NCBI GenBank assembly: GCA_947258515.1
Contig: CAMYIO010000033.1
Location: 609-64,608 of the forward strand
Length of the DNA stretch: 64,000 nt
Reading direction: 5' to 3'
From: an uncultured Ectothiorhodospiraceae bacterium
GTDB taxonomy: Bacteria > Pseudomonadota > Gammaproteobacteria > UBA9214
Shown here: piece by piece, positions 1-64,000 of the stretch
Layout: each line of letters opens with the position of its first letter
Position numbering within the stretch: position 1 is the stretch's first letter
Position numbers and translations under genes: made by a program
The notes under the pieces: generated by a model
Told to the model about the DNA's origin: nothing
Databases searched by the model: none
What the model saw: the letters and a program-made list of their open reading frames with translations, nothing else

Positions 1-123
1 CTGCAGAAGCGCAACCCATCCTTCATCGGTGTTGATACCATAGGCGCCACTGAGACTGTCGCCCAGCACCAGGATCACAGCCGCTGTTTCGGTTGTAACG
101 GCCACTGCATGGCCCGGCATCAT
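1..123 (-). CDS. tesA: SGNH/GDSL hydrolase (TesA-like acyl-CoA thioesterase I/arylesterase), N-terminal fragment running off window
   Basis: Reverse-complement translation is MMPGHAVAVTTETAAVILVLGDSLSGAYGINTDEGWVALLQ. The GDSLS catalytic block matches TesA, and the gene is divergent from ybbA as in enterobacteria. Confidence 0.55.
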   Translation of the reverse strand, partial: MMPGHAVAVTTETAAVILVLGDSLSGAYGINTDEGWVALLQ

Positions 124-172
124 GGTGATGCAAAATAATGCGGACAGGATAATTCCGGAGAATCGCTTGATC

Positions 173-862
173 ATGGCTGATAGTTCGTCAACTGGTTTTG
201 TCGAGGCCCGCAAGCTGGGCAAACAGGTGAGCACCCGTGATGGCGTGCTGACCCTGCTCGATGATATCAACTTCAGGGTCGATGAGGGTACCTCGGTAGC
301 GATACTGGGTGCTTCCGGTTCCGGCAAGACCACCTTGCTGGGCCTGCTGGCCGGCCTGGACATGCCAACCCATGGTGAGGTCATCATTGACGGCCACAAT
401 CTCAATGACTTCGATGAAGACGGACGTGCGCAACTCAGGGGCGAGCTGGTCGGTTTTGTCTTCCAGAATTTCCAGCTGCTGTTCGGGCTGACCGCACTCG
501 AGAATGTCATGCTGCCGCTGGAACTGGCACAAGCGCCCCATCCGCGTAAAACGGCCGCGGAACTGCTGGAACGTGTCGGGCTTGGTGAGCGCCTGCAGCA
601 CTATCCAAACCAGCTGTCCGGCGGTGAACAGCAGCGTTGTGCAATCGCCCGTGCATTTGCCACGCAGCCACGCTGCCTGTTTGCGGACGAACCTACTGGC
701 AACCTCGACAGCGATACCGGCAGTCGCATAATCGAACTGCTGTTTGAGCTCAACAGCGAGCAGGGCACGACACTGATCATGGCCACCCATGATGCACAGC
801 TGTCGCAACTATGCAAACGGCGCATTCATCTCGACGCCGGCAGATTGTCGGAACCAGGATGA
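173..862 (+). CDS. ybbA: ABC transporter ATP-binding protein (YbbA/LolD-like)
   Basis: Walker [13 protein letters not shown] signature LSGGEQQR and Walker [12 protein letters not shown] are present. It overlaps the downstream FtsX permease start by ATGA. The ORF opens at 122, but an internal ATG at 173 fits the family N-terminus better. Confidence 0.85.
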
Positions 863-3384
863 CTGATGGTGCGCAGAAAAGGGGGCTCTCGTTTGTCTGG
901 CATACGTCGTGGCGCATGCTGTGGCGTGACTGGCGTGGCGGCGAGCTCAGCATCCTTGCCGTGGGGCTTGTCATTGCAGTAACCAGTATTACCGCCGTCG
1001 GATTCTTTACCGACCGGATTGAACGCGGCCTGAAACTGCAATCCGCCGAACTTATCGGTGCGGATCTGGTGATCACCTCAGCAAAACCCGATGTCGCAGA
1101 CTATCTCGAAGATACCCGTGCCCATGGCTTTCAGGCCGCCACCACACAACAGTTCCGCAGTGTCGTGCTGGCCAATGAACGACCGCAACTGGTTGAAGTC
1201 AAGGCGGTCTCTGAAGGCTACCCGTTGCGGGGTGTGTTGCGTATCAGCGACAGCGCCTTTGGTGTCGATGAAGCAACCACAGCGATTCCCGCCGCGGGCG
1301 ATGTCTGGGTCGAGGCACGGCTGCTGCAGCTGCTGGATCTGCAGGTCGGGGATGAAATCAGTCTTGGCGCCACGACCTTTACCCTGCGCAAGCTGCTGCG
1401 TTATGAACCGGACCGGGCAGGGGATATGTTCAGCGTCGCACCGCGCGTAATGATGAACCGCGCCGACCTGGATGCCACGGAACTGATCGGCACGGGCGCG
1501 CTGGTGAACTATCGCGTCCTGATCGCGGGACCGCGCAGCAGTATCGAAGACTATCGCCGTGCCATCAAGGACAGCCTCAGGCAGGGGGAGCAGCTGCTGA
1601 CAGTTGAGGAGGGTCGTCCGGAACTCAACAGGGCACTTGAAAAGGCGCAGCAGTTTCTTGGCCTTGCCGCGCTGATCAGCGTCTTGCTTGCCGGTGTTGC
1701 CGTGGCAACGGTGGCCTACCGCTTCAGCAACCGACACCTCGACAGCAGCGCCATGTTGCGCTGTCTCGGCGCCTCGCAGAAAACTATCATCCGGCTTTTC
1801 ACCACGGAAATGCTGTGGCTGTCCCTGCTGGCCAGCAGTGTCGGCTGCATCCTGGGACTGCTGACACAGTTTGTTATCACCGAACTGCTGGACCAGCTAG
1901 TGCTTGCACAACTGCCTCCACCCTCTTTCAAGGCCGTGCTGCTGGGGTATGCAACCGGCATCGTTATGCTGACCGGATTCGCCATTCCACCCCTGTTGTC
2001 CCTCAGGCGTGTACCGCCACTGCGCGTGTTGCGCAAGGACGTACCCATGACCCCGGTCAGTGGCTGGGTCGTTTACCTTGCCGTGGTGATTTGTATGGCG
2101 GTATTGCTGTACTGGCAGGTCGGGGATATTAAACTGGTCACGCTGGTCCTTGGCGGCATTACCGCAACGCTGCTGCTACTGGCGCTTGCCGCCTATGCGC
2201 TGATCCTGTTAATGAATCGCCTGCGTGGCCGGGTCGGTGTCGCATGGCGATTCGGGCTGGCCAATATATCGAGAAGGCCGGCAAGCAGTGTCATCCAGGT
2301 GGTCGCCTTTGGCCTCGGTATCATGGTCATGCTGTTACTCTCCACGGTGCGTTCAGACCTGCTGGATGACTGGCAGCAAAGCCTGCCGGAAGGCGCTCCC
2401 AACCATTTTGTCATCAACGTGCAACCTGACCAGGTTGAAGCAATCCGCAATTACTTCAATGAACGCGGTGTCGCGGGCACGCGCCTGTATCCCATGGTGC
2501 GGGCACGACTGGTGGCGATCAATGGCAAGGCCGCACGCACCTCCGATTATGAGAGCGAGCGTGCCAAGCACATGATCACCCGAGAATTCAATCTCTCATG
2601 GGCAGAGGATATGCAGGCCGACAATGCACTGCTGGCCGGTTCCTGGTGGAGCAGGGACGACTTCGGCACACCGCTGCTGTCGCTGGAGTCGAAACTGGCG
2701 GAAACACTGCGCCTGCAATTACACGATGTACTGGGTTTTGATATCAACGGCACGGTTATCGAGTTCACGATAAGCAGCCTGCGGAGTGTTGAGTGGGATA
2801 CCTTCAACATCAATTTCTTTACCGTGGTGCCACCGGGTGTACTGGAGGACAAACCGGCAAACTGGGTGACCAGCGTGTATCTTGACAGCGTACAACGTCA
2901 GCAACTGGGAGAACTGGTACGCATGTTTCCAAATATAACGCTGATTGACGTGGACATCGTCATGCGACGTGTACGCGGCATTATGGACCGCGTAGCGCTT
3001 GCGGTTGAGTTTGTTTTCCTGTTCACGATCCTGGCGGGACTGGCAGTACTGTATGCCGCCATCCAGGCCAACCAGGACGAACGGCGCTTTGAAAGCGCCG
3101 TCTTGCGTACGCTGGGCGCCAGGAAGAAAACACTGCTACTCGGTCTGTTTGCAGAGTTCACCACACTCGGTGCACTGTCCGGTCTGCTCGCCGGGCTTTC
3201 CGCAACCACGCTTGCCTGGTTGCTGGCCGAGTTTATCTTCAAGTTTGACTACCGGCTCGATTTCACCGTGGTCCTCACAGGAATAATCAGCGGGACCCTG
3301 ATCGTCGTGACGGCCGGTTTGCTGGGTACTCGCAGCGTGTTGACACACCCGCCTGTCGAAACGTTGCGGGAAGGAACAGGCTGA
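859..3384 (+). CDS. ybbP: ABC transporter permease, FtsX-like with two permease domains (YbbP-like)
   Basis: 842 aa with many transmembrane segments, two repeated FtsX-type halves and a MacB-like periplasmic domain. It is translationally coupled to the upstream ATPase gene. Confidence 0.85.
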   Translation: MTDGAQKRGLSFVWHTSWRMLWRDWRGGELSILAVGLVIAVTSITAVGFFTDRIERGLKLQSAELIGADLVITSAKPDVADYLEDTRAHGFQAATTQQFRSVVLANERPQLVEVKAVSEGYPLRGVLRISDSAFGVDEATTAIPAAGDVWVEARLLQLLDLQVGDEISLGATTFTLRKLLRYEPDRAGDMFSVAPRVMMNRADLDATELIGTGALVNYRVLIAGPRSSIEDYRRAIKDSLRQGEQLLTVEEGRPELNRALEKAQQFLGLAALISVLLAGVAVATVAYRFSNRHLDSSAMLRCLGASQKTIIRLFTTEMLWLSLLASSVGCILGLLTQFVITELLDQLVLAQLPPPSFKAVLLGYATGIVMLTGFAIPPLLSLRRVPPLRVLRKDVPMTPVSGWVVYLAVVICMAVLLYWQVGDIKLVTLVLGGITATLLLLALAAYALILLMNRLRGRVGVAWRFGLANISRRPASSVIQVVAFGLGIMVMLLLSTVRSDLLDDWQQSLPEGAPNHFVINVQPDQVEAIRNYFNERGVAGTRLYPMVRARLVAINGKAARTSDYESERAKHMITREFNLSWAEDMQADNALLAGSWWSRDDFGTPLLSLESKLAETLRLQLHDVLGFDINGTVIEFTISSLRSVEWDTFNINFFTVVPPGVLEDKPANWVTSVYLDSVQRQQLGELVRMFPNITLIDVDIVMRRVRGIMDRVALAVEFVFLFTILAGLAVLYAAIQANQDERRFESAVLRTLGARKKTLLLGLFAEFTTLGALSGLLAGLSATTLAWLLAEFIFKFDYRLDFTVVLTGIISGTLIVVTAGLLGTRSVLTHPPVETLREGTG

Positions 3385-3405
3385 TTCGATTATCGCGGCA
3401 TGGCG

Positions 3406-4320
3406 CTAGAATCTCACCTTCAAGGTTGCTCCGAGGAAGGGTGCGGTGGACAGGTCGCTTTTGCTGATCAGGTCACCTGATTCGTCCTCCAGTCGCAGAG
3501 TGGCACCAAGCTCCGCTCCGCCGAGCAGGCTCAGCGTAATATCACTGGACACCGCAAACTCTGCCAGCGCGAATAGCGGGAAGGCTTTATCCTGACCGAC
3601 ACCATCGGGTGCCGGGCCGCTGTCGTCAAGGCGGAAGCGGGTCTTCTCGTAGCGTCCACCCAGGGCGAACTGCCAGCGCGGCGAATACTGCCACTTGAGT
3701 TGCAGGCCTGGCCCGCGGCTTGCCGCAAAACCACCGCCGGTCTCAAGCGACAGCGTGTCGGTGATCTTCCAGTCAATAACCAGAATAGGGAAGAAGCTCG
3801 TACTGTCCTCTATTTCGCTGAAGACACCAAGACCCGGACCGATGCTAAGTGTGTCGCTGATCTTGTACGCTGCGCCGGCGAGCAGGCCACCATTCCTGCC
3901 ATCATTGAGCGAAGCACCGGACTCCGCATTGAAGCGCAGCGATGGAATGGCGTAGACAGTCCAGTGCTCGTTGGCAAAGTACTGCAGCGGCACGCCGATG
4001 CGAAATTCGCGAATCCTGTCCCAGGGGTCGAGTCCACCAAAGCCCCCGGATCCCGAGAAGTCATAGTGATCCTCGCCATAGCCCAGAGCAGCACCCACAC
4101 GCCAGCGTCGAGCGAAGACACGTCCAAGGCCGCCGCTGACAAACGCGCGCCCGGCGCTCATGTCACCGCCGCTATCGAGTGAGGTACTGGACTGGTAGAC
4201 AGCACCGGCATCCAGTGTCCATTTCCAGGGGCTGTCGCCGCGCTGTGTCCGTTCGGCGGCCATGGACGGCATGGCAAGCCCCAGCAGCAACAGGCTGGTC
4301 ATCAGTGAGTGCAGCGACAT
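3406..4320 (-). CDS. outer-membrane beta-barrel protein (MipA/OmpV-like)
   Basis: Signal peptide MSLHSLMTSLLLLGLAMPSMAA, alternating amphipathic beta-strand pattern, and a C-terminal ...LKVRF with terminal Phe typical of outer-membrane barrels. Confidence 0.6.
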   Translation of the reverse strand: MSLHSLMTSLLLLGLAMPSMAAERTQRGDSPWKWTLDAGAVYQSSTSLDSGGDMSAGRAFVSGGLGRVFARRWRVGAALGYGEDHYDFSGSGGFGGLDPWDRIREFRIGVPLQYFANEHWTVYAIPSLRFNAESGASLNDGRNGGLLAGAAYKISDTLSIGPGLGVFSEIEDSTSFFPILVIDWKITDTLSLETGGGFAASRGPGLQLKWQYSPRWQFALGGRYEKTRFRLDDSGPAPDGVGQDKAFPLFALAEFAVSSDITLSLLGGAELGATLRLEDESGDLISKSDLSTAPFLGATLKVRF

Positions 4321-4590
4321 CTTGCAGGTTTCCTCTGGCAGGTGGATTGTAGCTCGACCGGTGCCAAAGCGACGGCACACAACAAGCGCAGTCCGTTTAT
4401 ATTACCAGAATCCAGCTGCAAAACCTCTTCCTCTGCAATCGCCATGGAAGCACAAAATCTTGATGAAACCTGTTGGCTCGCATCTGGTCTGAATTCATGA
4501 CAACAGTTACAGTAAAGCGAGAACAGAAAAGATAACGAAACGGCTTTATGGGCAATGGATTCATACGCGCGCAAGCACTGCGAGGTGAGC

Positions 4591-4982
4591 ATGACAAATC
4601 TGGGGCATGTGGTATTTTATGTTCGTGACCTTGAACGCTCCGTGAAATTCTACACCAATGCGGTTGGACTAGGGCTCAGCGGTACCATCTTCAATGGCCG
4701 TGCGGCATTACTCAGTGGTGGCAGTACACACCACGAGTTACTGCTTATCCAGACAGGTGCCGCCGAGGGTCCCTTGCAGGGGAAGCGTATCGGCCTTTAC
4801 CACGTCGGCTGGAAAATCGGTGATTCACTCGAGGAATTAACCACACTATCAGTCAAAGTATTTATCTCAGAGACCCTGATGGCAATGAAATTGAATTGTA
4901 TGTCGACAATCCGGATTATGACTGGCGCAACGATGACAGCTGGATGGAGGCGCCTGTTAAACCATTGAAAACCAGCAACTGA
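4591..4982 (+). pseudogene. VOC/glyoxalase-family protein, apparently disrupted
   Basis: The N-terminus NLGHVVFYVRDLERSVKFY...HHELLL...HVGWKIGDSLEEL is a typical VOC fold. The conserved C-terminus YLSDPDGNEIELYVD...PVKPLKTSN lies in another frame ending at 4982, and about 17 aa between the two parts are missing. Confidence 0.5.
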
Positions 4983-5013
4983 CAGCTACGCCACTTGAGA
5001 GGTGAATATCGAC

Positions 5014-5205
5014 ATGAGCGGAGTAACCCCCTACATTACCCTTGAGCAAATTGCCGCACGCATGCAAGACATGAATACCTGTGAGGCAGTCAACGAGGCG
5101 CTGGATGAGGTAGAATACCTGTTTGAAGTCATACCGCCCGAGCTGCAAGACCCTGCCGAGACATTGATTGCCCAGCTCAGGGAGAAGCTGAAGAACCTGG
5201 AATAA
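5014..5205 (+). CDS. hypothetical small acidic protein
   Basis: 64-aa ORF with a GAGAGGTG Shine-Dalgarno 9 nt upstream of ATG 5014. No recognisable family. Confidence 0.4.
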   Translation: MSGVTPYITLEQIAARMQDMNTCEAVNEALDEVEYLFEVIPPELQDPAETLIAQLREKLKNLE

Positions 5206-5338
5206 TCCGGACTCCATGCACTGCATGAAACAAGCCGGACCGCCCGGGCAGTGTTAATCAGCAGCTAACCATTGCAAGCCTGCCATCAGGGGCCTATTGT
5301 GTCGCGGCATCCCGACCGGCAAAACAATACAGGACAAC

Positions 5339-6102
5339 ATGAACGAGAAAACAGAAACCCGCAACATGGCACTGTTCTGCGACTTCGAGAACGTCGCGCT
5401 GGGCGTGCGCGATGCCAATTACTCGGCCTTCAACATACAGAAGGTACTGGAACGCCTGCTGCTCAAGGGCAGTATCGTCGTCAAGAAGGCCTACTGCGAC
5501 TGGGACCGCTACAAGGAATTCAAGAAAACCATGCAAACTCTGCCGACATTCGCATGGTCGTTGACGCGCTGGACCTCTGTTATACCAAGTCGCATGTCGA
5601 CACCTTCGTGATCATCAGCGGCGACTCGGATTTTTCGCCCCTGGTCAGCAAACTGCGCGAGAATGACAAGGTGGTCATCGGTGTTGGCGTGAAGAGCTCC
5701 ACATCTGACCTGCTGATTGCAAACTGCGACGATTTTATCTTCTACGACGACCTGGTACGCGAGTCGGAGAAGCCGCGCCGCGCCCGGCGCAAGCCCGTGG
5801 CCAAAAAGGCAGGCAAGAAAGACAATACAAAGATCGAGGATGACAAGCAGCAGGAAGCACTGGACCTGGTCGTTGAAACGGTAGAGGCGTTGCTCAAGGA
5901 GCGCGGAGAACAGGAAAAGGTCTGGGGCTCGATGGTCAAGCAGACCCTGAAACGACGCAAGCCGGGTTTCAACGAGACCTACCACGGTTTCCGCACTTTT
6001 GGACAACTGCTGGAAGAAGCGCAGGCGCGTAAAATGCTGACATTGCAGCTGGACGAGAAATCGGGCGGCTACATCATCAAGGAACTCAACCGCGACGACT
6101 AG
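5339..6102 (+). pseudogene. NYN-domain (LabA-like) RNA-binding protein with C-terminal OST-HTH/LOTUS domain, disrupted
   Basis: The N-terminus MALFCDFENVALGV...KKAYCDWDRYKEFKK is in the 5297 frame. The rest, NSADIRMVVDALDLCYTKSHVDTFVIISGDSDFSPLV...GFRTFGQLLEEA, is in the 5272 frame. About 20 aa of the NYN core are missing at the junction near 5530. Confidence 0.55.
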
Positions 6103-6277
6103 CCGTTACCGAACACGGCGGATTCACCCGGCATAAACTGTTGACTTGCGTGGCGGGCAAGTCGCAGTCTTGCCCGCCCCTTGAGTTACCACCGCCATGC
6201 TGCGAAAATAATGAAGCTGTGCACAGGAACAATCAACGCATGTGGCAGTCAACAGTAAAATAAAGTGAGGTTTAGCT

Positions 6278-6571
6278 ATGAACATACCCGAACGCGACGG
6301 TGACGGTTACCTGGTCGACAGCAGCGTCTGGACAGAGGAGATTGCACGCGCCATGGCAGAAGCCGATGATGTGGAACTGGATGACGTCAAGTGGCAGCAA
6401 ATTCTGAAGGCGCGTGAGTACTACGAAGAACACGCCGTGGTGCCGCCCATACGGAAATTCTCCAAGTACCTCGGGGCGGACCAGAAAGAGATGTTCAAAA
6501 TGTGGATGACCGGCCCGATGAAGCCGATCACCAAGTACGGTGGATTGCCCAAACCCACTGGTTGCGTCTGA
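6278..6571 (+). CDS. tusE: TusE/DsrC-family sulfur relay protein
   Basis: 97 aa ending ...KYGGLPKPTGCV, the DsrC/TusE C-terminal arm. Only the penultimate Cys is present and the DsrC CysB position is Thr, so it is TusE-like. GAGG Shine-Dalgarno. Confidence 0.8.
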   Translation: MNIPERDGDGYLVDSSVWTEEIARAMAEADDVELDDVKWQQILKAREYYEEHAVVPPIRKFSKYLGADQKEMFKMWMTGPMKPITKYGGLPKPTGCV

Positions 6572-6896
6572 GGGGGGCAGCCGGACAGAGCTGCACAAGT
6601 CCATTCAACCCGGAAAAGCGGCAACCTGTACCAGACTGACAACTCTCTGACGCAAAAGCGACCCACAGCCGGGAATGGACCTGCTTGTCCATGCTATCGT
6701 TGCTCTGGTGTAGGTTGCTGCTGCAGTGCCACAGAAGGCCCGTTGCACGGAAATCACACGACACCCCTGCAGCCTGAACCCCACTGCATTGGTCCAGGTA
6801 CAGCTGGATCGCACGTCTCTTTGACCTGTATCAACGACTGTATGGGATTTTTTGTATAGGTTTTAGCAATTAAGACAAGAGAAAGGGACACAGATC

Positions 6897-7391
6897 ATGG
6901 TTCTGGACAACACACTGATTGGTGCACTGATCATTCTGCTGGTGGGGCTCTCTGCGCTTGTATTCTTCAACTGGTCAAATACCCGCAGTGCCCGCCGACA
7001 TACAGAAAAGATTTTCCAGCAACAGCACCTGGTAAGAACCCACCCGGACGTGCATCGCCTGTCCCAGGCAGTGCATTTACTGCGTCCCTCGGTACGCCTC
7101 GGTTTTGATTATGTCATCCAGCATGATGATGGCAAGCTCCCCTGTATCTCGGAATGGAACACCGGCGGCTCGATGCCGACACAGGCGGATCTTGATGATG
7201 CGCTCAAGAAAGTGACCACAATCGACTCCACCGGCTATGCAGCCATGCGCAGATCGGAGTACCCGAGCATCGAGGATCAACTGGATGCGGCCTACAAGGC
7301 ACGCCGTGGCGATTTGTCCGAGCAGGAAGAACTGGATCTGCGCATCGAACAGATCAAGAACAAGTATCCCAAAACAGACGACGCCCTCTGA
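6897..7391 (+). CDS. hypothetical membrane-anchored protein
   Basis: N-terminal transmembrane helix LIGALIILLVGLSALVFF followed by a soluble domain. Good Shine-Dalgarno (AGAAAGGGA). Confidence 0.5.
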   Translation: MVLDNTLIGALIILLVGLSALVFFNWSNTRSARRHTEKIFQQQHLVRTHPDVHRLSQAVHLLRPSVRLGFDYVIQHDDGKLPCISEWNTGGSMPTQADLDDALKKVTTIDSTGYAAMRRSEYPSIEDQLDAAYKARRGDLSEQEELDLRIEQIKNKYPKTDDAL

Positions 7392-7511
7392 TGTCGATTA
7401 CAAGGCGCCCGGCATTATACCTGCCGTGAATAACACACGGCCATATCCTGCGCCGCCTGTTACAGGCCGCTCGCAGGTATCAAAGAATCAGTCACCAGGA
7501 AGAGGAGTAAT

Positions 7512-8027
7512 ATGAACAACGTCCAACCGCTATCGGGTTCCCGGTATTCGCTAAAAAAGCTTTTCTGGCTATTGCTCCCGGTGGCCCTGTCTGTGCCGCT
7601 GGCGGTACACAGCAGTTCATCGAATAATGACGGAAACGAGGATGATCTTGAGACGCACTTCACCGATTTGCGCACTTTAGTCGAAATGCCCGAGCGGGCT
7701 CGCCAGATACTAATTGAAGACATGCTCGATCATCTTGCGGTATTGAATGAAATCAACCGTTACCTGTCCGAAAACAAACTATCCTCTGCCGCGGAGGTTG
7801 CGGAAACCGGCATGGGCCAGAGCCTGCTGAGCAAGTACCAGGACGAGGCGCTGCGGCCCGGACACTACATGCCGCAGGAAATGCGGGAAATCGGCTGGGA
7901 ACTGCACAATGCGGCAACCGGGTTCGCAAAGGCTGCCAGACAAGGCAATCTGCAGGAAACCTTGATTGCCTACCATCGCATCAGCAGTGCATGCGTAGCC
8001 TGCCACTACAGCTACCGCACCCGCTGA
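7512..8027 (+). CDS. class II c-type cytochrome (cytochrome c'/c556 family)
   Basis: Signal peptide, ~150-aa helical domain, and a single CXXCH (ACVACHYSY) close to the C-terminus as in cytochrome c'. Strong Shine-Dalgarno AGGAAGAGGAG. Confidence 0.65.
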   Translation: MNNVQPLSGSRYSLKKLFWLLLPVALSVPLAVHSSSSNNDGNEDDLETHFTDLRTLVEMPERARQILIEDMLDHLAVLNEINRYLSENKLSSAAEVAETGMGQSLLSKYQDEALRPGHYMPQEMREIGWELHNAATGFAKAARQGNLQETLIAYHRISSACVACHYSYRTR

Positions 8028-8049
8028 GTTAGCCGGTCTCAGCGCCGGC

Positions 8050-8997
8050 GTGCATGACGACACCGACAGACCGGAAGCCGATCCGTCGAAAAGCGAAGGG
8101 GCAGGCCGGGGGGTACCGTCCACCTACGCGATCGGTGACGTCCAGGGCTGCTTCGATGACTTGCTGAGGCTGCTGGACAAACTGGATTTCGATCCGGCGC
8201 ACGATCGCCTCTGGTTTACCGGAGATCTCGTCAACAAGGGACCCAACTCACTGGAACTGCTGCGCTTCGTGCATGGCCTCGGCAACGCTGCCATCAGCGT
8301 GCTCGGCAACCACGACCTGCACCTGCTCGCCACGGCGGCCGGGGCGGTCAAGATCCGCAAGAAGGACACTATAGCCGAGATCCTCGATGCCCCCGACTGC
8401 GAAGAACTCCTGTTCTGGCTGCGGCATCAACCACTCCTGCACCACAACGAGGCCCTTGGCTTCACCATGATTCATGCCGGACTCCCGCCACAGTGGGACC
8501 TGGATAAAGCCCGCCAATGTGCCTCTGAGCTGGAAACCGTGTTGCAGAACCTCGATTACGAGGACCTGTTCCTGCATTTGCAGAGAGACAGGCCGCTGCG
8601 CTGGAGGGAGGACCTGGAGGGCTGGGAACGCCTGCGTTATATCACTAATTGCTTCACACAGTTGCGCTGGTGCGATGCTGACGGCCGTATCGATCTGACG
8701 GGGGAAAGGCGCAAGTCGCCGTCAGGCAAAAAACGCTCGCGACCCTGGTTCGAGCTGCCGCGCCGCGCCGGCAAACCGCTGCGGATTATCTTCGGGCACT
8801 GGGCAAAGCTGGTCATCGCCGAGCCGACCAGGAGGGCCGCACGCGTCATCCCGCTGGACACGGGCTGTGCCAACGGCGGCCGGTTTACGGCATTTCGACT
8901 TCAGGACCAGCGCTATTTCAGACTCAAGTGCAAGAACAGGGCCGTCCCCTGGAGAAGTCTCGACATGGCCGATCGCAAGGTCAGGAAAAACCCGTGA
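8050..8997 (+). CDS. apaH: bis(5'-nucleosyl)-tetraphosphatase, symmetrical (ApaH)
   Basis: YAIGDVQGCFDDLLRLLDK...LWFTGDLVNKGPNSLE...GNHDLHLL metallophosphatase motifs match ApaH. N- and C-terminal extensions relative to E. coli. Confidence 0.85.
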   Translation: MHDDTDRPEADPSKSEGAGRGVPSTYAIGDVQGCFDDLLRLLDKLDFDPAHDRLWFTGDLVNKGPNSLELLRFVHGLGNAAISVLGNHDLHLLATAAGAVKIRKKDTIAEILDAPDCEELLFWLRHQPLLHHNEALGFTMIHAGLPPQWDLDKARQCASELETVLQNLDYEDLFLHLQRDRPLRWREDLEGWERLRYITNCFTQLRWCDADGRIDLTGERRKSPSGKKRSRPWFELPRRAGKPLRIIFGHWAKLVIAEPTRRAARVIPLDTGCANGGRFTAFRLQDQRYFRLKCKNRAVPWRSLDMADRKVRKNP

Positions 8998-9129
8998 GCC
9001 GTACAGCTACAGGAAAGTCAATCCGGACATTAATAACAATCCCGTTTGTTAAACCGGACACAAATGTTCTGGTAACATGATCCCTGCAAGAAAAGCAGGG
9101 GCCCTCGGCCCGGCATTCAAGGAAGCCAT

Positions 9130-9999
9130 GTGAACAACACTGCATCGAAGTCAGCCGTGCTGCTGATACACTGCCCGGATCAGAAGGGGATAGTGATATC
9201 AATTACCGAGTTCATATTCAAGAACGGCGGCAACATCCTCTATCTGGACCAGCACGTGGATACAGAGCGCCAGGTCTTTTTCATGCGCATCGAGTGGGAC
9301 TTGCATGACTTTGTCATTGCCGACGGCAAGATCGGTGAGTACTTTGAAACCCTCGTGGCAAAACGCTTCTCGATGAACTGGCAACTGCACTTCTCGAATG
9401 AAGTGCCGCGCATGGCACTGTTTGTGTCAAAACAGCCGCACTGCTTCTACGATATCCTGGCCCGCTACGAGGCTGGCGAGTGGCAGGTCGAGATCCCCCT
9501 GATTATCAGCAATCATACCGACATGCAGACCGCAGCCGAACGTCAGGGCATTGATTTTGTATACCTGCCGCTCAGCGCTGAGAACCGGGCGGAACAGGAG
9601 CACAAACAGCTTGAGCTGCTGCAAGAGTACCGTATCGATTTCATTGTTCTGGCGCGCTACATGCAGATCCTCAGTGACAACTTTATCGACAACTACCCGG
9701 ACCGCATCATCAATATCCATCATTCCTTTCTGCCTGCGTTTCCCGGTGCACGGCCCTACCACTCCGCGCATGAGCGGGGAGTGAAGATCATCGGCGCCAC
9801 CAGTCACTATGCAACCGCCGAGCTGGACACAGGACCGATCATCGAGCAGGACGTGGTGCGCGTGAGCCACGAGAATTCGGTTGAAGACATGATCCGCAAG
9901 GGTCGCGATCTCGAAAAGATGGTACTGGCCCGCGCCGTATGGCACCACCTGCACCATAACCTGCTGGTTTATGAAAACCGCACGGTTGTATTTGAATAG
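9130..9999 (+). CDS. purU: formyltetrahydrofolate deformylase (PurU)
   Basis: ACT domain followed by a formyltransferase domain with NIHHSFLPAFPGARPYHSAHERGVKIIGATSHYAT, near-identical to the E. coli PurU motif. Probable GTG start. Confidence 0.9.
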   Translation: MNNTASKSAVLLIHCPDQKGIVISITEFIFKNGGNILYLDQHVDTERQVFFMRIEWDLHDFVIADGKIGEYFETLVAKRFSMNWQLHFSNEVPRMALFVSKQPHCFYDILARYEAGEWQVEIPLIISNHTDMQTAAERQGIDFVYLPLSAENRAEQEHKQLELLQEYRIDFIVLARYMQILSDNFIDNYPDRIINIHHSFLPAFPGARPYHSAHERGVKIIGATSHYATAELDTGPIIEQDVVRVSHENSVEDMIRKGRDLEKMVLARAVWHHLHHNLLVYENRTVVFE

Positions 10000-10324
10000 A
10001 CTACGGGTGACACAGTAAAGCATTCACGAGGAACACCCCACCGACAGCGAGTTTGTCATTCAGGACGGGAATCACGCCAGTTGATGAAACTGCCTGAGCC
10101 AGCTCCTGTATTCTTCTGCCGGTATCGGCTTGGCAATTATGTAACCTTTATATAACCCTGCTATAACGGGGTTTTTCTTCAGCCACCAGACCAATATCAT
10201 TTCCCCTGACACACTGGCACCCGTAACCCGGACACCGAGGGAGCTTTGCGGTGCAGTGCGCTGTTGTGTCTGCCCGCATGATTGTGCGTGATATATTCAA
10301 TTATTCACATCACCCGAGAAACGT

Positions 10325-11350
10325 ATGCAAGCCATCCGCAAGCTAGTCCTGATTCTTTTGCTGATCAGCTGTAGCCGGGCGTGGAGCGGGTTTTACGAGG
10401 GTTTTGTCCTCTATGAGCAGGGCAATTATGAACTGGCGCTGCAGGAATTCAGACCACTGGCAGAAGGGGGTAACGCCTTCGCGCAATTATATCTTGGCGT
10501 TATGTATAACAAGGGTCACGGTGTAACGCAGAATTTCAATGAAGCAATAAAGTGGTGGCGCATGTCAGCCGAGCAGGGCGGGGCTGTTGCGCAGTACAAC
10601 CTGGGTGGTATGTATGAACGTGGCCAGGGTGTCCAGCGCAATGACAGTGAAGCCGTGAAGTGGTATCGCAAGGCAGCCAATTCCGGCTTGGCCGACGCGC
10701 AGTACAATATGGGTAACATGTACACAAAGGGCAAGGGAATCCCGCAGAACTACAAGGTGGCGGCTTACTGGTATCGCAAGGCCGCGGCGCAGGATGATGC
10801 CCGCGCACAGTTAAGCCTCGGCGTCATGTACGACGGTGGCCGGGGAGTGGAAAGAGATTACGCACAGGCCGCGGACTGGTATCGCAAGGCGGCGGAACAG
10901 GGTGACCCACGGGCGCAATACAACCTCGGCGGTCTCTATGCAAAGGGTCAGGGTGTAGAAAAAGATTACTCGCAGGCGGCGGCCTGGTATCGCAAGGCGG
11001 CGGAACAGGGCGACCCGCTTGCGCAATACAATCTCGGCATCCTCTACGATGAAGGCCAGGGTGTATTGCAGGACGACAAGCTGGCAGTAAAGTGGTACCA
11101 CAGGGCTGCCGAGCAGGGGTTTGCCGATGCGCAATACAATCTGGCCATCATGTACCACGAGGGTATGGGGATTCAGCAGGATGATGTTAAGGCCTACAAG
11201 TGGTTCAGTATTGTTGCTGCGGGAGGCAATCATGGTGCGCTCAGTGGGCGCGATACCATTGCCAAAACAATGACAGCCACTCAGATTGCAGACGCTCAAA
11301 GGCTTGCCCGGGAGTGGCTTAACGCACATAAAGTGCAGGCAGCCAAATAG
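10325..11350 (+). CDS. Sel1-like repeat (TPR-like) secreted protein
   Basis: Signal peptide plus about 8 tandem ~36-aa Sel1 repeats (AQYNLGxMYxxGxGVxxD...A.KWYRKAAEQG). Confidence 0.8.
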   Translation: MQAIRKLVLILLLISCSRAWSGFYEGFVLYEQGNYELALQEFRPLAEGGNAFAQLYLGVMYNKGHGVTQNFNEAIKWWRMSAEQGGAVAQYNLGGMYERGQGVQRNDSEAVKWYRKAANSGLADAQYNMGNMYTKGKGIPQNYKVAAYWYRKAAAQDDARAQLSLGVMYDGGRGVERDYAQAADWYRKAAEQGDPRAQYNLGGLYAKGQGVEKDYSQAAAWYRKAAEQGDPLAQYNLGILYDEGQGVLQDDKLAVKWYHRAAEQGFADAQYNLAIMYHEGMGIQQDDVKAYKWFSIVAAGGNHGALSGRDTIAKTMTATQIADAQRLAREWLNAHKVQAAK

Positions 11351-11497
11351 GTTCACTCTCAACAATAACTCATAAATTACTGTTATTTAATGCATATAAC
11401 ATGATTTACTCTCATGGTGAACATACCAGCAGGCGCAGAAACCTCAAACGCGGCAGATAAATCGAGCTATAATATTAGGAATTGATTATATTTGGCC

Positions 11498-13483
11498 TTG
11501 TTAATGTACAAGCATTTCTACCAACTCGTCACCAATCCCTTCAGGCTCGCGCCCGAGCCCGATTTCTGTTTTAGCCATTCAGGCTACGAGCGCGCCAGGG
11601 AATACCTTGAATACGCACTTGCCCAGGGGGAAGGCTTTGTCATGGTGACCGGTCGACCAGGCACCGGTAAAACGATGCTGGTTGAAACGTTTCTCAAGGC
11701 AATCAACCCCGGCGAGGTGGCTGCAAGACGCATTGCCGTATCCAGTTTCGGGGCAACTGATCTACTGCGTGCCGTGGCTTACGCCTACGGTATCGAGGCA
11801 GCCGGGATGGACAAGGGCACCATGCGCCACCGGATTCAGCAGTTCTTTGTACAACAGGAGCGCACCGGACGGCGCGTACTGCTGATAATTGATGAGGCAC
11901 AGGCGCTCAGTCATGCCGCCCTGGAAGAACTGAGGATACTGGCAGACCTGCAGACGCAATCGCGCCTGATGCTGCAACTCTTTCTGGTCGGGCAGGAGTC
12001 GTTGCAGGATTTGATGCAGACACCTGCCATGGAGCAATTCCAGCAACGCGTCATCGCAAATTATCAGCTGGTGCCGCTCAATCTGGAAGACACGCGCGCA
12101 TACATTGAACATCGCCTGCTGCAAGCCGGCTGGAAAGGCGATCCGGAATTCAGCAGTGCCGCGGTGTCAGGAATTTATCAACTCAGTAATGGCGTGCCAC
12201 GCCATATAAACAAGATATGTAACCGCTTGTTGCTCCTCGGTTTCGGCAAGGCCAGCCACATCTTTGACGAACAGGACATCGTGGAAATAGCCGCCGAGAT
12301 GCGTGAAGAGCGATTAACACCGCTGGTGCCAAAGCAGACAACGCACAACGACGTTGGCAATGTCACCAATCTGTCCGAAATTCGTGATAGCCAGATATTC
12401 GGGACCGATCTGGCCATTCGGGCAGACAAGATGGATGCCAGTGCGGTCGCCATCGCTGAAGGTTCACGGCTGGCTGTACGGAACAAGGAAGGGTTTATAA
12501 CGCGTCACCACACACACCCTGTGAGCCGCCATGAGCAGACCACCACACCCGATATAGAAACGGCCACACCGGCAAAGATTGCGCCCGAGCCGTTACATGC
12601 CGCCAACGAATCGTTCACTGCAACACGTGATCCTGAACACAGGGTAAAAGAGCGCCATACAGGTCACCATGGCTGGAAAAGAACGCTATCCGTCACAGCC
12701 GTGTTGCTGGTCCTGTTGGCGGTCAGTGTCGCAGTCGTACCCTCATTTCCGGGACACGAAGGTGTCAGGGACAGGCTGCTGTCATTTTTGGATCAATTTC
12801 AACGGCAAGACCCGCGGCTTGCCACCTTGCTGGAAGAAACAGCAGCAGCGGCACCCGGTGCTGGCAGTGAAATACGGCTACAGGCTGAAGATGAAAACGT
12901 GAGCACACCTGCGCAAGATGCTGGCCCGGCCGCACCGACCACAGCTACCGCCGGTGTTATCAACAGACATCCTGTGAAGACCGGGGGATCTGTCCCGGCG
13001 TCGTGGATTACTAAAATACGCGGGCAGGCCAATGTCATGGAGAGCAGCAATATCGAGGTGATACTTGCACAAGGCCGACAGGCACTGGATGACTACCGTC
13101 TGGTGACGCCCGAAGGCAATAATGCCTATGAATACCTGCTTGCAGCCCTGCAGCTGGATCCGGGAAACGAACCGGCCCAGGCGGGTATTGAGGAGATTGT
13201 TGATATTTATATTACACTCGCATCAAAGGCCGCAAACAACAACGAGCTCGAGAGAGCAGGTCGCTACCTTGATCGCGGGCTCGGCATACAACCGGATAAC
13301 CCTGAGTTACTGGTATTGAGAAACACCGTTAACGGCACAATGGAAGCTGCGCACGTAATGCAGGGGACAGCGGCACAGCTAACAGGCGATAGCACGACAT
13401 CGCGGTTACAGCCGGCCCTGATAAAACGGCAGGCCGCGGACAGAAGGCACGACCTCAGCACCACGGCTGGCTGGGATAGCTGA
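11498..13483 (+). CDS. ExeA/GspA/MshM-family AAA+ ATPase with transmembrane anchor and periplasmic TPR-like tail
   Basis: N-terminus MYKHFYQLVTNPFRLAPEPDFCFSHSGYERAREYL...VTGRPGTGKTML is the ExeA/AAA_16 signature. A transmembrane helix lies near residues 395-415, followed by TPR-like C-terminal repeats. An AT-rich promoter region lies upstream. Confidence 0.7.
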   Translation: MLMYKHFYQLVTNPFRLAPEPDFCFSHSGYERAREYLEYALAQGEGFVMVTGRPGTGKTMLVETFLKAINPGEVAARRIAVSSFGATDLLRAVAYAYGIEAAGMDKGTMRHRIQQFFVQQERTGRRVLLIIDEAQALSHAALEELRILADLQTQSRLMLQLFLVGQESLQDLMQTPAMEQFQQRVIANYQLVPLNLEDTRAYIEHRLLQAGWKGDPEFSSAAVSGIYQLSNGVPRHINKICNRLLLLGFGKASHIFDEQDIVEIAAEMREERLTPLVPKQTTHNDVGNVTNLSEIRDSQIFGTDLAIRADKMDASAVAIAEGSRLAVRNKEGFITRHHTHPVSRHEQTTTPDIETATPAKIAPEPLHAANESFTATRDPEHRVKERHTGHHGWKRTLSVTAVLLVLLAVSVAVVPSFPGHEGVRDRLLSFLDQFQRQDPRLATLLEETAAAAPGAGSEIRLQAEDENVSTPAQDAGPAAPTTATAGVINRHPVKTGGSVPASWITKIRGQANVMESSNIEVILAQGRQALDDYRLVTPEGNNAYEYLLAALQLDPGNEPAQAGIEEIVDIYITLASKAANNNELERAGRYLDRGLGIQPDNPELLVLRNTVNGTMEAAHVMQGTAAQLTGDSTTSRLQPALIKRQAADRRHDLSTTAGWDS

Positions 13484-13726
13484 CGATAACCGGCCGGCCC
13501 GCTGGTCAGGCAGGTGAAAGTCAGCCAGCCGTCCGGGCTCGCGAGCGCTGGCCTTCGGTCTGCCTGGTTAAGATGACAGGATCAGACACCCCGGCAGGCC
13601 CGGCTTCATTTAAATCATCGGATCAATCTTTGACCAGGATCAAACCCAAAGGCATGGCACAGCGCCGATAATCCCCATACAGCAATCCGTATTAACAACA
13701 ATCCTGTCACTGCGGGACCTACTCAG

Positions 13727-16480
13727 GTGATGACAGCACTCACTGACAGTAACAAGGGCATAGCCGTCCTGAATGCACGACTCGGTCGACTGCTGGGTGT
13801 CATCATCCTGCTGTTCTCGCTGCTGGCGCTCAATTCGATCTATCTCGCAGCCATTTCACTGTTCGAGGCAATAAGTGGCGAAGTACAGCAGAACTATTTT
13901 TACCTGCTGATGTTCCTGCTGCACCTGGCGCTGGGCCTGTTGATCACCCTGCCGGTGATCGTGTTCGCACTGGCACACATGCGGCGCGCCTGGCGGCGAC
14001 CGAATCGTTATGCTGTCAGGGCAGGTATGGGGCTGTTCTTCACAGTACTGGTATTGCTGTTTTCCGGGCTGTTGCTGACGCGCTTCGAGTTCTTCGAGAT
14101 CAACGATCCACAGGTGCGACGCATTGGCTACTGGCTGCACGTCATCAGTCCGTTCGTCGTTATCTGGCTATTCGTGCTACACCGTCTTGCCGGCCCGCCG
14201 ATCCGCTGGAAGACCGGCTTGCGCTGGTTACTTGCCACCACGGGATTTGCAGCCGTGATGATCGTGCTGCAGACGCTCATACTGACCGACAGCAGTGCAG
14301 CGAAAACAGTGGCATTCCCGCCCTCGCTGGCAATCATGCAGGGCAGCGATTCGATACCGCCTGAACATCTGATGACGGATGAGGCCTGTGCACAGTGCCA
14401 CCCGGACATCGCAAAGACGCACGAACAGAGCATGCACCGCTTCAGCTCCTTCAATAACCCGGCCTACAAATTCAGCGTCGAGGAAACACGCAGGGTCGTG
14501 CTGCAGCGCGATGGCACTGTGCAGGCAGCGCGTTTTTGCGCCGCCTGCCACGATCAGGTCCCCCTGTTCAGCGGTCAGTTCGACGACCCGGACTACGATA
14601 CCGAAGGAAACCCGACGGCACAGGCCGGTATCACCTGCATGGTCTGTCACGCCATGACCCGGGTCAATGGTGTGCACGGTAATGGAGACTTCACCATTGC
14701 CGATCCGCCACGCTATCCCTTCGCATTCAGCGAGTCGCCACTGCTGCACAGTATCAACGCACAGCTGATCAAGGCGAAACCGGCATTCCACATGAAAACC
14801 CTGCTGAAACCGTTTCATCGCACCGCCGAATTCTGTTCTGTCTGCCACAAGGCAAATCTGCCGTCCGAGGTCAATCATTACCGCTGGCTGCGTGCCCAGG
14901 ACCACTATGACAGCTTCCTGCAGAGTGGTGTTTCCGGGCACCGGGTAGACAGTTTCTATTACCCGGCACAGGCCGTAGCACGCTGCAGTGATTGTCATAT
15001 GCCGTTGATGCCGTCAGACGACCCGGCGGCACGCGATTTCGATTACAGCAAGCAGCGCAGCGTGCACAATCACCAGTTCCCGGCGGCCAATACCGGTATC
15101 ACAAAGCTGCTGGATTTACCCGACTGGGTCATGCAGGCACACCGGCAGCGTCTCAGCGATGTCACGCGCGTCGATATCTTTGCCATCAAGGAAGACGGTC
15201 GCATCGATGGTGAACTGCATGCGCCGTTACGGCCGTCGCTACCGGAATTGCTGCCCGGGAAACGCTACCTGGTCGAGATCGTCGTCCGCACCACCGGGGT
15301 CGGACATCACCTGACGCAGGGCACCGCTGACTCCAATGAACTGTGGCTGGATGTGACTGTCAGTGCGGACGGCAAGCTCATCGGCCGTAGCGGCAGCCTG
15401 GATGCACAGGGGGCCGTCAACCCCTGGTCCTACTTCGTCAACAGCTATGTACTGGACAGGCAGGGCAGGCGCATTGACCGGCGCAACGGTCAGGATATCT
15501 TTGTCGCCCTCTACAACCACCAGATTCCGCCAGGCGCCGCGACCGTGGTGCACTACCTGCTGGAGGTACCGCAAGACGCACGGGGACCGGTTGCCATCGA
15601 GGCACAACTAAACTACCGTAAATTCGACGCAACCTACCTGCGTCACCTGCAGGGCGAACAATACAGCGGCAACCGGCTACCGGTCACGGTGATGGCATCT
15701 GACCGGCTGCAGTTGCCATTGCAGGGCCAGCATGCCTCACTCGACGAGCAACAAATCGTGGCAGTCAAGCCCGGCGAGCGCTGGAATGACTACGGCATCG
15801 GGCTACTTCGTGAAGGCAACAGCGGATCCAGCAAGGGCGAATTGCGCCAGGCGGAACAGGCCTTTCAACAGGTGGAGGCGCTGGGTGAAAACAGCGGCGC
15901 GCTGAACCTGGCGCGCGTCTACTTCAAGGAAGGACAGCTGGAACAGGCCGCAATGGCACTGCGGCGAGCCAGCGAGCAACAGGCACTGCCGTGGACAATC
16001 GCCTGGTACAGCGCCCTGATCGACCGCGAAAACGGCCACCTGGAGGCCGCGACACGCACCCTGGAATTCATTATCAACAATCAGTTCGCGGACGCACGCC
16101 AGCGCGGCTTCGACTTTTCCTACGACGTCAGGGTGCTGAATGAACTGGGCCGTACCCTGTATGAGCGCAGCCGGCAATTGCACGGTGCCGCGCAGCACGA
16201 ACTGCTGATACAGGCGCTGGGCTGGTTTGACAGGACCTTGCGAATAGATCCTGAGAACCTTGCCGCGCATTACAACCTCGCCCTGGTGCATGCGCAGCTC
16301 GGCAATACCGAAAAGTCAGGACAACATCGGGCATTGCATGAAAAATACCGTCCGGATGATCACGCCGTTGAACAGGCGGTCGCCCGACACCGCCGCGACA
16401 ATCCTGCCGCCGATCATGCCGCCGCCGCCACTGCCATCTACGACCTGGGCCGCGGGTTAAACGTAGAGACCGACCATTGA
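13727..16480 (+). CDS. polytopic membrane multiheme c-type cytochrome (5 CXXCH) with C-terminal TPR domain
   Basis: 4-5 N-terminal transmembrane helices, then CAQCH, CAACH, CMVCH, CSVCH and CSDCH heme motifs, then TPR repeats in the last ~250 aa. Confidence 0.75.
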   Translation: MMTALTDSNKGIAVLNARLGRLLGVIILLFSLLALNSIYLAAISLFEAISGEVQQNYFYLLMFLLHLALGLLITLPVIVFALAHMRRAWRRPNRYAVRAGMGLFFTVLVLLFSGLLLTRFEFFEINDPQVRRIGYWLHVISPFVVIWLFVLHRLAGPPIRWKTGLRWLLATTGFAAVMIVLQTLILTDSSAAKTVAFPPSLAIMQGSDSIPPEHLMTDEACAQCHPDIAKTHEQSMHRFSSFNNPAYKFSVEETRRVVLQRDGTVQAARFCAACHDQVPLFSGQFDDPDYDTEGNPTAQAGITCMVCHAMTRVNGVHGNGDFTIADPPRYPFAFSESPLLHSINAQLIKAKPAFHMKTLLKPFHRTAEFCSVCHKANLPSEVNHYRWLRAQDHYDSFLQSGVSGHRVDSFYYPAQAVARCSDCHMPLMPSDDPAARDFDYSKQRSVHNHQFPAANTGITKLLDLPDWVMQAHRQRLSDVTRVDIFAIKEDGRIDGELHAPLRPSLPELLPGKRYLVEIVVRTTGVGHHLTQGTADSNELWLDVTVSADGKLIGRSGSLDAQGAVNPWSYFVNSYVLDRQGRRIDRRNGQDIFVALYNHQIPPGAATVVHYLLEVPQDARGPVAIEAQLNYRKFDATYLRHLQGEQYSGNRLPVTVMASDRLQLPLQGQHASLDEQQIVAVKPGERWNDYGIGLLREGNSGSSKGELRQAEQAFQQVEALGENSGALNLARVYFKEGQLEQAAMALRRASEQQALPWTIAWYSALIDRENGHLEAATRTLEFIINNQFADARQRGFDFSYDVRVLNELGRTLYERSRQLHGAAQHELLIQALGWFDRTLRIDPENLAAHYNLALVHAQLGNTEKSGQHRALHEKYRPDDHAVEQAVARHRRDNPAADHAAAATAIYDLGRGLNVETDH

Positions 16481-16590
16481 ATTCGCGGATGCGGTCCGCT
16501 CCTACAGGTGGCTGTAATGGGTGTAGGAACGCTCCGCGAGCGCGATCGGGGTAACTGCTGGATTCGCGGATGCGATCCGCTCTTATAGAG
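16481..16590. repeat. REP-like palindromic element cluster (type B)
   Basis: attcgcggatgcggtccgctcctacag ... tgtaggaacgctccgcgagcgcgatc ... gattcgcggatgcgatccgctcttatagag. It is the reverse complement of the tgtaggagcggaccgcgtccgcgaa motif repeated at 58262. Confidence 0.5.
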
Positions 16591-16696
16591 CCACAAAAGT
16601 ATGCTGTGATAATGCATTCAAATGATGTACATCAATTCACCACACCACCGCGGGGTTGTAAAATCCCGCTATGTATTCATCTACTGACAAACTTTC

Positions 16697-18535
16697 ATGA
16701 CAAAGCAACACAATAATACTGACACCACACGGGCCGGTGAAGCCATCATTCGGCACTGGTTTCGCCGCTCACTCGCCATCATCCTGGGCGTCGGGATTAT
16801 CGCAGCCGGCATTGTCTGGTACCTGGGGCGCGACAGCGCACCCGACATAATTATCGAAGAGGCCGTCGTCAGCGGCCCGGTCGTTGCGGCACACACACCG
16901 CAGCAAACCCCTCCGGCGGTGATCTTCAGGGATATCACGGCAGCAGCCGGTATTGAGTTTGTCCATACAAACGGCGCCTACGGTGACAAGCTCATGCCGG
17001 AGACCATCGGCAGCGGTGCGGCATTCCTCGATTACGACAATGACACTGACCAGGACCTGTTACTGGTGAATTCCAGCTGGTTCCCCGGCCATGAACAGGA
17101 GAACCTGCCAACACTGGCACTGTACCGGAACGATGGCAGCGGCCGGTTCACCGACGTCACCCGGGAAACCGGACTGGCCATCAACTGCTACGGCATGGGC
17201 GTCGCGGCCGGTGATTATGACAACGACGGCTGGACAGATCTGTATATCACGGCACTGGGTGACAATTATCTGCTCAAAAACGGGCAGGGACACTTTACCG
17301 ATGTAACGACATCCACGGGCACCGCCGGCCAGACCTCCGACTGGAGTACAGCAGCAGCCTTTCTTGATATCGACAATGACGGTGACCTGGACCTGTTTGT
17401 CGGCAACTACGTGCAGTGGTCACGCCAGATTGATCTGGAGATCGACTTTCGCCTCACCGGCGTGGGACGTTCGATTGGTGCCCCCAACCATTTTTTCGGT
17501 ACTACCAACCGGCTGTACCGTAATGAGGGTGATGGCCGTTTCAGCGATGTATCCGCATCAGCGGGCATCATGATTACTGACCCCGTCACGCATGCACCGG
17601 CAGGCAAAACGCTGTCAGTAGCCCCGGTAGATTATGACCGCGATGGCCTTATGGACCTGTTCGTAGCCAATGACACCACCCGGAACTTTCTCTATCACAA
17701 CCTCGGCAAAGGACAATTCGAGGAGATCGGCGCCCTCGAGGGTATTGCCTATGACCGCAACGGCAAGGCCACCGGTGCCATGGGCATCGACGCCGCGTAT
17801 TTCCGCAATGATGAGGACCTCGGCATCGGTATTGGCAACTTCGCCAACGAAATGAGCTCACTGTATGTCACGGCCGGCGGACAGCCGCCCTTTGCTGACG
17901 AAGCCATCCTGGAGGGTTTTGGACCGGCGTCACGCCTGGCACTGACCTTTGGACTGTTCTTCTTTGACTATGACCTTGACGGCCGGCTCGACCTGTTTCA
18001 GGCAAACGGTCACCTCGAAACAGAGATCAACCTCATGCAGTCCAGCCAGACCTATGCACAAGCCGCGCAGTTGTTCTGGAATTGCGGGTCGGCCTGCCGC
18101 AGCCGCTTTGTTACCGTCACCGACAGTGGCGATTTTGCCAATCCCATGGTCGGCCGCGGCGCCGCCTACGCGGATATCGATAGTGACGGTGACCTCGACG
18201 TGGTGGTCACCCAGAACGGCCGCCGGGCCGTACTGTTCCGCAATGACCAGTCACTCGGGCATCATTGGCTGCGGGTCCGGCTGGTAGGAGATCGCGCCAA
18301 CCGAAACGCCATTGGTGCCACAGTGGAGATATCGGTCGACGGCGTTACCCAGCGGCGGATGGTGATGCCGACACGCAGCTACCTGTCCCAGTCCGAACTG
18401 CCCGTCACCTTTGGCCTGGGTACCCGCCACTCACTGGATGAACTGCACATCACCTGGCCTGACGGCCAGCGGCAAACCGTTCCCGTGCCCGCCGTCAATG
18501 TCATGATGACCATCACCCAAAGCGACCAGCCATAG
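16697..18535 (+). CDS. CRTAC1-family protein (FG-GAP repeats + ASPIC/UnbV domain)
   Basis: Repeated DxDxDGxxD calcium-binding FG-GAP motifs (DYDNDGWTDLYIT, DIDNDGDLDLFVGN, DYDRDGLMDLFVAND, DIDSDGDLDVVV) and a C-terminal ASPIC/UnbV-like segment. N-terminal transmembrane/signal anchor. Confidence 0.8.
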   Translation: MTKQHNNTDTTRAGEAIIRHWFRRSLAIILGVGIIAAGIVWYLGRDSAPDIIIEEAVVSGPVVAAHTPQQTPPAVIFRDITAAAGIEFVHTNGAYGDKLMPETIGSGAAFLDYDNDTDQDLLLVNSSWFPGHEQENLPTLALYRNDGSGRFTDVTRETGLAINCYGMGVAAGDYDNDGWTDLYITALGDNYLLKNGQGHFTDVTTSTGTAGQTSDWSTAAAFLDIDNDGDLDLFVGNYVQWSRQIDLEIDFRLTGVGRSIGAPNHFFGTTNRLYRNEGDGRFSDVSASAGIMITDPVTHAPAGKTLSVAPVDYDRDGLMDLFVANDTTRNFLYHNLGKGQFEEIGALEGIAYDRNGKATGAMGIDAAYFRNDEDLGIGIGNFANEMSSLYVTAGGQPPFADEAILEGFGPASRLALTFGLFFFDYDLDGRLDLFQANGHLETEINLMQSSQTYAQAAQLFWNCGSACRSRFVTVTDSGDFANPMVGRGAAYADIDSDGDLDVVVTQNGRRAVLFRNDQSLGHHWLRVRLVGDRANRNAIGATVEISVDGVTQRRMVMPTRSYLSQSELPVTFGLGTRHSLDELHITWPDGQRQTVPVPAVNVMMTITQSDQP

Positions 18536-18542
18536 GTACAAC

Positions 18543-20219
18543 ATGTCATTTCTCAACAGGCTTAAACTGCTCACATTTATCACCTTGCTGCTGGCCGGTC
18601 CACCTGCCATGGCGGGCGATGCCGCATCCGCGCTGCCCGTGTCGCTGGCAGGCAGCTTGCGGGCCATCCAGGAGGTCAGGCTGGATGACCTGGATACGCA
18701 GGCCCGGGACAGTATCCAGCTGGCACGGCGACAACTCAACGAGGTGCTGCAAGCGCAACCCGTTCAGCTTGACAAGCTGGCCGCCGCCTATGGTGAGCTG
18801 GGCGGACTCTACCAGGTCCACGCTGCCTTCCCGGCTGCTGAGGATTGTTACCACAATGCCGGGCAACTGGCACCCGATGAGTTCCGCTGGGCCTACTACG
18901 CAGCCTATCTCGCCGAGAAGGACGGGCGTACCAAACTGGCCCTGGACCGCTACCGGCATGCCCTGACACTGGACACCGCCTACAAGGCCCTTACGCTGCG
19001 GCTTGGAAACATCCTGCTGGATCTCAACGAACTGGAGCAGGCGCAGACAGCGTTTCAAGAGGTTGTAAGCGCCGTCGGACTGGAGGCGGCGTCTCTATAC
19101 GGTCTCGGGCAGATTGCCCTGCTGCAGCGCGATTATGACACGGCCATTGATGCCTTTACCCGTGCCCTGCAGTACGAACCGGCCGCATCCCGCATACATT
19201 ACCCACTGGCGCAGGCACTGCGTGCAACACAGCGTAACGACGAGGCAAAAGCCCAGCTGGCACTGCGCGGTGACCAGCCACCTTCCTTCAGAGACCCGCT
19301 GATCGAGGGCCTCGAAGCACTGAAGATCGGCTCACGTTTCCAATTCCTGCAGGCCATGAAGGCTATCAAGCGGCAGGACTATGCAGCAGCCAGCGAGGCC
19401 TTTGCAGAGGGGCTGTCCGGCGATCCGGACAATGTTCAGGCCCGCATCAGTTACGCACGCACGCTGTACCTCGCAGATAAAAAGAGCGGGGCCCGGCAGG
19501 CACTGGAAGCAGCACTTGCCATGCAGCCGGACAACTCGCTGGGCCTGTTCCTGCTGGGGATACTGGCTGAAGAGACGGGTGATGCCAGCAAGGCCGCCTC
19601 TTATTACCGTCTCGCGATTCGCTACACGCCTGACCATACCGGTGCGCATCAATACCTGGCCGATCAGTATTACCGTCAGGGCAACTACACAGCAGCTGCA
19701 GAACACTATGCCAGCAGTATCAGGGGAGAACCGAGCAATCTGGCGGCGACGATCCCCTACATAGGGACGCTGCTGCTAACCGATGCGCCTGCCGCCACCT
19801 TGATGACCGAGCTTGAAACCGCAATCGATCGTTTTCCTGAATATCCCGGCTTCAAGTCCCTGCAAATACTGCTGCTGGCCGGCAGCCGTAATCCAGAGAT
19901 TCATGCCCCGGAAACGGCGCTGAAAAACGCACAGCAACTGAACGATCAGTACCGAATACCACCGCACCAGGAATTGCTGGCGCTGGCCTACGCAGCGTCT
20001 GGCGACTACCCGCAAGCGGTATCCATGCAGGAAGAGCTGCTGTCCTATGCGCACCGCGCCATGCCGGGAGAGGCGGACCGCGTGGCACAAACCCTCGCTT
20101 ACTATCAGGACAAGACACTGCCCCCGCTGGATGAGCTTCTCAATTATGCTGCATTAGAGGCACAAAGATTCAATGCCACCGCGGCGTTTCGCGATTACCC
20201 GGCACCCAGACCCTATTGA
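18543..20219 (+). CDS. TPR-repeat secreted protein
   Basis: Signal peptide MSFLNRLKLLTFITLLLAGPPAMA followed by many TPR repeats. Sits directly after the CRTAC1 gene. Confidence 0.75.
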   Translation: MSFLNRLKLLTFITLLLAGPPAMAGDAASALPVSLAGSLRAIQEVRLDDLDTQARDSIQLARRQLNEVLQAQPVQLDKLAAAYGELGGLYQVHAAFPAAEDCYHNAGQLAPDEFRWAYYAAYLAEKDGRTKLALDRYRHALTLDTAYKALTLRLGNILLDLNELEQAQTAFQEVVSAVGLEAASLYGLGQIALLQRDYDTAIDAFTRALQYEPAASRIHYPLAQALRATQRNDEAKAQLALRGDQPPSFRDPLIEGLEALKIGSRFQFLQAMKAIKRQDYAAASEAFAEGLSGDPDNVQARISYARTLYLADKKSGARQALEAALAMQPDNSLGLFLLGILAEETGDASKAASYYRLAIRYTPDHTGAHQYLADQYYRQGNYTAAAEHYASSIRGEPSNLAATIPYIGTLLLTDAPAATLMTELETAIDRFPEYPGFKSLQILLLAGSRNPEIHAPETALKNAQQLNDQYRIPPHQELLALAYAASGDYPQAVSMQEELLSYAHRAMPGEADRVAQTLAYYQDKTLPPLDELLNYAALEAQRFNATAAFRDYPAPRPY

Positions 20220-20302
20220 AGCATCGCTCACGCGCATAGCCCAGGCCAGCCTCGGTTTCGCCTTCTCCTTGCGCTCCACGATATAGCTGCGTCCCTGCAG
20301 GC

Positions 20303-20328
20303 AAAAAAGGCGCACCCTGGGGTGCGCC
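20303..20328 (-). terminator. rho-independent terminator of the Gly/Tyr-rich protein gene
   Basis: On the minus strand GGCGCACCC-cag-GGTGCGCC followed by TTTTTT, lying 65 nt downstream of the stop at 20393. Confidence 0.55.
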
Positions 20329-20392
20329 CTATGCACTGCGTGGCTACCGATTCAGCACTCAGGATATTAACTGAATCGATAGCGCTTGCAGA

Positions 20393-20782
20393 TTACTTCG
20401 CCGGCGCTGCGGCGGGTGCTGCCGGTGCTGCCGGTGCTGCCGGTGCTGCCGGTGCTGCCGGTGCATAGCCATAGCCACCCCAGCCATAGCCCGGATAGCC
20501 ACCATAGCCACCATAGCCGTAGCCCGGATAACCGCCATAGCCACCATAGCCGTAGCGCGGATAGCCGCCATAGCCGTAGCCCGGATAGCCACCCCAGCCA
20601 TAGCCCGGATAGCCGCCATAGCCGTAGCCCGGATAGCCGCCATAGCCCCAGGGGCCACCACCCCAGGGACCGTAATAGTCGTCATAATAATCATTACCCC
20701 ACCAGGCACTGGCTGTACCGGCGCCCAGGGCGGCAGTACCGGCAACGATGGCGACGGCAATAAGCTTGGTCATTTCCTTCAT
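20393..20782 (-). CDS. secreted Gly/Tyr-rich repeat protein, sulfur-globule-protein (Sgp)-like
   Basis: Signal peptide MKEMTKLIAVAIVAGTAALGAGTASA, then about 9 GYPGYGYGG/GYGGYGGYP repeats, then a C-terminal (PAA)6 tail. GGAGG Shine-Dalgarno 7 nt upstream. All three overlapping frames are open only because of the tandem DNA repeats, and only this frame has a signal peptide. Confidence 0.6.
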   Translation of the reverse strand: MKEMTKLIAVAIVAGTAALGAGTASAWWGNDYYDDYYGPWGGGPWGYGGYPGYGYGGYPGYGWGGYPGYGYGGYPRYGYGGYGGYPGYGYGGYGGYPGYGWGGYGYAPAAPAAPAAPAAPAAPAAAPAK

Positions 20783-20971
20783 GATTAATCCTCCAAATAC
20801 GAAAAATTGTCATAACAACCGTTGCAGGCTCAGACACCAGCTAACGTCTGTAGAGTATAGTCAATTCTTTGGCCACTCTCCTAGTCCCCCGGATTGCATC
20901 TGACAGGCATCCGGGCATCTATTTTCAGATACTTTGACATAGATCAAACACTTGATCATGAAAGACCACCT

Positions 20972-21973
20972 TTAAGTAGCCTCACACATCGTCCGTACCC
21001 GTGGTGTCGCCGTATCCACCTCCAGCTCCGAGGGCAGCGATGCCGTTGGATCCAGTATCCATGACAGCATATCCTGCAGCACCACGGCGGCCTGCAGGTC
21101 GCGTGTCAGCATGTGATAACCGTCCGGGTAGAGCACCATTCGCCAGCGGGCAGCCTGCGGCTCGGGAAGTCCCTGCAGCATTGCGCACACCGAGTTTGGC
21201 GGGATGATGTCATCATTTTCTCCGTAAAGGATCAGCGCCGGCAGGGTCAGCTGCCGGCTGGAGAGCAGTGCTGACTCCATCAGGTTGGTGAGGCCGAACA
21301 TGGCATCGATACGCGTTGCCTTGATGACCAACGGATCCCGCCCCAACGCACGCAACATTTCGATATTATCCGACGGGGTGATTTCAAGACCGTCACCGGT
21401 GAGCGTCTGACCGGGTGCCGTATGTGCCGCCAGCCACAGTGCCGAGCGCTGCAACACCGGCATGACTTGCCAGCCCCATACCGCCGGTGCCACGAGTATG
21501 ATGCCTTTGAGACAGGATGCTTCGGCATCCTGGAGCAAATTCATGACCACGGCACCGCCCATGCTTTCACCAAGCAGGTACAGGGGGATACCGGGATGGC
21601 GTGCACACAGCAACTGCACCACCGTGCGGGCATCCTGCTGCAGGACATCGGCACCCGGCCAGATACCGCGCTGCTCCGTCTCGCCAAAGCCGCGCTGGTC
21701 ATAGGCGTAGGTCATGATACCGTTGACTGCCAGGTATTCCGCCGGCGCAGCAAAGGCCAGGCGGTAATCATTAAAGCCATGCAGGCCAAGTACGATCGCC
21801 TGCGGTTCACCCGCCGGTTGCCAGATACTTATTGGCAAGCGGTAGCCATCCGCCATACTGGCATCCACTGGAGTCAGTATCGGGACCTGTGTAGTATCGG
21901 ACGTTACCTGCACCCCGGGTGTGGCACACGCCAGCAGCCAGAACGGCATCAACAGATATACAAGGGCATTCAT
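20972..21973 (-). CDS. alpha/beta-hydrolase lipoprotein (lysophospholipase/monoacylglycerol-lipase-like)
   Basis: Lipobox LLAC, then HGFNDY oxyanion region and GESMGG nucleophile elbow. Confidence 0.75.
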   Translation of the reverse strand: MNALVYLLMPFWLLACATPGVQVTSDTTQVPILTPVDASMADGYRLPISIWQPAGEPQAIVLGLHGFNDYRLAFAAPAEYLAVNGIMTYAYDQRGFGETEQRGIWPGADVLQQDARTVVQLLCARHPGIPLYLLGESMGGAVVMNLLQDAEASCLKGIILVAPAVWGWQVMPVLQRSALWLAAHTAPGQTLTGDGLEITPSDNIEMLRALGRDPLVIKATRIDAMFGLTNLMESALLSSRQLTLPALILYGENDDIIPPNSVCAMLQGLPEPQAARWRMVLYPDGYHMLTRDLQAAVVLQDMLSWILDPTASLPSELEVDTATPRVRTMCEAT

Positions 21974-21989
21974 AGAGCGGAGAGAGACC

Positions 21990-22277
21990 ATGTCAAATGA
22001 AGGTTACCATGAACCCATTAACGAACTGTCGGATGAGACACGCGACATGCACCGCGCCATCACCTCACTGATGGAGGAACTCGAGGCGGTTGACTGGTAC
22101 AACCAGCGGGTTGATGCCTGCAAGGACAAGGAGCTGAAAGCCATACTGGCGCATAACCGTGACGAGGAGAAGGAACACGCCGCCATGGTGCTGGAATGGA
22201 TCCGGCGCAAGGATCCGGCCTTTGACAAGGAGTTGAAGGACTATCTATTCACCGACAAGGAAATCGCGCATAGCTGA
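21990..22277 (+). CDS. ferritin-like protein of the encapsulated-ferritin (EncFtn) family
   Basis: MSNEGYHEP...MEELEAVDWYNQRVDACKDKELKAILAHNRDEEKEHAAMVLEWIRR closely matches the EncFtn di-iron ferroxidase motifs. There is no C-terminal encapsulin targeting peptide and no adjacent encapsulin gene. Confidence 0.7.
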   Translation: MSNEGYHEPINELSDETRDMHRAITSLMEELEAVDWYNQRVDACKDKELKAILAHNRDEEKEHAAMVLEWIRRKDPAFDKELKDYLFTDKEIAHS

Positions 22278-22302
22278 AGCCCCGAGACTGCGAACCATCA
22301 TT

Positions 22303-22375
22303 GTAGGAGCGCCGTCCCCGGCGCGATTGTTCTTTGTCTTGCCCCCGAATCGCGGCGAGGACGCCGCTCCTACAA
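22303..22375. repeat. REP-like palindromic element (type A, copy 1)
   Basis: tgtaggagcgccgtccccggcgcgattg -spacer- aatcgcggcgaggacgccgctcctaca, an imperfect inverted repeat. Near-identical copies lie at 34870, 41423 and 62526. Confidence 0.6.
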
Positions 22376-22407
22376 TATAATTATTACAATAGCTTACGTT
22401 ATATTCC

Positions 22408-23521
22408 TCAGAACCATATTGAAACGAAAAGCTGCGCCACGTCGGCACCGAATTTGTACAGCGGTTCATCTCCCGCCGGTGCGCCGCTGTCGCGCAGATC
22501 GCGAAAATCATGGTAGTTGAACCAGATGTGATCATAGGACAGGTTAATACTGCCACGGTCTATCCAGCGCCAGCCATTCTGTACGAAATCATAACTCAAC
22601 GAAAACCCGAGCGTGTTGCTGTCAAAAGAGCTGAGTTCCTTGTCGCGCGCGAGAAAGTTCTGTGCATCCCTGCGCGGGAACAGGTCACTGTAAAAGTCGG
22701 CTGAATTCTGCGTGTAATAGCGGTAGTGAGCTTCAAATAACCAGCCACCGCTCAGCGGGTGTATGTAGGCAAGCTTGACGTTATGCGCCCGGATTCCCCA
22801 GGTGTCATCAAAGATCCGGTACTCTGCATAGGTTGATGCACGATAAGGTAAATAATAAAGTCCGCGCACGGCAACTGCGTTGCTGGTGCGTGTATTCGGG
22901 TAGACCTCCGGCTGATAACTGTAACCCGGAGAACTCGCAGTATCGATGTAACGCACCGAACGGTAGGGATTATTCAAATATGCTGATCACCTGCGTGAGC
23001 CCGACTGTATAATTCTGCCGGTCCACATCTTCGGAGAAGGCAGGGTCGTTATTGTTGCCAACGACATCCCAGCCACGTGCATATCCCAGTGTCACGGTGG
23101 TCATGTTGCCAAACATGTCCATGCTGATACCAAAACTGGCGGTATTGGCCGAGTAATCACTCTCCTCACTGTTGGTATAGGAGACACTCATAATCGAATT
23201 GCCATGCAGGTAGTCTGCACCCAGCGAGTATTCAGTTCGCTCTTCCGTGTAGGGACTGGCCGTGGTGACGACATCAATGGATGCGCTGCTGATGGAATCC
23301 ACGTAGTAGTTACCGCTGAGCGCAAAATTCTGCCCGACGTTTTTCAGAACCAGCACCGATGGCCCGGTGATCTCGACCCCGCCGCCATCATAGGAGTGAT
23401 ACAGCGCATCGGCACGGTCATCCGGCAACACGCCGGCCACGGTCGGCAAGCCGCTGCACAGCAGGCACAGACCCGCGAGACAGGTTTTGCGGATACTAGT
23501 TACAGCCACAGCCCCCACCAT
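22408..23521 (-). pseudogene. DUF3570-like outer-membrane protein, split by a frameshift near 22970
   Basis: Two abutting 189-aa ORFs. The N-terminal half carries the signal peptide (LAGLCLLCSGLPTVAG). The C-terminal half ends ...FVSIWF, the terminal-Phe signature of outer-membrane barrels. Together they make ~378 aa, typical of DUF3570. It sits next to the DUF4266/TlpA partners. Confidence 0.5.
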
Positions 23522-23732
23522 TACCACCTTCAGCACCACGCGCCGCCTCGCGTGCCTGGTAGACGTGAATCATGTAGGAGGATGACACCGGGTTGCGTTC
23601 GAAACGCATGATTTCATCCGCAAGGTATTCACGCTCATAGGGCTTTACCCAGGGTTCGACCATACTGCAAGCCGGCAGGTACAACACACCCAGAACGAGA
23701 ATAACTGCTTTGCGGATAGTCACTGCCGTCAT
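23496..23732 (-). CDS. DUF4266-like small lipoprotein
   Basis: 78 aa, lipobox LPAC, C-terminal Gly-rich ...GGNGGGCGCN tail. Conserved neighbour of DUF3570 and TlpA genes. Confidence 0.55.
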   Translation of the reverse strand: MTAVTIRKAVILVLGVLYLPACSMVEPWVKPYEREYLADEIMRFERNPVSSSYMIHVYQAREAARGAEGGNGGGCGCN

Positions 23733-24241
23733 TCCCTGATCAGGTCACGAACCTGTTGCTGGTAGACAGTCTCAAGTCCGGGTTTATAGCCCTTGTGCAG
23801 GTAGCGCATATTGCCATCGCGATCCACCAGCACGGTGCTGGGCATGGCAACCACGTCATATTGCTTGCTGACGACGCTGTCGCTGTCAAATACCACGGGA
23901 AAACTCACCGGCAGTTCCTCCAGCAGTTTTTTCGCCTTGCTCGAATCAGCCTCGACGTTGACACCCAGCACGGTGAATCCCAGTGCACGGTACTTGTCAT
24001 GCAGTTCGCTGAGTACCGGCATCTCCTGGCGGCAGGGGCCGCACCACGAGGCCCAGAAATTGATCAGCACAACCTCGCCGCGGTATTCACTGAGCCTGAG
24101 ATTTTCACCCGTGTTGCTCTTCAGCGTAAAGTCCGGTGCACCCGACTGCTTCATGCCGGCATATACAGCGGATGTCGCCATGATCACCGCAGCGGCCATG
24201 CCGAGCCATGATTTCATGTAATGTGCTAACTTGTTTTCCAT
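23729..24241 (-). CDS. TlpA-family periplasmic thiol:disulfide oxidoreductase
   Basis: Signal peptide and thioredoxin fold with WASWCGPC active site. Stop/start overlap with the downstream lipoprotein gene. Confidence 0.8.
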   Translation of the reverse strand: MENKLAHYMKSWLGMAAAVIMATSAVYAGMKQSGAPDFTLKSNTGENLRLSEYRGEVVLINFWASWCGPCRQEMPVLSELHDKYRALGFTVLGVNVEADSSKAKKLLEELPVSFPVVFDSDSVVSKQYDVVAMPSTVLVDRDGNMRYLHKGYKPGLETVYQQQVRDLIRE

Positions 24242-24253
24242 AATCGACTCCTG

Positions 24254-24922
24254 TTAAAAGAAGAAACTGATACCGGCGGTACCTTCCAGGTTATGTGTTG
24301 TTTTATCCTTTCCGAGCAGGTCGGATTTGAAAATGTGGTCGCGGAAGTCTAGATGCAGCGCAACCCAGTCATTCACCAGGAACCGGTAGCCGGCGCCGAC
24401 GTTGACAGTGAAATGGCTGTCATCCGCAAACTCTGTATTTCCAACGCCGGCGATCAGGTACAGGGCACTGTTAAAGGCGTGACCCTTGCCGATAAATGCC
24501 TCACCCGGCAGGATGTTGTACCCCAGCGAGAGATTGTAGTAAGTCAGTTTCCGCTGACTGTCCGTCAGCACCCGGGCACCACCACTGAGCGTCTCGTAAC
24601 TGGTGTCGCCTGCCTTTGTCCGGCCGATAGCGGCCTCGGTAAAGAAGTCCTCGGTAATGTGGTAGGCGCCGCGCGCTCCATAGACCACGTTAGTGCCGAA
24701 GTCCTCGATACTCATGACACCGACAAAAGCACCGACCTCGAAGTCCTCACTGTCGATATCAGCTTCGGAAACCGTGCGTCTTTCAAGGTCCGGGCTTATC
24801 ACCGGCGTCGTGTCATCCTGTGGTGCATCATCAACCCGCACCCAGGAGCAACCCGGCAGCAGGCTCATGAAGGCCAGTGCAAGCATTGACCTCAGAAGAA
24901 AAATGCGAAACCTGCTTTCCAT
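24254..24922 (-). CDS. outer-membrane beta-barrel lipoprotein (OmpA/OmpW-like barrel)
   Basis: Lipobox LLPGCSW, amphipathic beta strands, C-terminal ...GISFFF. Confidence 0.6.
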   Translation of the reverse strand: MESRFRIFLLRSMLALAFMSLLPGCSWVRVDDAPQDDTTPVISPDLERRTVSEADIDSEDFEVGAFVGVMSIEDFGTNVVYGARGAYHITEDFFTEAAIGRTKAGDTSYETLSGGARVLTDSQRKLTYYNLSLGYNILPGEAFIGKGHAFNSALYLIAGVGNTEFADDSHFTVNVGAGYRFLVNDWVALHLDFRDHIFKSDLLGKDKTTHNLEGTAGISFFF

Positions 24923-25665
24923 TCGTTTATCTCCTGGTTGTCGTCCTTATCCTGAAAAATGACGCTGTTCCTGTATTCGGCACGCAGCAAGAATCGACGC
25001 GTCAGATAGCAGCGGATACCCACGCCGACACTGCCGATCTGCTCGGTACGATCCAGCTCATCGACCAGCGTAACGTTCGGGTCGGTATAGATAATCCCTG
25101 TCCCCAGAGAAAAGAAAGGCGACAGACGCCACTCCGGAAACGGATGCGCGAGCAGACTGACGCGACCAACAACCGAATCCGAATAATTCCCGAACACCTG
25201 TGATACAGACAATTCTGCAGAGAAATTCGCCGTCATGGCATATCCTGCATAAGCCGTGATCATATCCGCACCTTCAAAGTCTCCGGCCAGCACCCCGGCT
25301 TCCCAGCGTCTTTTCGAGAAATCCCCGATATTTGCCTCCGCGAAGCGGGTCTGGTCACCCGCGGGGGTTAACGTCTGTTCCATTTCCGCACGCCTGACCC
25401 AGCCTTCCTTGCCTTTCCCGGTACGTACCCTGAACCAGTCGGTACGCCGCTTCAGTACGCTAATGGTCTCGCCACGATCAACCACGTGGAATACCGGGTA
25501 ACCGCGGCCGGGGCCGGTATGCATTTCCAGGTATGGCGCAGCAACAACAACCTCGACCAGTTGTTCTTCAGAAAATGCCTGTCTGGCCAGCAGGGCCTGC
25601 AACAGCAGTACAATCACGAGCACGCGTAACTGCGAAAATCCCCGGGCAACAGTGCACGCGTGCAT
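24892..25665 (-). CDS. SH3-domain + outer-membrane beta-barrel protein
   Basis: Signal peptide, a bacterial SH3-like segment (YPVFHVVDRGETISVLKRRTDWFRVRTGKGKEGWV), then a barrel ending ...GFAFFF. Confidence 0.55.
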   Translation of the reverse strand: MHACTVARGFSQLRVLVIVLLLQALLARQAFSEEQLVEVVVAAPYLEMHTGPGRGYPVFHVVDRGETISVLKRRTDWFRVRTGKGKEGWVRRAEMEQTLTPAGDQTRFAEANIGDFSKRRWEAGVLAGDFEGADMITAYAGYAMTANFSAELSVSQVFGNYSDSVVGRVSLLAHPFPEWRLSPFFSLGTGIIYTDPNVTLVDELDRTEQIGSVGVGIRCYLTRRFLLRAEYRNSVIFQDKDDNQEINEWKAGFAFFF

Positions 25666-25675
25666 ACAGTCGCTA

Positions 25676-28252
25676 TCAGTTACCGGGTACTGCGAATGGA
25701 TCGTTGTAATACTGCGCACCGATATCCAGCCATTCCGAGACAAGTCTCAGTTCGGCTGCATCAAGACGATTCTCGTGACTGCCTCCACTGTTGAACAGAT
25801 CAAAAAAACGCCAGCTTGCACGTGCACCGGCGCTCGACATGGCAGGCGCAACCGGTACACGCACCTCGGTCGGCAATCCCGTCTCGGGATCGATCGGACC
25901 GGGTACCAGGATGTCCTGCAGGCCGTTATCACCGAGTTCCTCGGCGAAGTCAGCGAACAGTAGCTCCCGATAGGAGTGGAAATGCGCGGCCTGTTCTGCG
26001 GACACACCATCGGTCAGATCGAGCTGTGCATCCGGTACCCTGTCCATGTCGGCTGCATCGAGGCTGGCATGGCATTCTGTGCAGGTGTTTACGCCACGGT
26101 CACGATTCCACAGGGGGTGTATATGCTGCTCATAATTGATCACTGTCCTGCATTGACTGTCCCAGTCCCCCTGGCAGACGGATGAGGCCGGTGCAGCGGT
26201 TGACAGGTCCGCATACAGCAGGCTGGTTGACGCATCCTTGAGGCGAGCGGCAGCCATTTCGTCGGTCCAGAGGTCGTGATATATCAGGTCAGTCGAGGGT
26301 TGCAGGGAGAGGACATCAAACCGCGCCAGGGTTTCCGCCATGGTTTCTCCGTATATCGCGGGCAAGGCAGGGTCTGTATTCGGGAATTCCATAGCGGTTG
26401 CCGGGGCACCGGCATGCACAGACTGCGCCCCCTGCGGGTGACCGTGGGGGCTGCCACCGGCATGATTATGGCAACCGTTACAGTGGACTGTTTCCCCGGC
26501 ACGCACTTGCAACCAGTTCTGGTGACGGTCGCCGATGCGCCGTCCGTCCCTGTCCACCACGCTGATGGCCAGTGGCACATCGGCCGGTACCTTGACCCGC
26601 ACGGACCCGTCCGGCTGTACCGGTGTGTAGCCGATGATCTCGCGCATCAGTTGCTGGCTACTGCGTCCAAAGGCAGTAAACGGCAGTGTGGCCACGTCGT
26701 TGTCTGGCATGGCGACGGCCTTGACGATGCGCAGGAAACGGGCAGGGCGATCAGCGGCCAGGGACTCTTTCGGGTCGGCGAGCGTGGCGATATCCGGTGC
26801 CGCGGTATCCACACCGTCGATGTCATAGACACTGCGGATATTGAGTATGCCGACACCCTCGTCAATCCACTGCAGGTCCAGCTCGATACCGGGCTGCTTG
26901 TCGAAAATGATGGATGGCAGGGCGCGTGGGGCGGTTGCCACCACATTGGTATAGGTAATGCCTTCCTGCGGGACAACCACCGGTAACTGAGTATCGGTAG
27001 ACATGTCATAGAGAAATATTCCGTACAGTGGATCGGCCTCGAGTGCATCAGGACTTTCAATCCGGCCGGCGGTGCAGGGGACAATCACGGTATCCTCCAG
27101 CAAACGGCATTCGCTCCAGCTGACCAGTACACGATCCGTACCATCCAGCAGCGGCCAGGCGCTACGGAAACGGCCACCGGGAGAGACACTGTTGTCTGTA
27201 CGGACATCATTGATCAGCAGAGCGGACTGCGCCGGTCCGGACAGTATCCCCTGGTTGTCCATTGTAGGTTCGGTGTTATCGATATAGTTTTCGATATCCA
27301 GTGAAATCAGCTCGCCGCCACGGTAGGACCCTGTAAATGGCAGCAGCAGGGCGAGCAGCCGGCCATTTTCCAATTCCCGCGGTTGCAGGAAATGCACATC
27401 AGCGTTATTGGTGCCGGTGTCATGGCTATGGGAACCGTACAGAAGCTGCAAGCCGGTCCCGTCCGGATACATCTTGTAGAGGCTTATGGCATTACGACTA
27501 CCCATGTCATCCCAGCGGCTGAAAACCACTTCTCCGGAAGAAAGCACCATCGGATCAAGATCGTGGCTCTGGTTAAACGAGACCTGCCTGATATCACTAC
27601 CGTCTGCATTCATGACATGTAACACCATGGCATGTTCGTTGAGGTTTTCATCCAGCGCGGTAAATTGTGGTTTGCCTTCGTCCAGCAGCACGGCACGCGA
27701 TGTTCTTTGACGTGACGAGGAGAATATTATGCGGCCATCCGGCAGGTAGTGTGGCGCCACATCCTGCCCGGCGGCAGCGGTAATGTCCGACGGGATGACG
27801 CGCTGCAGCTCATCGGCCTCAATCAGGTATTCCCAGATATCCCACTTCGGCTGGTCAGCCGGGGCGAGGCCGGGTATCTCGGGCGCACGCATGGCGAAGA
27901 GCAGCCGCTCGCCGTCATAGGACACTTCAACATCCTTCACATCACCCAGGCCACCGGTGAAGGATGCGGTTACATTGCGTTGCCGTGCACCCGGAGAAGC
28001 CAGATCACGGTAAAACAGGTCACCACCGGCATTGAACGTTAATGCCTCGCGAATATCCGGCTGCGTCAACACATTATTCATATCAACGATCAGAGGACGA
28101 CGCACAAAGGCAATACCGAAATCCTCGACCAGTGGATCAGGGTCCTGACCATCACCCCCGCCACATGCCTGCAATGCAACAGACAACACGCAGGCAACGC
28201 ACATGGCTGCAATCTTCCTGACGCCCTGAAAACACGCGTTGATTAGAGTCAT
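25676..28252 (-). CDS. lipoprotein with PD40/TolB-like beta-propeller repeats and two c-type heme motifs
   Basis: Lipobox LQAC. Propeller-like repeats (DGSDIRQVSF..., LYKMYPDGTGLQ...) plus HCNGCH and CTECH CXXCH motifs. The ORF opens at a TTG (28342), but an internal ATG gives a proper lipoprotein signal. Confidence 0.6.
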   Translation of the reverse strand: MTLINACFQGVRKIAAMCVACVLSVALQACGGGDGQDPDPLVEDFGIAFVRRPLIVDMNNVLTQPDIREALTFNAGGDLFYRDLASPGARQRNVTASFTGGLGDVKDVEVSYDGERLLFAMRAPEIPGLAPADQPKWDIWEYLIEADELQRVIPSDITAAAGQDVAPHYLPDGRIIFSSSRQRTSRAVLLDEGKPQFTALDENLNEHAMVLHVMNADGSDIRQVSFNQSHDLDPMVLSSGEVVFSRWDDMGSRNAISLYKMYPDGTGLQLLYGSHSHDTGTNNADVHFLQPRELENGRLLALLLPFTGSYRGGELISLDIENYIDNTEPTMDNQGILSGPAQSALLINDVRTDNSVSPGGRFRSAWPLLDGTDRVLVSWSECRLLEDTVIVPCTAGRIESPDALEADPLYGIFLYDMSTDTQLPVVVPQEGITYTNVVATAPRALPSIIFDKQPGIELDLQWIDEGVGILNIRSVYDIDGVDTAAPDIATLADPKESLAADRPARFLRIVKAVAMPDNDVATLPFTAFGRSSQQLMREIIGYTPVQPDGSVRVKVPADVPLAISVVDRDGRRIGDRHQNWLQVRAGETVHCNGCHNHAGGSPHGHPQGAQSVHAGAPATAMEFPNTDPALPAIYGETMAETLARFDVLSLQPSTDLIYHDLWTDEMAAARLKDASTSLLYADLSTAAPASSVCQGDWDSQCRTVINYEQHIHPLWNRDRGVNTCTECHASLDAADMDRVPDAQLDLTDGVSAEQAAHFHSYRELLFADFAEELGDNGLQDILVPGPIDPETGLPTEVRVPVAPAMSSAGARASWRFFDLFNSGGSHENRLDAAELRLVSEWLDIGAQYYNDPFAVPGN

Positions 28253-28510
28253 AGTAGATCCTGATGCACATATATAAGTACGCACATCCGACGTCGTTTT
28301 CCTTTGGTGATCCCTGCATCCGTAATCACACACAAAAATCAATGTGATTCAGTTCCCGCCTGTTACATAACCCGTGTCGCAGTTGAACTATAGGACAGTC
28401 GAGGAATCCTGTTCCGCGAACAGAATCACAGAAAGCCACGCCTACAAACATCAGGATTGTCAGCCACGGAGATAACGACAATTAAAAACCAATGATTGCA
28501 GGAAGTGATT

Positions 28511-29704
28511 ATGCGTCTGTCAAAACAGTCTGATTACACAACGTCTAACCACCGGATCCGCAGGGCAATCATTGTGTGCATCCTGATGTTGTTCTCTACG
28601 ACTGCTTTTGCCGATGCACTCGAACGCCGTCAGGCGAAACGCCTGCATGACAGGCTGGCCGGTATTCCGCCAGAGGAATCGGTACTTGATGACATGGAAG
28701 CCGCGTTAATGGCCGGCAATGATCTGGATGCAGCCCTTATCGCAATGGACAACAAGGCCTTCTATAACATTACCCTGAAAAATTTTGCGGCCCCATGGAG
28801 CAACCGTGAAAGGACGCTGTTTGCACCGTTGAATGACTACACCGCCACCGTCATCGGCATGATTCGCGATAAAACACCCTTCAACGAACTGCTGTCAGCC
28901 AACCTGGTATATGTCGGCGATCCGGTATTGGGACTGCCTGACTACTCAATGACCGACAACGATCATTACCAGGCGCTGGAGGACCAGGGTATTGACCTGA
29001 AGACTCACCTGCAGGCCGTCACACAGACTTCTGTCACCGACCTGCCGGTAAATGCAACGGCGGGCGTGATGACGACGCGTGCTGCAGCCGAGGCTTTTTT
29101 CGTGGCGGGAACAAACCGCGCCATGTTTCGCTTCACCTTGCTGAATCATCTCTGCAACGACATGGAGCAGGTCAAGGACAGCAGTTATTCACCTGCCCGC
29201 ATTCGCCAGGATGTCTCACGCAGTCCCGGCGGTGACAGTCGCCTGTTCCTCAACTCCTGCATCGGTTGCCACAACGGCATGGACCCGATGGCTCAGGCGT
29301 TCGCCTACTACAACTTCGATGAAACCACTCAGCGTATCCAGTACACACCCGGTTCGGTACAGCCCAAATACCATATCAATGCCGACACCTTCAAGTACGG
29401 CTACATCACAGCGGATGACCGCTGGGACAATTACTGGCGCAGTGGTCAAAACGCATTGCTGGGCTGGGACAGCAACCTGACCGGTTCCGGTTCCGGTGCC
29501 AAATCAATGGGCAGAGAACTTGCCAACAGCGAGGCATTCGCCCGTTGCCAGGTCAAGAAGGCCTTCAAGACGGTTTGTTTGCGTGATCCGGGCAACGCGG
29601 CTGACCGTAACCAGGTGGACATCACCACTGCCAGTTTCAAGGCGGACAACTACAACATGAAGACAGCGTTTGCAGAAGTTGCCGTCTACTGCATGGGCGA
29701 ATAA
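28511..29704 (+). CDS. secreted protein with one CXXCH heme motif (PSCyt/DUF1588-like?)
   Basis: Signal peptide and CIGCHNGMDP motif. AGGAAG Shine-Dalgarno. Translationally coupled to the next gene (4-nt gap). Confidence 0.55.
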   Translation: MRLSKQSDYTTSNHRIRRAIIVCILMLFSTTAFADALERRQAKRLHDRLAGIPPEESVLDDMEAALMAGNDLDAALIAMDNKAFYNITLKNFAAPWSNRERTLFAPLNDYTATVIGMIRDKTPFNELLSANLVYVGDPVLGLPDYSMTDNDHYQALEDQGIDLKTHLQAVTQTSVTDLPVNATAGVMTTRAAAEAFFVAGTNRAMFRFTLLNHLCNDMEQVKDSSYSPARIRQDVSRSPGGDSRLFLNSCIGCHNGMDPMAQAFAYYNFDETTQRIQYTPGSVQPKYHINADTFKYGYITADDRWDNYWRSGQNALLGWDSNLTGSGSGAKSMGRELANSEAFARCQVKKAFKTVCLRDPGNAADRNQVDITTASFKADNYNMKTAFAEVAVYCMGE

Positions 29705-29707
29705 CCA

Positions 29708-32200
29708 ATGAACTACATCATAAATTCCATCATGCATCTCGTCCTGCATCGATACGGGGCAGTGTTGCTTGCCAGCGCCATGCTTTCCGCCTGTGGCGGT
29801 GAAAGCACGACTGAAAATCCGCAGACATTTACCACCATGACGTCCAGTTATTCCGGCCCGGCAGCAACGACGGCCGATGTACAGGCATTCAGGCTGAATG
29901 TCTGGGAGAACCTCAATAGACAGAATCGTTGTGGTGCCTGCCACGGTAGCGGCGGTCAGTCACCCACATTCGTACGCATGGATGACGTCAACCTCGCCTA
30001 TGCCGAGGCGAACAGCATCGTTGACCTCGCCAACCCGGCCAGTTCACGCATGGTAACCAAGGTAGCAGGCGGTCATAACTGCTGGCTGGACAGTGACAGT
30101 GCCTGTGGTGATGTCATCACGGCCTATATCACCGCCTGGGCCGGTGGGGTCGCCGGTGGCGGAAATATTATTGAACTCGTTGCACCCCCGCTGCGAGACC
30201 CGGGTGACAGCAAAAGTTTTCCCGACGACTCGGGCCTGTTCGCCACTACCGTGCATCCCTTGCTAACGGCTCATTGTGCCAGCTGCCATGTGGATTCGGC
30301 CGCCAATGCACAGTCTCCCTTCTTTGCGGACAGTGACGCGGACACAGCCTACGAGGCCGCCAAACCCAGGATTGACCTGGATAATCCCGCGAACTCACGT
30401 TTCGTGCTGCGGCTGCGTGAAGAATTTCATAATTGCTGGACATCTAACTGCCTGAATGACGCTGACACCATGGAAGCAGCCATCGCCGCCTTCGCTGCAC
30501 AAATCCCGGTGACGCAAATCGATTCACAGCTTGTCACCAGCAAGGCCCTGACATTACCCGACGGTATCGTTGCCAGTGGTGGTAGCCGCCATGAACAGAA
30601 TGTCATCGCGCTGTACCAGTTTAAAACCGGGCAGGGAAACACCGCGTTCGACACCAGTGGCGTCGAACCGGGCATGCACCTGACACTGAGCGGCAACACC
30701 GGCTGGGTGGGTGGCTGGGGACTCGATATCACCAATGGCAGGGCGCAGGCCTCGACGACAACCAGCCGCAAGCTGCATGAACTGATTACCGCCACCGGTG
30801 AATACACCATTGAAGCCTGGGTGGTAGCAGCCAACGTCACCCAGGAAGGTCCGGCACGCATTATCAGTTACTCAGCCGGAACCACTGTGCGTAATTTCAC
30901 CCTCGGGCAAACGCAGTACAACTACAATTTCCTGCAGCGCAACACCAACACGGACCCCAATGGTGATCCCGCACTGTCTACTGCTGATGCCGATGAAGAC
31001 CTGCAGGCGACGCAACAGCATGTCGTGGCAACCTATGACCCGGTAAGGGGCCGCCGTATTTACGTGAATGGCATCTTTACCGGTGACAGTGACCCGGTTG
31101 CCGGCGGCAGCCTGATTGACTGGGATGACAGTTTTGCCTTCCTGCTGGGTAACGAGGTCTCCGGTGACCGCCAGTGGCAGGGCCGGTTGCGGCTGGTAGC
31201 CATCCATAACCGTGTCCTCACCAATGCACAAATCATGCAGAACTTTGAAGCAGGTGTTGGTGAGAAATTCTTTTTACTGTTTAACGTCAGTGATCATAGC
31301 GGCATTGCGGACTCCTATGTCATGTTACAGGTCAGCCAGTTCGACAACTACAGCTATCTGTTCAATGACCCGTTATTCATCATCCTCGATGCCGATGCCA
31401 CGCCAGACAATATCCCGGTGGCGGGCATGCGCATCGGAATCAACGGCAAGGAGGCGAGCGTCGGTCAGGCCTATCAGCATCTGGATACCACTCTCAGCAG
31501 TGCACAGTATCAACCCGGCATGGGCCAGAAACTGTCCGTACTGGGGACCATTATTGCACTGGAAAAAGGTCCTGAATCAGACGAATTCTTTCTAACCTTC
31601 GAGGTGTTTGGAAACAGTACCCATGTTGTACTTGAGCCACAGCCACTGCAGCCCGGCACACCGCCCGATCTGCCGGAAGCCGCAGATGTCGGACTGCGTA
31701 ATTTTGACGAGATCAATGCCACTATGGCCACCATTACCCGCGTCAGTCCTGAACAGGAAGATGTAGACGATGTATTCGAAACCGTCAGGCAACAGCTGCC
31801 CACCGTTGAAAATATCGAGGGGTTTCTCTCGGCACACCAGATGGCAGTCTCGCAAATGGCCATCGAATACTGCAACGCGCTGGTAGATAACAACGGCAAC
31901 GTGCTGCGCACGGACTATTTTCCGCAGTTTGATTTCAACGAGACGGCAGACAATGCCTTTAATACAGCCGCCCAACGTGACAAGGTCATCCTGCCACTGC
32001 TCAACAGGGTAATGAATACCGGGTTAACAACACAGCCCGACCCCGCACAGGTCATCAGCGAACTTGACGACCTGATACTCATCCTGACTGCCTGCGCCAA
32101 TGGTCCTTCGCCGGGTTGCGCGACAGTGACACGTACGCGGGAAGTCGTGAAGGCGACCTGTGCCGCCATGCTTGGCAGTGCCGCCATGCTGATTCAATAG
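29708..32200 (+). CDS. lipoprotein with two repeated CXXCH-containing domains and a LamG/concanavalin-like domain
   Basis: Lipobox LSAC. A ~100-aa module occurs twice (CGACHG...SPTF...NPASSRMV...HNCW and CASCHV...SPFF...NPANSRFV...HNCW), followed by a LamG-like region. Confidence 0.6.
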   Translation: MNYIINSIMHLVLHRYGAVLLASAMLSACGGESTTENPQTFTTMTSSYSGPAATTADVQAFRLNVWENLNRQNRCGACHGSGGQSPTFVRMDDVNLAYAEANSIVDLANPASSRMVTKVAGGHNCWLDSDSACGDVITAYITAWAGGVAGGGNIIELVAPPLRDPGDSKSFPDDSGLFATTVHPLLTAHCASCHVDSAANAQSPFFADSDADTAYEAAKPRIDLDNPANSRFVLRLREEFHNCWTSNCLNDADTMEAAIAAFAAQIPVTQIDSQLVTSKALTLPDGIVASGGSRHEQNVIALYQFKTGQGNTAFDTSGVEPGMHLTLSGNTGWVGGWGLDITNGRAQASTTTSRKLHELITATGEYTIEAWVVAANVTQEGPARIISYSAGTTVRNFTLGQTQYNYNFLQRNTNTDPNGDPALSTADADEDLQATQQHVVATYDPVRGRRIYVNGIFTGDSDPVAGGSLIDWDDSFAFLLGNEVSGDRQWQGRLRLVAIHNRVLTNAQIMQNFEAGVGEKFFLLFNVSDHSGIADSYVMLQVSQFDNYSYLFNDPLFIILDADATPDNIPVAGMRIGINGKEASVGQAYQHLDTTLSSAQYQPGMGQKLSVLGTIIALEKGPESDEFFLTFEVFGNSTHVVLEPQPLQPGTPPDLPEAADVGLRNFDEINATMATITRVSPEQEDVDDVFETVRQQLPTVENIEGFLSAHQMAVSQMAIEYCNALVDNNGNVLRTDYFPQFDFNETADNAFNTAAQRDKVILPLLNRVMNTGLTTQPDPAQVISELDDLILILTACANGPSPGCATVTRTREVVKATCAAMLGSAAMLIQ

Positions 32201-32220
32201 AACACTACCGGGAGTATTGC

Positions 32221-33819
32221 ATGGCCAGAAAATCCAACCACCGTCGACTGAATGAACCCCTGCGCCTGAATGATCATGGCCGCCCGATCAGCCGCCGTGA
32301 CTTGCTGGGGCAGGGGCTTCTTTCAGGGCTTGGCCTCGTGACCGCACCGACGTTCTTCGGCCTGTTCGCCAATCCGCGCAGGGCCGCCGCGGACCTGTCC
32401 CCGGATCTGGAGGCGTTGAAGACCAGCTGCGGCATCAAGTCCCTCGGCGCCGGTAAAATTCCGTTTATCTGTTTTGACCTGGCCGGGGGTGCGAATATCG
32501 CAGGCTCCAACGTACTGGTCGGGAAACAGGACGGGCAACTGGATTCCCTGAGCACCGCCGGTTACAGCAAACTGGGGTTACCGGGTGACATGACACCGGA
32601 CTCGATAAATCCGCTGACAGGCAACAGTTTCATTAACACGGACTTCGGGCTCGGCTTTCATGCCAGCAGTGCGATGCTGCAGGGCATTCAGGAAAAGGCG
32701 CTGGGCCGCAGCACTGAAATCAATGGTGCCGTGATCCCCGCGCGCTCGGATAACGACACCGCTAACAACCCGCACAATCCCATGTATGGCATCGCGCGTG
32801 CCGGTGCAGATGGCAGCCTGTTGTCTCTGATCGGCTCCAGGAGTTCCGACTCCGGCGGAAACTCCATGGCACCGGCCATGCTGATTGATCCCTCGATCCG
32901 TCCCACCAAGGTTGACCGTCCGTCCGATGTCACGGGCATGGTGGATACCGGCCAGTTGATCGGCGTGCTCAGCCAGGATGACGCGGTTGCCGTGATGGAG
33001 TCCATCGAACGCATCAGCCGGATGAAACTCGACCAGGTCGATACCCGGGTCACGGCGGATGCCATAGTCAAGGACCTGGTGCAATGTGGCTATGTGAAGG
33101 CGGCAGACATTGCCGACCGTTTTGGTGACCCGACCACGCTTGATCCGGCGCTCGATCCTGACATTGTCGGGCCTGGCGGGATATTCGATCAGACCGAATT
33201 CAACAATGACAGCGAGTTTCGCAAAACCGCTTCCGTCATGAAAATGGTCATCAATGGTTTTGCCGGTGCCGGAACAATCACCCTGGGTGGCTATGATTAC
33301 CACACCGGCGATCGCGCCAGCGGTGAATTGCGCGATCTGCGTGCCGGGCGCTGCATCGGCGCCTGTCTGGAGTATGCTGCACGCGCCAACAATGGCAACG
33401 GTGTACCTTTGATGGTCTACGTATTCAGTGATGGTTCCGTATTCAGCAACGGCATGACAGATGACACCCAGACGGGTGGCGGCAAGGGCGTCTGGACCGG
33501 TGATAACTCTTCAACCGCCGCGTCATTCTTTCTTGTCTACAATCCAGGATCAAGGCCACAATTGCTCGGCGCAGACATGGTTGAACGGGCCGTACACCAG
33601 CAGCTGGGGCATTTCCGCAGTGACGGTTCTGTAGAAACCAATGCCACACCGGCCGCCAACCAGGTCAACCTGCTGGTCGAGACCGTGATACTGAATTACA
33701 TGGTACTGCATGGCGAGCAGGCTAACTTCACGAGCCTGTTCCCGAACCATGGCCTCGGTAATGCTGCACTCATGGACAAACTGACCGCGTTCAATCCCAT
33801 TGTTTCCGGGACGATATAG
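32221..33819 (+). CDS. twin-arginine (TAT) signal protein, DUF1552/DUF1501-like partner of the CXXCH proteins
   Basis: Tat motif SRRDLLGQGLLSGLGL. GGGAG Shine-Dalgarno before ATG 32221. The longer ORF upstream (32116) overlaps the previous gene. Confidence 0.55.
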   Translation: MARKSNHRRLNEPLRLNDHGRPISRRDLLGQGLLSGLGLVTAPTFFGLFANPRRAAADLSPDLEALKTSCGIKSLGAGKIPFICFDLAGGANIAGSNVLVGKQDGQLDSLSTAGYSKLGLPGDMTPDSINPLTGNSFINTDFGLGFHASSAMLQGIQEKALGRSTEINGAVIPARSDNDTANNPHNPMYGIARAGADGSLLSLIGSRSSDSGGNSMAPAMLIDPSIRPTKVDRPSDVTGMVDTGQLIGVLSQDDAVAVMESIERISRMKLDQVDTRVTADAIVKDLVQCGYVKAADIADRFGDPTTLDPALDPDIVGPGGIFDQTEFNNDSEFRKTASVMKMVINGFAGAGTITLGGYDYHTGDRASGELRDLRAGRCIGACLEYAARANNGNGVPLMVYVFSDGSVFSNGMTDDTQTGGGKGVWTGDNSSTAASFFLVYNPGSRPQLLGADMVERAVHQQLGHFRSDGSVETNATPAANQVNLLVETVILNYMVLHGEQANFTSLFPNHGLGNAALMDKLTAFNPIVSGTI

Positions 33820-33824
33820 GCATC

Positions 33825-34853
33825 ATGACCCACCCGCACAGTCTCATGCCATCCAGGCCCCACACGATTAACAATCGGGCACGTCATGTACGCCTTTTAA
33901 TACTGTCCATACTGATGCTATTGCCACTCGATGCCAGCGCCGGCTGGATCCGCCAGGAAGCCGCCATCATGGGCACGGCCATCAATGTTGAACTCTGGCA
34001 TGAAGACGCTGCACAGGGCAGGGCCCTGACACAGGCGGTACTGGACGAAATGCATCGCATCGACAATTTGATGAGTACCTACAAGCCTGACAGCGAGCTG
34101 TCCTTAATCAATGCCAATGCCGCCGACGGACCGGTTACCGTCAGCACGGAACTGTTGTCTCTGATCATACGCGCGCTGGATTACTCTGTAATTACGGCTG
34201 GCGCCTTTGATATCACCTATGCCAGTGCAGGACAGTACTATGATTACCGGAACGCTAAAAAACCCAGCGACAGGCAACTCGAGCAGGCATTGCCTGCCAT
34301 CAATTACCGTCACGTAAAGATTGACCCGCAAAGCTCCAGCATTGAATTCATGCGCCAGGGTGTACGCATAGACCTTGGCGGCATAGCAAAGGGCTATGCC
34401 GTTGATCGCAGCATGGAAATACTGCGAAGTGGCGGCGTCGAAAATGCCATTGTCAGTGCCGGTGGTGATTCGCGCGTCATCGGTAAGCGCCGGGACAGGC
34501 CCTGGAATGTCGGCATCCGCCATCCTCGCAACAAGGACAGTATCGTCTCGATGATTCCGCTGGAAAATTCAGCCATCTCCACCTCCGGTGATTATGAACG
34601 CTATTTTGAAGAGGGCGGTGTGCGCTACCATCACATCCTCAACCCGGGCACGGGCACTTCGTCTCACGAGGTACACAGTTCCAGTATTATCGGGGCAGTG
34701 GCGACGGATACGGATGCACTGTCTACCAGTGTGTTTGTACTCGGCGTCAATGACGGTCTGCAGTTAATCAATTCCATACCTGATACCGAGGCCGTCATTA
34801 TCGACAACCAGGGACGTATGCATTATTCCACCGGTCTCGCACAGCTCCAGTAA
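33825..34853 (+). CDS. apbE: FAD:protein FMN transferase (ApbE family)
   Basis: Signal peptide and ApbE motifs (FDITYASAGQYYDY, IDLGGIAKGYAVD, ISTSGDYERYFE...RYHHILNP). Confidence 0.85.
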   Translation: MTHPHSLMPSRPHTINNRARHVRLLILSILMLLPLDASAGWIRQEAAIMGTAINVELWHEDAAQGRALTQAVLDEMHRIDNLMSTYKPDSELSLINANAADGPVTVSTELLSLIIRALDYSVITAGAFDITYASAGQYYDYRNAKKPSDRQLEQALPAINYRHVKIDPQSSSIEFMRQGVRIDLGGIAKGYAVDRSMEILRSGGVENAIVSAGGDSRVIGKRRDRPWNVGIRHPRNKDSIVSMIPLENSAISTSGDYERYFEEGGVRYHHILNPGTGTSSHEVHSSSIIGAVATDTDALSTSVFVLGVNDGLQLINSIPDTEAVIIDNQGRMHYSTGLAQLQ

Positions 34854-34869
34854 CATTTTTTGAATTCAC

Positions 34870-34939
34870 ATGTAGGAGCGCCGTCCCCGGCGCGATTGTT
34901 TTTTCATGATTCGAATCGCGGCGAGGACGCCGCTCCTAC
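34870..34939. repeat. REP-like palindromic element (type A, copy 2)
   Basis: tgtaggagcgccgtccccggcgcgattg ... aatcgcggcgaggacgccgctcctaca, the same element as at 22303. Confidence 0.6.
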
Positions 34940-35083
34940 AGACGTGTCTTTGTAGCACAGGAACGGACCGCTCCCGCGATCAAGAACTGTGATGCTCCGC
35001 GCATCCTCTTGATGCGAAATTCAGCACACTTGTAACAGGCTGCCAGTCGGCAGTCGCTGCTGTGTTTACGGAGGCCGCATGTC

Positions 35084-35638
35084 ATGTCCCTGAAATGCCA
35101 TTTTCCTGTTCCGTTCCGTTTCTGGATAGTACTGCTGATATTCTGCACTACCACAGTCGCCGCAGAGCCGGCCGCACAAACAGCCGGCACGACGGCAAGT
35201 CTCGATGAAGAAATCCAGTCCCTGAAGCAAGACGTGCTGGCGCTCAACCGGGAACTGTTCATCCTTGAAGAAGAACTGCTGTACCCTGCAAACACCCAGG
35301 TCGCGGTGTTTCTGTCTCTCGACATCGGCGAGTTTTTCAGCCTTGACTCGGTACAACTGAAGATCGACGACAATGTGGTCAGCAACTATCTCTATACGCA
35401 ACGCGAGGTAGACGCCCTGCACCAGGGCGGTGTCCAGCGCCTCTACATGGGCAACCTTAAGGCCGGTGAACACGAGCTGGTTGCCATCTTCACGGGCCAG
35501 GGACCCAATGGCCGGGAATACCGTCGTGGCGCCAACCATATCATCACCAAGACACTCGGGGCCCGATTCATTGAACTGAAAATTGTCGATAACGACAGCA
35601 GCGAGCAGCCTGATTTCAGCATCAGGGAATGGGAATAA
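35084..35638 (+). CDS. periplasmic coiled-coil protein (first gene of the Exb/TPR cluster)
   Basis: Signal anchor, coiled-coil segment (EEIQSLKQDVLALNRELFILEEELL), then a beta-rich domain. GGAGG Shine-Dalgarno. Confidence 0.5.
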   Translation: MSLKCHFPVPFRFWIVLLIFCTTTVAAEPAAQTAGTTASLDEEIQSLKQDVLALNRELFILEEELLYPANTQVAVFLSLDIGEFFSLDSVQLKIDDNVVSNYLYTQREVDALHQGGVQRLYMGNLKAGEHELVAIFTGQGPNGREYRRGANHIITKTLGARFIELKIVDNDSSEQPDFSIREWE

Positions 35639-37515
35639 GCAGCATGCCGGTTTTCACCTGCTCACGGCTGTTGCTGCTGTGTCTGATCGTGATCACACCC
35701 TCACTTGACGCAGCGGATGCACCGCCGTCAGCGGTCAAGGACCTGCAATACGGCGAGGTTCTCTACCATTATTTCCAGCAGGACTACTTCAACAGCATCG
35801 TGCGCCTGCAGATTGCAAGGCAGCAGCAACGCCTGCCAAACCACGCGGCAGAGGCCGAACTGATGCTGGGTGGTCTCGACCTGTCCTATGGCCTCAGGGA
35901 CGAGGCCAACCACATTTTTCAACGCCTGCTCAGCGAGGAGACCAGCGATGTCAGCACGCGCAACCGTGCCTGGTTCTATCTTGCGAAGATCTCCTGGCAG
36001 CGCGGTGATATAAACGCGGCACTGCAGGCCATAGAACGTGTGCAGGGAACGATGACAGCCGCAACCCGCACAGCCACAGTCAACCTGCACAGCCTGCTGT
36101 TGCTGCAACAGGGTAACAACCAGGCGGCCATTAAGCTGTTGCAGGATGCACGCAGCGGCAAACGCTGGTCACCGTTCCTGAACTACAACCTCGGTATTGC
36201 CCTGATCCGGGAACAGCAACAGCAGCTGGGCGCGAAACAACTTGATCATATCGGTGATATCAATGGCCGCAACGAGGAGCTGCGCCTGCTGCGTGACAAG
36301 GCCAACCTGGCACTCGGCTACAGTTACCTGCAAGACGGCAATCCGGAAATGGCCCGCAAGACACTGGAGCGTGTACGTCTCGAAGGCCCGCTGTCGAACA
36401 GGGCATTGCTCGGCACCGGCTGGGCAGATACCGAAAGTGAAAACTATGCAGCGGCACTGGTGCCGTGGCTGGAGTTGAGCAGCCGTGACAGCACCGATCC
36501 GGCGGTACAGGAATCATTGCTGGCCATTCCCTATGCCATGACAAAGATGAACCTGCATGGACGCGCTGTAGAGCATTACAATGATGGCATCAGGCAGTTG
36601 ATCGAGGAACGACAGAAACTGGATCAATCCATCAGCGCCATCCACCAGGGCAGACTGCTGGATCTGCTGCAACAACACAACCTCGGCGCCGGCAACGGCT
36701 GGATGCAACAACTGCACCTCGACTCCGAGGCACCTGCGCTGCGCTACCAGCTCGCACTGATGTCATCGCACGACTTTCAGGAAGCTGTGAAGAATTACCG
36801 TGATCTCCTTGTATTACAAGTTAATCTATCCAGCTGGGAGAGCGCTATCGCCGCCTACGACGATATGCTCGCCGGCCGCCAGGCACGCTTTGAGACACAC
36901 CGCCCCGCAGCACAACAGGTACTGCAGGGCACGCGCCTGCAGCAACTGCAACAGCGCCGTGCCGCACTGGCCGAGAATCTTGCCCGCATCGGCATAATGG
37001 ACGATGCCGCCGCACTGGCGACCCCGGAAGAGGCCCGGCAGTGGCATCAACTGGCAACCATCGCTGAGCGACTGGCGCAGCTACCGGATAATCCCGATAC
37101 CGCGACATTGCACGACAAGCAGCAGCGCCTGCGTGGCCTGCTCATCTGGCAATTTCAGGAAGACTACAAACCACGCCTGTGGCAAGCCAGGAGGCAACTC
37201 GCCGAACTGGACACCCTGCTCAACGAGTCACAGCACGGCATCGACAGCCTGCAGCAGGCCAAAATCGATGCCCCGTCCGGTTTTGGCGATTTCAAACGGC
37301 GTATCGCCGCTAACAAGTCAACCATCGAGAAACTGTCAGCACAGACGGATACCACCCTGCTTGCACAAGGCAAGCAACTGGAGCATCTCGCCATCAATGA
37401 ACTGGAGCGTCAACAACAGCGTGTCGATGCCTATATCATCCAGGCACGTTTCGCGCTTGCGCAAACCTATGACAACGCCCTGCAGCAACCGGCAGTGGAG
37501 GGGAGCGTACAGTGA
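35629..37515 (+). CDS. periplasmic TPR + coiled-coil protein
   Basis: Signal peptide, N-terminal TPRs and a long C-terminal coiled-coil. Overlaps the next gene's start. Confidence 0.6.
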   Translation: MGISSMPVFTCSRLLLLCLIVITPSLDAADAPPSAVKDLQYGEVLYHYFQQDYFNSIVRLQIARQQQRLPNHAAEAELMLGGLDLSYGLRDEANHIFQRLLSEETSDVSTRNRAWFYLAKISWQRGDINAALQAIERVQGTMTAATRTATVNLHSLLLLQQGNNQAAIKLLQDARSGKRWSPFLNYNLGIALIREQQQQLGAKQLDHIGDINGRNEELRLLRDKANLALGYSYLQDGNPEMARKTLERVRLEGPLSNRALLGTGWADTESENYAAALVPWLELSSRDSTDPAVQESLLAIPYAMTKMNLHGRAVEHYNDGIRQLIEERQKLDQSISAIHQGRLLDLLQQHNLGAGNGWMQQLHLDSEAPALRYQLALMSSHDFQEAVKNYRDLLVLQVNLSSWESAIAAYDDMLAGRQARFETHRPAAQQVLQGTRLQQLQQRRAALAENLARIGIMDDAAALATPEEARQWHQLATIAERLAQLPDNPDTATLHDKQQRLRGLLIWQFQEDYKPRLWQARRQLAELDTLLNESQHGIDSLQQAKIDAPSGFGDFKRRIAANKSTIEKLSAQTDTTLLAQGKQLEHLAINELERQQQRVDAYIIQARFALAQTYDNALQQPAVEGSVQ

Positions 37516-38276
37516 AGCCCGTACTGCCTGTCATGGTGATGATGGCCGCCCTGTCAAGCGCCTGCTCAGTGCTGCACGGGGACAATGAGCCTACCATCGC
37601 GAGCCTCGGCAAACGCCCGGTAAAACTCGAGGACACACCGGTGTCAGCCAGTGAAGTGCAGGCGATCTCGGCCTACCGGTCCTTTCTTGACAGCGGTGAT
37701 GAATCGGATTCACGCCCGCACGCGATGCGCCGCATTGCCGACCTGAACCTGGAAAAAGAGGAACTGCCGCAAGCCGGGCAGACTACCCCGGACACCCCGT
37801 CGCTGCAGCCAATAGAGGCGCGCGAATCCATCGAACTGTACCAGAGCGTACTGTCACTCTATCCACAGCGCGCGGACAACGACTCGGTGCTCTATCAACT
37901 CGCACGCGCCTACGAGATGGATGGCCAGCCGCGACAATCGCTCGACACGCTGGCAACCCTCGTACAACACTACCCGCAGAGTCAATATGTGCTGGAAGCA
38001 CAGTTCAGGCGTGGCGAGATCCTGTTCGAGCAACGCGACTACGATAACGCAGAGCAGGCCTACCGCGCCGTGGTCAGCAGTGGCCCGGATAATTCGTTCT
38101 ACCGGCAATCGCTATACAAGAGCGGCTGGTGTTTTTTCAAGCTGTCAGAGCTGGATGAATCACTGGATGCCTTCATGGCACTCCTCGATCTGGAGCTGCA
38201 GGATACCGAAGCGGGTATTGCGCAACTCGATCAGCTGAGCCGTCCGCGGCGCGAACTGGCGCGAACTGGTGGATGA
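37512..38276 (+). CDS. TPR lipoprotein, 5' fragment of a split ~935-aa TPR gene (GltD/AgmU-like)
   Basis: Lipobox LSSACS. The frame ends 8 nt after the tandem 10-bp duplication gcgcgaactg/gcgcgaactg at 38249-38268. Removing one copy fuses it in frame to the next ORF. Confidence 0.6.
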   Translation: MKPVLPVMVMMAALSSACSVLHGDNEPTIASLGKRPVKLEDTPVSASEVQAISAYRSFLDSGDESDSRPHAMRRIADLNLEKEELPQAGQTTPDTPSLQPIEARESIELYQSVLSLYPQRADNDSVLYQLARAYEMDGQPRQSLDTLATLVQHYPQSQYVLEAQFRRGEILFEQRDYDNAEQAYRAVVSSGPDNSFYRQSLYKSGWCFFKLSELDESLDAFMALLDLELQDTEAGIAQLDQLSRPRRELARTGG

Positions 38277-40320
38277 CACCCTGCGCGTGGTCAGTCTGGG
38301 TTTCTCCTATGGGCAGGGTGCCGATGGCGTGTCCGAGTATTTCAAGCGACGCGGCACACGCCATTACGAATACATCATCTACGACAACCTTGGCCTGCTG
38401 TACCTGCAGAAGGAACGTTATAACGACGCCGCACAAACCTTCCAGGCGTTTGTGACACAAAACCCCATACATCGCCTGGCGCCCGGCTTCCAGATGCGCG
38501 TTATCGAGACCTATCAGCAAGGCAACTTCCCGACACTGGTACTGGAAAGCAAGGAGGCACTGGTCGATCAGTACAACCTGCAGAGTGAGTACTGGCAGCA
38601 TTACTCGCCAGAGGACAACCCGCAGGTACTGGATTACCTGAAGCTGGCCATGACTGACCTGTCCCGTCACTACCATGCACTGGCGCAGAAGGACAAGAAG
38701 CCGCAGGACTACCAGCAGGCCGCACACTGGTACCGGCGCTACCTGGGTTCATTCAGGGAGGATGCGGACGCGCCGCAGATGAATTTCCTGCTGGCCGAAC
38801 TGTTATTTGAATCCGGTGACTACCAGCAGGCCGCACTGGAATACGAAATTACCGCCTACGACTACGCCCCTCACGAGAACGCAGCAGCTGCCGGTTATGC
38901 GGCGGTACTCGCCTATGACAAACAGGAAGAGCGCCTGACAGGCAGCGCACAACAGGCGTGGCACCGGCAGTCTATCGAGTATGCCATCCGCTTTGCCAGC
39001 ACCTTCCCCCGGCATCCGCAGGCCATGGCTGTCCTTACCCGCAGCAGCGAACAGCTGCTGGCCAGCGGTGACCAGGAACGGGCAATACAGGTTGCGCAGT
39101 CAGTCATTGCCAGCGAGCAGGCCAGTGCCGTCCAGCAACGGGTTGCCTGGACGGTACAGGCACATGCCTACTTCGAGCAGGGAGATTTCCTGCAGGCTGA
39201 GGCCGCCTACCAGCAGGTACGCCAGCGCATGCCACGGGATAACAAGGAGTATGACAATATAAATGAGCGACTTGCCGCATCTATCTATAAACAGGGAGAA
39301 GCTGCGCAGGCGGCCGGTGAAACCGCCGACGCCGTCGCCCATTTCCGGCGGGTGCGTGAAGCCACACCCACGGCCTCCATCGTGGCCACCGCCGAATTCG
39401 ATGCGGCTGCCGGATTATTGTCACTACAACAATGGTCACAGGCTGCCGCCATGCTGGACCGTTTCCGCAACAGCTACCCGAATGATCCACGCCAGGACGA
39501 GGTAACGCGACGCCTCGCCACGGCTTACCTGGCCGAGGAGCAACCGCTGCAGGCCGCCCGCGAGTTCGAACGCATCGGCACCAGCCATGAGGACCCGACA
39601 TTGCGGCGTGAGGCACTCTGGCAAGCAGCGGAACTGTATACCGCGGCCGGCCAGCCGAACGAGTCCGTCGTGGCATACCAGCGCTACATCCAGCAATTTC
39701 CGCAACCCGTTGAACCAGCCGTCGAGGCACGGCAACGGATCGCTACACATTACGCGGCCAGCAACAACCTGGCGGAACAGCAGCGCTGGTTGAAGGACAT
39801 CATCAGGGCGGACCGGCAGGCGGGCAAGCAACGCAGTGACCGCACCCGCTATCTTGCCGCGCGCGCACAACTGACGCTTGCTGATAATGCCCATGAAAAC
39901 TACCGTCGCGCAAGACTGGTCCTGCCATTGAAGAAAAGCCTCGCTGTCAAGAAGCGCCTGATGCAATCGGCCATGCAGCAATACGAACAGGCCGCCGCTT
40001 ACCAGGTCGCCGAAGTCACCACGGCGGCCACCTTTCAAACGGCGCAGATCTATACGGAACTGGGCGTCGCCTTGCTGCAATCACAGCGACCGGCGAACCT
40101 GAGCGGCGAGCCCCTGGAGCAATACAACATTCTGCTGGAAGAACAGGCCTATCCGTTTGAAGAGCAGGCCATCACGCTGCATGAGACCAATGTGCAACGC
40201 ATCGAGTCCGGTCTGTACAACGCCTGGATCGAAAAAAGCCTGCAACAACTCGCGCAACTGGTGCCGGCCCGGTATGCCAAACTGGAAAGAGGGGCGCCCT
40301 ATGTCACCGCACTTAAATAA
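38269..40320 (+). CDS. TPR protein, 3' fragment of the same split gene
   Basis: Continues the TPR array (RRELVDDTLRVVSLGF... after removing one repeat copy). It has no start codon or Shine-Dalgarno of its own. Confidence 0.6.
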   Translation: MDDTLRVVSLGFSYGQGADGVSEYFKRRGTRHYEYIIYDNLGLLYLQKERYNDAAQTFQAFVTQNPIHRLAPGFQMRVIETYQQGNFPTLVLESKEALVDQYNLQSEYWQHYSPEDNPQVLDYLKLAMTDLSRHYHALAQKDKKPQDYQQAAHWYRRYLGSFREDADAPQMNFLLAELLFESGDYQQAALEYEITAYDYAPHENAAAAGYAAVLAYDKQEERLTGSAQQAWHRQSIEYAIRFASTFPRHPQAMAVLTRSSEQLLASGDQERAIQVAQSVIASEQASAVQQRVAWTVQAHAYFEQGDFLQAEAAYQQVRQRMPRDNKEYDNINERLAASIYKQGEAAQAAGETADAVAHFRRVREATPTASIVATAEFDAAAGLLSLQQWSQAAAMLDRFRNSYPNDPRQDEVTRRLATAYLAEEQPLQAAREFERIGTSHEDPTLRREALWQAAELYTAAGQPNESVVAYQRYIQQFPQPVEPAVEARQRIATHYAASNNLAEQQRWLKDIIRADRQAGKQRSDRTRYLAARAQLTLADNAHENYRRARLVLPLKKSLAVKKRLMQSAMQQYEQAAAYQVAEVTTAATFQTAQIYTELGVALLQSQRPANLSGEPLEQYNILLEEQAYPFEEQAITLHETNVQRIESGLYNAWIEKSLQQLAQLVPARYAKLERGAPYVTALK

Positions 40321-40455
40321 AGCACCCTACCTCCATAGCTGCATTCCCTCTTTCCCAGGAGAGGGCCACGACTGCAGGGATGCAGGAGGTAGGGCACCAA
40401 AAGCAGGCGCTTTAGCGACGCATGGCGCAGTTGCCGAGGGAGAGGGGAAAGACAG

Positions 40456-41064
40456 ATGAAGTTGAAACATGCGCTGGCACTGCTATTCATTGCCATCTGC
40501 CTGCTGCTAATAAATGGCTGCACGAACACCCGCAGCCATCAACCGGCGCTCATTGCAACGCCCACGGCAGACATTAAATCCGGGTATCAAAGCGCACTGC
40601 TAGCGATGCAGGCCGAACAATGGCAGCCAGCCCGCGAGCAACTCACTGAAATAACGACCCAACAACCCTCACTCTCCGGACCCTGGGTCAACCTGGGTAT
40701 CACCCGGACCATGCTCGGTGATCACGCCGGTGCCGAGAGCGCCTTCAAGAAAGCTATCGATACCAACAGCCGGAATATCGAGGCCTACAACCAGCTCGGC
40801 ATGCTCTACCGGCGTCACAGCCGTCTCGATGAAGCGCAATTCATCTACGAGGAAGCGCTGCGACGCGACCCGGACAACAGCAACATCCATTGGAACCTTG
40901 GCATCCTCTATGACCGCTACCTGCCGAATCCGCGCCAGGCCTTGCAGCACTACCAGCGCTACCAGAAGCTCACCGCGTCCGACGATCCCCGCTTACTGGC
41001 ATGGATTGCCGAACTGGAGGCACGCAATCCCGGCGACAACGTGACTGCGAAGGTAAAACCATGA
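40456..41064 (+). CDS. TPR lipoprotein
   Basis: Lipobox LLINGCT, then 4-5 TPRs. Confidence 0.65.
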   Translation: MKLKHALALLFIAICLLLINGCTNTRSHQPALIATPTADIKSGYQSALLAMQAEQWQPAREQLTEITTQQPSLSGPWVNLGITRTMLGDHAGAESAFKKAIDTNSRNIEAYNQLGMLYRRHSRLDEAQFIYEEALRRDPDNSNIHWNLGILYDRYLPNPRQALQHYQRYQKLTASDDPRLLAWIAELEARNPGDNVTAKVKP

Positions 41065-41339
41065 TGCGTACAACGTTCCACAGGCTGTTGCCTGCCATAC
41101 TGCTGAGCACGGCCTTGCAGGCACACGCCGAGGACACACTGACGCTCGATGGTGCCACCATTGTCGGTAACCGTGAATTACCCAAGGCACTGCACATCGT
41201 GCCCTGGAAATCGGCTGAAGCCGGTGAACTGGCCGGCCGTCCCATGAACAGCCTGGTCGATGAAATCCTCGCACCCGTAGACCGTGACGTGTTCCTCAGG
41301 GAACTCGAGTACTACGAAGCAGTTCACGGTATTGAATGA
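41061..41339 (+). CDS. small secreted hypothetical protein
   Basis: ATGATG overlap with the upstream stop. Signal peptide MMRTTFHRLLPAILLSTALQAHA. Confidence 0.45.
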   Translation: MMRTTFHRLLPAILLSTALQAHAEDTLTLDGATIVGNRELPKALHIVPWKSAEAGELAGRPMNSLVDEILAPVDRDVFLRELEYYEAVHGIE

Positions 41340-41422
41340 ACACATCAGTAATCTTTACCCGGTAGTTTTGAAAATCCCGGACTGAGAGCTGGTTTTGCCA
41401 CTGCTAAGGTTTTGGCTAAATC

Positions 41423-41474
41423 CTGCAGGAGCGCCGTCCCCGGCGCGAATCGCGGCGAGACGCCGCTCCTGCAG
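41423..41474. repeat. REP-like palindromic element (type A, copy 3, no spacer)
   Basis: ctgcaggagcgccgtccccggcgcgaatcgcggcgagacgccgctcctgcag. Confidence 0.55.
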
Positions 41475-41572
41475 TAAGCTTTTATACAATGCCGGATTGT
41501 TCCAACATCGCATACAGCGTGAAAGACGAGCACCACCAGATATATTCTAGACACGATAAACAGGAGCAGCCT

Positions 41573-42198
41573 ATGGACGCTTACACCACCATTGTCGGAT
41601 TCTTCCAGTCCGGCGGCTTATTCATGTACCCGATAGTGCTGATGAGCGCTACATCTATCTCAGCATGGCCAGGACCAGCAATCACCGCATCTGGAAAAAA
41701 CTCCAGCCACTGTTGCAAAAGGGCGATTATCTGCAGGTTGCCATGGTCACCGAGAAGTCCCGTTCCGCCATCAGCCACATCTTCAGTTACGGTCTCAACC
41801 GCGCACGCACCTCGCGCCGCCGCGATGATGTCGAGATCGCCATGGAGGAGGGCCTGATGGAGACCGTACCCAACCTTGAAAAACGCACCCCCTACCTGGC
41901 CACCTTTGCCAATATCGCGACCCTGCTGGGGTTGCTGGGGACCATTATCGGCCTGATCCAGGCGTTTACCGCCGTTGCCGCCGCAAACCCTGCCGAGAAG
42001 GCCGACATGCTGTCCGCAAGTATCTCGGTCGCCATGAACACCACGGCCTTCGGCCTGATGGTCGCCATCCCGTTGCTGCTGATATACGCCGTGCTGCAGA
42101 CCAAGACCACGCAACTGGTCGACAGTCTCGAAATGGCCTCGGTGAAGTTCCTGAACCTGTTAACTGAACGGCCGCTCGGCGAGGCCAAGGCCGGATGA
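41573..42198 (+). pseudogene. exbB: MotA/TolQ/ExbB-family proton channel, frameshifted near 41665
   Basis: N-terminus MDAYTTIVGFFQSGGLFMYPIVLMSATSI in one frame. The remainder, ...RIWKKLQPLLQKGD...GLLGTIIGLIQAF...MVAIPLLLIYAVLQ, is in the 41665 frame. AGGAG Shine-Dalgarno before 41573. Confidence 0.6.
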
Positions 42199-42719
42199 GA
42201 CGCCGCCTGCGTCGCCGCGCCGGGCAGCACGAACCGGCCGACATCAATATCACTGCCTTCATGAACCTGATGGTGATCCTGGTGCCGTTCCTGCTCATCA
42301 CGGCGGTGTTCTCGCGCATCACTATACTGGAACTGAATCTGCCGGCCGCGAGCGCCGGCCAGGCCGACAGCGAGCACGCCTTCCAGCTGGAGATCATCGT
42401 GCGTGCTGACATGATCGAGGTAGGCGACCGCAACGGCGGCCTGATCAGGCGCATCCCCGCAAACGAGGCAGGGCAAGACTACCGGCAATTATCGGAGCTG
42501 TTACAACAGGTGAAGGCTCGCTTCCCCGAGAAGCTCGACGCCATGCTGTTGCTGGAGGCCGACATTTCCTACGACACCGTGGTACAGGCCATGGACAGCA
42601 TCCGCGTGGCGCCGGTTGTGCAGGCCGGCACGTTACAGCTGGCCGAACTGTTTCCGGAAATCGCCATTGGCGATGCACCTGCTGACAACAGCAAAGTCGC
42701 CAGCAACAAGGGTCCGTAA
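42195..42719 (+). CDS. exbD: ExbD/TolR-family biopolymer transport protein
   Basis: ADINITAFMNLMVILVPFLL transmembrane helix plus periplasmic domain. ATGA overlap with exbB. Confidence 0.8.
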   Translation: MRRRLRRRAGQHEPADINITAFMNLMVILVPFLLITAVFSRITILELNLPAASAGQADSEHAFQLEIIVRADMIEVGDRNGGLIRRIPANEAGQDYRQLSELLQQVKARFPEKLDAMLLLEADISYDTVVQAMDSIRVAPVVQAGTLQLAELFPEIAIGDAPADNSKVASNKGP

Positions 42720-42721
42720 TC

Positions 42722-43228
42722 ATGATCCATTCGCGTCGTGCAGATCGTATGAATCGTCACCACAAACGGGCCGGCCGCAACACCGGCATCAACCTGGTGT
42801 CGCTGATGGACATTTTCACCATCCTGGTGTTCTTCCTGCTGGTGAACTCATCCGACGGTGAGGTACTGCCAACACAAAAGTCCGTGAAACTGCCCGAGTC
42901 GGTCGCCGAAGAACAGCCTCGCATGGCGCTGGTCGTCATGATCAATGAAACTGATATCATGATTCATGGCAAGGTCATCACCAGCACAGAAGCTGTGCTG
43001 AACGCAGATGCTGGCGCCACAGACCTGCTGAGAACAGCCCTGCAGGCTGAACTCGGGAAATCCGCGCAGCAGGATAAAAACGGCAAGCCCGTCAAACACG
43101 AGGCCACCATTATGGGTGACCGCGATATCCCCTACAGGATTCTGAAACAGGTGATGGCGAGCTGCACCGAAGCGGGGTTTGCGCGCATTTCACTGGCGGT
43201 ATTGCAAAAGCCACTGCAGGAGAGCTAA
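42722..43228 (+). CDS. exbD: ExbD/TolR-family biopolymer transport protein (second copy)
   Basis: GINLVSLMDIFTILVFFLLV transmembrane helix plus periplasmic domain. Confidence 0.8.
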   Translation: MIHSRRADRMNRHHKRAGRNTGINLVSLMDIFTILVFFLLVNSSDGEVLPTQKSVKLPESVAEEQPRMALVVMINETDIMIHGKVITSTEAVLNADAGATDLLRTALQAELGKSAQQDKNGKPVKHEATIMGDRDIPYRILKQVMASCTEAGFARISLAVLQKPLQES

Positions 43229-43231
43229 GCC

Positions 43232-44242
43232 ATGACGAGCTACAGTCACGCGCTCACCATGCCATGGACCTATAGCGCCGAAAGCGATGACCGCTATCAG
43301 CGTATCCTGCGTATCAATCTGGTGTTGTGCCTGTTGTTCGGCATTGCCATGCCGTTTCTGCCGCTGTCAGAGAGGGACGAGCCGATAATTGAAGAACCAC
43401 CGCGCCTTGCGACCCTGATCCTTGAAGTAAAACCGGTTCCGCCACCACCCAAACCGAAACCGGTCCCGAAACCACTGCCGAAAAAGGTCACCCAGCCGGA
43501 ACCAAAGCCCGTACCGAAGAAGGCCGTGGCGCCGAAAAAGACCGTGACGCCTGCAAAGCCGGTACCGAAGGTTGCCAAGGCAGCCCCGGTAAAACCCGTG
43601 CAGGCGAAGCCGGTACCGGTAAAGCCCAGGGTTACGGCACGGCAAAAGGCCGAGAAGTCCGGCCTGCTGGCGCTAACAGACAGCCTTGCTGACATGCGCC
43701 AGGGCACCAGTAGCAGTAACCTGCGTAAAACAAACCAACTGTCACAGAACGGCGGGCAGGCCCGCACCACCGAGCGTGCGCTACTGACCAGCGGCACCAC
43801 CCGTTCCAGCGGCGGCATCCAGACCGCCAGCCTGAGCCGCAATACCGGCGGCGGTGAACTGGCAACACGTTCCACCACACAGGTACAGAGTCCGGGAGGC
43901 ACTACCGCCAGCGGTGGTACAGTGGGCAACAGTGACAGGGGAACACGCAGCGCCGGGCGCAGCATCGAAGAGATCCAGATGGTTTTCGACCGCAACAAGG
44001 GGGCCATCTACAGTGTCTACAACCGTGCCCTCAGGAAGGACCCGACCCTGCAGGGTAAAGTCGTTCTGCAACTCACCATCGCCCCGTCCGGCAAGGTGAC
44101 CCGCTGTGAACTGGTCTCCAGTGAACTGCACGATGCCACCCTCGGCCAAAAGATTACGCAACGCGTCAAGCTCTTCAATTTCGAATCCAAAGACGTCAGC
44201 GAAATCACCATCACCTATCCCATCGATTTCCTGCCCGCCTGA
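43232..44242 (+). CDS. TonB-family energy transducer (Pro/Lys-rich spacer + TonB C-terminal domain)
   Basis: Transmembrane helix, (PxP/KP)n spacer PVPPPPKPKPVPKPLPKK..., and a C-terminal TonB-type domain (VVLQLTIAPSGKV...ITITYPIDF). Confidence 0.75.
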   Translation: MTSYSHALTMPWTYSAESDDRYQRILRINLVLCLLFGIAMPFLPLSERDEPIIEEPPRLATLILEVKPVPPPPKPKPVPKPLPKKVTQPEPKPVPKKAVAPKKTVTPAKPVPKVAKAAPVKPVQAKPVPVKPRVTARQKAEKSGLLALTDSLADMRQGTSSSNLRKTNQLSQNGGQARTTERALLTSGTTRSSGGIQTASLSRNTGGGELATRSTTQVQSPGGTTASGGTVGNSDRGTRSAGRSIEEIQMVFDRNKGAIYSVYNRALRKDPTLQGKVVLQLTIAPSGKVTRCELVSSELHDATLGQKITQRVKLFNFESKDVSEITITYPIDFLPA

Positions 44243-44507
44243 TCCCGATTCCCGGGCCGCACATGCCTTTGTCCGTTGTTGCCGCTATACTGCGCGCAGA
44301 CACTGGCAAGAGTAGCTTTGACGAATGGTCGAAAGATCGAGGCCGTGAAGATATTGCGTCGCGACAGGATTCATTGATAGCACAAAAGCAGACATAGTGG
44401 AGTAGTGCTCCTGCATAAATTATCGCACGAGCTGACTCGGGAAAGTATTGTGGCGCTTGTCGTTGTACTTCCCGATCGCTCAGCTCGACTATAATGATAT
44501 GTACGCC

Positions 44508-44855
44508 ATGAATAAACTAATGACAACCCTGTACTTTGCCTTTACCTTGTTGATTCCGCAGGCGTCAGCCGAAATGATTGAGCGTGTTGATCAAAATGGA
44601 GTGATCTATTTTACATCAGGCCAGGCTGCACATGAGGTCATTATGTACGGCGTAACAAACTGCGGCTATTGCCGAAAAGCACGCCAGTATTTTTCGAAAC
44701 ACGGTATCGACTATGTAGAATACAATATCAACAAGTCTTCAAAGCGCTTGAAAGAATTCAGACGCATGGGAGGACGCGGCACACCGCTGATCCTGATTGA
44801 TGGCAGAAAAATACAGGGTTTCAACACGCGCGCCATCGAAGCGGCATTGAAATAG
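44508..44855 (+). CDS. secreted DUF4124-glutaredoxin fusion protein
   Basis: Signal peptide, DUF4124-like ERVDQNGVIYFTS, then glutaredoxin fold with CGYC active site and GTPLILIDG. Confidence 0.65.
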   Translation: MNKLMTTLYFAFTLLIPQASAEMIERVDQNGVIYFTSGQAAHEVIMYGVTNCGYCRKARQYFSKHGIDYVEYNINKSSKRLKEFRRMGGRGTPLILIDGRKIQGFNTRAIEAALK

Positions 44856-44864
44856 TACTCAACC

Positions 44865-45305
44865 ATGAATAATGAAAACAACAGTATTGTCTCGCAACTA
44901 CGGCGCAATGCGGTCGCGTTAATCAGTCTCGTGATCGCCGTCAGCAGCCTGAGTTACAATACCTGGCGTAATGAAAAAACAGAAGACAATCGTAACCAGC
45001 GTTTTGCTGCATTTGAAATTCTCCTGAAGCTGGGCGAGTTGCAGCAGGTTGTCTTCCATCATCACTACGACAAGGACAAGGCAGACAAAGGAAACCCCCG
45101 TACCGGCTGGAGCTACGTCCTGACAGTACGTGATTTATCCCGGGTATTGCACCCGCCATTACCCGACACAGCTGATAAATTGCTCACTGTATGGAGCGAA
45201 AACTGGGAAGGGCTGGACAAAAACATCACGAATGTTGACTCGATTTTGGCTGGCATAGACGAGATGCGTGGCGAAACACTGCAATTACTCGACTCGCTTG
45301 AATGA
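44865..45305 (+). CDS. hypothetical membrane-anchored protein
   Basis: One transmembrane helix (AVALISLVIAVSSL). Low GC, no recognisable family. Confidence 0.4.
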   Translation: MNNENNSIVSQLRRNAVALISLVIAVSSLSYNTWRNEKTEDNRNQRFAAFEILLKLGELQQVVFHHHYDKDKADKGNPRTGWSYVLTVRDLSRVLHPPLPDTADKLLTVWSENWEGLDKNITNVDSILAGIDEMRGETLQLLDSLE

Positions 45306-45377
45306 TATTCATGCACGAATATTCCGTTACACTGCGCGCCGATGCATTATGGCAGCTGCATACAAGGAGAGAATAGA

Positions 45378-45791
45378 ATGTTGAAACGCCCGTTTATAGC
45401 TGTCGTGGTAATTTTCATAGCCTGGTCGCTGCTCGATTTTGTGATCCATGGCCTGCTCTTGCAGGAGACATACGAAGCAACAGCCAGTCTGTGGCGTCCC
45501 ATGGAAGAGATGAACATGACGCTCATGTACATCGTCACGCTGGCATACACTGTCTGCTTCGTTGCGATTTATGATGTCTTCGTCAGTCAGAAATCTGTTT
45601 CAACCGGTATAAAATACGGCGCGCTGTTCGGTTTAGCGGCCGGCATATCAATGGGCTTCGGTTCCTACACGTTCATGCCAATACCCTGGTCTCTGGCATT
45701 AAGCTGGTTTACAGGAACACTGGTTGAATCAATCGTGGCAGGCGCACTGGCTGGTGCCATCATAAAACAGTCGGATAACCGACCCCTATGA
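45378..45791 (+). CDS. hypothetical integral membrane protein
   Basis: Three to four transmembrane helices. Start placed at the MLKRPF ATG. Confidence 0.45.
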   Translation: MLKRPFIAVVVIFIAWSLLDFVIHGLLLQETYEATASLWRPMEEMNMTLMYIVTLAYTVCFVAIYDVFVSQKSVSTGIKYGALFGLAAGISMGFGSYTFMPIPWSLALSWFTGTLVESIVAGALAGAIIKQSDNRPL

Positions 45792-46090
45792 ATCGTCGGC
45801 ATGGCAGGTCAATCATGCCCACACGATCTATCTGTGCCTTTCTGTTTGTATCACTGCCGTTTTCAATGACTGCCTGTGCCTGGATGCAGCAGCCCGATAA
45901 TCCTGAAGATACCGGCCTGAGCCTGCAAACAACAGAATTCGATGGCCTGGAACGCAGCTATTATTTGCATTTGCCACCCGACTATAACGCCGCTTCCAGG
46001 CTGCCTGTTGTGTTCGTGCTTCATGGCGGCGGCAAGGCAGACGGCGACGAGGTAGCCAGCAGAACGGGGGCGGATCACCGGGATGCCTGA
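45788..46090 (+). pseudogene. esterase/PHB-depolymerase-family protein, N-terminal remnant
   Basis: Lipoprotein signal plus ERSYYLHLPPDYNAASRLPVVFVLHGGGK. The frame stops after 100 aa, about one third of family length. Confidence 0.5.
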
Positions 46091-46199
46091 TACCCTGCAG
46101 GACAACACACCCCGATAAAATTACGTGAGGTTTATCGTTGGGTATGGCCGTGTATCCTGGTAATTCCAGTCAAACTGTATTAGTGACAAAGGCTTCATT

Positions 46200-46742
46200 G
46201 TGCGAAAAATGTCCGTCATCGTTGTTATTATTGCCAGCGTTCTGGGTTATGGATACTGGCATTCATTGACCCATGCTGCTTTTCATGTACAGCTGGATTT
46301 CAAGGATCATGACAATGGAACAGAGGAAATCCTTCCAAGGGTCGGGATTGATTTTCTGGACACGGAGGGACGTGTGTTAGCTCAGGGTGTAAGCGACGAA
46401 CACTATAACTATGTGCATCTGATACACCCGGAAGTCGGTGACTGCCGTCAGGCAGAAGAGTCCGCCCCATTTTCAGGCGAAGGCAGAAATGCCTGGCAGA
46501 CATGTTTTGAACACCTGTCTACCTGGATAGCCACCTGGGCCGGCAAGGTTAGCCGGGTAAACGTGAATACTGACCGTTGTACCCGGAGAAATCTCCCCGT
46601 GACCGTTTCAGAAAGTAATTCCGACTGGTTTCTCTGGTGGGTCCCTCACCCCCATATAGGTGGAAATCCGTACAAGTATTATAGTTTATCGATCACAGTC
46701 GATGAAAAAGATTGCGCCAACCAGGTAATGACGCCTGATTGA
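46200..46742 (+). CDS. hypothetical protein with N-terminal membrane anchor
   Basis: 180-aa ORF in a low-GC segment. No recognisable family. Confidence 0.4.
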   Translation: MRKMSVIVVIIASVLGYGYWHSLTHAAFHVQLDFKDHDNGTEEILPRVGIDFLDTEGRVLAQGVSDEHYNYVHLIHPEVGDCRQAEESAPFSGEGRNAWQTCFEHLSTWIATWAGKVSRVNVNTDRCTRRNLPVTVSESNSDWFLWWVPHPHIGGNPYKYYSLSITVDEKDCANQVMTPD

Positions 46743-46782
46743 TACATTCGAATGCAAGCAGGATTGGGCTATTTAAAAGAAC

Positions 46783-47019
46783 ATGGCAGATAAACTGCAT
46801 AATGCTGGCATCGCACTCGCGATTTTCCTGATTTCTTTGCCCCTCGCCATATTCGTCACGATCTTGTTACTACCATTATGGAAGTGGCTCGAATCAACGT
46901 TTAAAATCGAGTCCATTGGTCACTCGGGTCCGTCGGAGTGGTGTTATTGGACGAGCTACTTCATTATTGTGAGCTGTTTTTGTTTAATCTGGTGGAAAAA
47001 ACGACGCACCGGTACCTGA
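46783..47019 (+). CDS. hypothetical small membrane protein
   Basis: 78 aa with two hydrophobic helices. Weak call. Confidence 0.3.
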   Translation: MADKLHNAGIALAIFLISLPLAIFVTILLLPLWKWLESTFKIESIGHSGPSEWCYWTSYFIIVSCFCLIWWKKRRTGT

Positions 47020-47070
47020 TAGCGTCATTGATGGCATACTACGCAAACCCGATTCAGGGGACTGGTTAAC

Positions 47071-47388
47071 ATGGCATGGATCTATCTTATTCTCGCAGGA
47101 CTGTTTGAAATTGGCTGGCCGGTAGGCCTGAAAATGGCACAAGTGCCTGAGTCCCGGATATCAGGTGTCATTATTGCCGTTGCCTGCATGGGCATCAGCG
47201 GGTTATTACTGTGGCTCGCCCAGAAACAGATTCCGCTCGGCACCTCGTACGCAGTGTGGACGGGTATCGGTGCGGCCGGCACCTTCCTGGTGGGCATCAT
47301 GTTCTATGGCGATGCCGCCAGCCTCGGCAGATACCTCGGCATCATCCTGATCATTGGCGGCGTTGTGACACTGAAACTGGCCCACTGA
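47071..47388 (+). CDS. sugE: SMR-family transporter (SugE/Gdx-type)
   Basis: 105 aa, four transmembrane helices, conserved membrane Glu in LFEIGWP, and the typical SugE C-terminus. Confidence 0.8.
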   Translation: MAWIYLILAGLFEIGWPVGLKMAQVPESRISGVIIAVACMGISGLLLWLAQKQIPLGTSYAVWTGIGAAGTFLVGIMFYGDAASLGRYLGIILIIGGVVTLKLAH

Positions 47389-47422
47389 AATCGTCCGCCA
47401 TTCATGCACGCATAACCCCAAG

Positions 47423-47935
47423 ATGATCAAGTGGATTGAACACCTCAACAACAGCGTACTGCATCACCATGGCACCCGCCTGATTGGTGGGTTCCCTGAA
47501 CCTTTCTACAAGGCAGCGGAAATCGGCTCACTGGCCGAGGTACAATTTACCCGCGACTACGAACGCAGCGCCCTGCACGAACTGGGACACTGGTGTATCG
47601 CCGGTAAACAGCGGCGACTCATGAACGACTACGGTTACTGGTATGTACCGGACGGCCGTTCTGACAAGCAGCAACGCCTTTTCTATACGGTAGAAGCCAA
47701 ACCGCAGGCCGTGGAAAAACATTTCTGTGCAGCACTGGAACTGGCTTTCGAGGTCAGTGCTGATAACCTCGGCAATTATTCCCGCGCCGACATGGATGCA
47801 TTCAGTGACCGCGTCGAAGAACAGTACAGGTCCTACCAGAGAACAGGCTTTCCAGCACGGGCCACTGACATATTCGAGTGCCTGCGGCAGTGGCATTCTG
47901 AAACCCGGAGCAGGGCGGTGACCAACCCATTATGA
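47423..47935 (+). CDS. epmC: elongation factor P hydroxylase (EpmC/YfcM family)
   Basis: ALHELGHWCIAGKQRRLMNDYGYWYVPDGR matches YfcM HEISHWCIAGKARR...DFGYWYCPDGR. Confidence 0.75.
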   Translation: MIKWIEHLNNSVLHHHGTRLIGGFPEPFYKAAEIGSLAEVQFTRDYERSALHELGHWCIAGKQRRLMNDYGYWYVPDGRSDKQQRLFYTVEAKPQAVEKHFCAALELAFEVSADNLGNYSRADMDAFSDRVEEQYRSYQRTGFPARATDIFECLRQWHSETRSRAVTNPL

Positions 47936-48966
47936 AACTCACCAAAGCCAGCCTCGATAGCGCAGTAAACGAAGGCATCCTGGACAAGCAGCAGGCAGAG
48001 GCCCTGTACACCTTCCTGGGCGCGCAACCCGATTCGGGGCCGGCATTCAGCTTCACCAATATCCTTTATTATTTTGGCGGCCTCATTGCCATTGGTGCCA
48101 TGACGCTGTTCATGAACCTCGGCTGGGAACAGTTCGGCGGCTGGGGCATACTGTTTATCGCTATCCTCTATGCCGGCATCGGTCTGCTGCTGACAGGTCA
48201 TTTTCAGCGGGGAGGGCACGCGGTTCCCGCCGGCATCTGCGCCACCTTTGTGATCGCGATGGCACCGCTGGGTATCTACGGTTTACAACAGGGCATGGGC
48301 TGGTGGCCGGACGATACCGTTTACCGGGACTACCACCATTACATCAAGTGGCACTGGATCTACCTTGAGCTGGGCACACTGGCAATCGGTGCGGTCATGG
48401 CCTGGCGCTACCGCTACCCGTTCATGATCATGCCGGTCGCCGTGACGCTCTGGTACATGTCGATGGATGTCGCCGCCATGCTAACCGGGGGGGAGGCCGA
48501 TTATCTATTCCGCGCCTTTGTCTCCCTGTGGTTCGGCATACTGATGATACTGCTCGCCTTCTGGATCGACATCCGCTCGCGCAAATCCGGACAGGATTAC
48601 GCTTTCTGGCTTTACCTGTTCGGGGTCATAGCTTTCTGGTGCGGCCTGTCACTGCAGCACTCCGACAGCGAACTTTCAAGGTTTATTTATTTCTGTGTCA
48701 ACCTCGGTCTTATTCTTGCCGGTGCGATTCTGGTACGCAGGGTATTTGTCATATTCGGGGCGCTGGGCAGTGCCGTTTACATTGGGCACCTGGCCTCAAC
48801 TATTTTCCAGGACAGCTGGTTGTTTCCCATTGCACTCACCGCCATCGGCCTGGGTATTATTTATCTCGGCCTGTTCTGGCAACGCAACGAAGCCTTGATT
48901 ACACAGAAGACCAGGGCATTATTACCCGCGGCCCTGCGGGAACTGCTCGCGGAAAGGGCATCGTAA
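47932..48966 (+). CDS. hypothetical polytopic membrane protein
   Basis: 8-9 predicted transmembrane helices. ATGA overlap with epmC. Confidence 0.55.
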   Translation: MKLTKASLDSAVNEGILDKQQAEALYTFLGAQPDSGPAFSFTNILYYFGGLIAIGAMTLFMNLGWEQFGGWGILFIAILYAGIGLLLTGHFQRGGHAVPAGICATFVIAMAPLGIYGLQQGMGWWPDDTVYRDYHHYIKWHWIYLELGTLAIGAVMAWRYRYPFMIMPVAVTLWYMSMDVAAMLTGGEADYLFRAFVSLWFGILMILLAFWIDIRSRKSGQDYAFWLYLFGVIAFWCGLSLQHSDSELSRFIYFCVNLGLILAGAILVRRVFVIFGALGSAVYIGHLASTIFQDSWLFPIALTAIGLGIIYLGLFWQRNEALITQKTRALLPAALRELLAERAS

Positions 48967-48978
48967 GAACCAGCATAC

Positions 48979-49617
48979 ATGGAAGAGGGCGTCATAAAAT
49001 TCAGGCTGCAGTTTTCCGAGGCAGGGCCCGTGGATATGGAGCCACTCGCAGAACTCAACAGGTGGCGAACCGTCCTCTGGCAACAGGCGCTCATCGGACA
49101 GGACCCGGCACGGTATGAGGGCTTTGGCTTTGGAAACGTGAGTCAACGCACCGGGGCCGACAATGCAGCATGCGGCAAACGTTGTTTCATCATCAGCGGC
49201 ACCCAGACCGGCCATCTGTCTGAACTGGATAGCAACCACTACACACTGGTTAAGTCATACGATGCCGCCAGTAACGCAGTGAGTGCGGCAGGCCCCATCA
49301 AACCCTCATCCGAGTCCCTGACGCATGGCATGATCTATGATCTCGATGATGAGATACGCATCGTCCTGCATGTCCATTCACCGGACATCTGGCTTGCAGC
49401 CGACCGCCTCGACATACCCGTTACGGATAGTACCGTAGCATATGGCACACCGCAGATGGCGACAGAGGTGCAGCGCCTGTTTAACGAAACTGACGTCCGG
49501 GAGCATAAAATATTTTCCATGGGCGGACACGAGGATGGGGTTATATCCTTTGGAACAAGCGCAGAGGAGGCCGGTAAGATCCTGTTACGCACACTGGATG
49601 CCAGCCGGAAACACTGA
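48979..49617 (+). CDS. class II aldolase/adducin-family protein
   Basis: SESLTHG and HVHSP metal-ligand motifs of class II aldolases. Confidence 0.7.
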   Translation: MEEGVIKFRLQFSEAGPVDMEPLAELNRWRTVLWQQALIGQDPARYEGFGFGNVSQRTGADNAACGKRCFIISGTQTGHLSELDSNHYTLVKSYDAASNAVSAAGPIKPSSESLTHGMIYDLDDEIRIVLHVHSPDIWLAADRLDIPVTDSTVAYGTPQMATEVQRLFNETDVREHKIFSMGGHEDGVISFGTSAEEAGKILLRTLDASRKH

Positions 49618-49650
49618 TCCTTGTTTCCCTAATAATCAACGAGGTCACCA

Positions 49651-50277
49651 ATGACAAAACCTGTTATCAGTTGCTCTAAAAACGGCCCCGTGATTGTCAA
49701 AGGGCTGGAGAACTTCATCGACAGCGACGGCCATCGACTGGATACGAAACCCGCGATGGGGCTCTGCCGTTGTGGCAACTCACTGAACAAACCTTATTGC
49801 GATGGCAACCACAAGTACACCGGCTTTACTGATGAAGTCTCACCGGACCGTACCGAAGACAAGGCAACACGCTACGAAGGCAGGGAGATCACCATTGTGA
49901 ATAATCCGCTGTTGTGTTCTGTAGCGGAACACTGCCACAGGGAACTGGAAAGCGTGTTCAACATGCACAATGATCCCTGGATAGAACCTGACGGCGACAC
50001 ACTGGAGCGTGTCAAGGCAGTCATCGAAAAATGTCCATCCGGCGCATTGTCATATTCGATCAATGGACAGCCGCAATCCGTCAGTGATTGCGAAGCAGCC
50101 ATTACGATTGAAAAAAACGGACCCTTGCGCATCACCGGCGGAATCGAATTGCAGGATGCACACTGGGGACAGGGTGCTTCACAGGAACATTACACACTGT
50201 GTCGCTGCGGTGCATCAAAGAACAAACCGTTTTGCGACGGCTCACATGCCGCAGTCAACTTTGACGACAGTAAATAA
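49651..50277 (+). CDS. tandem CDGSH iron-sulfur domain protein
   Basis: Two CDGSH-type modules: CRCGNSLNKPYCDGNH and CRCGASKNKPFCDGSH. Confidence 0.75.
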   Translation: MTKPVISCSKNGPVIVKGLENFIDSDGHRLDTKPAMGLCRCGNSLNKPYCDGNHKYTGFTDEVSPDRTEDKATRYEGREITIVNNPLLCSVAEHCHRELESVFNMHNDPWIEPDGDTLERVKAVIEKCPSGALSYSINGQPQSVSDCEAAITIEKNGPLRITGGIELQDAHWGQGASQEHYTLCRCGASKNKPFCDGSHAAVNFDDSK

Positions 50278-50463
50278 TCTGTAGCGTGCGCCGTGCACAC
50301 CGAAATAATGTGTTCGGCAGCGCGAATTACGTGTGATTAGCCCAAATCCCTTAAACCCTCAGAATGCTGTCAGACAGGGGCCTGCAGGGCGGAAAGTGGA
50401 AATATGGAAAAATATGCTATTTAACATAATATACATTATACGCATTAATATACGCGCCGGATT

Positions 50464-50949
50464 TTACAACCGGGGGGCCATAACCGGGGCTGCCGGGAGC
50501 TGTACAGGCCGCCCTGGACCCTCCGGCAATACAGGATGTTCAGGCTGTATTGGCGGACTGATGACCGGTGGATACAGCGGACGATTCGGATAGCTGTAGC
50601 CGTTTTTATAGTCTGTCACTGGCTGCGCTTCAGTTTCTTTTGCTTGTTGCCGTGACTGCCGTTGCGCATCCTTGCGTTGCTGAGCACGCTCCGCATTCGC
50701 CGCGCCAAGGTCAATGGCCTGTGATTCAATGCGCTTGGCACGCTCGATGCTTTCCTGCTGCCGGGCCTCGGATGGTCCCGGTTGCAGCTGGACTTCCTGT
50801 ACCTCAACCGCGCCGGGCTGTGGTCTGTCAGAGAAAATGACCTCACCCTGTTCATTGACCGATTTGTACAGTGGTTGCGCTACAACGCTTGTGGCATACA
50901 AGGAGACGGCAATACTGCACAATTTGAGCCGGTTACTCATCGATTTCAT
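50464..50949 (-). CDS. DUF4124-domain secreted protein
   Basis: Signal peptide, LYKSVNEQGEVIFSDRP DUF4124 motif, and a low-complexity Pro/Gln-rich tail. Confidence 0.6.
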   Translation of the reverse strand: MKSMSNRLKLCSIAVSLYATSVVAQPLYKSVNEQGEVIFSDRPQPGAVEVQEVQLQPGPSEARQQESIERAKRIESQAIDLGAANAERAQQRKDAQRQSRQQAKETEAQPVTDYKNGYSYPNRPLYPPVISPPIQPEHPVLPEGPGRPVQLPAAPVMAPRL

Positions 50950-51010
50950 CCTCGCCCTTGCATGATTTAGAACCAGTGTAGAATACTACCTAACTTCTAC
51001 TATCCATTTA

Positions 51011-51955
51011 ATGTCAATGTTTTCGCATTTATACACCTTGAATATGTACACATTCCTCACTTGTATACTCGTCATCATCGCTAGCGGCCCGTCACGGGCT
51101 GACATCTTCACACTGCCACCACCGGATGTTGACGTCATTGGTCAGATGGATAGCGTCACGGCCAGCCGGGATGAAACGCTACTCGATATAGCCCGCCGAT
51201 ATGACCTTGGACAAAATGAAATCCTGCTGGCTAACCCGGCGGTCGATCGCTGGCTACCCGAGGAAAACTCGGTCGTTGTTTTGCCGAATCGTTTCATACT
51301 GCCCAACGTGGAACGTACCGGGCTGGTACTCAACCTGCCTGAAATGAGGCTGTATTACTTCCCGAAACCCGCCCCCGGAGAGACACCCGTCGTTATCACT
51401 CACCCGGTCAGCGTCGGCAGAATGGATTGGGAAACCCCGCTCGGTCAAACAAAAATCGTCACCAAGCAAAAAGATCCGGACTGGCGTCCTCCACAGTCAC
51501 TGAAAGACGAAGCCATTGCCGAGGGTAATGAACCCTTGCCGGATATTGTCAAGGCCGGCCCTGACAATCCGCTGGGCCGCTATGCCATGCGGCTTGGTAT
51601 ACCCGGTTACCTGATTCACAGCACCAATAAACCTTACGGCGTTGGTATGCGCGTTACACACGGCTGTTTGCGCATGTACCCCGAAGACATCGAGCGACTG
51701 TTTGAAGATATCCCGGTCGGCACACCGGTACACCTTGTCAATCAACCCATCAAACTGGGCTGGCTTGCAGGTTCACTGTTCGTGGAACTGCACCCGCCGC
51801 TGGAGGAAGACACGGAAAACTACGCGAACTACATGCAAAGGGTACTCGATGCCATTGCCGAGTTTACCGCCCCGGATGAAATCAGTCTCAGTGGCAGAGT
51901 ACTGTGGCAGGCCATTGAGCACCAGGACGGTATACCGGTTGCGGTGACACGCTAG
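51011..51955 (+). CDS. L,D-transpeptidase with LysM domain (YnhG/YbiS class)
   Basis: LysM (ETLLDIARRYDLGQNEILLANP) and YkuD catalytic motif YLIHSTNKPYGVGMRVTHGCLRM. Confidence 0.8.
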   Translation: MSMFSHLYTLNMYTFLTCILVIIASGPSRADIFTLPPPDVDVIGQMDSVTASRDETLLDIARRYDLGQNEILLANPAVDRWLPEENSVVVLPNRFILPNVERTGLVLNLPEMRLYYFPKPAPGETPVVITHPVSVGRMDWETPLGQTKIVTKQKDPDWRPPQSLKDEAIAEGNEPLPDIVKAGPDNPLGRYAMRLGIPGYLIHSTNKPYGVGMRVTHGCLRMYPEDIERLFEDIPVGTPVHLVNQPIKLGWLAGSLFVELHPPLEEDTENYANYMQRVLDAIAEFTAPDEISLSGRVLWQAIEHQDGIPVAVTR

Positions 51956-51974
51956 CCCGCCTGCTGCCGCATAT

Positions 51975-51996
51975 AAAAAAGCCCCCGAAGGGGCTT
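51975..51996. terminator. bidirectional stem-loop terminator between the L,D-transpeptidase gene and lpp-like gene
   Basis: aaaaaaGCCCCcgaaGGGGCttcg. It has a T-tract on the minus strand (the lpp side) and a weaker tail on the plus strand. Confidence 0.5.
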
Positions 51997-52021
51997 CGTA
52001 AAACAGGGTTAATACCAGCAA

Positions 52022-52321
52022 CTATTTATACATTGCCTTTTTAAACATGCGGTCAATCTTTGTCTCGGTTTCTTCCGAGGTCGCTTTGGCTTCATTGGCA
52101 GTCTCTGTCGCACTGGCTGCCATCGCCCTGGCTTCTGCAGCCTCGGCACGTGCCGCACTCGCCTCGGCCCTGGCGGCACTGGCATCTGCACTGGCCGCAT
52201 CGACTCTCGCACCCAATGCGTCCATATCACCGGTACTTGCACAAGCCGTCAGACCGAAAACACCCACAATTAATGACACTTTCCCGACTTTTGCCAGGAC
52301 TTTTCCATACTTACCCATCAT
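52022..52321 (-). CDS. Lpp-like alanine-zipper outer-membrane lipoprotein
   Basis: Lipobox LTAC, Ala-rich heptads (SAARAEASAARAEAAEARA), and a C-terminal ...MYK with terminal Lys as in Braun lipoprotein. Confidence 0.65.
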   Translation of the reverse strand: MMGKYGKVLAKVGKVSLIVGVFGLTACASTGDMDALGARVDAASADASAARAEASAARAEAAEARAMAASATETANEAKATSEETETKIDRMFKKAMYK

Positions 52322-52437
52322 TCATTTCTCCTTCACAAACTGAAAATTTAAATCATAGTATGCGGCTAACAGCTGACAGCCGTCCCGCATACATCACCCA
52401 TGCCGCGCATATGCTACCAGCATCCGCGCATGTCTGC

Positions 52438-52998
52438 TTAGCGAATTTCCACCGGGGTACCGACCCGGGCCCATTGCAACAGCTGGTCAATCTGCGCATT
52501 GCTTAAAGCCACGCAGCCATTTGTCCAGTTATATTGTTGATGTACCGCCATATCGCCCTGCCCTAACCCGTGAATCCCGATATAGCCGCCCAGCGGCGTG
52601 TGTTGCGGGGGGATCTTGCCCGCCTCGAGGGCGCGACGAATTTCCTGCCACTGCGCCTCGCTGATGCGCTCATCCACCAGGGCACGATCGGCCGCCGGCC
52701 GGTCCGGGTAGGTCAGCCCCAGGAAAATATAATAGCGGGACTCGCTGTTGATCCAGCCGATCCTGTAGTTTCCCAGCGGGGTTTTATTATCGCCCTGCCG
52801 CTTGAAATAGGTCTTGCCGTAGCGGCCAATAGCAATATCCGGAAATGTCTTGATGACGGTATCGCCGTACATCACCGTGAGCGTTGCGGCCCTGGTATCA
52901 ATGAAAATGCGAGCACTGCCCGCCTGCGCCTGACACACAATCAGGGCCAGCAGGCCATACAGCAACACCTTCCATAATATTTTCCGGATATTTAACAT
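52438..52998 (-). CDS. L,D-transpeptidase (YkuD domain)
   Basis: Signal peptide. Catalytic GIHGLG...NGCVALSN with His/Cys. Confidence 0.75.
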   Translation of the reverse strand: MLNIRKILWKVLLYGLLALIVCQAQAGSARIFIDTRAATLTVMYGDTVIKTFPDIAIGRYGKTYFKRQGDNKTPLGNYRIGWINSESRYYIFLGLTYPDRPAADRALVDERISEAQWQEIRRALEAGKIPPQHTPLGGYIGIHGLGQGDMAVHQQYNWTNGCVALSNAQIDQLLQWARVGTPVEIR

Positions 52999-53086
52999 AC
53001 AATCTGGATCGTCGCCGTTATTATGATCAACCGGTCGCCATCATACCCCTCAACTATTCAGTGATGTAAACCTATGCGCACAGGTC

Positions 53087-54214
53087 TTGCACATGCATGA
53101 GTCCGAATTCCCGCTGGATGACTCGATCATCTACCTGAACCATGCGGCAGTCTCGCCGTGGCCGCAACGTACCGCAAACGCGGTGAAACGCTTCGCCGAC
53201 GAAAATGTCGCGTTTGGCAGTCAGAACTACCCGTCATGGGTTGCCACGGAAAGCATGCTGCGACAGCAGTTACAACAACTGATACATGCGGCATCCAGTG
53301 ACGAAATCGCGTTGTTAAAAAACACCTCTGAAGCACTGTCCGTGGTGGCCTACGGGCTACCCTGGAAACCCGGCGATAATGTGGTTATCACCAGCCAGGA
53401 ATTCCCGTCCAACCGGGTGGTATGGGAATCACTGCAGAAGTATGGTGTGACTACCCGCGCAGCTGATATCACCGCAAACGACTCACCCGAGGCCGCCATT
53501 CTCGACACCCTTGATGACAGCACCCGCCTGCTATCGGTCAGCGCCGTGCAATACGGCAGCGGACTGAGGCTGGACCTCCCCGTTCTCGGTGCAGCCTGCC
53601 GGGAAAGAGACATCCTGTTTTGTGTTGATGCCATACAAAGCCTGGGCGCGGTTCGCCTTGACGTTCAGGCCTGCCAGGCTGATTTCGTCATGGCGGATGC
53701 CCACAAATGGATGCTCGGCCCGGAAGGCATCGCCCTGTTTTATTGTCGCCAGGCCATCATGGAGCGGCTGGACCTGAAGCAATATGGCTGGCACATGCTC
53801 GAGGACCCGCATAACTTTGACAACAAGAACTGGGAAATTGCCGGCAGCGCACGTCGATTTGAATGCGGCAGCCCGAACATGACAGGCATACATGCCCTGC
53901 ACGCCAGCATGACCCTGATTCTGGAAACCGGTATGCAAACCATTGAAGCACAGGTCCTCGAAAATACACATTTCATGATTGATTATTTTTCACAGCAGTC
54001 CGATCGTTATCAGCTCATCACTCCAGGCGCCGAACACCGCCATGCTGGCATCGTCACCTTCCGCCCATTGAACGAGACACCGGAATCGCTCTTCGAGATG
54101 CTCGCAAGGGAGCATGTGTTCTGCGCACTCAGGGGCGGCGGTATTCGTTTCTCGCCGCACTTCTATACGCCGCGCAAGCGGCTGTTCAAGGCCCTGGAAA
54201 TGCTTGATGGCTAG
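53087..54214 (+). CDS. class V aminotransferase-fold PLP-dependent enzyme
   Basis: AAVSPWP N-terminal motif. DAHKWMLGPEGIALFY matches the PLP-lysine region of class V enzymes. Confidence 0.75.
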   Translation: MHMHESEFPLDDSIIYLNHAAVSPWPQRTANAVKRFADENVAFGSQNYPSWVATESMLRQQLQQLIHAASSDEIALLKNTSEALSVVAYGLPWKPGDNVVITSQEFPSNRVVWESLQKYGVTTRAADITANDSPEAAILDTLDDSTRLLSVSAVQYGSGLRLDLPVLGAACRERDILFCVDAIQSLGAVRLDVQACQADFVMADAHKWMLGPEGIALFYCRQAIMERLDLKQYGWHMLEDPHNFDNKNWEIAGSARRFECGSPNMTGIHALHASMTLILETGMQTIEAQVLENTHFMIDYFSQQSDRYQLITPGAEHRHAGIVTFRPLNETPESLFEMLAREHVFCALRGGGIRFSPHFYTPRKRLFKALEMLDG

Positions 54215-54457
54215 GCGCCCGGCAGGTACCCGCCACTTCATTTTCCGCCTGCCTGCGCCGCTAAGCTGTATGGACCTGAGCTGTATAAAGCAATCAGTGG
54301 CTTGAAACAGCCTTGAAACTCGGCGCAAGGATGTATGTCCAATTACCACTGACCTGAAACAATGAGTGAATACGCCTGACAACACGAATACACTGTAACA
54401 ACAGGTCAACTACGATACAGCACTAGTGGCGCCTGATACGCGCCAGGGATAACTGCC

Positions 54458-56932
54458 ATGCACTGGATGATCGAACTGACCGTTATTCTGGCACTGCCGG
54501 GATTCATGATGGCCCGTCAGGCATCACGCTTCATCTGGACAGCGGTGCTGGCCGCCCTGCTCGGTTACTGGACCCTCCGCTACACACCACCCGTCTGGGC
54601 ACTGCTTGTCAGCTGGGGCACGCTTGTCCCGCTTGGCCTGCTGCTGACCGTAACACCGCTGCGACGCGCCCTCATTATCAAACCCCTGCTTGGCTTCTAC
54701 AGAAAGATCATGCCGGGCATGTCCGATACGGAACGTGAGGCACTGCAGGCCGGCACTGTTTGGTGGGAAGCGGACATCTTCAGTGGACGACCGGACTGGC
54801 AACGCATGCTCGGCTTTGCCGCCCCTTCGCTCAGCGTCGAGGAACAGGCCTTTATTGACGGTCCGGTGAATAAACTGTGCGCCATGGTTAATGACTGGGA
54901 AGTCACGGAGGAACTGCGTGACCTGACACCGGCCACCTGGGACTTTCTCAAGAAGCAGGGCTTCTTTGGCATGATCATACCGAAACAATACGGCGGCCTC
55001 GAGTTTTCCGCCAATGCACACTCCTGTATCGTTATGAAGGTCGCCAGCCGCAGCATCTCCGCCGGCGTCACGGTCATGGTGCCCAACTCACTGGGGCCGG
55101 CGAAGTTACTGTTGTCCTATGGTACCGAGGCACAAAAGAACCATTACCTGCCGCGCCTCGCCAGCGGCGAGGAAATCCCCTGCTTCGCCCTGACCGGACC
55201 GGATGCCGGCAGCGACGCCGCGTCCATGCCGGATATCGGCATTGTTTGTCGACAGCCTTTTGACGGCAGGGATGGCGTGCTCGGCATACGCCTGAACTGG
55301 GAAAAACGCTATATCACGCTCGGCCCTGTGGCTACGTTACTGGGACTCGCCTTCCACCTGCACGATCCCGATCAATTGCTGGGTGACAGGGAAGACATTG
55401 GCATCACGCTGGCACTGATCCCCACGACCACGCCGGGGATCGAAATCGGCAGCCGCCATTTTCCCATGAGCCAGTCATTCATGAACGGTCCCAACCGGGG
55501 TACAGACGTGTTCATTCCAATGGACTGGGTGATCGGTGGCCAGGACTATGTTGGCCAGGGCTGGCGCATGTTGATGAACAGTCTGTCCGATGGACGCGCC
55601 ATCTCCCTCCCCGCCCTGAGTACGGCCTCGGGACAACTGGTGAGCCGCAGCGTCGGCGCCTATGCCGCGGTACGGAAACAGTTCAAGGTATCCATCGGTA
55701 AATTCGAGGGCATCAGCGAGGTACTCGCGCGCATCGCGGGTACGACCTATATCCTCAATGCCGCGCGCGGCTTTACCACGGCGGCCTTCGACAGCGGCGA
55801 GGAACCTTCCGTCGCGTCCGCCATAATCAAGTACCATTTTACAGAACGCATGCGGGTAATCGTCAACGATGCCATGGACATTCTTGCCGGTCGCGGCATC
55901 AGCATGGGACCGAACAACTTTCTTGGCCGCGCCTACCAGGCACTGCCAATCGCGATCACCGTGGAAGGTGCGAATATTCTCACCCGCAACCTGATTATCT
56001 TCGGACAGGGTGCGATACGCTGCCATCCCTTCCTGTTCAGGGAGATGGAGGCTGCCGGCCAGTCCGATGTTGCCGGGTTTGACGAAGCCCTGCTCGGCCA
56101 TGGCAGTCATATCATGAGCAACATCAGCCGCAGCCTGTTTCACAGCCTGACCCGCGGACGCTTGCTTGCAACGCCCCGACACGGCGTGAGCGGGCATTAT
56201 TATCGCCAGTTTAGCCGCATGAGCCTTGCCTTCGCGGTAACGGCCGAGATGACCCTGCTGTCACTGGGTGGCGGACTGAAGCGCAAGGAGTCACTGTCCG
56301 GCAGGCTCGGGGACGTGCTCAGCCTTCTCTACCTTGGCAGCGCGCTCCTGAAACACCATGACGACAATGGTTCTCCTGACGATGAACTGCCGTTGCTTGA
56401 GTGGGCCTGCCAGGATCTGCTCTTCAGTATGCAGACACGCTTGCATGAAGTGTTGAACAACCTGCCCAATCGCGTCGTTGCGGGGATCACGCACGCGCTC
56501 ACCTTTCCACTGGGCAAACCCTACCAGCGCCCCTCTGACAGACTTGGACAGCAGGTTGCCAATCTCCTACTTGAACCGGGAGCACTTCGTGACCGCCTGA
56601 CTGAAGCTGTGTATATTCCAGAGAATAAATCGGAAGCGGTCGCTCAACTTGATGATGCGCTTGAGAAGAGCTTCGCGGCAGAACCAGCTATTCGCAAGCT
56701 GCGCAGGGCCATGAAGGCAGGCACCCTGCCCAAGGGCGACCCTGAGGAGCACATTGATGCCGGCGTCAATGCCAGCATCATTGACACAGGAGAAGCAGCC
56801 ATTATCCGTGCTGCCATTGCCGCACGCAAGGTTGTCATACAGGTAGATGAATTTCTCCCTGATTACTTAACCAAGGAGCGCAGAGAATGGGGGAACGACA
56901 ATCCGGGTGGGGTGGCCGGCCAGTCTATGTAG
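54458..56932 (+). CDS. fadE: acyl-CoA dehydrogenase FadE
   Basis: 824 aa, collinear with E. coli FadE (AGTVWWEADIFSGRPDW, EIPCFALTGPDAGSDAASMPD, ITVEGANILTRNLIIFGQGAIRCHPF). Confidence 0.9.
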   Translation: MHWMIELTVILALPGFMMARQASRFIWTAVLAALLGYWTLRYTPPVWALLVSWGTLVPLGLLLTVTPLRRALIIKPLLGFYRKIMPGMSDTEREALQAGTVWWEADIFSGRPDWQRMLGFAAPSLSVEEQAFIDGPVNKLCAMVNDWEVTEELRDLTPATWDFLKKQGFFGMIIPKQYGGLEFSANAHSCIVMKVASRSISAGVTVMVPNSLGPAKLLLSYGTEAQKNHYLPRLASGEEIPCFALTGPDAGSDAASMPDIGIVCRQPFDGRDGVLGIRLNWEKRYITLGPVATLLGLAFHLHDPDQLLGDREDIGITLALIPTTTPGIEIGSRHFPMSQSFMNGPNRGTDVFIPMDWVIGGQDYVGQGWRMLMNSLSDGRAISLPALSTASGQLVSRSVGAYAAVRKQFKVSIGKFEGISEVLARIAGTTYILNAARGFTTAAFDSGEEPSVASAIIKYHFTERMRVIVNDAMDILAGRGISMGPNNFLGRAYQALPIAITVEGANILTRNLIIFGQGAIRCHPFLFREMEAAGQSDVAGFDEALLGHGSHIMSNISRSLFHSLTRGRLLATPRHGVSGHYYRQFSRMSLAFAVTAEMTLLSLGGGLKRKESLSGRLGDVLSLLYLGSALLKHHDDNGSPDDELPLLEWACQDLLFSMQTRLHEVLNNLPNRVVAGITHALTFPLGKPYQRPSDRLGQQVANLLLEPGALRDRLTEAVYIPENKSEAVAQLDDALEKSFAAEPAIRKLRRAMKAGTLPKGDPEEHIDAGVNASIIDTGEAAIIRAAIAARKVVIQVDEFLPDYLTKERREWGNDNPGGVAGQSM

Positions 56933-58191
56933 TCGACGGCAGCCGCACTCCGTACATCAAGACCCGCGGGAAACCCGGACCGTTTTCAGCTTCCGACCTG
57001 GCCGTTGCGGCCGGGCAACCGCTGCTCGCACGTCAACCCTTCGCGCCCGACGACCTCGATGAGGTCATTCTGGGTTGCGTAATGCCCAGTGAAAACGAGG
57101 CTAACATCGGTCGTGTCGCCGCACTGAGACTCGGCTGCGGTGAGCGGGTGCCTGCCTGGACCGTACAACGCAATTGCGCCTCGGGCATGCAATCCATCGA
57201 CTCGGCGGCACAGAATATCGCCAGCGGGCGGTCCAGCCTGGTACTCGCCGGTGGTGTTGAATCCATGAGTCGCGCACCGATCCTGTATAACGACACCATG
57301 GTGCACTGGTTCGCCGCCATGGCGGCTGCACGCACACTGCCTGAAAAACTCAAAATGCTTGGCCGCCTGCGTCCCGGCCATTTCAAACCGGTGATCGCCC
57401 TGCTCCATGGCCTCACCGATCCTGTCGTTGGACTCTCTATGGGGCAGACGGCAGAAATCCTGGCACACCGTTTTGGCATCAGCCGTGAAATGATGGACAG
57501 CTTTGCGGTACGCAGCCACACACGACTGACGAGCGCGCACGAGAACGGTTATCTCGATGAGATCGAAGCTCTGTATGATACCCGTGGCAATGTTTACGAC
57601 CATGATGACGGGGTTCGCCCGGATTCTTCCATCGAGAAACTGGCGAAGTTGCGCCCGGTATTCGACAAGCCGCTGGGTAACGTCACCGCCGGCAACAGCG
57701 CGCAGATTACCGATGGTGCCGCCTGGGTTATCCTTGCATCGGAGGACAGGGTGTCCCGCCACAACCTGCCGGTACTGGGTCAACTGATTGACAGCCAGTG
57801 GGCCGGCCTGGACCCCGCACAAATGGGACTGGGACCCTGCTATGCCATGGCACCCATCATGCAACGCCACGGACTGGACAGCGCTGATATCGACTTTATA
57901 GAAATCAACGAAGCCTTCGCAGCCCAGGTACGGGCCTGCCTCGCCGCCTGGAAAGACCCGGACTTCTGTCGCGATGAACTGGGCAGGGAGTCAGCCTTTA
58001 CGGCGATCGACGAGGACCGCCTGAATATCGATGGCGGTGCGGTCGCTATCGGTCACCCGGTGGGATCCAGCGGTGCACGCATCGTCTTGCATCTACTAAA
58101 GGTCCTGCAACGTAACAATGCAAAACGCGGCATGGCAAGCATCTGCATTGGCGGCGGCCAGGGTGGCGCTATGTTGATTGAAAGGGCTTGA
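56887..58191 (+). CDS. fadI: acetyl-CoA C-acyltransferase (FadI-type 3-ketoacyl-CoA thiolase)
   Basis: Thiolase catalytic motifs (NCASGMQS, ...GHPVGSSGARIV..., CIGGGQGGAML). ~434 aa like FadI. The true start may be internal, because the ORF overlaps fadE by 46 nt. Confidence 0.85.
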   Translation: MGERQSGWGGRPVYVVDGSRTPYIKTRGKPGPFSASDLAVAAGQPLLARQPFAPDDLDEVILGCVMPSENEANIGRVAALRLGCGERVPAWTVQRNCASGMQSIDSAAQNIASGRSSLVLAGGVESMSRAPILYNDTMVHWFAAMAAARTLPEKLKMLGRLRPGHFKPVIALLHGLTDPVVGLSMGQTAEILAHRFGISREMMDSFAVRSHTRLTSAHENGYLDEIEALYDTRGNVYDHDDGVRPDSSIEKLAKLRPVFDKPLGNVTAGNSAQITDGAAWVILASEDRVSRHNLPVLGQLIDSQWAGLDPAQMGLGPCYAMAPIMQRHGLDSADIDFIEINEAFAAQVRACLAAWKDPDFCRDELGRESAFTAIDEDRLNIDGGAVAIGHPVGSSGARIVLHLLKVLQRNNAKRGMASICIGGGQGGAMLIERA

Positions 58192-58195
58192 AATG

Positions 58196-58340
58196 AGTCG
58201 TGACCATAATGCAGGAGCAGATCGCGCTTGCGAAGCGCTCCTGCAAACGAGTCATGACCATATTGTAGGAGCGGACCGCGTCCGCGAAATATTCTGGACT
58301 GGAACAAATCGCGCTTGCGAAGCGATTCTGCAAACGAAGG
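58196..58340. repeat. REP-like palindromic element cluster (type B) in the fadI-fadJ spacer
   Basis: Three palindromes: gcaggagcagatcgcgcttgcgaagcgctcctgc, tgtaggagcggaccgcgtccgcgaa, and aatcgcgcttgcgaagcgatt. The unit is related to the one at 16481-16590. Confidence 0.5.
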
Positions 58341-58350
58341 GATACCACGA

Positions 58351-60287
58351 ATGACCGAGACTAACGCAACCACACATTTCCATTCAGAAACAGACGACGA
58401 CAATATCGTCTGGCTGCATTTTGACAAGGCGGATGCCGGCACCAATGTGCTTAATGTTGAAGTCCTTGAGCAACTCGATCAGCATCTGCAGCAGATCGCT
58501 GCCCAGGGTCCGCGGGGTCTTGTCATCCTCTCGGACAAGGCAAACGGATTTATCGCCGGGGCCGATATCACGGCCTTTACGCAGCTCAAGACCAGTGACC
58601 AGGCATTGGCTTTCCTGCGCAGCGGGCAGGACGTTTTCAACCGGCTTGAAGCACTGCCCTTCCCCACCGTTGCGTTGATCCACGGCTTTTGCCTGGGCGG
58701 TGGCACCGAACTGTCACTGGCCTGCCGCTATCGCGTCACGCGCGACGATCCGGGAACACGCATGGGCTTGCCGGAAGTGAAACTCGGCATTCATCCCGGC
58801 TGGGGTGGCAGGTTGTCCCCGAACGGCACCTGCGTGCGGCGGCGCGCAAACTGGTACTGGAATCACCGGCACCACATCAACCCGGGTGGCTTGACCGCCT
58901 ATCCAATAATGTTCTCGTCCGCCCGCTGCTTGCACGCGTGTTCGGCCAACAGGTCGCAAAACGAGCGCCCAGAAACCATTACCCGTCACCCTACGCGATG
59001 ATCGATATATGGCGCCAGCACGCCACGGACAAGCAGGGCATGCTCGATGCCGAAGCACAGTCTTTGGCGCAGCTGATTACCGGTGCGACTGCAAAAAACC
59101 TGGTGCGTGTCTTTTTCCTGCAGGAGCAACTCAAGTCGCTTGGCAAGGACAAAAGCTACCAGCCAAAGTATGTGCATGTCATCGGCGCCGGCACCATGGG
59201 TGGTGATATCGCTGCCTGGTGCGCCTTCCGTGGTTTTCATGTCTCCCTGCAGGACCAGACTCCGCAGCGCATTGCCCCGGCGATCAAGCGCGCCCACAGC
59301 CTGTTCAAGCGCAAACTGAAACGGCCTGTCAAGATCACCGAGGCCATGGACCGCCTGATGCCCGACCACAAGGGTATTGGTGTCGAGCGTGCCGATATTA
59401 TAATTGAGGCAATTTTTGAAGATGCGGACGTAAAGCGTTCTTTATACAAGACTATTGAACCCAGAATGAAACCGGATGCCGTGCTTGCGACCAATACCTC
59501 CAGCATCCCGCTGGAAGAACTGTGCACGGCCCTGTCCCGTCCCGAACGACTGGTCGGCCTGCACTTTTTCAACCCGGTCGCGATGATGCAACTGGTGGAA
59601 GTCGTCACAGGTGAGTCCACCTCGGCGGAGGTGGCCGCACACGCCATGACCTTCACCCGGCAGATTGACCGCTTGCCCCTGCCCGTCACCAGTACGCCCG
59701 GCTTCCTCGTTAATCGCATCCTCATGCCCTACCTGATGGAAGCCGTGCTGCTCGAAGCCGAAGGTATCCCTCCGGCCGTTATCGACAAGGCCGCCACGAC
59801 GTTCGGTATGCCCATGGGGCCGGTGCAACTGGCCGACACCGTGGGGCTGGACATCTGCCTGCATGTCGCCGAGATACTTGCCGAACACTTCACTGCTGAA
59901 ATCCCGGACAGCCTCAGGAAACGGGTTGCTGACGGCAACCTTGGACGCAAATCCGGGCGTGGATTTTATAACTACAAGAAGGGTAAACCGGTGAAAACAA
60001 GAACCGGGGCTGGCAACTGGAACATGGAAGAGATCAGCAACCGTCTGATAGACCGCCTGCTGAATGAGTCCGTCAGCTGTTTACGCGAGCACGTGGTGGA
60101 GAATAATGATCTGCTGGATGCCGGCATGATTTTCGGCACCGGCTTTGCACCCTTTCGCGGCGGCCCCATGCAGCACATTGATGCTGTCGGGGCTGAAACC
60201 GTGTACAAACAGTTACAGACTCTGAAGGCATTACGCGGCGAACGTTTTACCCCGGATGATGGTTGGAATATCCTGATGCAATCCTAG
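58351..60287 (+). pseudogene. fadJ: fatty-acid oxidation complex alpha subunit FadJ (enoyl-CoA hydratase + 3-hydroxyacyl-CoA dehydrogenase), internally disrupted
   Basis: The hydratase domain (HGFCLGGGTELSLACRYRV...LGIHPGWGG) is in the 58315 frame. The remainder (RHLRAAARKLVLE... VIGAGTMGGDIA ... dehydrogenase) is in the 58689 frame. About 16 aa (TxRLPRLxG...) are missing at ~58810-58840. Confidence 0.7.
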
Positions 60288-60301
60288 GGAGGGAGTACTG
60301 C

Positions 60302-62110
60302 ATGAGCAATGTGACTACTGACAATATTTCAGCGAGCGACGCCAAAACACTCGCCGGCCTGTTCCGCGAACGCGTTGCACGCACACCGGATGCCATTGCC
60401 TATCGACAATTCAATGCGGCTGAAAAGCAGTGGTACGATTCCAGCTGGGCAGAGATGGCCAGTGAAGTAGCGCGCTGGCAGGCGGCGCTCGCCAATGAAC
60501 ACCTGCAACCGGGCGAACGCGTCGCTATATTACTGCGCAATTGCAAGGAATGGGTCACCTTCGACCAGGCCGCACTCGGTTGTGGGCTGGTCATCGTGCC
60601 GCTCTATATGGATGACCGCCCCGAGAGCATGGCCTACATCCTGAATGACTCAGGATGCAAGGTATTGCTAATACAGGGACAGGAACAATGGGAAGGTCTA
60701 CAGACCGTCCTGCACGAACTTGATACGCTGGTACGCATACTTACCCTTGAAACCGTCAACAACAGCAATGACGATGATCGCGTGCGCTGTGTAGCTGACT
60801 GGTTGCCCGAATCGGCAAGCAGCTTGCGCACCGATGACAGTGATTCAAACGATGTTGCGACCATTGTCTATACCTCCGGTACGACCGGTAGACCGAAAGG
60901 CGTCATGCTGAGCCACTGGAATATCCTGTTTGACACCGACAGTGCCGGCGAAATCTGTCAAATGCTTCCGAGTGATCTGCTACTTTCTTTTTTACCGCTA
61001 TCGCACACCTTTGAGCGAACTGTCGGTTACTACATGCCCATGATGGCCGGTTCAACCATTGCCTATGCTCGTTCAATACCGGAACTGGCTGAAGACCTGC
61101 AAACCATTCGGCCAACGGTGATGATATCCGTGCCACGCATCTATGAGCGTGTCTACAACAAGATCCAGGCAGGCCTTGCCGAGAAGTCACCGATTGCAAC
61201 ACGGCTGTTCAATGCAGCGGTTGAGACCGGGTGGAAACGGTTCCTGCGCCAGCAGGGACGGGGTGGCTGGCATCCAGCCATGCTGCTCTGGCCGCTGCTG
61301 AACAAGCTCGTGGCCGGCAAGATTATGGCGAAGCTGGGTGGAAGGATGCGGCTGGCCGCATCCGGCGGCGCACCCTTGCCGACACCGATCGCGAAAGTAT
61401 TCATAGGTCTCGGTCTCAACCTGGTCCAGGGTTATGGCCTCACCGAGACCAGCCCGATACTGACGGGCAATCCGGTAGATGACAATGACCCGAGCAGTGT
61501 CGGAATACCACTGAAGGGTATTGAGCTGAAGATCGGCGAGAACGATGAGTTACTCGCACGTGGACCGGTCATCATGCTGGGCTACTGGAATAATCAGGAA
61601 GCAACCGCTGCGGTTATCGACAGCGAAGGCTGGTTTCATACCGGTGACAAGGCCCGTATTGACAACAACCATGTCTACATTACCGGACGCATCAAGGAAA
61701 TAATCGTGTTGGCCAACGGTGAAAAGGTGCCTCCGGCCGACATGGAGATGGCCATTGCACTGGACACATTGTTCGAGCAGGTAATGATCATCGGCGAAAA
61801 CCGACCCTTCCTGACTGCCCTGCTGGTACTCAACCCCGAACAATGGAAGCTCATCACTCGTGAGTTGCAACTGGACAGCGATGATTCCGGGGCACTGAGC
61901 TCAGAAGCGTTTGAAAAGCTGGTGTTTGACAAGTTGGCCCGACAGCTTGCCGGCTTTCCGGGCTATGCACGGATTCACGGGATCACCTGCACCCTTGAGC
62001 CCTGGACTATTGATAATGAATTAATCACACCGACACTCAAGCTCAAGCGCAACCGCGTCATGGAACGCTTTGCGGCTGACATCGATCGCATGTACGAGGG
62101 ACACAGCTAG
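60302..62110 (+). CDS. long-chain-fatty-acid--CoA ligase (AMP-binding, FadD-like)
   Basis: AMP-binding motif IVYTSGTTGRPKGVMLSH and GYGLTETS. GGGAGGGAG Shine-Dalgarno before ATG 60302. Confidence 0.8.
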   Translation: MSNVTTDNISASDAKTLAGLFRERVARTPDAIAYRQFNAAEKQWYDSSWAEMASEVARWQAALANEHLQPGERVAILLRNCKEWVTFDQAALGCGLVIVPLYMDDRPESMAYILNDSGCKVLLIQGQEQWEGLQTVLHELDTLVRILTLETVNNSNDDDRVRCVADWLPESASSLRTDDSDSNDVATIVYTSGTTGRPKGVMLSHWNILFDTDSAGEICQMLPSDLLLSFLPLSHTFERTVGYYMPMMAGSTIAYARSIPELAEDLQTIRPTVMISVPRIYERVYNKIQAGLAEKSPIATRLFNAAVETGWKRFLRQQGRGGWHPAMLLWPLLNKLVAGKIMAKLGGRMRLAASGGAPLPTPIAKVFIGLGLNLVQGYGLTETSPILTGNPVDDNDPSSVGIPLKGIELKIGENDELLARGPVIMLGYWNNQEATAAVIDSEGWFHTGDKARIDNNHVYITGRIKEIIVLANGEKVPPADMEMAIALDTLFEQVMIIGENRPFLTALLVLNPEQWKLITRELQLDSDDSGALSSEAFEKLVFDKLARQLAGFPGYARIHGITCTLEPWTIDNELITPTLKLKRNRVMERFAADIDRMYEGHS

Positions 62111-62118
62111 TAGTCGGC

Positions 62119-62517
62119 ATGAGCGACACGCCGGACAATGACGATCTTGCCATCCGGGTCATGGCCATGCCTGCTGATACCAATGCGGCCGGAGACATTT
62201 TCGGTGGCTGGTTAATGTCACAGATGGATATAGCCGGTAGTGTCTTCGCACGCCGGATCGCCCGTGGCCGGGTAGTGACCGTGGCAGTTGATTCCTTTCA
62301 GTTCAAGCAACCGGTATTTGTCGGTGATTTGATCAGCTGCTACGCATCCATCACACGCATTGGAAAAACATCGCTCACAGTACACGTCAAGGCTTTCGCC
62401 GAACGGCAAGGCAAGACACATGAAAATATCCAGGTGACCGAGGCTGACTTGACGTATGTTGCGGTGAATGATCAGCGCAGGCCACGGCAGATTTCGAAAG
62501 GCTGCATCAGCGTTTAA
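62119..62517 (+). CDS. yciA: acyl-CoA thioester hydrolase YciA (hotdog fold)
   Basis: LAMPADTNAAGDIFGGWLMSQMDIAGS...GRVVTV is collinear with E. coli YciA. Confidence 0.8.
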   Translation: MSDTPDNDDLAIRVMAMPADTNAAGDIFGGWLMSQMDIAGSVFARRIARGRVVTVAVDSFQFKQPVFVGDLISCYASITRIGKTSLTVHVKAFAERQGKTHENIQVTEADLTYVAVNDQRRPRQISKGCISV

Positions 62518-63231
62518 TTTATATCTGTAGGAGCGCCGTCCCCGGCGCGATTGAATTTTGATATGCCCCGAATCGCGCCGGGGACCACGGTGAGGCACCG
62601 GGGCCAGGTAGGGCGAATCCGTTTCAACCAGGTAGCGGTCTGACGGCATTCGCGTTGCGATATCCTGCAATTCCCGGGCACTCTTGAAGGTCACGATGCC
62701 GGAAAATGAAATATAAAAATTCATTTCCATAGCACGCTGTGCCATCTCCCAGTCACCTGTAAAGCAATGCATGACGCCACCGACTGCGCTGGCCTGCTCT
62801 TCTTCGAGGATATTCAGGGTGTCGTCCCTGGCATCGCGAGAGTGAATAATCAACGGCTTGCCGGACTCTTTTGCCGCCGCGATATGCCGGCGAAAACGCT
62901 CACGCTGCCAGTCCAGATCACCCTCGCTGCGAAAGTAATCCAGTCCGGTTTCGCCAATGGCGATAACTCCCGGGTGTTTGGCAAGGTCTACCAGTTCATC
63001 GATAGCTGGATCATGCCCCCCCTGTTCATTCGGGTGCAGACCGACCGACGCCGATACCTGATCGTGCTCCTCGGCAATCTTCAGCACCGCCGGATAATCC
63101 TCAAGGTTGATCGACACGCACAGAAAATGACCGATACCCTGCTCTGCTGCCGCAGCGAGTGCAGCGTCCATGCTGCCAGCAAAATGTGACAGGTCGAGTC
63201 TGTCCAGGTGACAATGGGAATCTACAAGCAT
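62218..63231 (-). CDS. tatD: TatD-family hydrolase (YcfH/TatD), 3' end disrupted by the REP element
   Basis: MLVDSHCHLD...GLHP...GETGLDY...HCFTG...ETDSPYLAPVPHRG covers ~216 aa of a normal ~260-aa TatD. The frame then reads through the REP element (PRRDSGHIKIQSRRGRRSY) and ~300 nt antisense to yciA, with no family similarity. Confidence 0.65.
   Translation of the reverse strand: MLVDSHCHLDRLDLSHFAGSMDAALAAAAEQGIGHFLCVSINLEDYPAVLKIAEEHDQVSASVGLHPNEQGGHDPAIDELVDLAKHPGVIAIGETGLDYFRSEGDLDWQRERFRRHIAAAKESGKPLIIHSRDARDDTLNILEEEQASAVGGVMHCFTGDWEMAQRAMEMNFYISFSGIVTFKSARELQDIATRMPSDRYLVETDSPYLAPVPHRGPRRDSGHIKIQSRRGRRSYRYKLNADAAFRNLPWPALIIHRNIRQVSLGHLDIFMCLALPFGESLDVYCERCFSNACDGCVAADQITDKYRLLELKGINCHGHYPATGDPACEDTTGYIHL
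62526..62585. repeat. REP-like palindromic element (type A, copy 4)
   Basis: tgtaggagcgccgtccccggcgcgattg-aattttgatatgcccc-gaatcgcgccggggac. It lies inside the 3' end of the tatD reading frame. Confidence 0.55.
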
Positions 63232-63305
63232 GAACCAGCCTCAATGAATGTCGAGGTTGAATAATAGAGTGTTTGCAAGGCGCCGCAAACCACTACGGCA
63301 GAATA

Positions 63306-63659
63306 TTACATGGTATGGGTCGGCCGTTCGCTATCCAGTGCCCCGGCCAGGAAACCCTCGATCTTGTTGCGCGCCGCGCCCTCGTCCTGGTCGCTGAACT
63401 GAACGCCGATTCCTGCGGCACGATTACCCTGCGCACCCACCGGTGTTACCCAGATGATCTTGCCCGCAACCGGTATCTTTTCCGTTTCTTCCATCAGCGT
63501 CAGCAGCATGAAGACCTCTTCGCCGATTTGGTAGCTCTTTTTCGTCGGGATAAACAGGCCACCGCCTTTCACAAAGGGCATATAAGCGGCATACAAGGCA
63601 CTTTTGTCCTTGATTGTGAGTGAAAGAATACCCTGTCGAGGTGTTGTTGCCTGAGTCAT
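63306..63659 (-). CDS. pilZ: type IV pilus assembly protein PilZ
   Basis: GILSLTIKDKSALYAAYMPFVKGGGLFIPT is near-identical to Pseudomonas PilZ. The holB-pilZ-tatD gene order is conserved. Confidence 0.8.
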   Translation of the reverse strand: MTQATTPRQGILSLTIKDKSALYAAYMPFVKGGGLFIPTKKSYQIGEEVFMLLTLMEETEKIPVAGKIIWVTPVGAQGNRAAGIGVQFSDQDEGAARNKIEGFLAGALDSERPTHTM

Positions 63660-63698
63660 TACATAGGTTCCCTTGGTCGATCTCCCGGGTATTCCCCG

Positions 63699-64000
63699 TT
63701 ACTTTTGCGCTGCCCATGCCAGCAGGATATCTTCTGTCAGCAACTGGCGATTCAAGCTGCCGGTCGTGAGTCCCAATGTCCTGTTGATATGCTCCAGCTG
63801 CGCAAACAGTACCTTGCTATCCAGCCTGCGTGCAAGCCTTGCCAGCCTGTCGTGCAAATCCGCACTGCGTACCCCGCTGCTCTGGCCCGTCATGGCAATC
63901 CGCAGCAGGTCCATCAGCCAGTCCCGCATCCAGCGAATTCCCTGCATATCGTCTTCCTTCGACCATAACAGGGCAGTCGCCAGCGGAGCCGTCCTGCCTT
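63699..64000 (-). CDS. holB: DNA polymerase III delta' subunit (HolB), C-terminal part, running off window
   Basis: The C-terminal helical domain and its position upstream of pilZ/tatD match the conserved holB-pilZ-tatD locus. Partial. Confidence 0.55.
   Translation of the reverse strand, partial: GRTAPLATALLWSKEDDMQGIRWMRDWLMDLLRIAMTGQSSGVRSADLHDRLARLARRLDSKVLFAQLEHINRTLGLTTGSLNRQLLTEDILLAWAAQK

Follow-up and report, generated by a model that had tools for sequence, protein, structure and literature searches.

Eight disrupted genes in 64 kb of an uncultured Ectothiorhodospiraceae bacterium: one inherited pseudogene and seven probable assembly or consensus errors

The window analyzed here, a 64,000-nt stretch of a single contig, contains about 58 genes, eight of which are disrupted, while their orthologues in close relatives are intact. 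The lesions were defined by DNA alignment with intact relatives that are 83–98% identical. They consist of six private deletions of 28–160 nt, a single 10-nt duplication and a larger loss within an esterase gene. Each broken gene carries exactly one lesion, and both halves of the gene are otherwise open.

The glyoxalase/VOC gene (4555..4979, + strand) is frameshifted by the absence of 55 nt between 4839 and 4840, with 2 nt of microhomology at the junction. Two relatives that are 97–98% identical (L015 and L016) keep the 55 nt and have an intact gene of 148/160 aa, and the gene is disrupted differently in two further assemblies, L017, where 356 nt are gone, and P0423. The adjacent lesion lies in an NYN-domain gene (5339..6102, + strand), which has lost 52 nt between 5535 and 5536, again with a shift of frame and with 0 nt of microhomology. 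Six relatives (L010–L015, L017) keep these 52 nt and encode a protein of 271 aa, for which homologues at E ≤ 1e-90 number in the thousands. The NYN gene also lies within a divergent block, from about 5207 to 6270, that is an ordinary recombination import. On the opposite strand, the DUF3570 gene (22408..23539, − strand) lacks 47 nt between 22980 and 22981 (microhomology 0 nt); the intact 392-aa gene is found in three relatives that are 95–96% identical (L018, L019 and L097).

The gene for a TPR protein (37512..40320, + strand), which would encode 932 aa once repaired, is split by the 10-nt tandem duplication at 38249–38268. The duplication is absent from L002–L006, and intact 932-aa relatives exist (P0365 and P0368). 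Its sequence context, ggcgcgaact ggcgcgaact gg, is one that could slip. The exbB gene (41573..42198, + strand), the first gene of an exbB-exbD-exbD-tonB cluster, lacks 28 nt between 41643 and 41644 that are kept in L003–L006. When repaired, the 217-aa ExbB is an exact database match to a protein carried by two further contigs, of which the larger measures 169,113 bp. The fadJ-type enoyl-CoA hydratase/3-hydroxyacyl-CoA dehydrogenase gene (58351..60287, + strand), located within an otherwise intact fad operon, lacks 106 nt between 58810 and 58811 (microhomology 1 nt). These nucleotides are kept in L007, L008 and L009, and homologues are 680–686 aa long. Finally, tatD (62585..63231, − strand) is cut short by a loss of about 160 nt at 62584/62585 that takes away the final 44 codons along with the stop codon, and its product matches positions 1–213 of the 253 in the Pfam TatD_DNase profile. 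Alignment with L007 showed that the loss also removes one arm of a REP-like hairpin. The repaired 260-aa TatD is an exact match to a protein (P0460) on a Logan contig of 1,544 bp, and TPR, TatD and ExbB are all intact on the 169-kb contig, which belongs to a close relative.

Five of these genes (glyoxalase, NYN, DUF3570, exbB and fadJ) had been described in a preliminary description as split between two frames with a block missing at the junction, and alignment with intact relatives bore this out. The sites were correct, but the positions given for the junctions were off by 5–25 nt, and the losses, put at 30–60 nt, in fact range from 28 to 106 nt, none of the five lengths being divisible by three. 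The 10-bp duplication that it reported at 38249–38268 is indeed present in the window and absent from five relatives, and comparison with relatives also confirmed that the esterase and tatD are truncated.

The esterase remnant (45788..46118, + strand) differs from the other seven lesions in being shared between independent assemblies. About 727 nt have been lost internally, with an out-of-frame join at about 46069/46070, such that the ORF keeps the opening ≈84 residues and then reads the final 15 codons in another frame. The remnant weakly matches feruloyl and PHB-depolymerase-family esterases in their N-terminal part, and full-length relatives are 318–350 aa long. The identical frameshifted tail is also present on the independent 169-kb contig. 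Because the same lesion occurs in an independent assembly, it is a genuine inherited deletion pseudogene.

The other seven lesions are confined to one contig. Their frameshifted products are on record only from one contig at NCBI, which is 72,588 bp long, and none of the seven junctions was carried by any independent assembly that we checked. Every relative checked, including those that are 95–98% identical, has an intact version of the privately broken genes. Three near-identical contigs recovered from genome and metagenome scans (L001, L095 and L096; 99.7–100% identical) do not reach any of the junctions. We considered the possibility that the lesions had been introduced when the window was built, or by the stripping of N characters, but this was rejected since the products on the NCBI record read across the junctions. 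The density of private frame-breaking lesions is also unusual: there are seven in the 64-kb window, or about one per 9 kb, whereas short-read relatives show none over about 100 kb of aligned sequence.

The junctions themselves are largely featureless. Microhomology is 0–2 nt at all six deletion junctions, which is about the level expected by chance, and no direct repeats flank any of the deleted blocks in the sequences of the relatives. The missing blocks are unique coding sequence rather than repeats. They had not been relocated within the window, where blastn and tblastn searches returned only chance matches and REP copies. The junctions are not joins between strains, since the divergence profile does not switch at them. 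The distances between successive lesions, computed by hand from the junction coordinates, are 750, 17495, 15301, 3389, 17234 and 3909 nt and have no common period, so that a regular spacing, as from polishing windows or chunks, was rejected. No small inversions or mismatch clusters were found in the coding sequence of the window.

Systematic assembly collapse had been offered in the preliminary description as one explanation for the pattern. A technical origin is the part of this proposal that we favor, as discussed below, but collapse as such is unsupported because the junction microhomology is only 0–2 nt and the blocks are not repeats. Whether as assembly collapse of short repeats or as true slipped-strand deletion between direct repeats, a repeat-mediated event would require direct repeats at the ends of the blocks, and there are none. 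The 10-nt duplication provides the sole context capable of slipping. The anatomy of the junctions already contradicts a repeat-mediated origin, which we regard as extremely unlikely.

The other explanation put forward was ongoing genome erosion, as in host-restricted or symbiotic lineages. The disruption of eight genes in 58, and the esterase lesion in common with a relative, are what such a process would produce. However, dN/dS, which had been suggested as a check, is 0.01–0.30 in the broken genes, the same as in their intact neighbors. On the window's own branch there are nine synonymous and six non-synonymous changes in about 1,100 codons; the branch is short, and purifying selection is acting on it. 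The spectrum of lesions is equally unlike erosion: among the ≈58 genes of the window, as far as an alignment to relatives was possible, we found neither nonsense mutations nor 1–2-nt coding indels nor IS elements. The window and its relatives share one gene order throughout, the genes carry single lesions, and relatives 95–98% identical lack them; apart from the esterase, the lesions are not shared with any independent assembly. ENA and JGI, two different data sources, moreover both include sediment metagenome assemblies in which near-identical strains turned up. Long-running erosion of a host-restricted or symbiotic lineage is thus very unlikely.

Seven of the eight lesions are probably not biological, but represent medium-scale consensus or assembly errors in the contig of one metagenome-assembled genome (MAG). 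The lesions are private, occur once per gene, have repeat-free junctions and an odd spectrum, and lie in genes with normal dN/dS. They strike strongly conserved genes, including NYN, exbB at the head of its operon, and fadJ in an intact fad operon, and other assemblies encode proteins that match the repaired ExbB and TatD exactly. That the cause is technical, and which type of pipeline was used, we infer. Tens to about 160 bases would have been dropped, or a few bases doubled, in a backbone sequence, and later polishing could then have mended single-base errors, but could not have brought back the missing blocks. The length of the source contig (72.6 kb, compared to the ≈1-kb short-read contigs of a near-identical strain) suggests that such a backbone came from long reads. 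Ordinary Nanopore noise was rejected as the cause: L006, a Nanopore MAG, shows about 20 private 1-nt indels over 13 kb, compared to none in the window.

Several observations run counter to this reading. The window is 100% identical to an independent short-read contig of 1,013 nt and 99.7–99.8% identical to two others, and 1-nt coding indels are absent; the source contig is not a sloppy assembly, and its base-level accuracy is very high. In addition, the lineage does keep real deletion pseudogenes, such as the shared esterase lesion, and the glyoxalase lesion could be real, because that gene is broken differently in two other assemblies. The same observations fit an alternative in which the lesions are real, very recent and private to the strain, resulting from a burst of double-strand-break end joining, either of the Ku/LigD type or by an alternative pathway, in a population that was clonal or had passed through a bottleneck, such as one emerging from prolonged dormancy in sediment, and too recently for selection to have acted. 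End-joining repair leaves microhomology-free deletions of tens to hundreds of bases together with fill-in duplications, and the 0–2 nt of microhomology and the short tandem duplication fit such scars. In the dormancy version, a long period of non-growth without selection or recombination repair would be followed by growth of a clone to sufficient abundance to assemble. However, a branch of only ≈0.45% divergence, which is still purging point mutations, would have seen about 12% of the genes inactivated; strongly conserved genes are among those struck, the broken genes show no secondary decay, and not one independent assembly has any of the seven junctions. Random lesions at this density across the genome would also be expected to hit essential genes and be lethal. 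We consider such a burst possible, but on the unlikely side. The more specific proposal, that all seven private lesions are end-joining scars gathered in one free-living sediment clone, with a spectrum unlike ordinary pseudogene formation, appears rather improbable.

Among known systems, the window resembles long-read assemblies in several respects. Medium-scale indel errors have been described as occurring in most such assemblies (PMC8442456), and the indels in the window are likewise tens to about 160 bp long, private to one assembly and set in sequence that is clean at the single-base level, which is how polishers that mend only small errors would leave it. The density of about one per 9 kb is high by comparison, and the likeness is drawn from the assembled sequence. 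Young pseudogenes in recently host-restricted bacteria such as Shigella, Yersinia pestis and Sodalis offer a second comparison, with many genes that carry a single lesion and are intact in close relatives. Those genomes are characterized by IS expansion, rearrangements, nonsense mutations and 1–2-nt frameshifts. Pseudogenes of the Mycobacterium tuberculosis complex owe their origin to frameshifts, to IS-type disruptions and to internal stop codons alike (PMC9676053). The private lesions in the window, by contrast, are limited to deletions of 28–160 nt and one 10-nt duplication; IS elements are absent, and selection is not relaxed. The third comparison is with bacterial end-joining scars, which the deletions resemble in their 0–2 nt of microhomology, and of which the short tandem duplication could be an example if it arose by fill-in of staggered ends. 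We know of no natural genome with end-joining scars in about 12% of its genes.

If the seven lesions are technical, gene-breaking errors can occur about once per 9 kb even in a public MAG contig that seems flawless base by base, and errors of tens to about 160 bases would inflate pseudogene counts and could mimic genome erosion. Such errors may be flagged without access to the reads by their privacy to one assembly, a single lesion per gene, normal dN/dS, junctions free of microhomology, and a search for exact matches to the repaired proteins. Should the lesions instead be real, an environmental bacterium would have undergone an unusual burst of end-joining-type deletions.

The window is DNA of an uncultured gammaproteobacterium. 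Its relatives are known from MAGs and metagenome contigs, a number of which carry a sediment-metagenome label; among these relatives are JBATFE01, JBATKV01, CALOCX01, CAVWDM01, several ENA assemblies and JGI Ga0316197/8. Gene order is conserved between the window and all of these relatives. There are ≈58 genes of at least 100 amino acids in the window, with ≈90% of the sequence covered. Each claimed site was translated in three frames and then aligned at the DNA level with fetched intact orthologous loci. The translations showed a frame switch and missing conserved residues at every site, and the alignments identified seven lesions present only in the window: losses of 55 nt in the glyoxalase gene (after position 4839), 52 nt in the NYN gene (after 5535), 47 nt in the minus-strand DUF3570 gene (after 22980), 28 nt in exbB (after 41643), 106 nt in fadJ (after 58810) and about 160 nt in tatD (at 62584/62585), plus a 10-nt tandem duplication (38249–38268) in the gene for a 932-residue TPR protein. 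In tatD, the missing bases comprise the last 44 codons with the stop codon, together with one arm of a REP-like hairpin. In an eighth gene, the ORF at 45788–46090 encodes the first ≈84 residues of a 318–350-residue esterase, fused out of frame to the last 15 codons at about 46069/46070, a loss of ≈727 nt. No broken gene carries more than a single lesion, and on either side of it the reading frame is open. The broken genes of the preliminary description, at least five with internal losses and a frame change, were thus confirmed with corrected coordinates, but the range of sizes is wider than the ≈30–60 nt proposed there.

Exact-sequence look-ups were done with both frameshifted and in silico repaired proteins. 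The frameshifted products (NYN, 90 residues; DUF3570, 189; TPR, 254 and 683; FadJ, 216; TatD, 337; glyoxalase, 125; ExbB, 177) were all found on one and the same NCBI contig (72,588 bp) and in no other record; the lesions therefore belong to the deposited record and were not made by the cutting of the window. The exception was the esterase, whose 91-residue frameshifted remnant, with an identical out-of-frame tail, also occurs on an independent contig of 169,113 bp, showing that this deletion is inherited and real. The same contig encodes intact TPR (932 residues) and TatD (260 residues) proteins. The repaired 217-residue ExbB matched two other contigs exactly, the longer being the 169,113-bp contig, and the repaired 260-residue TatD matched a Logan contig. 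The esterase remnant lies in a segment of ≈2 kb (44960–47030) of lower G+C content (about 50%), otherwise encoding small membrane or unknown proteins, that is missing from the related loci L003, L004 and L006; closer relatives, the 169-kb contig among them, do encode its proteins.

The glyoxalase gene is also broken, independently, in two other assemblies. In L017 (JGI 3300028598, Ga0265306_10116164, positions 1–330, matching window 4565–4860) about 356 nt are deleted with a 3-nt microhomology, and the protein P0423, from an 852-nt ENA contig, is frameshifted after "GWK". Given these independent disruptions, the glyoxalase lesion of the window could be genuine, and the gene may be one that this clade can do without.

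Relative to the closest intact relative, the six deletion junctions have microhomologies of 2, 0, 0, 0, 1 and 1 nt, which is about the level expected by chance. What was lost is normal, unique coding sequence (43–64% G+C), with no copy elsewhere in the window. Chance-level microhomology and unique lost blocks together exclude a collapse of repeats as well as slipped-strand deletion between direct repeats. REP-like palindromes (tgtaggagcg...cgctcctgca type) occur at 58186–58333 and at about 22305–22374, 34874–34894, 41424–41447 and 62529–62584; the first of these is a 148-nt double copy inserted upstream of fadJ, after the thiolase gene, at a place where the spacer in L007 and L009 is no longer than about 5 nt.

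Private indels were censused at 3.4–15.2 kb against L015 (96.7% identical), 21.1–33.5 kb against L018 and L019 (95–96%), 28.3–45 kb against L002–L006, and 48.2–62.6 kb against L003, L004, L006, L007 and L009. The remaining window-specific indels in these segments were all intergenic or in frame, and there were no 1–2-nt coding indels, premature stop codons or mismatch clusters suggestive of small inversions. By comparison, the public Nanopore MAG L006 (CAVOZZ01, MFD09779.bin.2.146) shows about 20 private indels of 1 nt over the 13 kb aligned with window 28.3–41.4 kb, the usual noise of uncorrected long reads, which would break up its genes. In L010 (18316–19764) and L009 (19963–21691), Nanopore contigs of relatives, the DUF1538 and CNNM genes lie in series of fragments, which are probably frameshift noise or pseudogenes of those assemblies. 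About 100 kb of short-read relatives contained no frame-breaking lesion except the L017 glyoxalase deletion.

The two parts of each broken gene gave pairwise dN/dS values of 0.01–0.30, indistinguishable from those of intact neighbors. Polarized with L015 and L013, and leaving out NYN, the window-specific branch is short: about 1,100 codons show 9 synonymous and 6 non-synonymous changes, a divergence of roughly 0.45%, and purifying selection is thus still at work. The NYN region (about 5207–6270) has a dS of 0.24–0.52 to the closest relative, compared to 0.03–0.08 in its neighbors, while its dN/dS of 0.05–0.07 indicates that purifying selection was kept despite the divergence. This region looks like an import by homologous recombination from a more distant lineage; a 28-nt insert at 5207–5234 is found in the window alone. 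The import boundaries do not match the lesion sites, and there was no switch in strain affinity at the DUF3570 junction. DUF3570 belongs to a conserved cluster (23496–33819) with DUF4266, a thioredoxin-like protein, two proteins of outer-membrane beta-barrel or SH3 type, an 858-residue protein with a hydrazine-synthase-alpha-like domain (PF18582), and an 830-residue LamG-domain protein, annotated in one source as a member of the mono/diheme cytochrome c family.

Long-running genome erosion, as had been proposed, is not supported. It should leave lesions of mixed type that are shared between assemblies, along with active IS elements, rearranged gene order and relaxed selection. A large survey of mycobacteria found that internal stop codons, frameshifts and IS-type disruptions all contribute to pseudogenes (PMC9676053). 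Apart from the esterase, none of what erosion predicts is seen here, and the dN/dS of the broken genes, equal to that of intact neighbors, speaks against relaxed selection. What has to be explained is seven single-hit, microhomology-free, medium-sized indels, private to one otherwise base-accurate contig. Near-identical (99.7–100%) short-read contigs exist in ENA ERZ27251222 and JGI 3300032273, none of which reaches a junction.

Two readings fit. That a single clone very recently went through a real burst of end-joining-type deletions is possible but rather doubtful: roughly 12% of the genes would have been inactivated on a 0.45% branch while point mutations were still purged, strongly conserved genes are among those broken, and a random genome-wide rate of this size would presumably be lethal. 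For these reasons, we lean towards a technical origin of the seven private lesions. Polishing corrects errors of single bases, but a block that is missing stays missing, and the ≈1-kb length of same-strain short-read contigs in this habitat suggests that the 72.6-kb contig has a long-read backbone. Three points count against a technical origin: the contig is highly accurate at the base level, this lineage carries a genuine deletion in the esterase gene, and the glyoxalase gene is independently disrupted in two other assemblies. With a technical origin, the earlier suggestion of systematic assembly collapse would hold only if taken loosely, to mean any artefact, and not as collapse proper, since the junctions lack repeats. 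The main value of these observations is the caution they advise on pseudogene counts in MAGs.

Follow-up and report, generated by a model that had tools for sequence, protein, structure and literature searches.

The locus studied here lies in a stretch of 64,000 nucleotides (hereafter, the window) from an uncultured Ectothiorhodospiraceae bacterium. It contains four genes on the plus strand: g1 (11492-13483), encoding an ExeA/GspA-type AAA_22 P-loop ATPase; g2 (13727-16480), encoding a fusion cytochrome of 917 aa; g3 (16697-18535), encoding a membrane-anchored CRTAC1/ASPIC-type Ca-binding beta-propeller; and g4 (18543-20219), encoding a secreted TPR protein. They are followed on the minus strand by a gene for a secreted Gly/Tyr/Trp-rich repeat protein of 129 aa (20393-20782), referred to below as Sgp-like. 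A preliminary description of this DNA read the four genes as one tightly spaced system. The four co-oriented ORFs were found exactly where it placed them, and tight spacing holds for g3 and g4, which are 7 bp apart, but not for g1 and g2 (243 bp) or g2 and g3 (216 bp). Our analysis splits the interval into two unrelated things: the lone ATPase gene g1, and a conserved envelope redox module made of g2, its core gene, g3, the universal partner of g2, and g4, an accessory restricted to Gammaproteobacteria.

The g1 product has a P-loop domain of the Pfam family AAA_22 (PF13401, E 5.1e-25), with Walker A GRPGTGKT at residues 54-61 and Walker B LLIIDEAQ at residues 130-137, and one transmembrane (TM) helix at about residues 395-423. 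Translation probably begins at the ATG at 11504, because a database protein 100% identical to it is 659 aa long. While these features agree with the ExeA-family ATPase described earlier, the TPR tail assigned to it is sub-threshold: the periplasmic tail is weakly TPR-like, with a Fis1_TPR_C match (E 0.0011) of 19.5 bits against a cut-off of 25.3. Relatives of g1 are named "ExeA" or "AAA family ATPase" in the sources, and g1 shares with ExeA/GspA (COG3267) the AAA_22 P-loop domain and the single TM helix. Unlike ExeA/GspA, it has no peptidoglycan-binding domain (no PG_binding match), and no ExeB/GspB, type II secretion or MSHA genes were found among the window ORFs scanned or beside g1 homologues. 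The match to the XrtA/PEP-CTERM-associated ATPase (TIGR03015) is full-length (residues 5-273), yet at 282.6 bits it is below the curated cut-off of 324.5, and no exosortase gene was found among the window ORFs scanned.

In the window, the neighbours of g1 are a Sel1-repeat gene and g2. If all four genes formed one apparatus, the ExeA-type ATPase could power the assembly or secretion of the cytochrome/propeller/TPR complex. The window and a 97%-identical relative both have the genes in one orientation, the layout of g1 is ExeA-like (an ATPase domain in the cytoplasm, then a TM helix and a tail in the periplasm), and no terminator is predicted between g1 and g2. However, the spacer there is long, just one of 52 loci has g1 less than 10 kb from g2, and g1 directly adjoins g2 only in one relative, the 97%-identical one. 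Where g2 is 84% and 86% identical, g1 is 4 kb and 8 kb away, respectively, with other genes in between, and in another relative with an 86%-identical g2 (locus L005) the 8.8 kb preceding g2 contain no g1. The g1 homologues of 50-58% identity occupy unrelated neighbourhoods, adjoining hydrogenase, sulfatase or housekeeping genes, with no cytochrome or CRTAC1 gene beside them. Therefore, the pairing of the ATPase with the cytochrome is an accident of local gene order. We conclude that g1 is a stand-alone ExeA/GspA-type membrane ATPase outside the unit; a single four-gene apparatus is already largely refuted by the neighbourhood data, and we regard it as extremely improbable.

The intergenic region before g1 (11351-11491) stands out by its base composition. 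The GC content at 11351-11497 is 34-35%, compared with 56% window-wide, which puts this fragment among the lowest 0.06% of 147-nt windows; a simple scan of the region yielded no consensus sigma-70 site. It had been suggested to be a dedicated regulated promoter in front of the cluster. The AT-richness is real (35% GC), but the region probably serves g1 as its promoter region and does not belong to the conserved module.

The g2 protein does have the composition proposed for it, a polytopic pentahaem cytochrome with TPRs: we found about five N-terminal TM helices, five CXXCH motifs, and C-terminal TPRs. In the order of the plus strand, it consists of a membrane domain with five TM helices (residues 1-188, nt 13727-14290), a pentahaem c domain (residues 205-470, nt 14339-15136), an Ig-like beta-sandwich (residues 478-665, nt 15158-15721), and a TPR tail (residues 682-898, nt 15770-16420). 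The topology predicted by the positive-inside rule is N-in, C-out. The CXXCH motifs (C221, C271, C304, C370, and C420) number exactly five in all 44 aligned relatives (44/44), and the haem domain contains further invariant histidines, H237, H355, H364, H393, and H449. Four more histidines of the membrane domain, H66, H84, H138, and H152, are invariant across phyla and are paired near each end of TM2 and TM4. The modelled fold of this domain resembles that of di-haem b cytochromes, but generic helix bundles match it equally well; the domain has no sequence match in Pfam or PDB and none to known b cytochromes.

The haem domain and the Ig-like sandwich match the fold of the low-potential penta-haem c552 of Thermochromatium tepidum (PDB 5ZE8) at an identity of just 19%. 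Both proteins have five CXXCH motifs and a haem domain followed by an Ig-like beta-sandwich; in the g2 model, the haem domain is of moderate confidence only, with pLDDT 45-75 at residues 310-420. The PHC family considered here includes Geobacter ExtKL and Gsu2801, cable-bacteria sPHC/lPHC, and PtdA. The c552/PHC proteins are soluble or secreted, whereas g2 adds the five-helix membrane domain with its four invariant histidines and the TPR domain, and, unlike them, has an obligate CRTAC1 neighbour. Hence we describe g2 as a fusion containing a c552/PHC-type module. An assignment to the outer-membrane decahaem cytochromes MtrC/OmcA, lipoproteins in which two pentahaem domains alternate with two beta-barrel domains, was rejected: g2 has five haems and a polytopic inner-membrane N-terminus, and its PF22113 match (residues 217-317) is borderline, 30.3 bits with a cut-off of 30.

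The g4 protein was correctly described as a TPR protein. It has a signal-peptide-like N-terminus and matches TPR_16, TPR_19, and TPR_2, as well as TPR_CcmH_CycH, at 59 bits with a cut-off of 42. The latter match would fit an NrfG/CcmI-type haem-attachment chaperone, and g2 could then act catalytically in the periplasm, reducing or oxidising a soluble substrate (nitrite, sulfite, polysulfide or tetrathionate, like NrfA, MccA or OTR), with g3 and g4 in accessory or maturation roles. Consistent with this, the first haem region of g2 has weak sequence similarity to NrfA-clan proteins and an MccA-like selenoprotein, and PtdA, a relative of c552, is placed in the NrfA COG. Still, TPR profile matches are promiscuous, and in structure g2 comes closest to the low-potential c552, which is non-catalytic, rather than to NrfA. 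Neither g2 nor any of the 44 aligned relatives has CXXCK, the motif that binds the catalytic haem of NrfA with a lysine as proximal ligand, or another atypical haem motif, and the five invariant non-motif histidines could be the distal ligands of all five haems. Outside Gammaproteobacteria, g2 is just as well conserved but g4 is missing, which makes it unlikely that g4 is a dedicated maturation factor. Overall, we consider a catalytic g2 quite unlikely.

In g3, the five FG-GAP_3 repeats (E 3e-36, 124 bits) and the UnbV_ASPIC domain (E 1.5e-19, 70 bits) bear out the CRTAC1 propeller, and the protein matches the structure of human CRTAC1 (9etn, E 4.3e-15). The N-terminal hydrophobic anchor is retained in 43 of 45 orthologues, and the DxDxDG motifs are conserved across 44. 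No cysteine is conserved across the g3 orthologues, and the few histidines that are invariant (H90, H439) do not make up a recognisable site for a metal or cofactor, an observation that has no bearing on the ligand of the propeller.

The co-occurrence of all four genes in other genomes had been named as a check of the original proposal. It holds for g2 and g3, as g3 is directly downstream of g2 in 56 of the 59 loci with room for a neighbour, and for g4 within Gammaproteobacteria, where it follows g3 in 26 of 29 gamma-like loci (0/20 in other phyla), but not for g1 (1/52). The g2-g3 loci span at least six phyla: Gammaproteobacteria, Planctomycetota, Acidobacteriota, Latescibacterota, Verrucomicrobiota, and Methylomirabilota. 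From locus to locus, g2 and g3 rise and fall together in their identity to the window proteins (r = 0.89, n = 59). Thus, the conserved unit is g2 plus g3, with g4 added only in Gammaproteobacteria. One scan matched the g2-g3 pair at 581 genome loci, and 666 clusters at 50% identity were obtained with E < 1e-30; all relatives found are MAG-derived. The sources label g2 relatives only "TPR protein" or "multiheme cytochrome", and the searchable literature contains no paper describing the g2-g3-g4 module, so that, to this extent, the claim that the combination is not a described system is upheld for these three genes.

In other phyla, g2 belongs to arrays of genes in one orientation that encode CRTAC1 paralogues and TPR-FG-GAP-ASPIC fusion proteins, and therefore TPR and propeller are linked. 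Such large arrays and fusions around g2 would also fit a mainly structural, adhesive or scaffolding complex of CRTAC1 propellers and TPR proteins, with the cytochrome serving just as membrane anchor or redox sensor and having neither haem b nor quinone contact in its TM domain. The NHL beta-propellers UetH and UetI of 'Ca. Tenderia' lie in multihaem clusters, and propellers in these examples are thought to keep complexes stable or to serve in adhesion (bioRxiv 10.1101/2022.05.06.490989). Like g3, the NHL propellers (UetH/UetI, Gmet_0556) are non-redox propellers within a multihaem cluster, thought to organise or stabilise a complex. Similarly, CRTAC1-family genes are found between homologues of HZS-alpha and HZS-beta-gamma in non-anammox bacteria (PMC12758564). 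The NHL and hydrazine-synthase clusters differ from the module in having other propeller families or cytochromes, and lack both the TM-pentahaem-TPR fusion and the Sgp link. The ability of generic helix bundles to fit the g2 membrane domain, together with its lack of sequence similarity to known b cytochromes, also agrees with a scaffold. However, the four histidines of the TM helices do not vary between phyla and are arranged as one would expect for two stacked haems, and each array has a single cytochrome, always beside one particular CRTAC1 orthologue. Moreover, the strict conservation of the five haem motifs and the full-length identity of g2, ~50% or more across phyla, argue for a constrained redox function. 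A mainly structural role of the module thus appears unlikely.

The preliminary description placed the four genes directly upstream of the Sgp-like gene. This is not the case: the Sgp-like gene is on the opposite strand, convergent on g4, and has its own intrinsic terminator, a minus-strand hairpin at 20307-20330 with seven G-C pairs in a 10-bp stem followed by a T-run. It is a separate, convergent transcription unit, and the g2-g4 unit likewise ends at the hairpin. The guess that the genes are tied to periplasmic sulfur handling fared better and has gained comparative support, as 21 gammaproteobacterial loci, in which g2 is 55-84% identical, have an Sgp-like gene at one side of the module; in Gammaproteobacteria of the sulfur-oxidiser type this gene is a conserved neighbour. 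In 18 of 25 loci it follows g4 convergently at a distance of less than 1 kb, and in three more it lies a short way upstream of g2; the remaining flanking genes vary between these lineages, and no Sgp-like ORFs were found elsewhere in 1.19 Mb of loci. The protein of the window has a signal-peptide-like N-terminus and GGYPGYG repeats and no family match in Pfam or NCBIfam; the homologous ORFs have a signal peptide, A-x-A, WWG, and then GGYPGYGWGG repeats. The Sgp proteins of A. vinosum are small (11-13 kDa) and repetitive, with a Sec signal peptide and a transcription unit of their own (PMC10386293). By these described features, the window gene agrees with them in size, repeats, signal peptide, and own terminator. 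A role in sulfur metabolism has been suggested for T. tepidum c552 as well (PMC11976967). On the other hand, the g2-g3 module is common in phyla without sulfur storage and without an Sgp-like neighbour, and therefore sulfur is not its general substrate.

Among known electron-transfer proteins, CbcL of Geobacter sulfurreducens, with a HydC/FdnI-type b domain and nine c haems, has the same design as g2, a b-type membrane domain (with haem b predicted in the case of g2) joined to a periplasmic multihaem c domain. The two have no detectable sequence relationship; the c haems of g2 number five and belong to a different fold, g2 also carries TPRs, and CbcL has no propeller partner. CbcL and proteins of the CbcBA/ImcH type are inner-membrane quinol:cytochrome c oxidoreductases linking the quinone pool to periplasmic acceptors (bioRxiv 10.1101/2022.08.31.506072; PMC11492766).

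We tentatively propose that g2-g3-g4 is a quinone-pool-linked electron conduit on a membrane-anchored propeller, which may be aimed at sulfur globules in sulfur oxidisers. Multihaem clusters with a beta-propeller partner, such as those of UetH/UetI, offer a precedent for this arrangement. The membrane domain of g2 would bind two b haems, via H66/H138 on the periplasmic side and H84/H152 on the cytoplasmic side, and would exchange electrons with the quinone pool or pass them through the membrane. The c haems, for all five of which an invariant histidine is available as candidate distal ligand, would act as a wire, with no catalytic function. This wire could be docked by the g2 TPR tail and the g4 protein onto the g3 propeller, which might hold the actual substrate or partner. 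In sulfur-storing Gammaproteobacteria, the putative target is the Sgp-coated periplasmic sulfur globule, and electrons would flow between quinol/quinone and stored sulfur, with S0 being either reduced and mobilised or oxidised. In other phyla, the paralogous propeller arrays may adapt the conduit to other extracytoplasmic substrates.

How periplasmic globule sulfur becomes available again is a long-standing open point in the physiology of sulfur oxidisers. A membrane cytochrome of the c and putatively b type, conserved beside an Sgp gene, offers a specific candidate for globule-sulfur mobilisation that can be put to the test. Sulfur aside, g2-g3 is a very widespread pair, unnamed by any source and unusually well conserved across phyla; its recognition as a unit provides the first consistent functional context for bacterial CRTAC1-family propellers. 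In a much bolder version, very unlikely as a whole, the module would provide the missing electron connection by which sulfur-oxidising Gammaproteobacteria join their quinone pool to sulfur stored in the periplasm, as a quinol:sulfur-globule oxidoreductase with the propeller and TPRs docking the b/c-haem wire on the Sgp coat, so that S0 is reductively mobilised or respired in the dark. With other CRTAC1 paralogues, it would then represent a general, unrecognised form of electron exchange with insoluble or colloidal extracytoplasmic substrates in Planctomycetota, Acidobacteriota, and others.

Finally, the g2-g3 spacer (16481-16696) contains two copies of a REP-like palindromic repeat, at 16481-16501 and 16562-16582. 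The pattern ATTCGCGGATGCGRTCCGCTC has three matches in the window, compared with 0.01 expected by chance, the third being at 58269-58289 on the minus strand. In some more distant relatives (L004), this spacer is reduced to ~27 bp.

All four ORFs of the envelope cluster proposed in the preliminary description are present as described and lie on the forward strand. The first, g1 (11492–13483, +), encodes an ExeA-type ATPase of 663 aa with an AAA_22 P-loop domain (E 5e-25). It is followed by g2 (13727–16480, +), a membrane pentahaem cytochrome of 917 aa that has CXXCH five times and CXXCK nowhere, with about five transmembrane (TM) helices at the N-terminus and TPRs at the C-terminus; by g3 (16697–18535, +), a CRTAC1 propeller of 612 aa in which five FG-GAP_3 repeats and a UnbV_ASPIC domain follow an N-terminal anchor; and by g4 (18543–20219, +), a secreted TPR protein of 558 aa. 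The tight spacing ascribed to the cluster holds for g3 and g4 (7 bp), but not for g1 and g2 (243 bp, with no terminator predicted in the spacer) or for g2 and g3 (216 bp). Two copies of a REP-like palindromic repeat, ATTCGCGGATGCGRTCCGCTC, at 16481–16501 and 16562–16582 (+), make up much of the length of the g2–g3 spacer, while some more distant relatives have short spacers. A third copy is found at 58269–58289 (-), giving three in the window against 0.01 expected.

To determine which of these genes form a unit, we sought relatives of g2 in one genome per species. Of the 581 loci confirmed in this way we kept 80, all with at least 50% identity; they represent Gammaproteobacteria, Planctomycetota, Acidobacteriota, Latescibacterota, Verrucomicrobiota, and Methylomirabilota. 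Gene order was counted by tblastn of the window proteins against the kept loci, restricted to loci with enough sequence. In 56 of 59 loci, g3 is directly downstream of g2 (33/34 loci of the gammaproteobacterial type, 23/25 in other phyla), and loci whose g2 is closer to that of the window also tend to have a closer g3 (correlation of the two identities, r = 0.89, n = 59). The g4 gene is then present in 26 of 29 gammaproteobacterial-type loci and in none of 20 loci from other phyla. By contrast, g1 was found within 10 kb of g2 in one of 52 loci. Hence co-occurrence of the four genes in other genomes, the check set beforehand, held for g2 and g3, and for g4 in Gammaproteobacteria, but failed for g1. 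The real unit is g2–g3, joined in Gammaproteobacteria by g4 and a neighboring gene for a putative sulfur globule protein (Sgp-like), with g1 excluded.

The g1 gene is directly upstream of g2 only in one 97%-identical relative. In a relative with an 86%-identical g2 the two are 8 kb apart with about ten genes between them, in locus L002 the distance is 4 kb, and in L005 no g1 was found in the 8.8 kb upstream of g2. Homologues of g1 with 50–58% identity reside in unrelated neighborhoods, among hydrogenase, sulfatase or housekeeping genes, and none of them has a cytochrome or propeller gene nearby. Therefore, g1 stands by itself, and the AT-rich stretch at 11351–11497, previously taken to suggest a dedicated promoter in front of the cluster, is the upstream region of g1 alone. 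Its unusual composition was confirmed, as its GC content is 35% compared to 56% in the window, among the lowest 0.06% of windows of equal size; a simple promoter scan yielded no convincing sigma-70 site in it.

The g1 protein has Walker A and B motifs at residues 54–61 and 130–137 and one TM helix at approximately 395–423; the TPR tail attributed to it corresponds to a TPR-like match below the threshold. A database protein 100% identical to g1 has 659 aa, suggesting that the true start may be the ATG at 11504. The ATPase domain is common to g1 and the ExeA/GspA family, but g1 lacks the peptidoglycan-binding domain and the secretion-gene context, and its TIGR03015 score is under the cut-off. 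An ExeA-driven apparatus of all four genes, as initially envisaged, would account for their common orientation here, but given the neighborhoods of g1 it is very improbable. A defense-system interpretation was also dropped, as PADLOC gave only P-loop-level noise. Directly upstream of g1 is a gene for a Sel1-repeat protein (10325–11350, +; seven repeats, E 1.5e-78); this pair is retained in L002, and not beside the more distant g1 homologues.

The g2 family is large, with 3252 representative clusters at E < 1e-3 and 666 at E < 1e-30. Its members are named in their sources only as 'TPR repeat protein', 'multiheme c-type cytochrome' or 'hypothetical', and cluster look-ups returned MAG names only. 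Carriers include MAGs of Sedimenticola, Thiogranum and Chromatiaceae. The AF2 model, calculated from 44 sequences (pLDDT 73), has helices at residues 17–187 (five TM), a mostly helical haem domain at about 210–470, and, both with high confidence, a beta-sandwich at 480–665 and TPRs at 682–898. The charge distribution indicates an N-in, C-out orientation, and hence a periplasmic haem c domain. A Foldseek comparison of the full model with PDB retrieved TPR proteins only. The periplasmic part of g2 belongs to the fold group of c552, the pentahaem cytochrome of Thermochromatium tepidum (PDB 5ZE8), which consists of a haem domain and an Ig-like domain. This 'PHC' group also includes Geobacter ExtKL, Gsu2801, cable-bacteria PHCs, and PtdA, none with an established function. 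The architecture of the complete g2 protein is new.

Each of the 44 aligned relatives carries exactly five CXXCH motifs and none of the CXXCK type, and the haem domain contains five further invariant histidines (H237, H355, H364, H393, and H449). We infer from this alignment that all five c haems are bis-His ligated, which would make the domain a wire and not an active site. A catalytic NrfA/MccA-like enzyme, with g4 as its maturation chaperone, is improbable. The TM domain had no Pfam family or PDB sequence match in profile searches, and neither it nor the middle domain, scanned alone, matched Pfam at E up to 10. Four histidines of the TM domain, H66 and H84 (both in TM2) and H138 and H152 (both in TM4), do not vary between phyla, and in the AF2 model they are paired near the periplasmic and cytoplasmic helix ends. 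The invariance of these residues is the stronger argument for the predicted haem-binding TM domain.

The g3 protein matches human CRTAC1 (9etn, E 4e-15) and is a bona fide member of the CRTAC1/ASPIC family. The N-terminal anchor is kept in 43 of 45 orthologues, among which we found no conserved cysteine and no recognizable redox-cofactor site. In Acidobacteriota, Latescibacterota, and Planctomycetota, g2 and the g3 orthologue are part of co-oriented arrays with three to five paralogous CRTAC1 genes (27–39% identical to g3), genes for small TPR proteins, and genes for 1000–1200-aa fusions of the TPR-FG-GAP-ASPIC type. Such arrays outside Gammaproteobacteria (L058, 3–9956; L040, 14620–22734; also L044, L047, L063, and L075) suggest a modular family in which several propeller 'heads' are grouped with a single cytochrome, and the fusions imply that TPR and propeller are functionally linked. 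In Gammaproteobacteria, the TPR partner is the separate g4, and g2 has a TPR tail of its own. A mainly structural propeller/TPR complex, with the cytochrome as a sensor or anchor, would fit the arrays and fusions; with the predicted haem ligands of g2 invariant, we regard it as unlikely. An apparent g2–g3 fusion in L065, which could have served as Rosetta-stone evidence, was rejected, as its first 980 codons are an out-of-frame artefact of GC-rich sequence. Two contigs labelled 'Halobacteria archaeon' (L011 and L018) have the gammaproteobacterial order g2-g3-g4-sgp-hydrolase, indicating mis-binned MAG contigs. L073, labelled 'Akkermansia muciniphila', has g2 alone, and its label is questionable only on other grounds.

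The Sgp-like gene (20393–20782, -) is convergent with g4, on the opposite strand, and ends in its own terminator hairpin. A search for small Gly- and Tyr-rich ORFs over the full 1.19 Mb of loci turned up clearly homologous secreted proteins, in which a signal peptide ending in A-x-A is followed by WWG, by GGYPGYGWGG-type repeats, and by an Ala/Pro-rich tail. These are confined to loci of the gammaproteobacterial type, where they always border the module (g2–g3 with g4). Of 25 loci with room, 18 have the gene in convergent orientation at most 1 kb past g4. In three more it immediately precedes g2, co-oriented in L017 and divergent in L021 and L034. The loci flanked by it have g2 identities of 55–84%, carry the labels Chromatiaceae, Ectothiorhodospiraceae, Thiotrichales, and Sedimenticola, and differ in their remaining flanking genes, which argues for selected linkage and not frozen synteny. 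The protein has no family model match in Pfam or NCBIfam, and shows the published hallmarks of sulfur globule proteins, which are small and repetitive, with a Sec signal, and monocistronic with their own terminator (PMC10386293). The periplasmic sulfur link proposed earlier gains from the position of the gene at module borders; against it stands that the gene is a convergent transcription unit of its own. Overall, a link of the module to sulfur globules is suggestive.

The domain architecture of g2, its near-obligate pairing with g3, and the addition of g4 and the Sgp-like gene in Gammaproteobacteria are established; the function is read from sequence, predicted fold, and gene neighborhood. 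We propose that g2 is a bc-type fusion in which a periplasmic wire of five haems would exchange electrons with the quinone pool or with the cytoplasmic membrane face. Docking of g2 onto the membrane-anchored Ca-propeller g3 may be provided by g4 and by the TPR tail of g2, and g3 would hold a partner or substrate. Where Gammaproteobacteria store sulfur, the probable target is the Sgp-coated globule. Taken as a whole, this reading is tentative, with a likelihood somewhat short of even. With its predicted b-haem domain, g2 would work like the Geobacter CbcL-type bc fusions (bioRxiv 10.1101/2022.08.31.506072, PMC11492766), but has no detectable sequence relationship to them. Propeller partners in multihaem clusters have precedents in NHL proteins (bioRxiv 10.1101/2022.05.06.490989) and in CRTAC1 genes located between homologues of hydrazine synthase (PMC12758564). 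In the literature on CRTAC1/ASPIC/FG-GAP and multihaem, TPR or sulfur globule proteins, we found no published description of the g2–g3 pair or its Sgp linkage, in agreement with the initial impression that the combination is not a described system. The module varies two known themes, the bc-type membrane multihaem conduit and the PHC cytochrome, with a propeller partner that is undescribed and very widely conserved.

Directly upstream of the Sgp-like gene and co-oriented with it is an alpha/beta-hydrolase gene (Hydrolase_4; 20972–21991, -), whose synteny is limited to the closer relatives L001, L002, L008, L011, L018, and L082. DUF3570 is split over overlapping ORFs at 22408–22977 and 22970–23539 (-) and forms a single 386-aa gene in L082, so the split is probably a frameshift, pseudogene or sequencing error. 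The gene at 25676–28342 (-), also syntenic in L082, encodes an 888-aa protein with the 'middle domain' of hydrazine-synthase alpha (PF18582, E 5.6e-14). Hydrazine-synthase-alpha-type and CRTAC1 genes are therefore within 8 kb in this genome; CRTAC1-family genes have been reported between HZS-alpha and HZS-beta-gamma homologues of non-anammox bacteria (PMC12758564, published in 2025). At 28496–32200 (+), two genes on this gammaproteobacterial contig have planctomycete-style domains, PSD2/DUF1585 (weak) in one, and Laminin_G_3 with a weak cytochrome c motif in the other. Finally, the products of four consecutive genes at 35629–41064 (+) are TPR-only proteins (628, 254, 683, and 202 aa); a YfiO/BamD-like region is present in one of the four.

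Follow-up and report, generated by a model that had tools for sequence, protein, structure and literature searches.

The window analysed in this study, i.e. the whole stretch of 64,000 nucleotides from an uncultured Ectothiorhodospiraceae bacterium, carries at positions 13727-16480 of the forward strand a single uninterrupted ORF for a multihaem cytochrome, followed by the genes for a propeller protein and a TPR protein. Counted from GTG 13727 the ORF encodes 917 amino acid residues, and the preceding in-frame stop ends at 13633. In public gene calls the start is placed at ATG 13730, which is likely the true one, and the resulting 916-aa protein is present in identical form in NCBI. The full-length AF2 model forms one confident assembly (pLDDT 92.2, pTM 0.89). 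The features of the locus are listed below; the conservation of the TM histidines was counted over 49 sequences, with identity down to 27%.

13727..16480, +, cytochrome gene (ORF, public gene calls, AF2 full-length model)
13775..14290, +, N-terminal domain of five TM helices, aa 17-188 (hydropathy, AF2, hhalign, Pfam scans, Foldseek)
13775-13876, +, TM1, aa 17-50 (AF2 helix)
13895-13990, +, TM2, aa 57-88 (AF2 helix)
14006-14077, +, TM3, aa 94-117 (AF2 helix)
14108-14188, +, TM4, aa 128-154 (AF2 helix)
14207-14290, +, TM5, aa 161-188 (AF2 helix)
13922..13924, +, His66 codon, TM2, about 9 residues from the periplasmic end (invariant, 49/49; aligns with FdnI His57)
13976..13978, +, His84 codon, cytoplasmic end of TM2, motif HMRRA (47/49 sequences; invariant in A3)
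14003..14005, +, Asn93 codon, cytoplasmic loop preceding TM3, PNRYAVRAG (aligns with the HyaC motif HNPIAQ)
14138..14140, +, His138 codon, TM4, about 10 residues from the periplasmic end (invariant, 49/49; aligns with FdnI His155)
14180..14182, +, His152 codon, cytoplasmic end of TM4, motif LHR (47/49 sequences; aligns with FdnI His169)
14354..15136, +, pentahaem c domain, aa ~210-470 (motifs, conservation, 5ZE8 match)
14387-14401, +, CAQCH, aa 221 (CXXCH motif)
14537-14551, +, CAACH, aa 271 (CXXCH motif)
14636-14650, +, CMVCH, aa 304 (CXXCH motif)
14834-14848, +, CSVCH, aa 370 (CXXCH motif)
14984-14998, +, CSDCH, aa 420 (CXXCH motif)
15164..15715, +, beta-sandwich, aa 480-663 (~185 aa), with invariant G526-H527 (AF2 secondary structure)
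15770..16423, +, C-terminal TPR-like helical repeat, aa 682-899, with a conserved tail after it (Pfam, AF2, Foldseek)
16482..16582, +, REP-like repeat, two copies, TTCGCGGATGCGRTCCGCTC, within the 216-nt spacer (sequence repeat)
16697..18535, +, partner gene, 612 aa: N-terminal motif, single TM, FG-GAP propeller, UnbV_ASPIC (CRTAC1 family)
18543..20219, +, third operon gene, TPR protein, 558 aa (ORF, Pfam, locus comparison)

Hydropathy analysis detected five hydrophobic segments with a positive-inside pattern in the N-terminal domain. The first-pass annotation had described a bundle of 4-5 helices; its polytopic nature holds, and the count can be set at five because the hydropathy segments and the AF2 helices both number five. 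By the positive-inside rule the N-terminus and loop 2-3 (RRAWRRPNR) lie inside and the C-terminal domain outside, with the haem domain predicted to lie in the periplasm, as the annotation had anticipated. TM5 is poorly conserved and takes the chain out to the periplasm. In the AF2 model, the depths of the four TM histidines match between TM2 and TM4, with the spacing H-x13-H in TM4, and Arg stands beside each inner His (HMRR, LHR), where propionate-binding residues are expected. Asn93, which corresponds to the N-x-x-A/Q motif of HyaC and FdnI, is invariant in A1 and the consensus residue in A2 and A3, and is a candidate quinone-site residue.

The hhalign comparison with a profile of FdnI, FdoI and HyaC gave a weak match of 45% probability (E 2.2e-4) over 135 columns covering TM1-4; the reversed, shuffled and unrelated controls aligned over 7-34 columns only. 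This alignment pairs H66, H138 and H152 with H57, H155 and H169 of FdnI, which we take to be haem ligands after Jormakka et al. 2002. The TM1 ligand of FdnI, His18, has no counterpart in the cytochrome, and His84 is assumed to replace it. After Pfam scans of 35 diverse TM domains of the family, DUF4405 and Ni_hydr_CYTB (PF01292) turned out to be the most frequent models, with 7 members each (all others at most 3), the PF01292 matches in these 7 relatives being weak (best E 0.0062). For the protein of the window, a Pfam search with aa 1-215 gave no match even at E<=10, Pfam and NCBIfam scans of the TM domain gave no model at threshold, PF01292 included, and neither a TM-profile sequence search against PDB nor Foldseek with the TM model gave a significant match. 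The top Foldseek matches, all non-significant, were mostly of bis-haem b type (NOX5, FdnI, cytochrome b, STEAP2 and cytochrome b561), and for FdnI the probability was 0.98 and the TM-score 0.48, with a non-significant E-value. As judged from its sequence, the membrane part is probably not the generic bundle described before but itself a remote di-haem cytochrome b of FdnI/HyaC type, which would raise the haem count of the protein from five to seven.

All 10 Cys of the cytochrome are taken up by the five CXXCH motifs, and never more than one CXXCH arose when the protein was shuffled 20,000 times. Outside the motifs, four histidines are invariant and are candidate distal haem ligands, namely His237, His355 and His449 within the haem domain and His527 within the beta-sandwich; H364 is present in 38 of the 49 sequences, and Met425 is 96% conserved. 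At least four of the five c haems are probably bis-His and therefore likely low-potential, as bis-His haems generally are. A match to cytochrome c552 (5ZE8) covers haems 1-3 only, within aa 205-326; searched alone, the sequence of the cytochrome matched over aa 205-317 (E 5.8e-5), and the profile of its family reached E 2.5e-10, and the PDB sequence search with aa 321-690 gave nothing significant, with no c552 likeness past haem 3. The first three c haems appear to resemble those of Thermochromatium tepidum c552.

Between the haem domain and the TPR array lies the beta-sandwich, for which Pfam, NCBIfam and PDB sequence searches gave no match, and which had been missed in the earlier list of membrane, haem and TPR parts, all three of which are present. 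The C-terminal arm belongs to the TPR repeat proteins, its tandem helical repeats matching TPR profiles (Pfam, aa 704-753 and 830-864) as well as TPR structures (the TPR domains of MamA and OGT by Foldseek), and it measures about 220 aa instead of the ~250 aa assigned to it at first. The full-length Foldseek search against PDB was discarded as evidence on the haem and TM parts, all 50 matches listed being TPR proteins.

The product of the partner gene matched FG-GAP_3 (3e-36) and UnbV_ASPIC (1.5e-19) in Pfam, and its closest solved relative is human CRTAC1 (PDB 9ETN; E 4.3e-15, aa 254-597). It contains no CXXCH, no conserved Cys and no redox cofactor motif, and its cytoplasmic N-terminal motif and TM helix are kept in 60 of 62 cases. 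An FG-GAP/UnbV_ASPIC gene, overlooked in the first-pass annotation, adjoins the cytochrome gene in about 70 of the 72 informative loci, across phyla. In most relatives the two genes overlap (-4/-8); at the locus in the window they are separated by the 216-nt spacer. An adjacent FG-GAP gene is missing from loci L026 and L057, where 596-aa ORFs were considered as divergent propellers and identified as LepA and a CPSase-like protein, leaving these loci as two true exceptions. The product of the third gene, which is conserved in a gammaproteobacterial subgroup only, has an apparent N-terminal signal sequence as judged by reading, and matched the TPR_CcmH_CycH model with 59 bits. The nearby HZS_alpha operon was rejected as a part of the system, being absent from L001 and most other loci. 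In the window, promoter-like sites were not above chance, and the Rfam search gave no match.

The same domain order was found in hundreds of independent assemblies, as the first-pass annotation had thought worth searching for. Full-length relatives with 65-97% identity number more than 100; the family comprises 558 clusters at the cut-off E<=1e-30 and is found in the genomes of at least 588 species of Gammaproteobacteria, Planctomycetota, Verrucomicrobiota and Acidobacteriota; some of its members are without the TM domain. One seemingly haem-less relative, P0189, proved to be a frameshift-riddled gene call, an error confined to that record. That the ORF is an artefact, two genes fused by frameshift or misassembly, with a mis-joined TM region being the refutation named in the first-pass annotation, has practically no chance: the frame is continuous across 13727-16480, complete chromosomes and the cultured Rhodopirellula and Stieleria show the identical domain order, and this reading is refuted already by the conservation of the fusion, seen in all full-length relatives examined, down to 27% identity, in several phyla. 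The gene can be regarded as real, its product being predicted to hold two b-type and five c-type haems besides the TPR arm; the ORF, motif and Pfam evidence agree with the earlier claim that one polypeptide joins a polytopic membrane part to five c-haem motifs and to TPR repeats at its C-terminus. The architecture had also been called unusual; it is uncharacterised but, given its spread, not rare, and polytopic b/c fusions are known already. No description of the cytochrome/propeller module was found in the searchable literature.

The nearest analogues of this large and uncharacterised family are CbcL of Geobacter and FdnGHI of E. coli. With FdnI, FdoI and HyaC (PF01292), the di-haem b anchors of the periplasmic enzymes formate dehydrogenase-N and hydrogenase-1, the cytochrome shares a four-helix core, TM1-4 being co-linear, and the N-x-x-A motif preceding TM3. 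Unlike FdnI, it carries His84 at the end of TM2 instead of His18 in TM1, has an extra fifth helix, and is fused to its periplasmic redox part, with c haems where formate dehydrogenase-N has an Fe-S subunit; the single-helix partner, FdnH in that enzyme, is matched here by the propeller protein, which supplies a single helix. In CbcL of Geobacter sulfurreducens, a HydC/FdnI-like di-haem b domain and a periplasmic multihaem c part likewise share one chain, and electron exchange with the quinone pool has been proposed (PMC9129911, PMC6295460). However, its order is the reverse of that of the five-helix cytochrome, with nine N-terminal c haems and six C-terminal TM helices (PMC6295460), it is without beta-sandwich, TPR or FG-GAP partner, and it acts in extracellular electron transfer in anaerobes. 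The likeness to CbcL, MtrH and MtoC, as fused bc-type inner-membrane cytochromes, is drawn from their descriptions.

Cytochromes with a pentahaem part and a beta-sandwich have been described as a family without assigned function, including the PHC group (Geobacter ExtKL, GSU2801 and PtdA). In c552 (5ZE8) and the PHC proteins, five CXXCH motifs precede a beta-sandwich or Ig-like domain, as in the cytochrome of this study (AF2 strands, aa 480-663), but these soluble or periplasmic proteins have neither a membrane b domain nor TPR. NapC, NirT, NrfH and CymA are also membrane-bound multihaem c proteins connecting the quinone pool with periplasmic partners, but with a single N-terminal helix and four haems, against five TM helices and five c haems here. 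Quinol binds to them at a c haem on the periplasmic side; the Pfam scan of the cytochrome gave no match to the NapC-type Cytochrom_NNT model. CRTAC1, a secreted matrix protein, shares the FG-GAP propeller and the ASPIC/UnbV domain with the partner protein, which differs from it by its N-terminal TM anchor and its genetic tie to the cytochrome. To our knowledge, no redox link has been reported for CRTAC1.

We consider it fairly probable, at roughly 0.6, that the fused bc-type module links the quinone pool to a periplasmic complex with the propeller partner. The inner-membrane bc-type cytochrome would consist of five fused modules, in which the FdnI/HyaC-like bundle of TM1-4 would hold two haems b, the outer one near the periplasm with His66 and His138 as ligands, and the inner one near the cytoplasm with His84 and His152, beside a probable quinone site at the Asn93 loop. 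The fifth helix would carry the chain through the membrane to the periplasmic pentahaem c domain, the beta-sandwich and the terminal TPR arm. Together with the single-TM propeller, the cytochrome is predicted to form a membrane complex in the layout of formate dehydrogenase-N, with b-type anchor, single-helix partner and periplasmic head. Through the seven-haem chain electrons would cross the membrane, with the quinone pool at one end and whatever is bound by the periplasmic head at the other. The proposal of the first-pass annotation that membrane or quinol redox might be coupled to an interaction platform is in good agreement with the conserved TM histidines, the remote FdnI/HyaC homology and the near-obligatory partner. 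Electron flow from the periplasm to quinone, i.e. a quinone reductase, seems the likelier direction, its one basis being the low-potential rule for bis-His haems, applied to a family in which many hosts are aerobes.

An alternative with a smaller but real chance is that the pentahaem domain itself is catalytic, as in NrfA, HAO or a reductase of sulfur compounds, and receives electrons from quinol by way of the b haems, the flow being outward; that the propeller and TPR then merely scaffold the complex or bind substrate is to be ranked at the same low level. Four invariant non-motif histidines stand against five c haems and H364 is not invariant, and therefore one haem may have an open or unusual sixth ligand, although the highly conserved Met425 could be the fifth distal ligand. 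The cytochrome gave weak Pfam matches to Cytochrome_C554 and MtrC-type domains, the c552 homologue PtdA shares a COG with NrfA, and a role in sulfur metabolism has been suggested for c552, but neither CXXCK nor another known catalytic haem motif is present, the neighbouring genes give no hint of a substrate, and electron transfer from quinol to low-potential bis-His haems would presumably be uphill in ubiquinone-using aerobes.

Less probable still is that the TM domain is a mere anchor or assembly platform with five haems only in the protein, its histidines serving for metal binding or helix packing. The failure of the domain to reach the threshold of any curated family model, its lack of a significant Foldseek match and the existence of TM-less members, from which the periplasmic module can stand alone, agree with such a role, but a plain anchor has no need of four in-helix histidines kept at paired depths across phyla, three of them aligning with those of FdnI, nor of the Arg residues expected for propionate binding, while the connector-like TM5 is poorly conserved. 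A redox sensor or a cytochrome-assembly factor, with the TPR binding clients as in CcmI and NrfG, is very improbable. The TPR domains of CcmI and NrfG chaperone apocytochromes, and the TPR_CcmH_CycH match of the third-gene product points the same way; however, TPR models cross-match broadly, the third gene is missing outside one subgroup, no output domain (kinase, GGDEF or MCP) is found in the protein or the operon, and five invariant haem sites plus the transmembrane His quartet go far beyond the needs of a chaperone.

Returning to the quinone-linked complex, we propose tentatively that the cytochrome and its CRTAC1-like neighbour form a widespread, unrecognised quinone-linked periplasmic oxidoreductase, in which the Ca-binding FG-GAP/UnbV propeller might be the substrate-binding or catalytic head on the b2c5 chain; this is possible rather than probable. 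If true, it would fit a separate report of CRTAC1 genes flanking those of HZS-alpha-like haem proteins (PMC12758564). Such an enzyme would be spread over aerobic as well as facultative members of the Planctomycetota, Verrucomicrobiota, Acidobacteriota and Gammaproteobacteria.

Most work to date on fused membrane cytochromes of the bc type concerns anaerobes that reduce metals (CbcL, CbcBA). In the present family, a single chain is predicted to join an FdnI-like b domain to a c552-like pentahaem wire and a TPR arm. At least 588 species have such a protein, many of these being ordinary heterotrophs that live aerobically, and from this breadth across phyla a common quinone-linked periplasmic redox route has probably been overlooked. 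The cultured hosts Rhodopirellula and Stieleria make genetics and biochemistry feasible. We know of no biochemical role of the ASPIC/UnbV propeller family in either bacteria or humans, and the near-obligatory pairing with the cytochrome offers a testable functional lead for these propellers. The oxidoreductase proposal, if true, would for the first time set the ASPIC/UnbV/CRTAC1 family in a mechanistic context, namely that of redox chemistry.

The cytochrome gene of the window (13727-16480, + strand) forms one unbroken open reading frame of 917 aa, and the preceding in-frame stop ends at 13633. In public gene calls it starts with the ATG at 13730 (916 aa); the identical 916-aa protein is recorded at NCBI from a 72.6 kb contig, and near-identical members of its cluster bear the name 'multiheme c-type cytochrome [Gammaproteobacteria bacterium]'. 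All ten cysteines sit in five CXXCH motifs, and none of 20,000 shuffled proteins carried more than one such motif. Hydropathy analysis identified five hydrophobic segments; Arg/Lys are abundant at the N-terminus and in loops 2-3 and 4-5, and loop 1-2 and the stretch past TM5 are acidic, a pattern that indicates an N-in topology with periplasmic C-terminal domains. Using AlphaFold2 with an alignment of 49 sequences, we obtained one confident assembly (pLDDT 92.2, pTM 0.89), with the following parts (protein residues).

aa 17-50, 57-88, 94-117, 128-154 and 161-188: TM helices (AlphaFold2)
aa 221 (CAQCH), 271 (CAACH), 304 (CMVCH), 370 (CSVCH) and 420 (CSDCH): haem motifs (sequence)
to about aa 470: haem domain, mostly helical (AlphaFold2)
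aa 480-663: beta-sandwich (AlphaFold2)
aa 682-899: helical repeats (AlphaFold2)

The single frame, the motifs and the five TM segments confirm the first-pass annotation, which had described a TM bundle, five CXXCH motifs and TPR repeats in one polypeptide. A mis-joined upstream ORF is excluded, since the frame is unbroken and a search of 5.8 billion proteins yielded over 100 full-length relatives, 900-970 aa long and 65-97% identical, whose sources name them either 'multiheme c-type cytochrome' or 'TPR repeat protein'. Pfam matched TPR at aa 704-753 and 830-864 and, weakly, Cytochrome_C554 and an MtrC domain at aa 217-317, with no match on aa 1-215 or 432-688. Only TPR proteins (e.g. MamA, OGT) were among the 50 Foldseek matches listed for the full model, confirming the modelled TPR arm and masking the other parts.

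An exhaustive HMMER scan of 1.84 billion cluster representatives with aa 1-690 as query detected 2740 proteins at E<=1e-3, 558 of them at E<=1e-30. Among the full-length representatives, with identities as low as 30%, most place four to five hydrophobic helices ahead of five haem motifs, the first of which is occasionally CX3-4CH. A few family members of 710-755 aa (P0213, P0217, P0218, P0237, P0250, P0255) lack the membrane domain, and therefore the periplasmic module can exist without a b-type anchor; they are long enough to contain the haem, beta-sandwich and TPR parts. When one genome per species was scanned, at least 588 genomes contained a relative, among them Gammaproteobacteria, Planctomycetota, Verrucomicrobiota, Thermoanaerobaculia, Latescibacterota and Betaproteobacteria, with Rhodopirellula europaea, R. 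maiorica and Stieleria spp. as cultured planctomycete hosts. The family is widespread and uncharacterised, neither rare nor an artefact. The MAG labels 'Halobacteria archaeon' and 'Akkermansia muciniphila' on four operon contigs (L005, L026, L039, L061) probably reflect mistakes in binning or labelling.

Its histidines and remote homology mark the membrane domain as a probable di-haem cytochrome b. His66 (TM2) and His138 (TM4) are invariant and stand 9-10 residues away from the helix ends on the periplasmic side; His84 and His152 occur in 47 of 49 sequences, 2-4 residues away from the helix ends on the cytoplasmic side and with Arg beside them (HMRR, LHR). The TM4 spacing is H-x13-H. When Pfam was run singly on 35 diverse TM domains of the family, the commonest matches were DUF4405 (best E 0.0014) and Ni_hydr_CYTB (0.0062), seven members each, both from the two-haem cytochrome clan; other Pfam families each matched three or fewer. 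By hhalign, the TM profile aligned co-linearly with the single E. coli sequences of FdnI, FdoI and HyaC over 105-129 columns, against 7-34 columns for reversed, shuffled and unrelated membrane-protein controls, and with their three-sequence profile over 135 columns covering TM1-4 (E 2.2e-4). The profile alignment pairs His66, His138 and His152 with FdnI His57, His155 and His169, and places Asn93/Ala96 on the HyaC 'NPIAQ' motif preceding TM3. In the Fdn-N structure, the haem ligand pairs are His57/His155 and His18/His169, and an Asn-Gly-Gln loop lines the menaquinone site together with FdnI His169. FdnI His18 (TM1) has no counterpart in the window cytochrome, and His84, on the same membrane face, would have to replace it. 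Foldseek with the TM-only model (pLDDT 87) gave no significant match (best E 0.2); its top matches were mostly bis-haem b proteins (NOX5, FdnI, mitochondrial cytochrome b, STEAP2, cytochrome b561, Dcytb), FdnI with prob 0.98 and TM-score 0.48. Both termini of FdnI are cytoplasmic, and the poorly conserved TM5 looks like the connector that FdnI would require to export a C-terminal fusion. The window cytochrome falls below the PF01292 threshold; remote homology is supported.

Among solved structures, the pentahaem cytochrome c552 of Thermochromatium tepidum (5ZE8) alone is related by sequence to the periplasmic part, matching over haems 1-3 with E 5.8e-5 for the single sequence and 2.5e-10 for the family profile; residues 321-690 matched no solved structure by sequence. 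The model predicts the layout of c552 and its pentahaem (PHC) group, pentahaem plus beta-sandwich, for the window cytochrome too. The five CXXCH motifs, His237, His355, His449 and His527 are invariant among the 49 sequences (to 27% identity), with Met425 conserved in 96% and His364 in 78%; because of these four invariant histidines, at least four c haems are probably bis-His. A seven-haem transmembrane wire of b and c haems is predicted.

The product of the partner gene (16697-18535, +) is a 612-aa protein in which Pfam recognises an FG-GAP propeller and a C-terminal UnbV_ASPIC domain; among solved structures, human CRTAC1 (9ETN, E 4.3e-15) is its nearest relative. Among 82 loci, it lies directly 3' of the cytochrome wherever sequence suffices (47-70% identity), with -4 or -8 overlaps at the majority of junctions, and of the 72 informative loci about 70 have it adjoining the cytochrome. 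L026 and L057 are genuine exceptions, and L016 and L023 instead carry FG-GAP/UnbV genes immediately upstream. Two long relative contigs retain the order cytochrome, FG-GAP/UnbV and TPR protein, abutting or overlapping, with differing flanks; the third gene (18543..20219, +; 558 aa, apparent N-terminal signal sequence) is confined to the gammaproteobacterial subgroup. In 16-19 other loci, a TPR + FG-GAP + UnbV_ASPIC protein of about 1000-1290 aa is encoded directly 5' of the cytochrome, and therefore TPR/propeller modules recur around it in varied arrangements.

L012, 3442-7302: TPR + FG-GAP + UnbV_ASPIC protein
L016, 4664-7879: the same
L063, L066, L067 and others: the same

The partner lacks both CXXCH motifs and conserved cysteines; conservation falls chiefly on the Asp/Asn/Gly residues in its Ca-binding loops, and also on His90 and His439. 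The N-terminal motif DDAxIGRAFRxS followed by a single TM helix is kept in 60 of 62 orthologues, which suggests a contact with the cytochrome within the membrane, like that of the FdnH helix with FdnI.

The 216-nt spacer between cytochrome and propeller genes holds two REP-like copies and looks like a repeat insertion, because most relatives overlap at that junction. Other features of the window are as follows.

16482-16501 and 16563-16582 (+), 58269-58288 (-): REP-like repeat TTCGCGGATGCGRTCCGCTC, chance expectation 0.02 copies
10325-13483 (+), 5' of the cytochrome: seven-repeat Sel1 protein and 663-aa protein, neither kept beside it in relatives; the latter has an N-terminal XrtA/PEP-CTERM-associated ATPase match (282.6 bits, below the 324.5 cutoff) and a long C-terminal extension
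25676-28342 (-): 888-aa protein with hydrazine-synthase-alpha middle domain (PF18582) and two CXXCH (aa 621, 754); also in L002 at similar distance, absent from L001
22408-25743 (-), downstream of it: SH3/OMP-barrel protein, OMP barrel, thioredoxin/AhpC-like protein and DUF3570 gene
22970-23539 and 22408-22977: overlapping halves of the DUF3570 gene (intact in L002, 391 aa), suggesting a frameshift or sequencing error
28496-34853 (+): putative periplasmic redox genes, namely a 402-aa ORF with one CXXCH, an ApbE flavin transferase, an 830-aa Laminin_G_3 protein with two CXXCH, and a 567-aa ORF without Pfam match
35629-40320 (+): three TPR-rich ORFs in succession, of 628, 254 and 683 aa; the 683-aa one has a YfiO/BamD-like match

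In the proposed mechanism, two b haems would span the membrane from a cytoplasmic-side quinone site to the periplasmic face, the electron wire would continue through five c haems, and the propeller protein would be held by the beta-sandwich and the TPR arm. A low potential is usual for bis-His c haems and has been described for cytochrome c552, and ubiquinone-using aerobes are numerous among the hosts. For these reasons, electron flow from the periplasm into quinone, the direction taken in Fdn-N and hydrogenase-1, seems likelier than quinol oxidation. The initial interpretation, that membrane or quinol redox could be coupled to a protein-interaction platform, is partly supported and sharpened, with a probable di-haem cytochrome b in the membrane instead of five haems alone. 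The window cytochrome is not a NapC/NrfH-type protein and would work like a bc-type fused cytochrome. Geobacter CbcL has nine N-terminal c haems and a C-terminal six-helix HydC/FdnI-like b domain (PMC9129911, PMC6295460); quinol oxidation, the opposite direction, is proposed for it. In contrast to CbcL, the window cytochrome has the reversed domain order, five helices, a pentahaem c552-like c domain, an added beta-sandwich and TPR arm, and a near-obligatory propeller partner. No description of the cytochrome-propeller module was found in the literature searched, the nearest being a 2025 report of non-anammox HZS-alpha homologues, of the kind encoded at 25676-28342, that are flanked in other taxa by CRTAC1-family FG-GAP genes (PMC12758564). 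The chief points of interest are the pairing of the cytochrome with a CRTAC1-like protein and the predicted seven-haem transmembrane wire.

Follow-up and report, generated by a model that had tools for sequence, protein, structure and literature searches.

Gene clusters that combine ApbE, DUF3570, a thioredoxin-like protein and DUF4266 have already been described (Meheust et al. 2021, eLife, PMC8238504), and they are the natural starting point for the locus analysed here. There, DUF3570 was shown experimentally to be flavinylated at two sites by its cognate ApbE, the C. luteolum protein having been assayed by ApbE co-expression with fluorescence or mass spectrometry. DsbD was adjacent in 227 of 543 DUF3570 clusters and not adjacent in 316, and an adjacent DsbD is not obligatory for the family. 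The published ApbE recognition motif is DxxxGA[T/S] (PMC10722498). In HzsA, the alpha subunit of hydrazine synthase, heme alpha-I has Tyr591 (His+4) as its proximal ligand and His587 is zinc-bound (PMC12607021); divergent homologues outside anammox bacteria have been reported as ‘HzsA’ or ‘HzsA-like’ (PMC10732223, PMC11828985). A gammaproteobacterial Agl-Glt ‘core complex’, of unknown function, was described by Luciano et al. 2011 (PMC3169522).

We analysed a 64,000-nucleotide stretch of DNA (the window) from an uncultured Ectothiorhodospiraceae bacterium (GCA_947258515.1 CAMYIO010000033.1:609-64608). What is new here is best read as a variant of the DUF3570 system that is linked, in conserved order, to three heme proteins; our literature searches turned up no paper on a link between an HzsA-like protein and DUF3570. 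We lean towards the view that the region is a vertically inherited chromosomal supra-operon for one periplasm/outer-membrane redox system made of separable modules. Its features, and those adjoining it, are these:

22302..22374, no strand: left REP, an imperfect palindrome flanked by an EncFtn-like gene and the DUF3570 gene, whose 3’ ends converge on it
22408..23539, minus strand: DUF3570 gene, predicted ApbE substrate and outer-membrane barrel, disrupted here
23496..23732, minus strand: DUF4266 lipoprotein (Pfam DUF4266, 81 bits; lipobox LPAC|S)
23729..24241, minus strand: TlpA/ResA-type periplasmic thiol-disulfide oxidoreductase (AhpC-TSA and Redoxin, about 106 bits; WCGPC)
24254..24922, minus strand: OMP222, a 222-aa outer-membrane beta-barrel lipoprotein of OMP_myx_plus type (TIGR04565, 185 bits, cut-off 60)
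24892..25665, minus strand: protein with SH3_3 (43 bits) and a C-terminal outer-membrane beta-barrel (OMP_b-brl, 30 bits)
25676..28252, minus strand: 858-aa lipoprotein that begins with a TolB-like beta-propeller, continues into an HZS_alpha middle domain and carries the c-heme motifs C591NGCH and C724TECH
28253..28510, no strand: divergent intergenic region between the two operons, where promoters are presumed from position only
28511..29704, plus strand: p402 (about 397 aa), secreted, with a single heme motif (C255IGCH) and a C-terminus resembling PSD2/DUF1585
29708..32200, plus strand: p830, a lipoprotein that combines a tandem pair of small cytochrome-c-like modules with a LamG domain and, at the C-terminus, a helical domain
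32221..33819, plus strand: Tat532, twin-arginine-exported, with a predicted alkaline-phosphatase-superfamily core
33825..34853, plus strand: ApbE, FAD:protein FMN transferase (Pfam ApbE, 284 bits over the full length; NF007774 match; signal peptide)
34871..34940, no strand: right REP, directly after the ApbE stop codon (hairpin -44.9 kcal/mol)
35084..44242, plus strand: Agl-Glt ‘core complex’-like module, adjoining the cluster and a possible partner

The core consists of two divergent, tightly packed operons, one reading p402–p830–Tat532–ApbE and the other HzsA-like858–SH3/OMP–OMP–TlpA–DUF4266–DUF3570. Gaps within the operons range from -44 to +20 nt; TlpA and DUF4266 overlap by 4 nt, and ApbE starts 5 nt past the end of Tat532. 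No consensus sigma-70 site was found in the intergenic region of the window, and no conserved known regulator box was found in this region across 67 loci.

Among the species compared, in which the 858-aa protein is 47-84% identical to that of the window, the gene order is retained in at least 59 sediment Gammaproteobacteria, the carriers belonging to Woeseiaceae, Steroidobacteraceae, Thiodiazotropha, Sedimenticola and Kangiellaceae. In 59 of the 60 species loci that extend at least 6 kb downstream of the 858-aa gene, it is succeeded on its own strand, in unchanged order, by OMP222, DUF4266 and DUF3570; where the upstream flank is long enough (58 loci), p402, p830 and Tat532 lie ahead of it in 58, 58 and 57, respectively. 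The tight divergent operons and the conserved order support the proposal, made in the first-pass annotation, that one envelope redox system joins flavin, heme and thiol chemistry. ApbE is found within the locus in 21 of 52 loci, at four or more different positions, and in 31 there is none within 10 kb; the varied positions fit repeated rearrangement with linkage retained. About 18 of 60 loci have no TlpA gene in the cluster. CP070821 carries the 858-aa, p402 and p830 genes without DUF3570, DUF4266 or Tat532, and the locus L086 has a p402/Tat532 cassette by itself.

Almost all the genes named at first pass are real. DUF3570 is not one gene here, and the CXXCH proteins had been miscounted as one plus three: there are three in total (858, 402 and 830 aa), with five motifs, all of them invariant among orthologues. 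Pfam/NCBIfam profile searches confirmed DUF3570, DUF4266, TlpA/Redoxin, OMP_b-brl, SH3_3 and ApbE, whereas DUF1501, DUF1552 and DUF2271, which the first pass had listed for checking, were not found in Pfam searches and PSCyt did not reach its Pfam threshold. OMP222 also matches OMP_b-brl and ends in ...ISFFF. The SH3/OMP protein is about 257 aa when counted from Met27 of an ORF that reaches 25743, and its orthologue is 256-257 aa long in L001 and L005.

Like the published clusters, ours brings together the same four gene families, including an ApbE with a signal peptide, a DUF4266 with a C-terminal CXC and a DUF3570 with two adjacent candidate Ser acceptor sites near its N-terminus. The DUF4266 tail reads GGGCGCN, and 70 of 71 orthologues end in CGCN. 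The TlpA protein is also matched by ResA and TlpA models and retains both Cys in 35 of 35 sequences. No DsbD domain was found among the window ORFs scanned, and in this the locus resembles the 316 published clusters in which DsbD is not adjacent. It differs in being split over two operons amid three c-heme proteins, in adding two further outer-membrane barrels and a Tat-exported protein of predicted alkaline-phosphatase fold, in having a thioredoxin-like protein of TlpA/Redoxin type and not PF13899, in carrying SSAS/TTAS in place of [ST]GA[ST], and in its frameshifted DUF3570 gene. The module had been called functionally uncharacterised and its flavinylation target unclear; the earlier study had already presented the ApbE/DUF3570/thioredoxin-like/DUF4266 cluster, with DUF3570 itself as an experimentally shown ApbE substrate class (PMC8238504).

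The strict [ST]GA[ST] motif, noted at first pass as missing from the neighbouring proteins, is indeed absent from the 18 local proteins checked. A scan of the same proteins with the relaxed motif D-x-x-[ST]-x-A-[ST] gave exactly two occurrences, adjacent to each other and in DUF3570 only: DSISSAS (residues 81-87) and DVVTTAS (residues 89-95), neither of which reads DxxxGA[T/S] or [S/T]GA[S/T]. Both sites hardly vary across the subfamily, where they read D-x-x-S-S-A-S and D-x-x-T-T-A-S and the Gly is replaced; site 1 is SSAS in 49 of 56 pattern-matched orthologues and in most other readable ones, and some orthologues have SGAS or TGAS, and hence Gly, at one or other site. Because Ser or Thr replaces Gly, flavinylation of the subfamily is only predicted, and DUF3570 is, from its sequence, the predicted ApbE target of the cluster. 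The SSAS variant suggests that the subfamily is specialised.

In the window the loss of 47 bp at 22980/22981, evident by comparison with relatives 84% and 99% identical, shifts the frame of this gene and leaves two ORFs of 189 aa each (22970-23539 and 22408-22977). The gene is intact in L001, L003 and L005 (386-392 aa). Both fragments pass the Pfam DUF3570 (PF12094) cut-off of 25, the C-terminal one at 81.5 bits and the N-terminal one at 27.2 bits, and the C-terminus read from the sequence is ...VSIWF. Because of the deletion, the system in this genome is probably inactive, or the assembly is wrong.

The 858-aa lipoprotein is a remote full-length relative of hydrazine synthase alpha. HZS_alpha (PF18582) matches it at 52.9 bits, and its propeller, middle and C-terminal domains are colinear with those of HzsA (PDB 5C2V), with four weak colinear segments aligning to 5c2v_A. 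Its structure model, like the only other one used in this analysis, is of low confidence (pLDDT 50 and 55, respectively); it has the three-domain fold around the HZS_alpha middle domain, and Foldseek placed 5c2v_A at the top of its matches (E 1.4e-18), with TolB at 1e-10. Like HzsA it has two c-hemes, and both CXXCH motifs together with H577 and H603 are retained in 82 of 82 sequences. Unlike HzsA it lacks the Tyr(His+4)/zinc-type heme alpha-I site: the residue at His595+4 is Gly599, the family pattern is C.GCH.......HG, and there is no Tyr within CNGCHNHAGGSPHG. With the HzsA equivalog model NF052339, whose cut-off is 800 bits, it reaches 40.5. Nor did the searches find hzsB- or hzsC-like genes in the cluster, where the neighbours are the SH3/OMP protein, p402 and others, and the protein is a gammaproteobacterial lipoprotein linked to DUF3570.

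Planctomycete-type PSCyt/PSD cytochrome-like proteins pair with Tat-exported DUF1501/DUF1552 proteins. The operon that ends in ApbE resembles such pairs in that a secreted CXXCH protein with a PSD2-like end adjoins a LamG heme protein, and a Tat-exported protein with a predicted alkaline-phosphatase-type fold is encoded alongside. It differs in that p402 falls below the PSD2 threshold, neither PSCyt nor PSD matches p830, and Tat532 belongs to neither DUF1501 nor DUF1552. The window p402 scores 20.4 bits with PSD2/DUF1585, under the cut-off of 25.8; among its orthologues PSD2 matches at E < 0.01 in 28 of 39 (best E 6e-6), one matches PSCyt3, and the CXXCH and four more Cys are invariant. The conserved heme modules of p830 read CGACH...HNCW...C and CASCH...HNCW...C, and Laminin_G_3 matches it at 71.6 bits in the window and in 38 of 38 orthologues. 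For Tat532 there was no Pfam match, DUF1501 and DUF1552 included, in the window protein, 36 orthologues or 10 distant relatives, and a profile search of the PDB gave none; the alkaline-phosphatase-like core is a tentative prediction.

The two near-identical palindromic elements noted at first pass are present, at coordinates 1-2 nt from those given then. Their left arms (34 nt) are 97% identical and their right arms (29 nt) 100%, in equal orientation; 12.57 kb separates them, and each sits exactly where one of the two operons ends. A 16-nt arm pattern matches the window 7 times, where chance would give 1.2, and 0 of 100 shuffles reach 7. The elements fold into hairpins of about -45 to -49 kcal/mol (z about -6 to -8; left copy, -6.8 to -8.1). 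A third variant copy (41424-41473) and a half copy (62526-62541) occur elsewhere in the window, so the family is not specific to these ends. It was found in 2 of 85 fetched loci and was absent from 83; L005 has a REP with a different inner stem at the left site and a different REP arrangement at the right site, and REPs at equivalent sites vary between 99%-identical genomes. In all this the copies resemble REP/BIME-type palindromes: about 70 nt long, imperfect, stably folded, present in several copies, intergenic only and at gene ends, lineage-specific and variable between close strains. They differ in that the sequence family has no match to a described one, an Rfam search having given none. 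We take the copies to be variable hairpins at operon ends, with a probable role in transcript termination or mRNA stabilisation, and not the borders of a mobile element.

On the right, the cluster adjoins a module encoding p184, TPR proteins of 628 aa, about 932 aa and 202 aa, a TolQ/ExbB-like protein, two TolR/ExbD-like proteins and a TonB-like protein with an AgmX/PglI C-terminal domain. The gene for the TPR protein of about 932 aa is split by a 10-bp duplication at 38248, and the TolQ/ExbB-like gene by a 28-bp deletion at 41644. Gene content fits the Agl-Glt core complex, which groups aglR (TolQ-like), aglQ and aglS (TolR-like), gltG (TonB-like), the TPR genes gltC/D/E and an extra gene in one region, the module here likewise having one extra small gene; the likeness is one of content, and the tie to the redox cluster is by adjacency only. 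The myxo_SS_tail model (NF033768) is the sole Agl-Glt model past its cut-off (72.8 bits, cut-off 40), those for GltE, GltG and GltJ being far under theirs. The module lies beside the cluster, on either side, in 28 of 52 loci; in the other 24 there is none within 10 kb.

Under the supra-operon reading, the genes would form three modules. In the flavinylation module, periplasmic ApbE would place FMN on DUF3570 at two neighbouring Ser sites. This predicted outer-membrane beta-barrel would have as its partners the DUF4266 lipoprotein, with its glycine-rich CGC tail, and a TlpA-type thiol reductant. A second would comprise the 858-aa di-heme propeller lipoprotein, hydrazine-synthase-alpha-like, and the two outer-membrane barrels; the third would be a three-gene set of mono-heme PSD2-like p402, di-heme LamG lipoprotein p830 and the Tat-exported protein of predicted alkaline-phosphatase fold. 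Two-electron reducing power, as thiols, would pass from a DsbD/CcdA encoded elsewhere to TlpA and on to the CGC of DUF4266, and from there to the DUF3570 flavins, where two-electron chemistry would be converted to one-electron chemistry. The flavins would reduce the five c-hemes, the last being a catalytic heme of the HzsA-like protein, which would in turn reduce a small substrate at the outer membrane or in the periplasm. Both the substrate and the direction in which electrons would move are guesses.

Two alternatives would change the identity of the locus or of its largest heme protein. One extends the REP-bracketed island of the first-pass annotation: the region would have been acquired horizontally, with the two REP copies as its limits, a reading encouraged by their near identity, equal orientation and exact placement, 12.57 kb apart, at the operon ends. 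Genes flanking both sides are syntenic in relatives at 67-99% identity, GC is 0.50-0.61 inside and similar to that of the flanks, no tRNA was found, and no integrase or transposase domain was found among the ORFs scanned. The comparison across relatives, which might have revealed presence or absence of the cluster between conserved flanks, instead found cluster and flanks syntenic and the REPs mostly absent, the family occurring in 2 of 85 loci and the cluster in nearly all; together with the extra copies elsewhere in the window and the differing REPs of a 99%-identical genome, this makes the island very improbable. That the 858-aa protein is a true hydrazine synthase alpha, and the cluster a site of anammox-like nitrogen chemistry, is scarcely credible given the Gly in place of the Tyr ligand, the NF052339 score and the failure to find HzsB/HzsC-like genes, even though the HZS_alpha domain, the colinearity and the best fold match all point to HzsA and some papers call divergent homologues ‘HzsA’ (PMC11828985).

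The modules might also be mere neighbours, with ApbE, DUF3570, DUF4266 and TlpA working alone, the hemes and the Tat protein unrelated to them, and the linkage a matter of history or shared regulation. Their separability in CP070821 and L086 and the variable presence of ApbE and TlpA agree with this, as do the more than 500 published DUF3570 clusters, described in passages that do not name heme partners (PMC8238504). We consider it unlikely, in view of an order that holds in 59 of 60 loci on the downstream arm and 57-58 of 58 on the upstream arm, over 47-84% protein identity and several families, of the tight operon that the flavinylation-module genes share with the 858-aa gene, of ApbE lying in the operon of the p402–p830–Tat532 set, and of a DUF3570 subfamily whose own SSAS variant suggests specialisation. 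Quite improbable, in our judgement, is a cluster that is cargo or output of an Agl-Glt/Nfs-like trans-envelope machine, in which the outer-membrane barrels would be driven by a pmf-powered TolQR-like motor together with TonB-like GltG and TPR proteins. A surface polymer would then be processed by the LamG and alkaline-phosphatase-fold proteins, leaving an accessory role to the redox components. The core-complex gene content of the right flank, adjoining in 28 of 52 loci, the OMP_myx_plus type of OMP222 and the alkaline-phosphatase fold predicted for Tat532, found also in EptC, BcsG and LtaS-type polymer-modifying enzymes, speak for such a machine; the absence of the module within 10 kb in 24 of 52 loci and the lack of glycosyltransferase or export genes in the cluster speak against it. 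Redox chemistry is more likely to be central, to judge from the five invariant heme motifs, the flavin carrier and the thiol relay.

Returning to a single redox system, we raise as a speculative, and distinctly unlikely, extension that the gammaproteobacterial core complex cooperates with the cluster, its proton-driven TolQR-like motor and TonB-like GltG energising or gating an outer-membrane redox complex. With the same slight expectation, the flavinylated DUF3570 barrel and the OMP_myx_plus barrels would form that complex together with two lipoproteins, DUF4266 with its CGC and the HzsA-like heme protein. If this were true, an ancestor of the myxobacterial gliding/sporulation motor would have served an envelope electron-transfer enzyme, and the DUF3570 flavins would link a thiol relay to c-hemes by adapting two-electron to one-electron transfer.

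Two divergent operons lie between the two copies of the palindromic REP element, and adjacent genes within each operon are spaced by -44 to +20 nt. The CXXCH proteins reported in the first-pass annotation are present, although the set comprises three proteins with five CXXCH motifs and not four proteins. An exact database look-up of the window's ApbE returned no record.

Genes of the two operons between the REP copies
Minus strand: 858-aa lipoprotein, HZS_alpha domain (PF18582) and two CXXCH motifs
Minus strand: SH3/OMP protein, SH3_3 domain and outer-membrane barrel
Minus strand: OMP222, 222-aa OMP_myx_plus barrel lipoprotein
Minus strand: TlpA/Redoxin protein
Minus strand: DUF4266 protein, C-terminal GGGCGCN
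Minus strand: DUF3570 protein, end of the minus-strand operon
Plus strand: p402 (no established name), one CXXCH motif; PSD2/DUF1585 match below threshold
Plus strand: p830 (no established name), two CXXCH motifs and a LamG domain
Plus strand: Tat532, 532 aa, Tat signal, no Pfam family
Plus strand: ApbE, 284 bits

Several neighbouring genes were also recorded. An EncFtn-like (encapsulated-ferritin-like) gene at 21990-22277 (plus strand) converges with DUF3570 and keeps this spot in the closest relatives, and 20393-20782 (minus strand) encodes a secreted 129-aa Gly/Tyr-rich protein of no family, with GGYPGYGYGG repeats and a PAAPAA tail. The left flank (13727-20219) contains genes for a 917-aa protein, a 612-aa FG-GAP/ASPIC protein and a 558-aa TPR protein. 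The first of these has five CXXCH motifs, TPRs and weak matches to MtrC/MtrF domain II/IV and c554. Conservation of the three genes beside the cluster is limited to the clade of the window itself (relative loci L001, L003, L007, L011 and L041).

To assess conservation, one genome per species was scanned with an alignment of the 858-aa family, which gave at least 584 matches. The best 80 of these loci encode proteins 47-84% identical to the window's 858-aa protein and come from Woeseiaceae, Steroidobacteraceae, Thiodiazotropha symbionts, Sedimenticola, Kangiellaceae and many unclassified MAGs, as well as the cultured Lentisalinibacter sediminis. Genes were counted by tblastn with every window protein, in loci with enough flanking sequence.

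Conservation of window genes around the 858-aa gene
OMP222, DUF4266 and DUF3570, downstream in the same order: 59/60 loci
p402, upstream in the same order: 58/58 loci
p830, upstream in the same order: 58/58 loci
Tat532, upstream in the same order: 57/58 loci
TlpA: 42/60 loci
ApbE, anywhere in the locus: 21/52 loci

ApbE occupies at least four positions, among them after Tat532, farther upstream, and after DUF3570 on either strand. The sole exception to the shared arrangement, CP070821, has the 858-aa protein, the SH3 protein, p402 and p830 and lacks DUF3570, DUF4266 and Tat532. Another relative locus, L086, encodes a stand-alone cassette at 7908-11680, made up of a distant Tat532 relative, a p402-like protein (37% identity) and a 252-aa protein resembling only the C-terminal domain of p830. 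Because no HzsA-like or DUF3570 genes were found near this cassette, the p402/p830/Tat532 trio is an independent module; together with CP070821, the cassette indicates that the system is modular. Within the window's lineage group, though, the modules stay linked. All-against-all ORF clustering of the loci added mostly antisense artefacts of high-GC genomes as neighbours; the true additions, a methyltransferase-like gene and LemA/DUF2207, are clade-specific.

The flavinylation target had been called unclear, but DUF3570 is itself a published ApbE substrate. Meheust et al. 2021 (PMC8238504) showed two sites in the DUF3570 protein of Chlorobium luteolum to which its cognate ApbE adds flavin. They also report that ApbE, DUF3570, a thioredoxin-like protein and a DUF4266 with C-terminal CXC form clusters, 227 with DsbD and 316 without. 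The strict motif [ST]GA[ST] is indeed missing from all 18 local proteins checked, as first noted. In these proteins the pattern D-x-x-[ST]-x-A-[ST] has two matches and no more, at adjacent candidate sites in DUF3570: DSISSAS (residues 81-87) and DVVTTAS (residues 89-95). Site 1 hardly varies across orthologues: of the 56 matched by the pattern, it reads SSAS in 49, TSAS in 4 and SGAS in 1. Site 2 varies (TTAS, TQAS, SGAS, TQGS). Since the published ApbE recognition motif, DxxxGA[T/S], contains Gly-Ala (PMC10722498), flavinylation of this DUF3570 subfamily is no more than likely. A DUF2271 or FMN_bind protein as the ApbE target was rejected, as no such domains were found. The GGGCGCN tail of the window's DUF4266 is matched by a CGCN terminus in 70/71 orthologues. 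We read the C-termini of DUF3570 (...VSIWF) and of the other two barrels (...FFF) as typical of outer-membrane beta-barrels.

Four weak, colinear segments of the 858-aa protein align with hydrazine synthase alpha (5c2v_A). The AlphaFold model of the 858-aa protein (pLDDT 50; this and a second model of pLDDT 55 are both weak because only close homologues were supplied) also had 5c2v_A as top match (E 1.4e-18), with TolB eight orders of magnitude behind. That the protein is a true hydrazine synthase is nevertheless contradicted, and we consider it scarcely credible. In HzsA the heme alpha-I ligand is Tyr591, four residues after the motif His, which binds zinc (PMC12607021); in the 858-aa protein this His+4 position is Gly, within a family pattern C.GCH.......HG. 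The equivalog model scored 40.5 bits, far below its cut-off of 800, and no HzsB or HzsC neighbours of the gene were found. That HzsA-like proteins form a broad family acting on other substrates is already suspected in the literature (PMC10732223); we found no report of this family in Gammaproteobacteria or of a tie to DUF3570.

Among the plus-strand proteins, p402 has a PSD2 match in 28/39 orthologues, and p830 has two tandem CXXCH...HNCW...C modules and the LamG domain. PDB sequence and profile searches gave nothing significant for Tat532 or p830 and chance-level matches only for p402; a scan of distant Tat532 relatives did not find DUF1501. Several NCBI records name Tat532 family members 'general secretion pathway protein GspF'. 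This looks like a propagated misannotation, as the family is Tat-exported with a predicted alkaline-phosphatase-like fold.

The palindromic element is real, with copies in the same orientation at 22302-22374 and 34871-34940 (left arms of 34 nt at 97% identity, right arms of 29 nt at 100%), a third variant copy at 41424-41473 and a half copy at 62526-62541. The window contains 7 matches to the arm pattern, where 1.2 would be expected by chance, and on folding the copies each form a hairpin of -45 to -49 kcal/mol (z -6 to -8). The family was present in only 2/85 fetched loci. Contig L005 shares ~99% identity with the window across the cluster. Its left site has a REP whose inner stem differs, and at its right site the REP arrangement differs. 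Comparison of 22302-22374 with L005 40-107, and of 34871-34940 with L005 12639-12662, revealed common outer ends TGTAGGAGCG...CGCTCCTACA around differing inner stems or arrangements. The same outer ends with different inner parts at the same sites point to rapid REP turnover or in-place replacement. Given the sparse distribution and the L005 differences, the REPs are fast-evolving intergenic hairpins that sit by chance after the last gene of each operon, where their most likely role, we infer, is to terminate transcription or stabilise RNA.

The proposal that these copies bracket a mobile island was not borne out. Homologue contigs retrieved with the 858-aa and Tat proteins (84%, 67% and 97-100% protein identity) are syntenic across the cluster and both flanks, with EncFtn-like, hydrolase, TPR and FG-GAP genes on one side and p184 (no established name) and TPR genes on the other. 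No GC step was seen across the region, no tRNA was found in it, and the scanned ORFs held no integrase domain. Together with the rarity of the REP family, these observations contradict a mobile island, which we regard as very improbable. No Rfam family was found in 20-45 kb. Elsewhere, at 44000-47000, GC falls to 0.48-0.50 against 0.55-0.60 around it and none of three scanned ORFs (146, 149 and 180 aa) matches Pfam; this segment resembles acquired DNA more closely than the flagged region.

The divergent promoter region of 67 loci showed no consistent FNR, Fur, NsrR or OxyR box. A sigma-54-type element (TGGCAC-N5-TTGC, at most 1 mismatch) lies between the operons in 12/67 loci (L019, L031, L034, L063, L066, L069 and others), mainly of the Woeseiaceae-like group. 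It is absent from the window's intergenic region, where a scan found no consensus sigma-70 promoter either.

Relative to L005, the window carries three frameshifting indels, none in a homopolymer.

Frameshifting indels in the window relative to L005
22980/22981: 47-bp deletion, in DUF3570
38248: 10-bp tandem duplication (GGCGCGAACT), splits a 932-aa TPR gene
41644: 28-bp deletion, splits a TolQ/ExbB-like gene

Because homopolymers are not involved, the indels, which cluster in two adjacent modules, may be genuine inactivating mutations. In that case the system is decaying in the window's strain; the alternative is a faulty assembly.

The second of these modules, at 35084-44242, encodes p184 and three or four TPR proteins. 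It also has one gene for a TolQ-like protein, two for TolR-like proteins and one for a TonB-like protein whose AgmX/PglI C-terminal domain scores 72.8 bits (cut-off 40). In gene content the module fits the Agl-Glt "core complex" of Gammaproteobacteria, which is of unknown function (PMC3169522), and it adjoins the redox cluster, on either side, in 28/52 species loci. The adjacency raises the possibility of a Glt-type envelope machine with redox accessories, which we think quite improbable; if the adjacency is functional, it would be the first clue to the ancestral job of the Agl-Glt core. Somewhat less improbable, though still unlikely, is that the redox genes are independent modules merely adjoining one another. 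One periplasmic and outer-membrane redox system is the best-supported reading: redox motifs are invariant, gene families and their linkage are conserved across the cluster loci, and a reaction of ApbE with DUF3570 is published for the family. Strong comparative evidence supports the combined flavin-heme-thiol envelope system proposed in the first-pass annotation. What that annotation observed was largely right; its "island" and "unclear target" are wrong or outdated.

In such a system, electrons would enter as thiols, from DsbD elsewhere through TlpA to the DUF4266 CGC motif. They would pass to the DUF3570 flavins, with a two-electron to one-electron conversion, and on to c-hemes, and the HzsA-like protein may carry out catalysis on a small substrate.

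The cluster is a DUF3570 flavinylation system with conserved heme, barrel and Tat partners, a set that we did not find described. It joins three sets without a known role, namely DUF3570/DUF4266, HzsA-like proteins outside anammox, and the PSD-like cytochrome and Tat cassettes, and their linkage suggests a concrete wiring at the outer membrane, from thiol through flavin to heme. Among the bacteria that carry the cluster are abundant Gammaproteobacteria of sediments (Woeseiaceae, Steroidobacteraceae), symbionts of lucinid clams (Thiodiazotropha) and one or more cultured strains. Some surveys count HzsA-like heme proteins outside anammox bacteria as anammox potential; the present family is a warning against calling hydrazine synthase from a PF18582 match.
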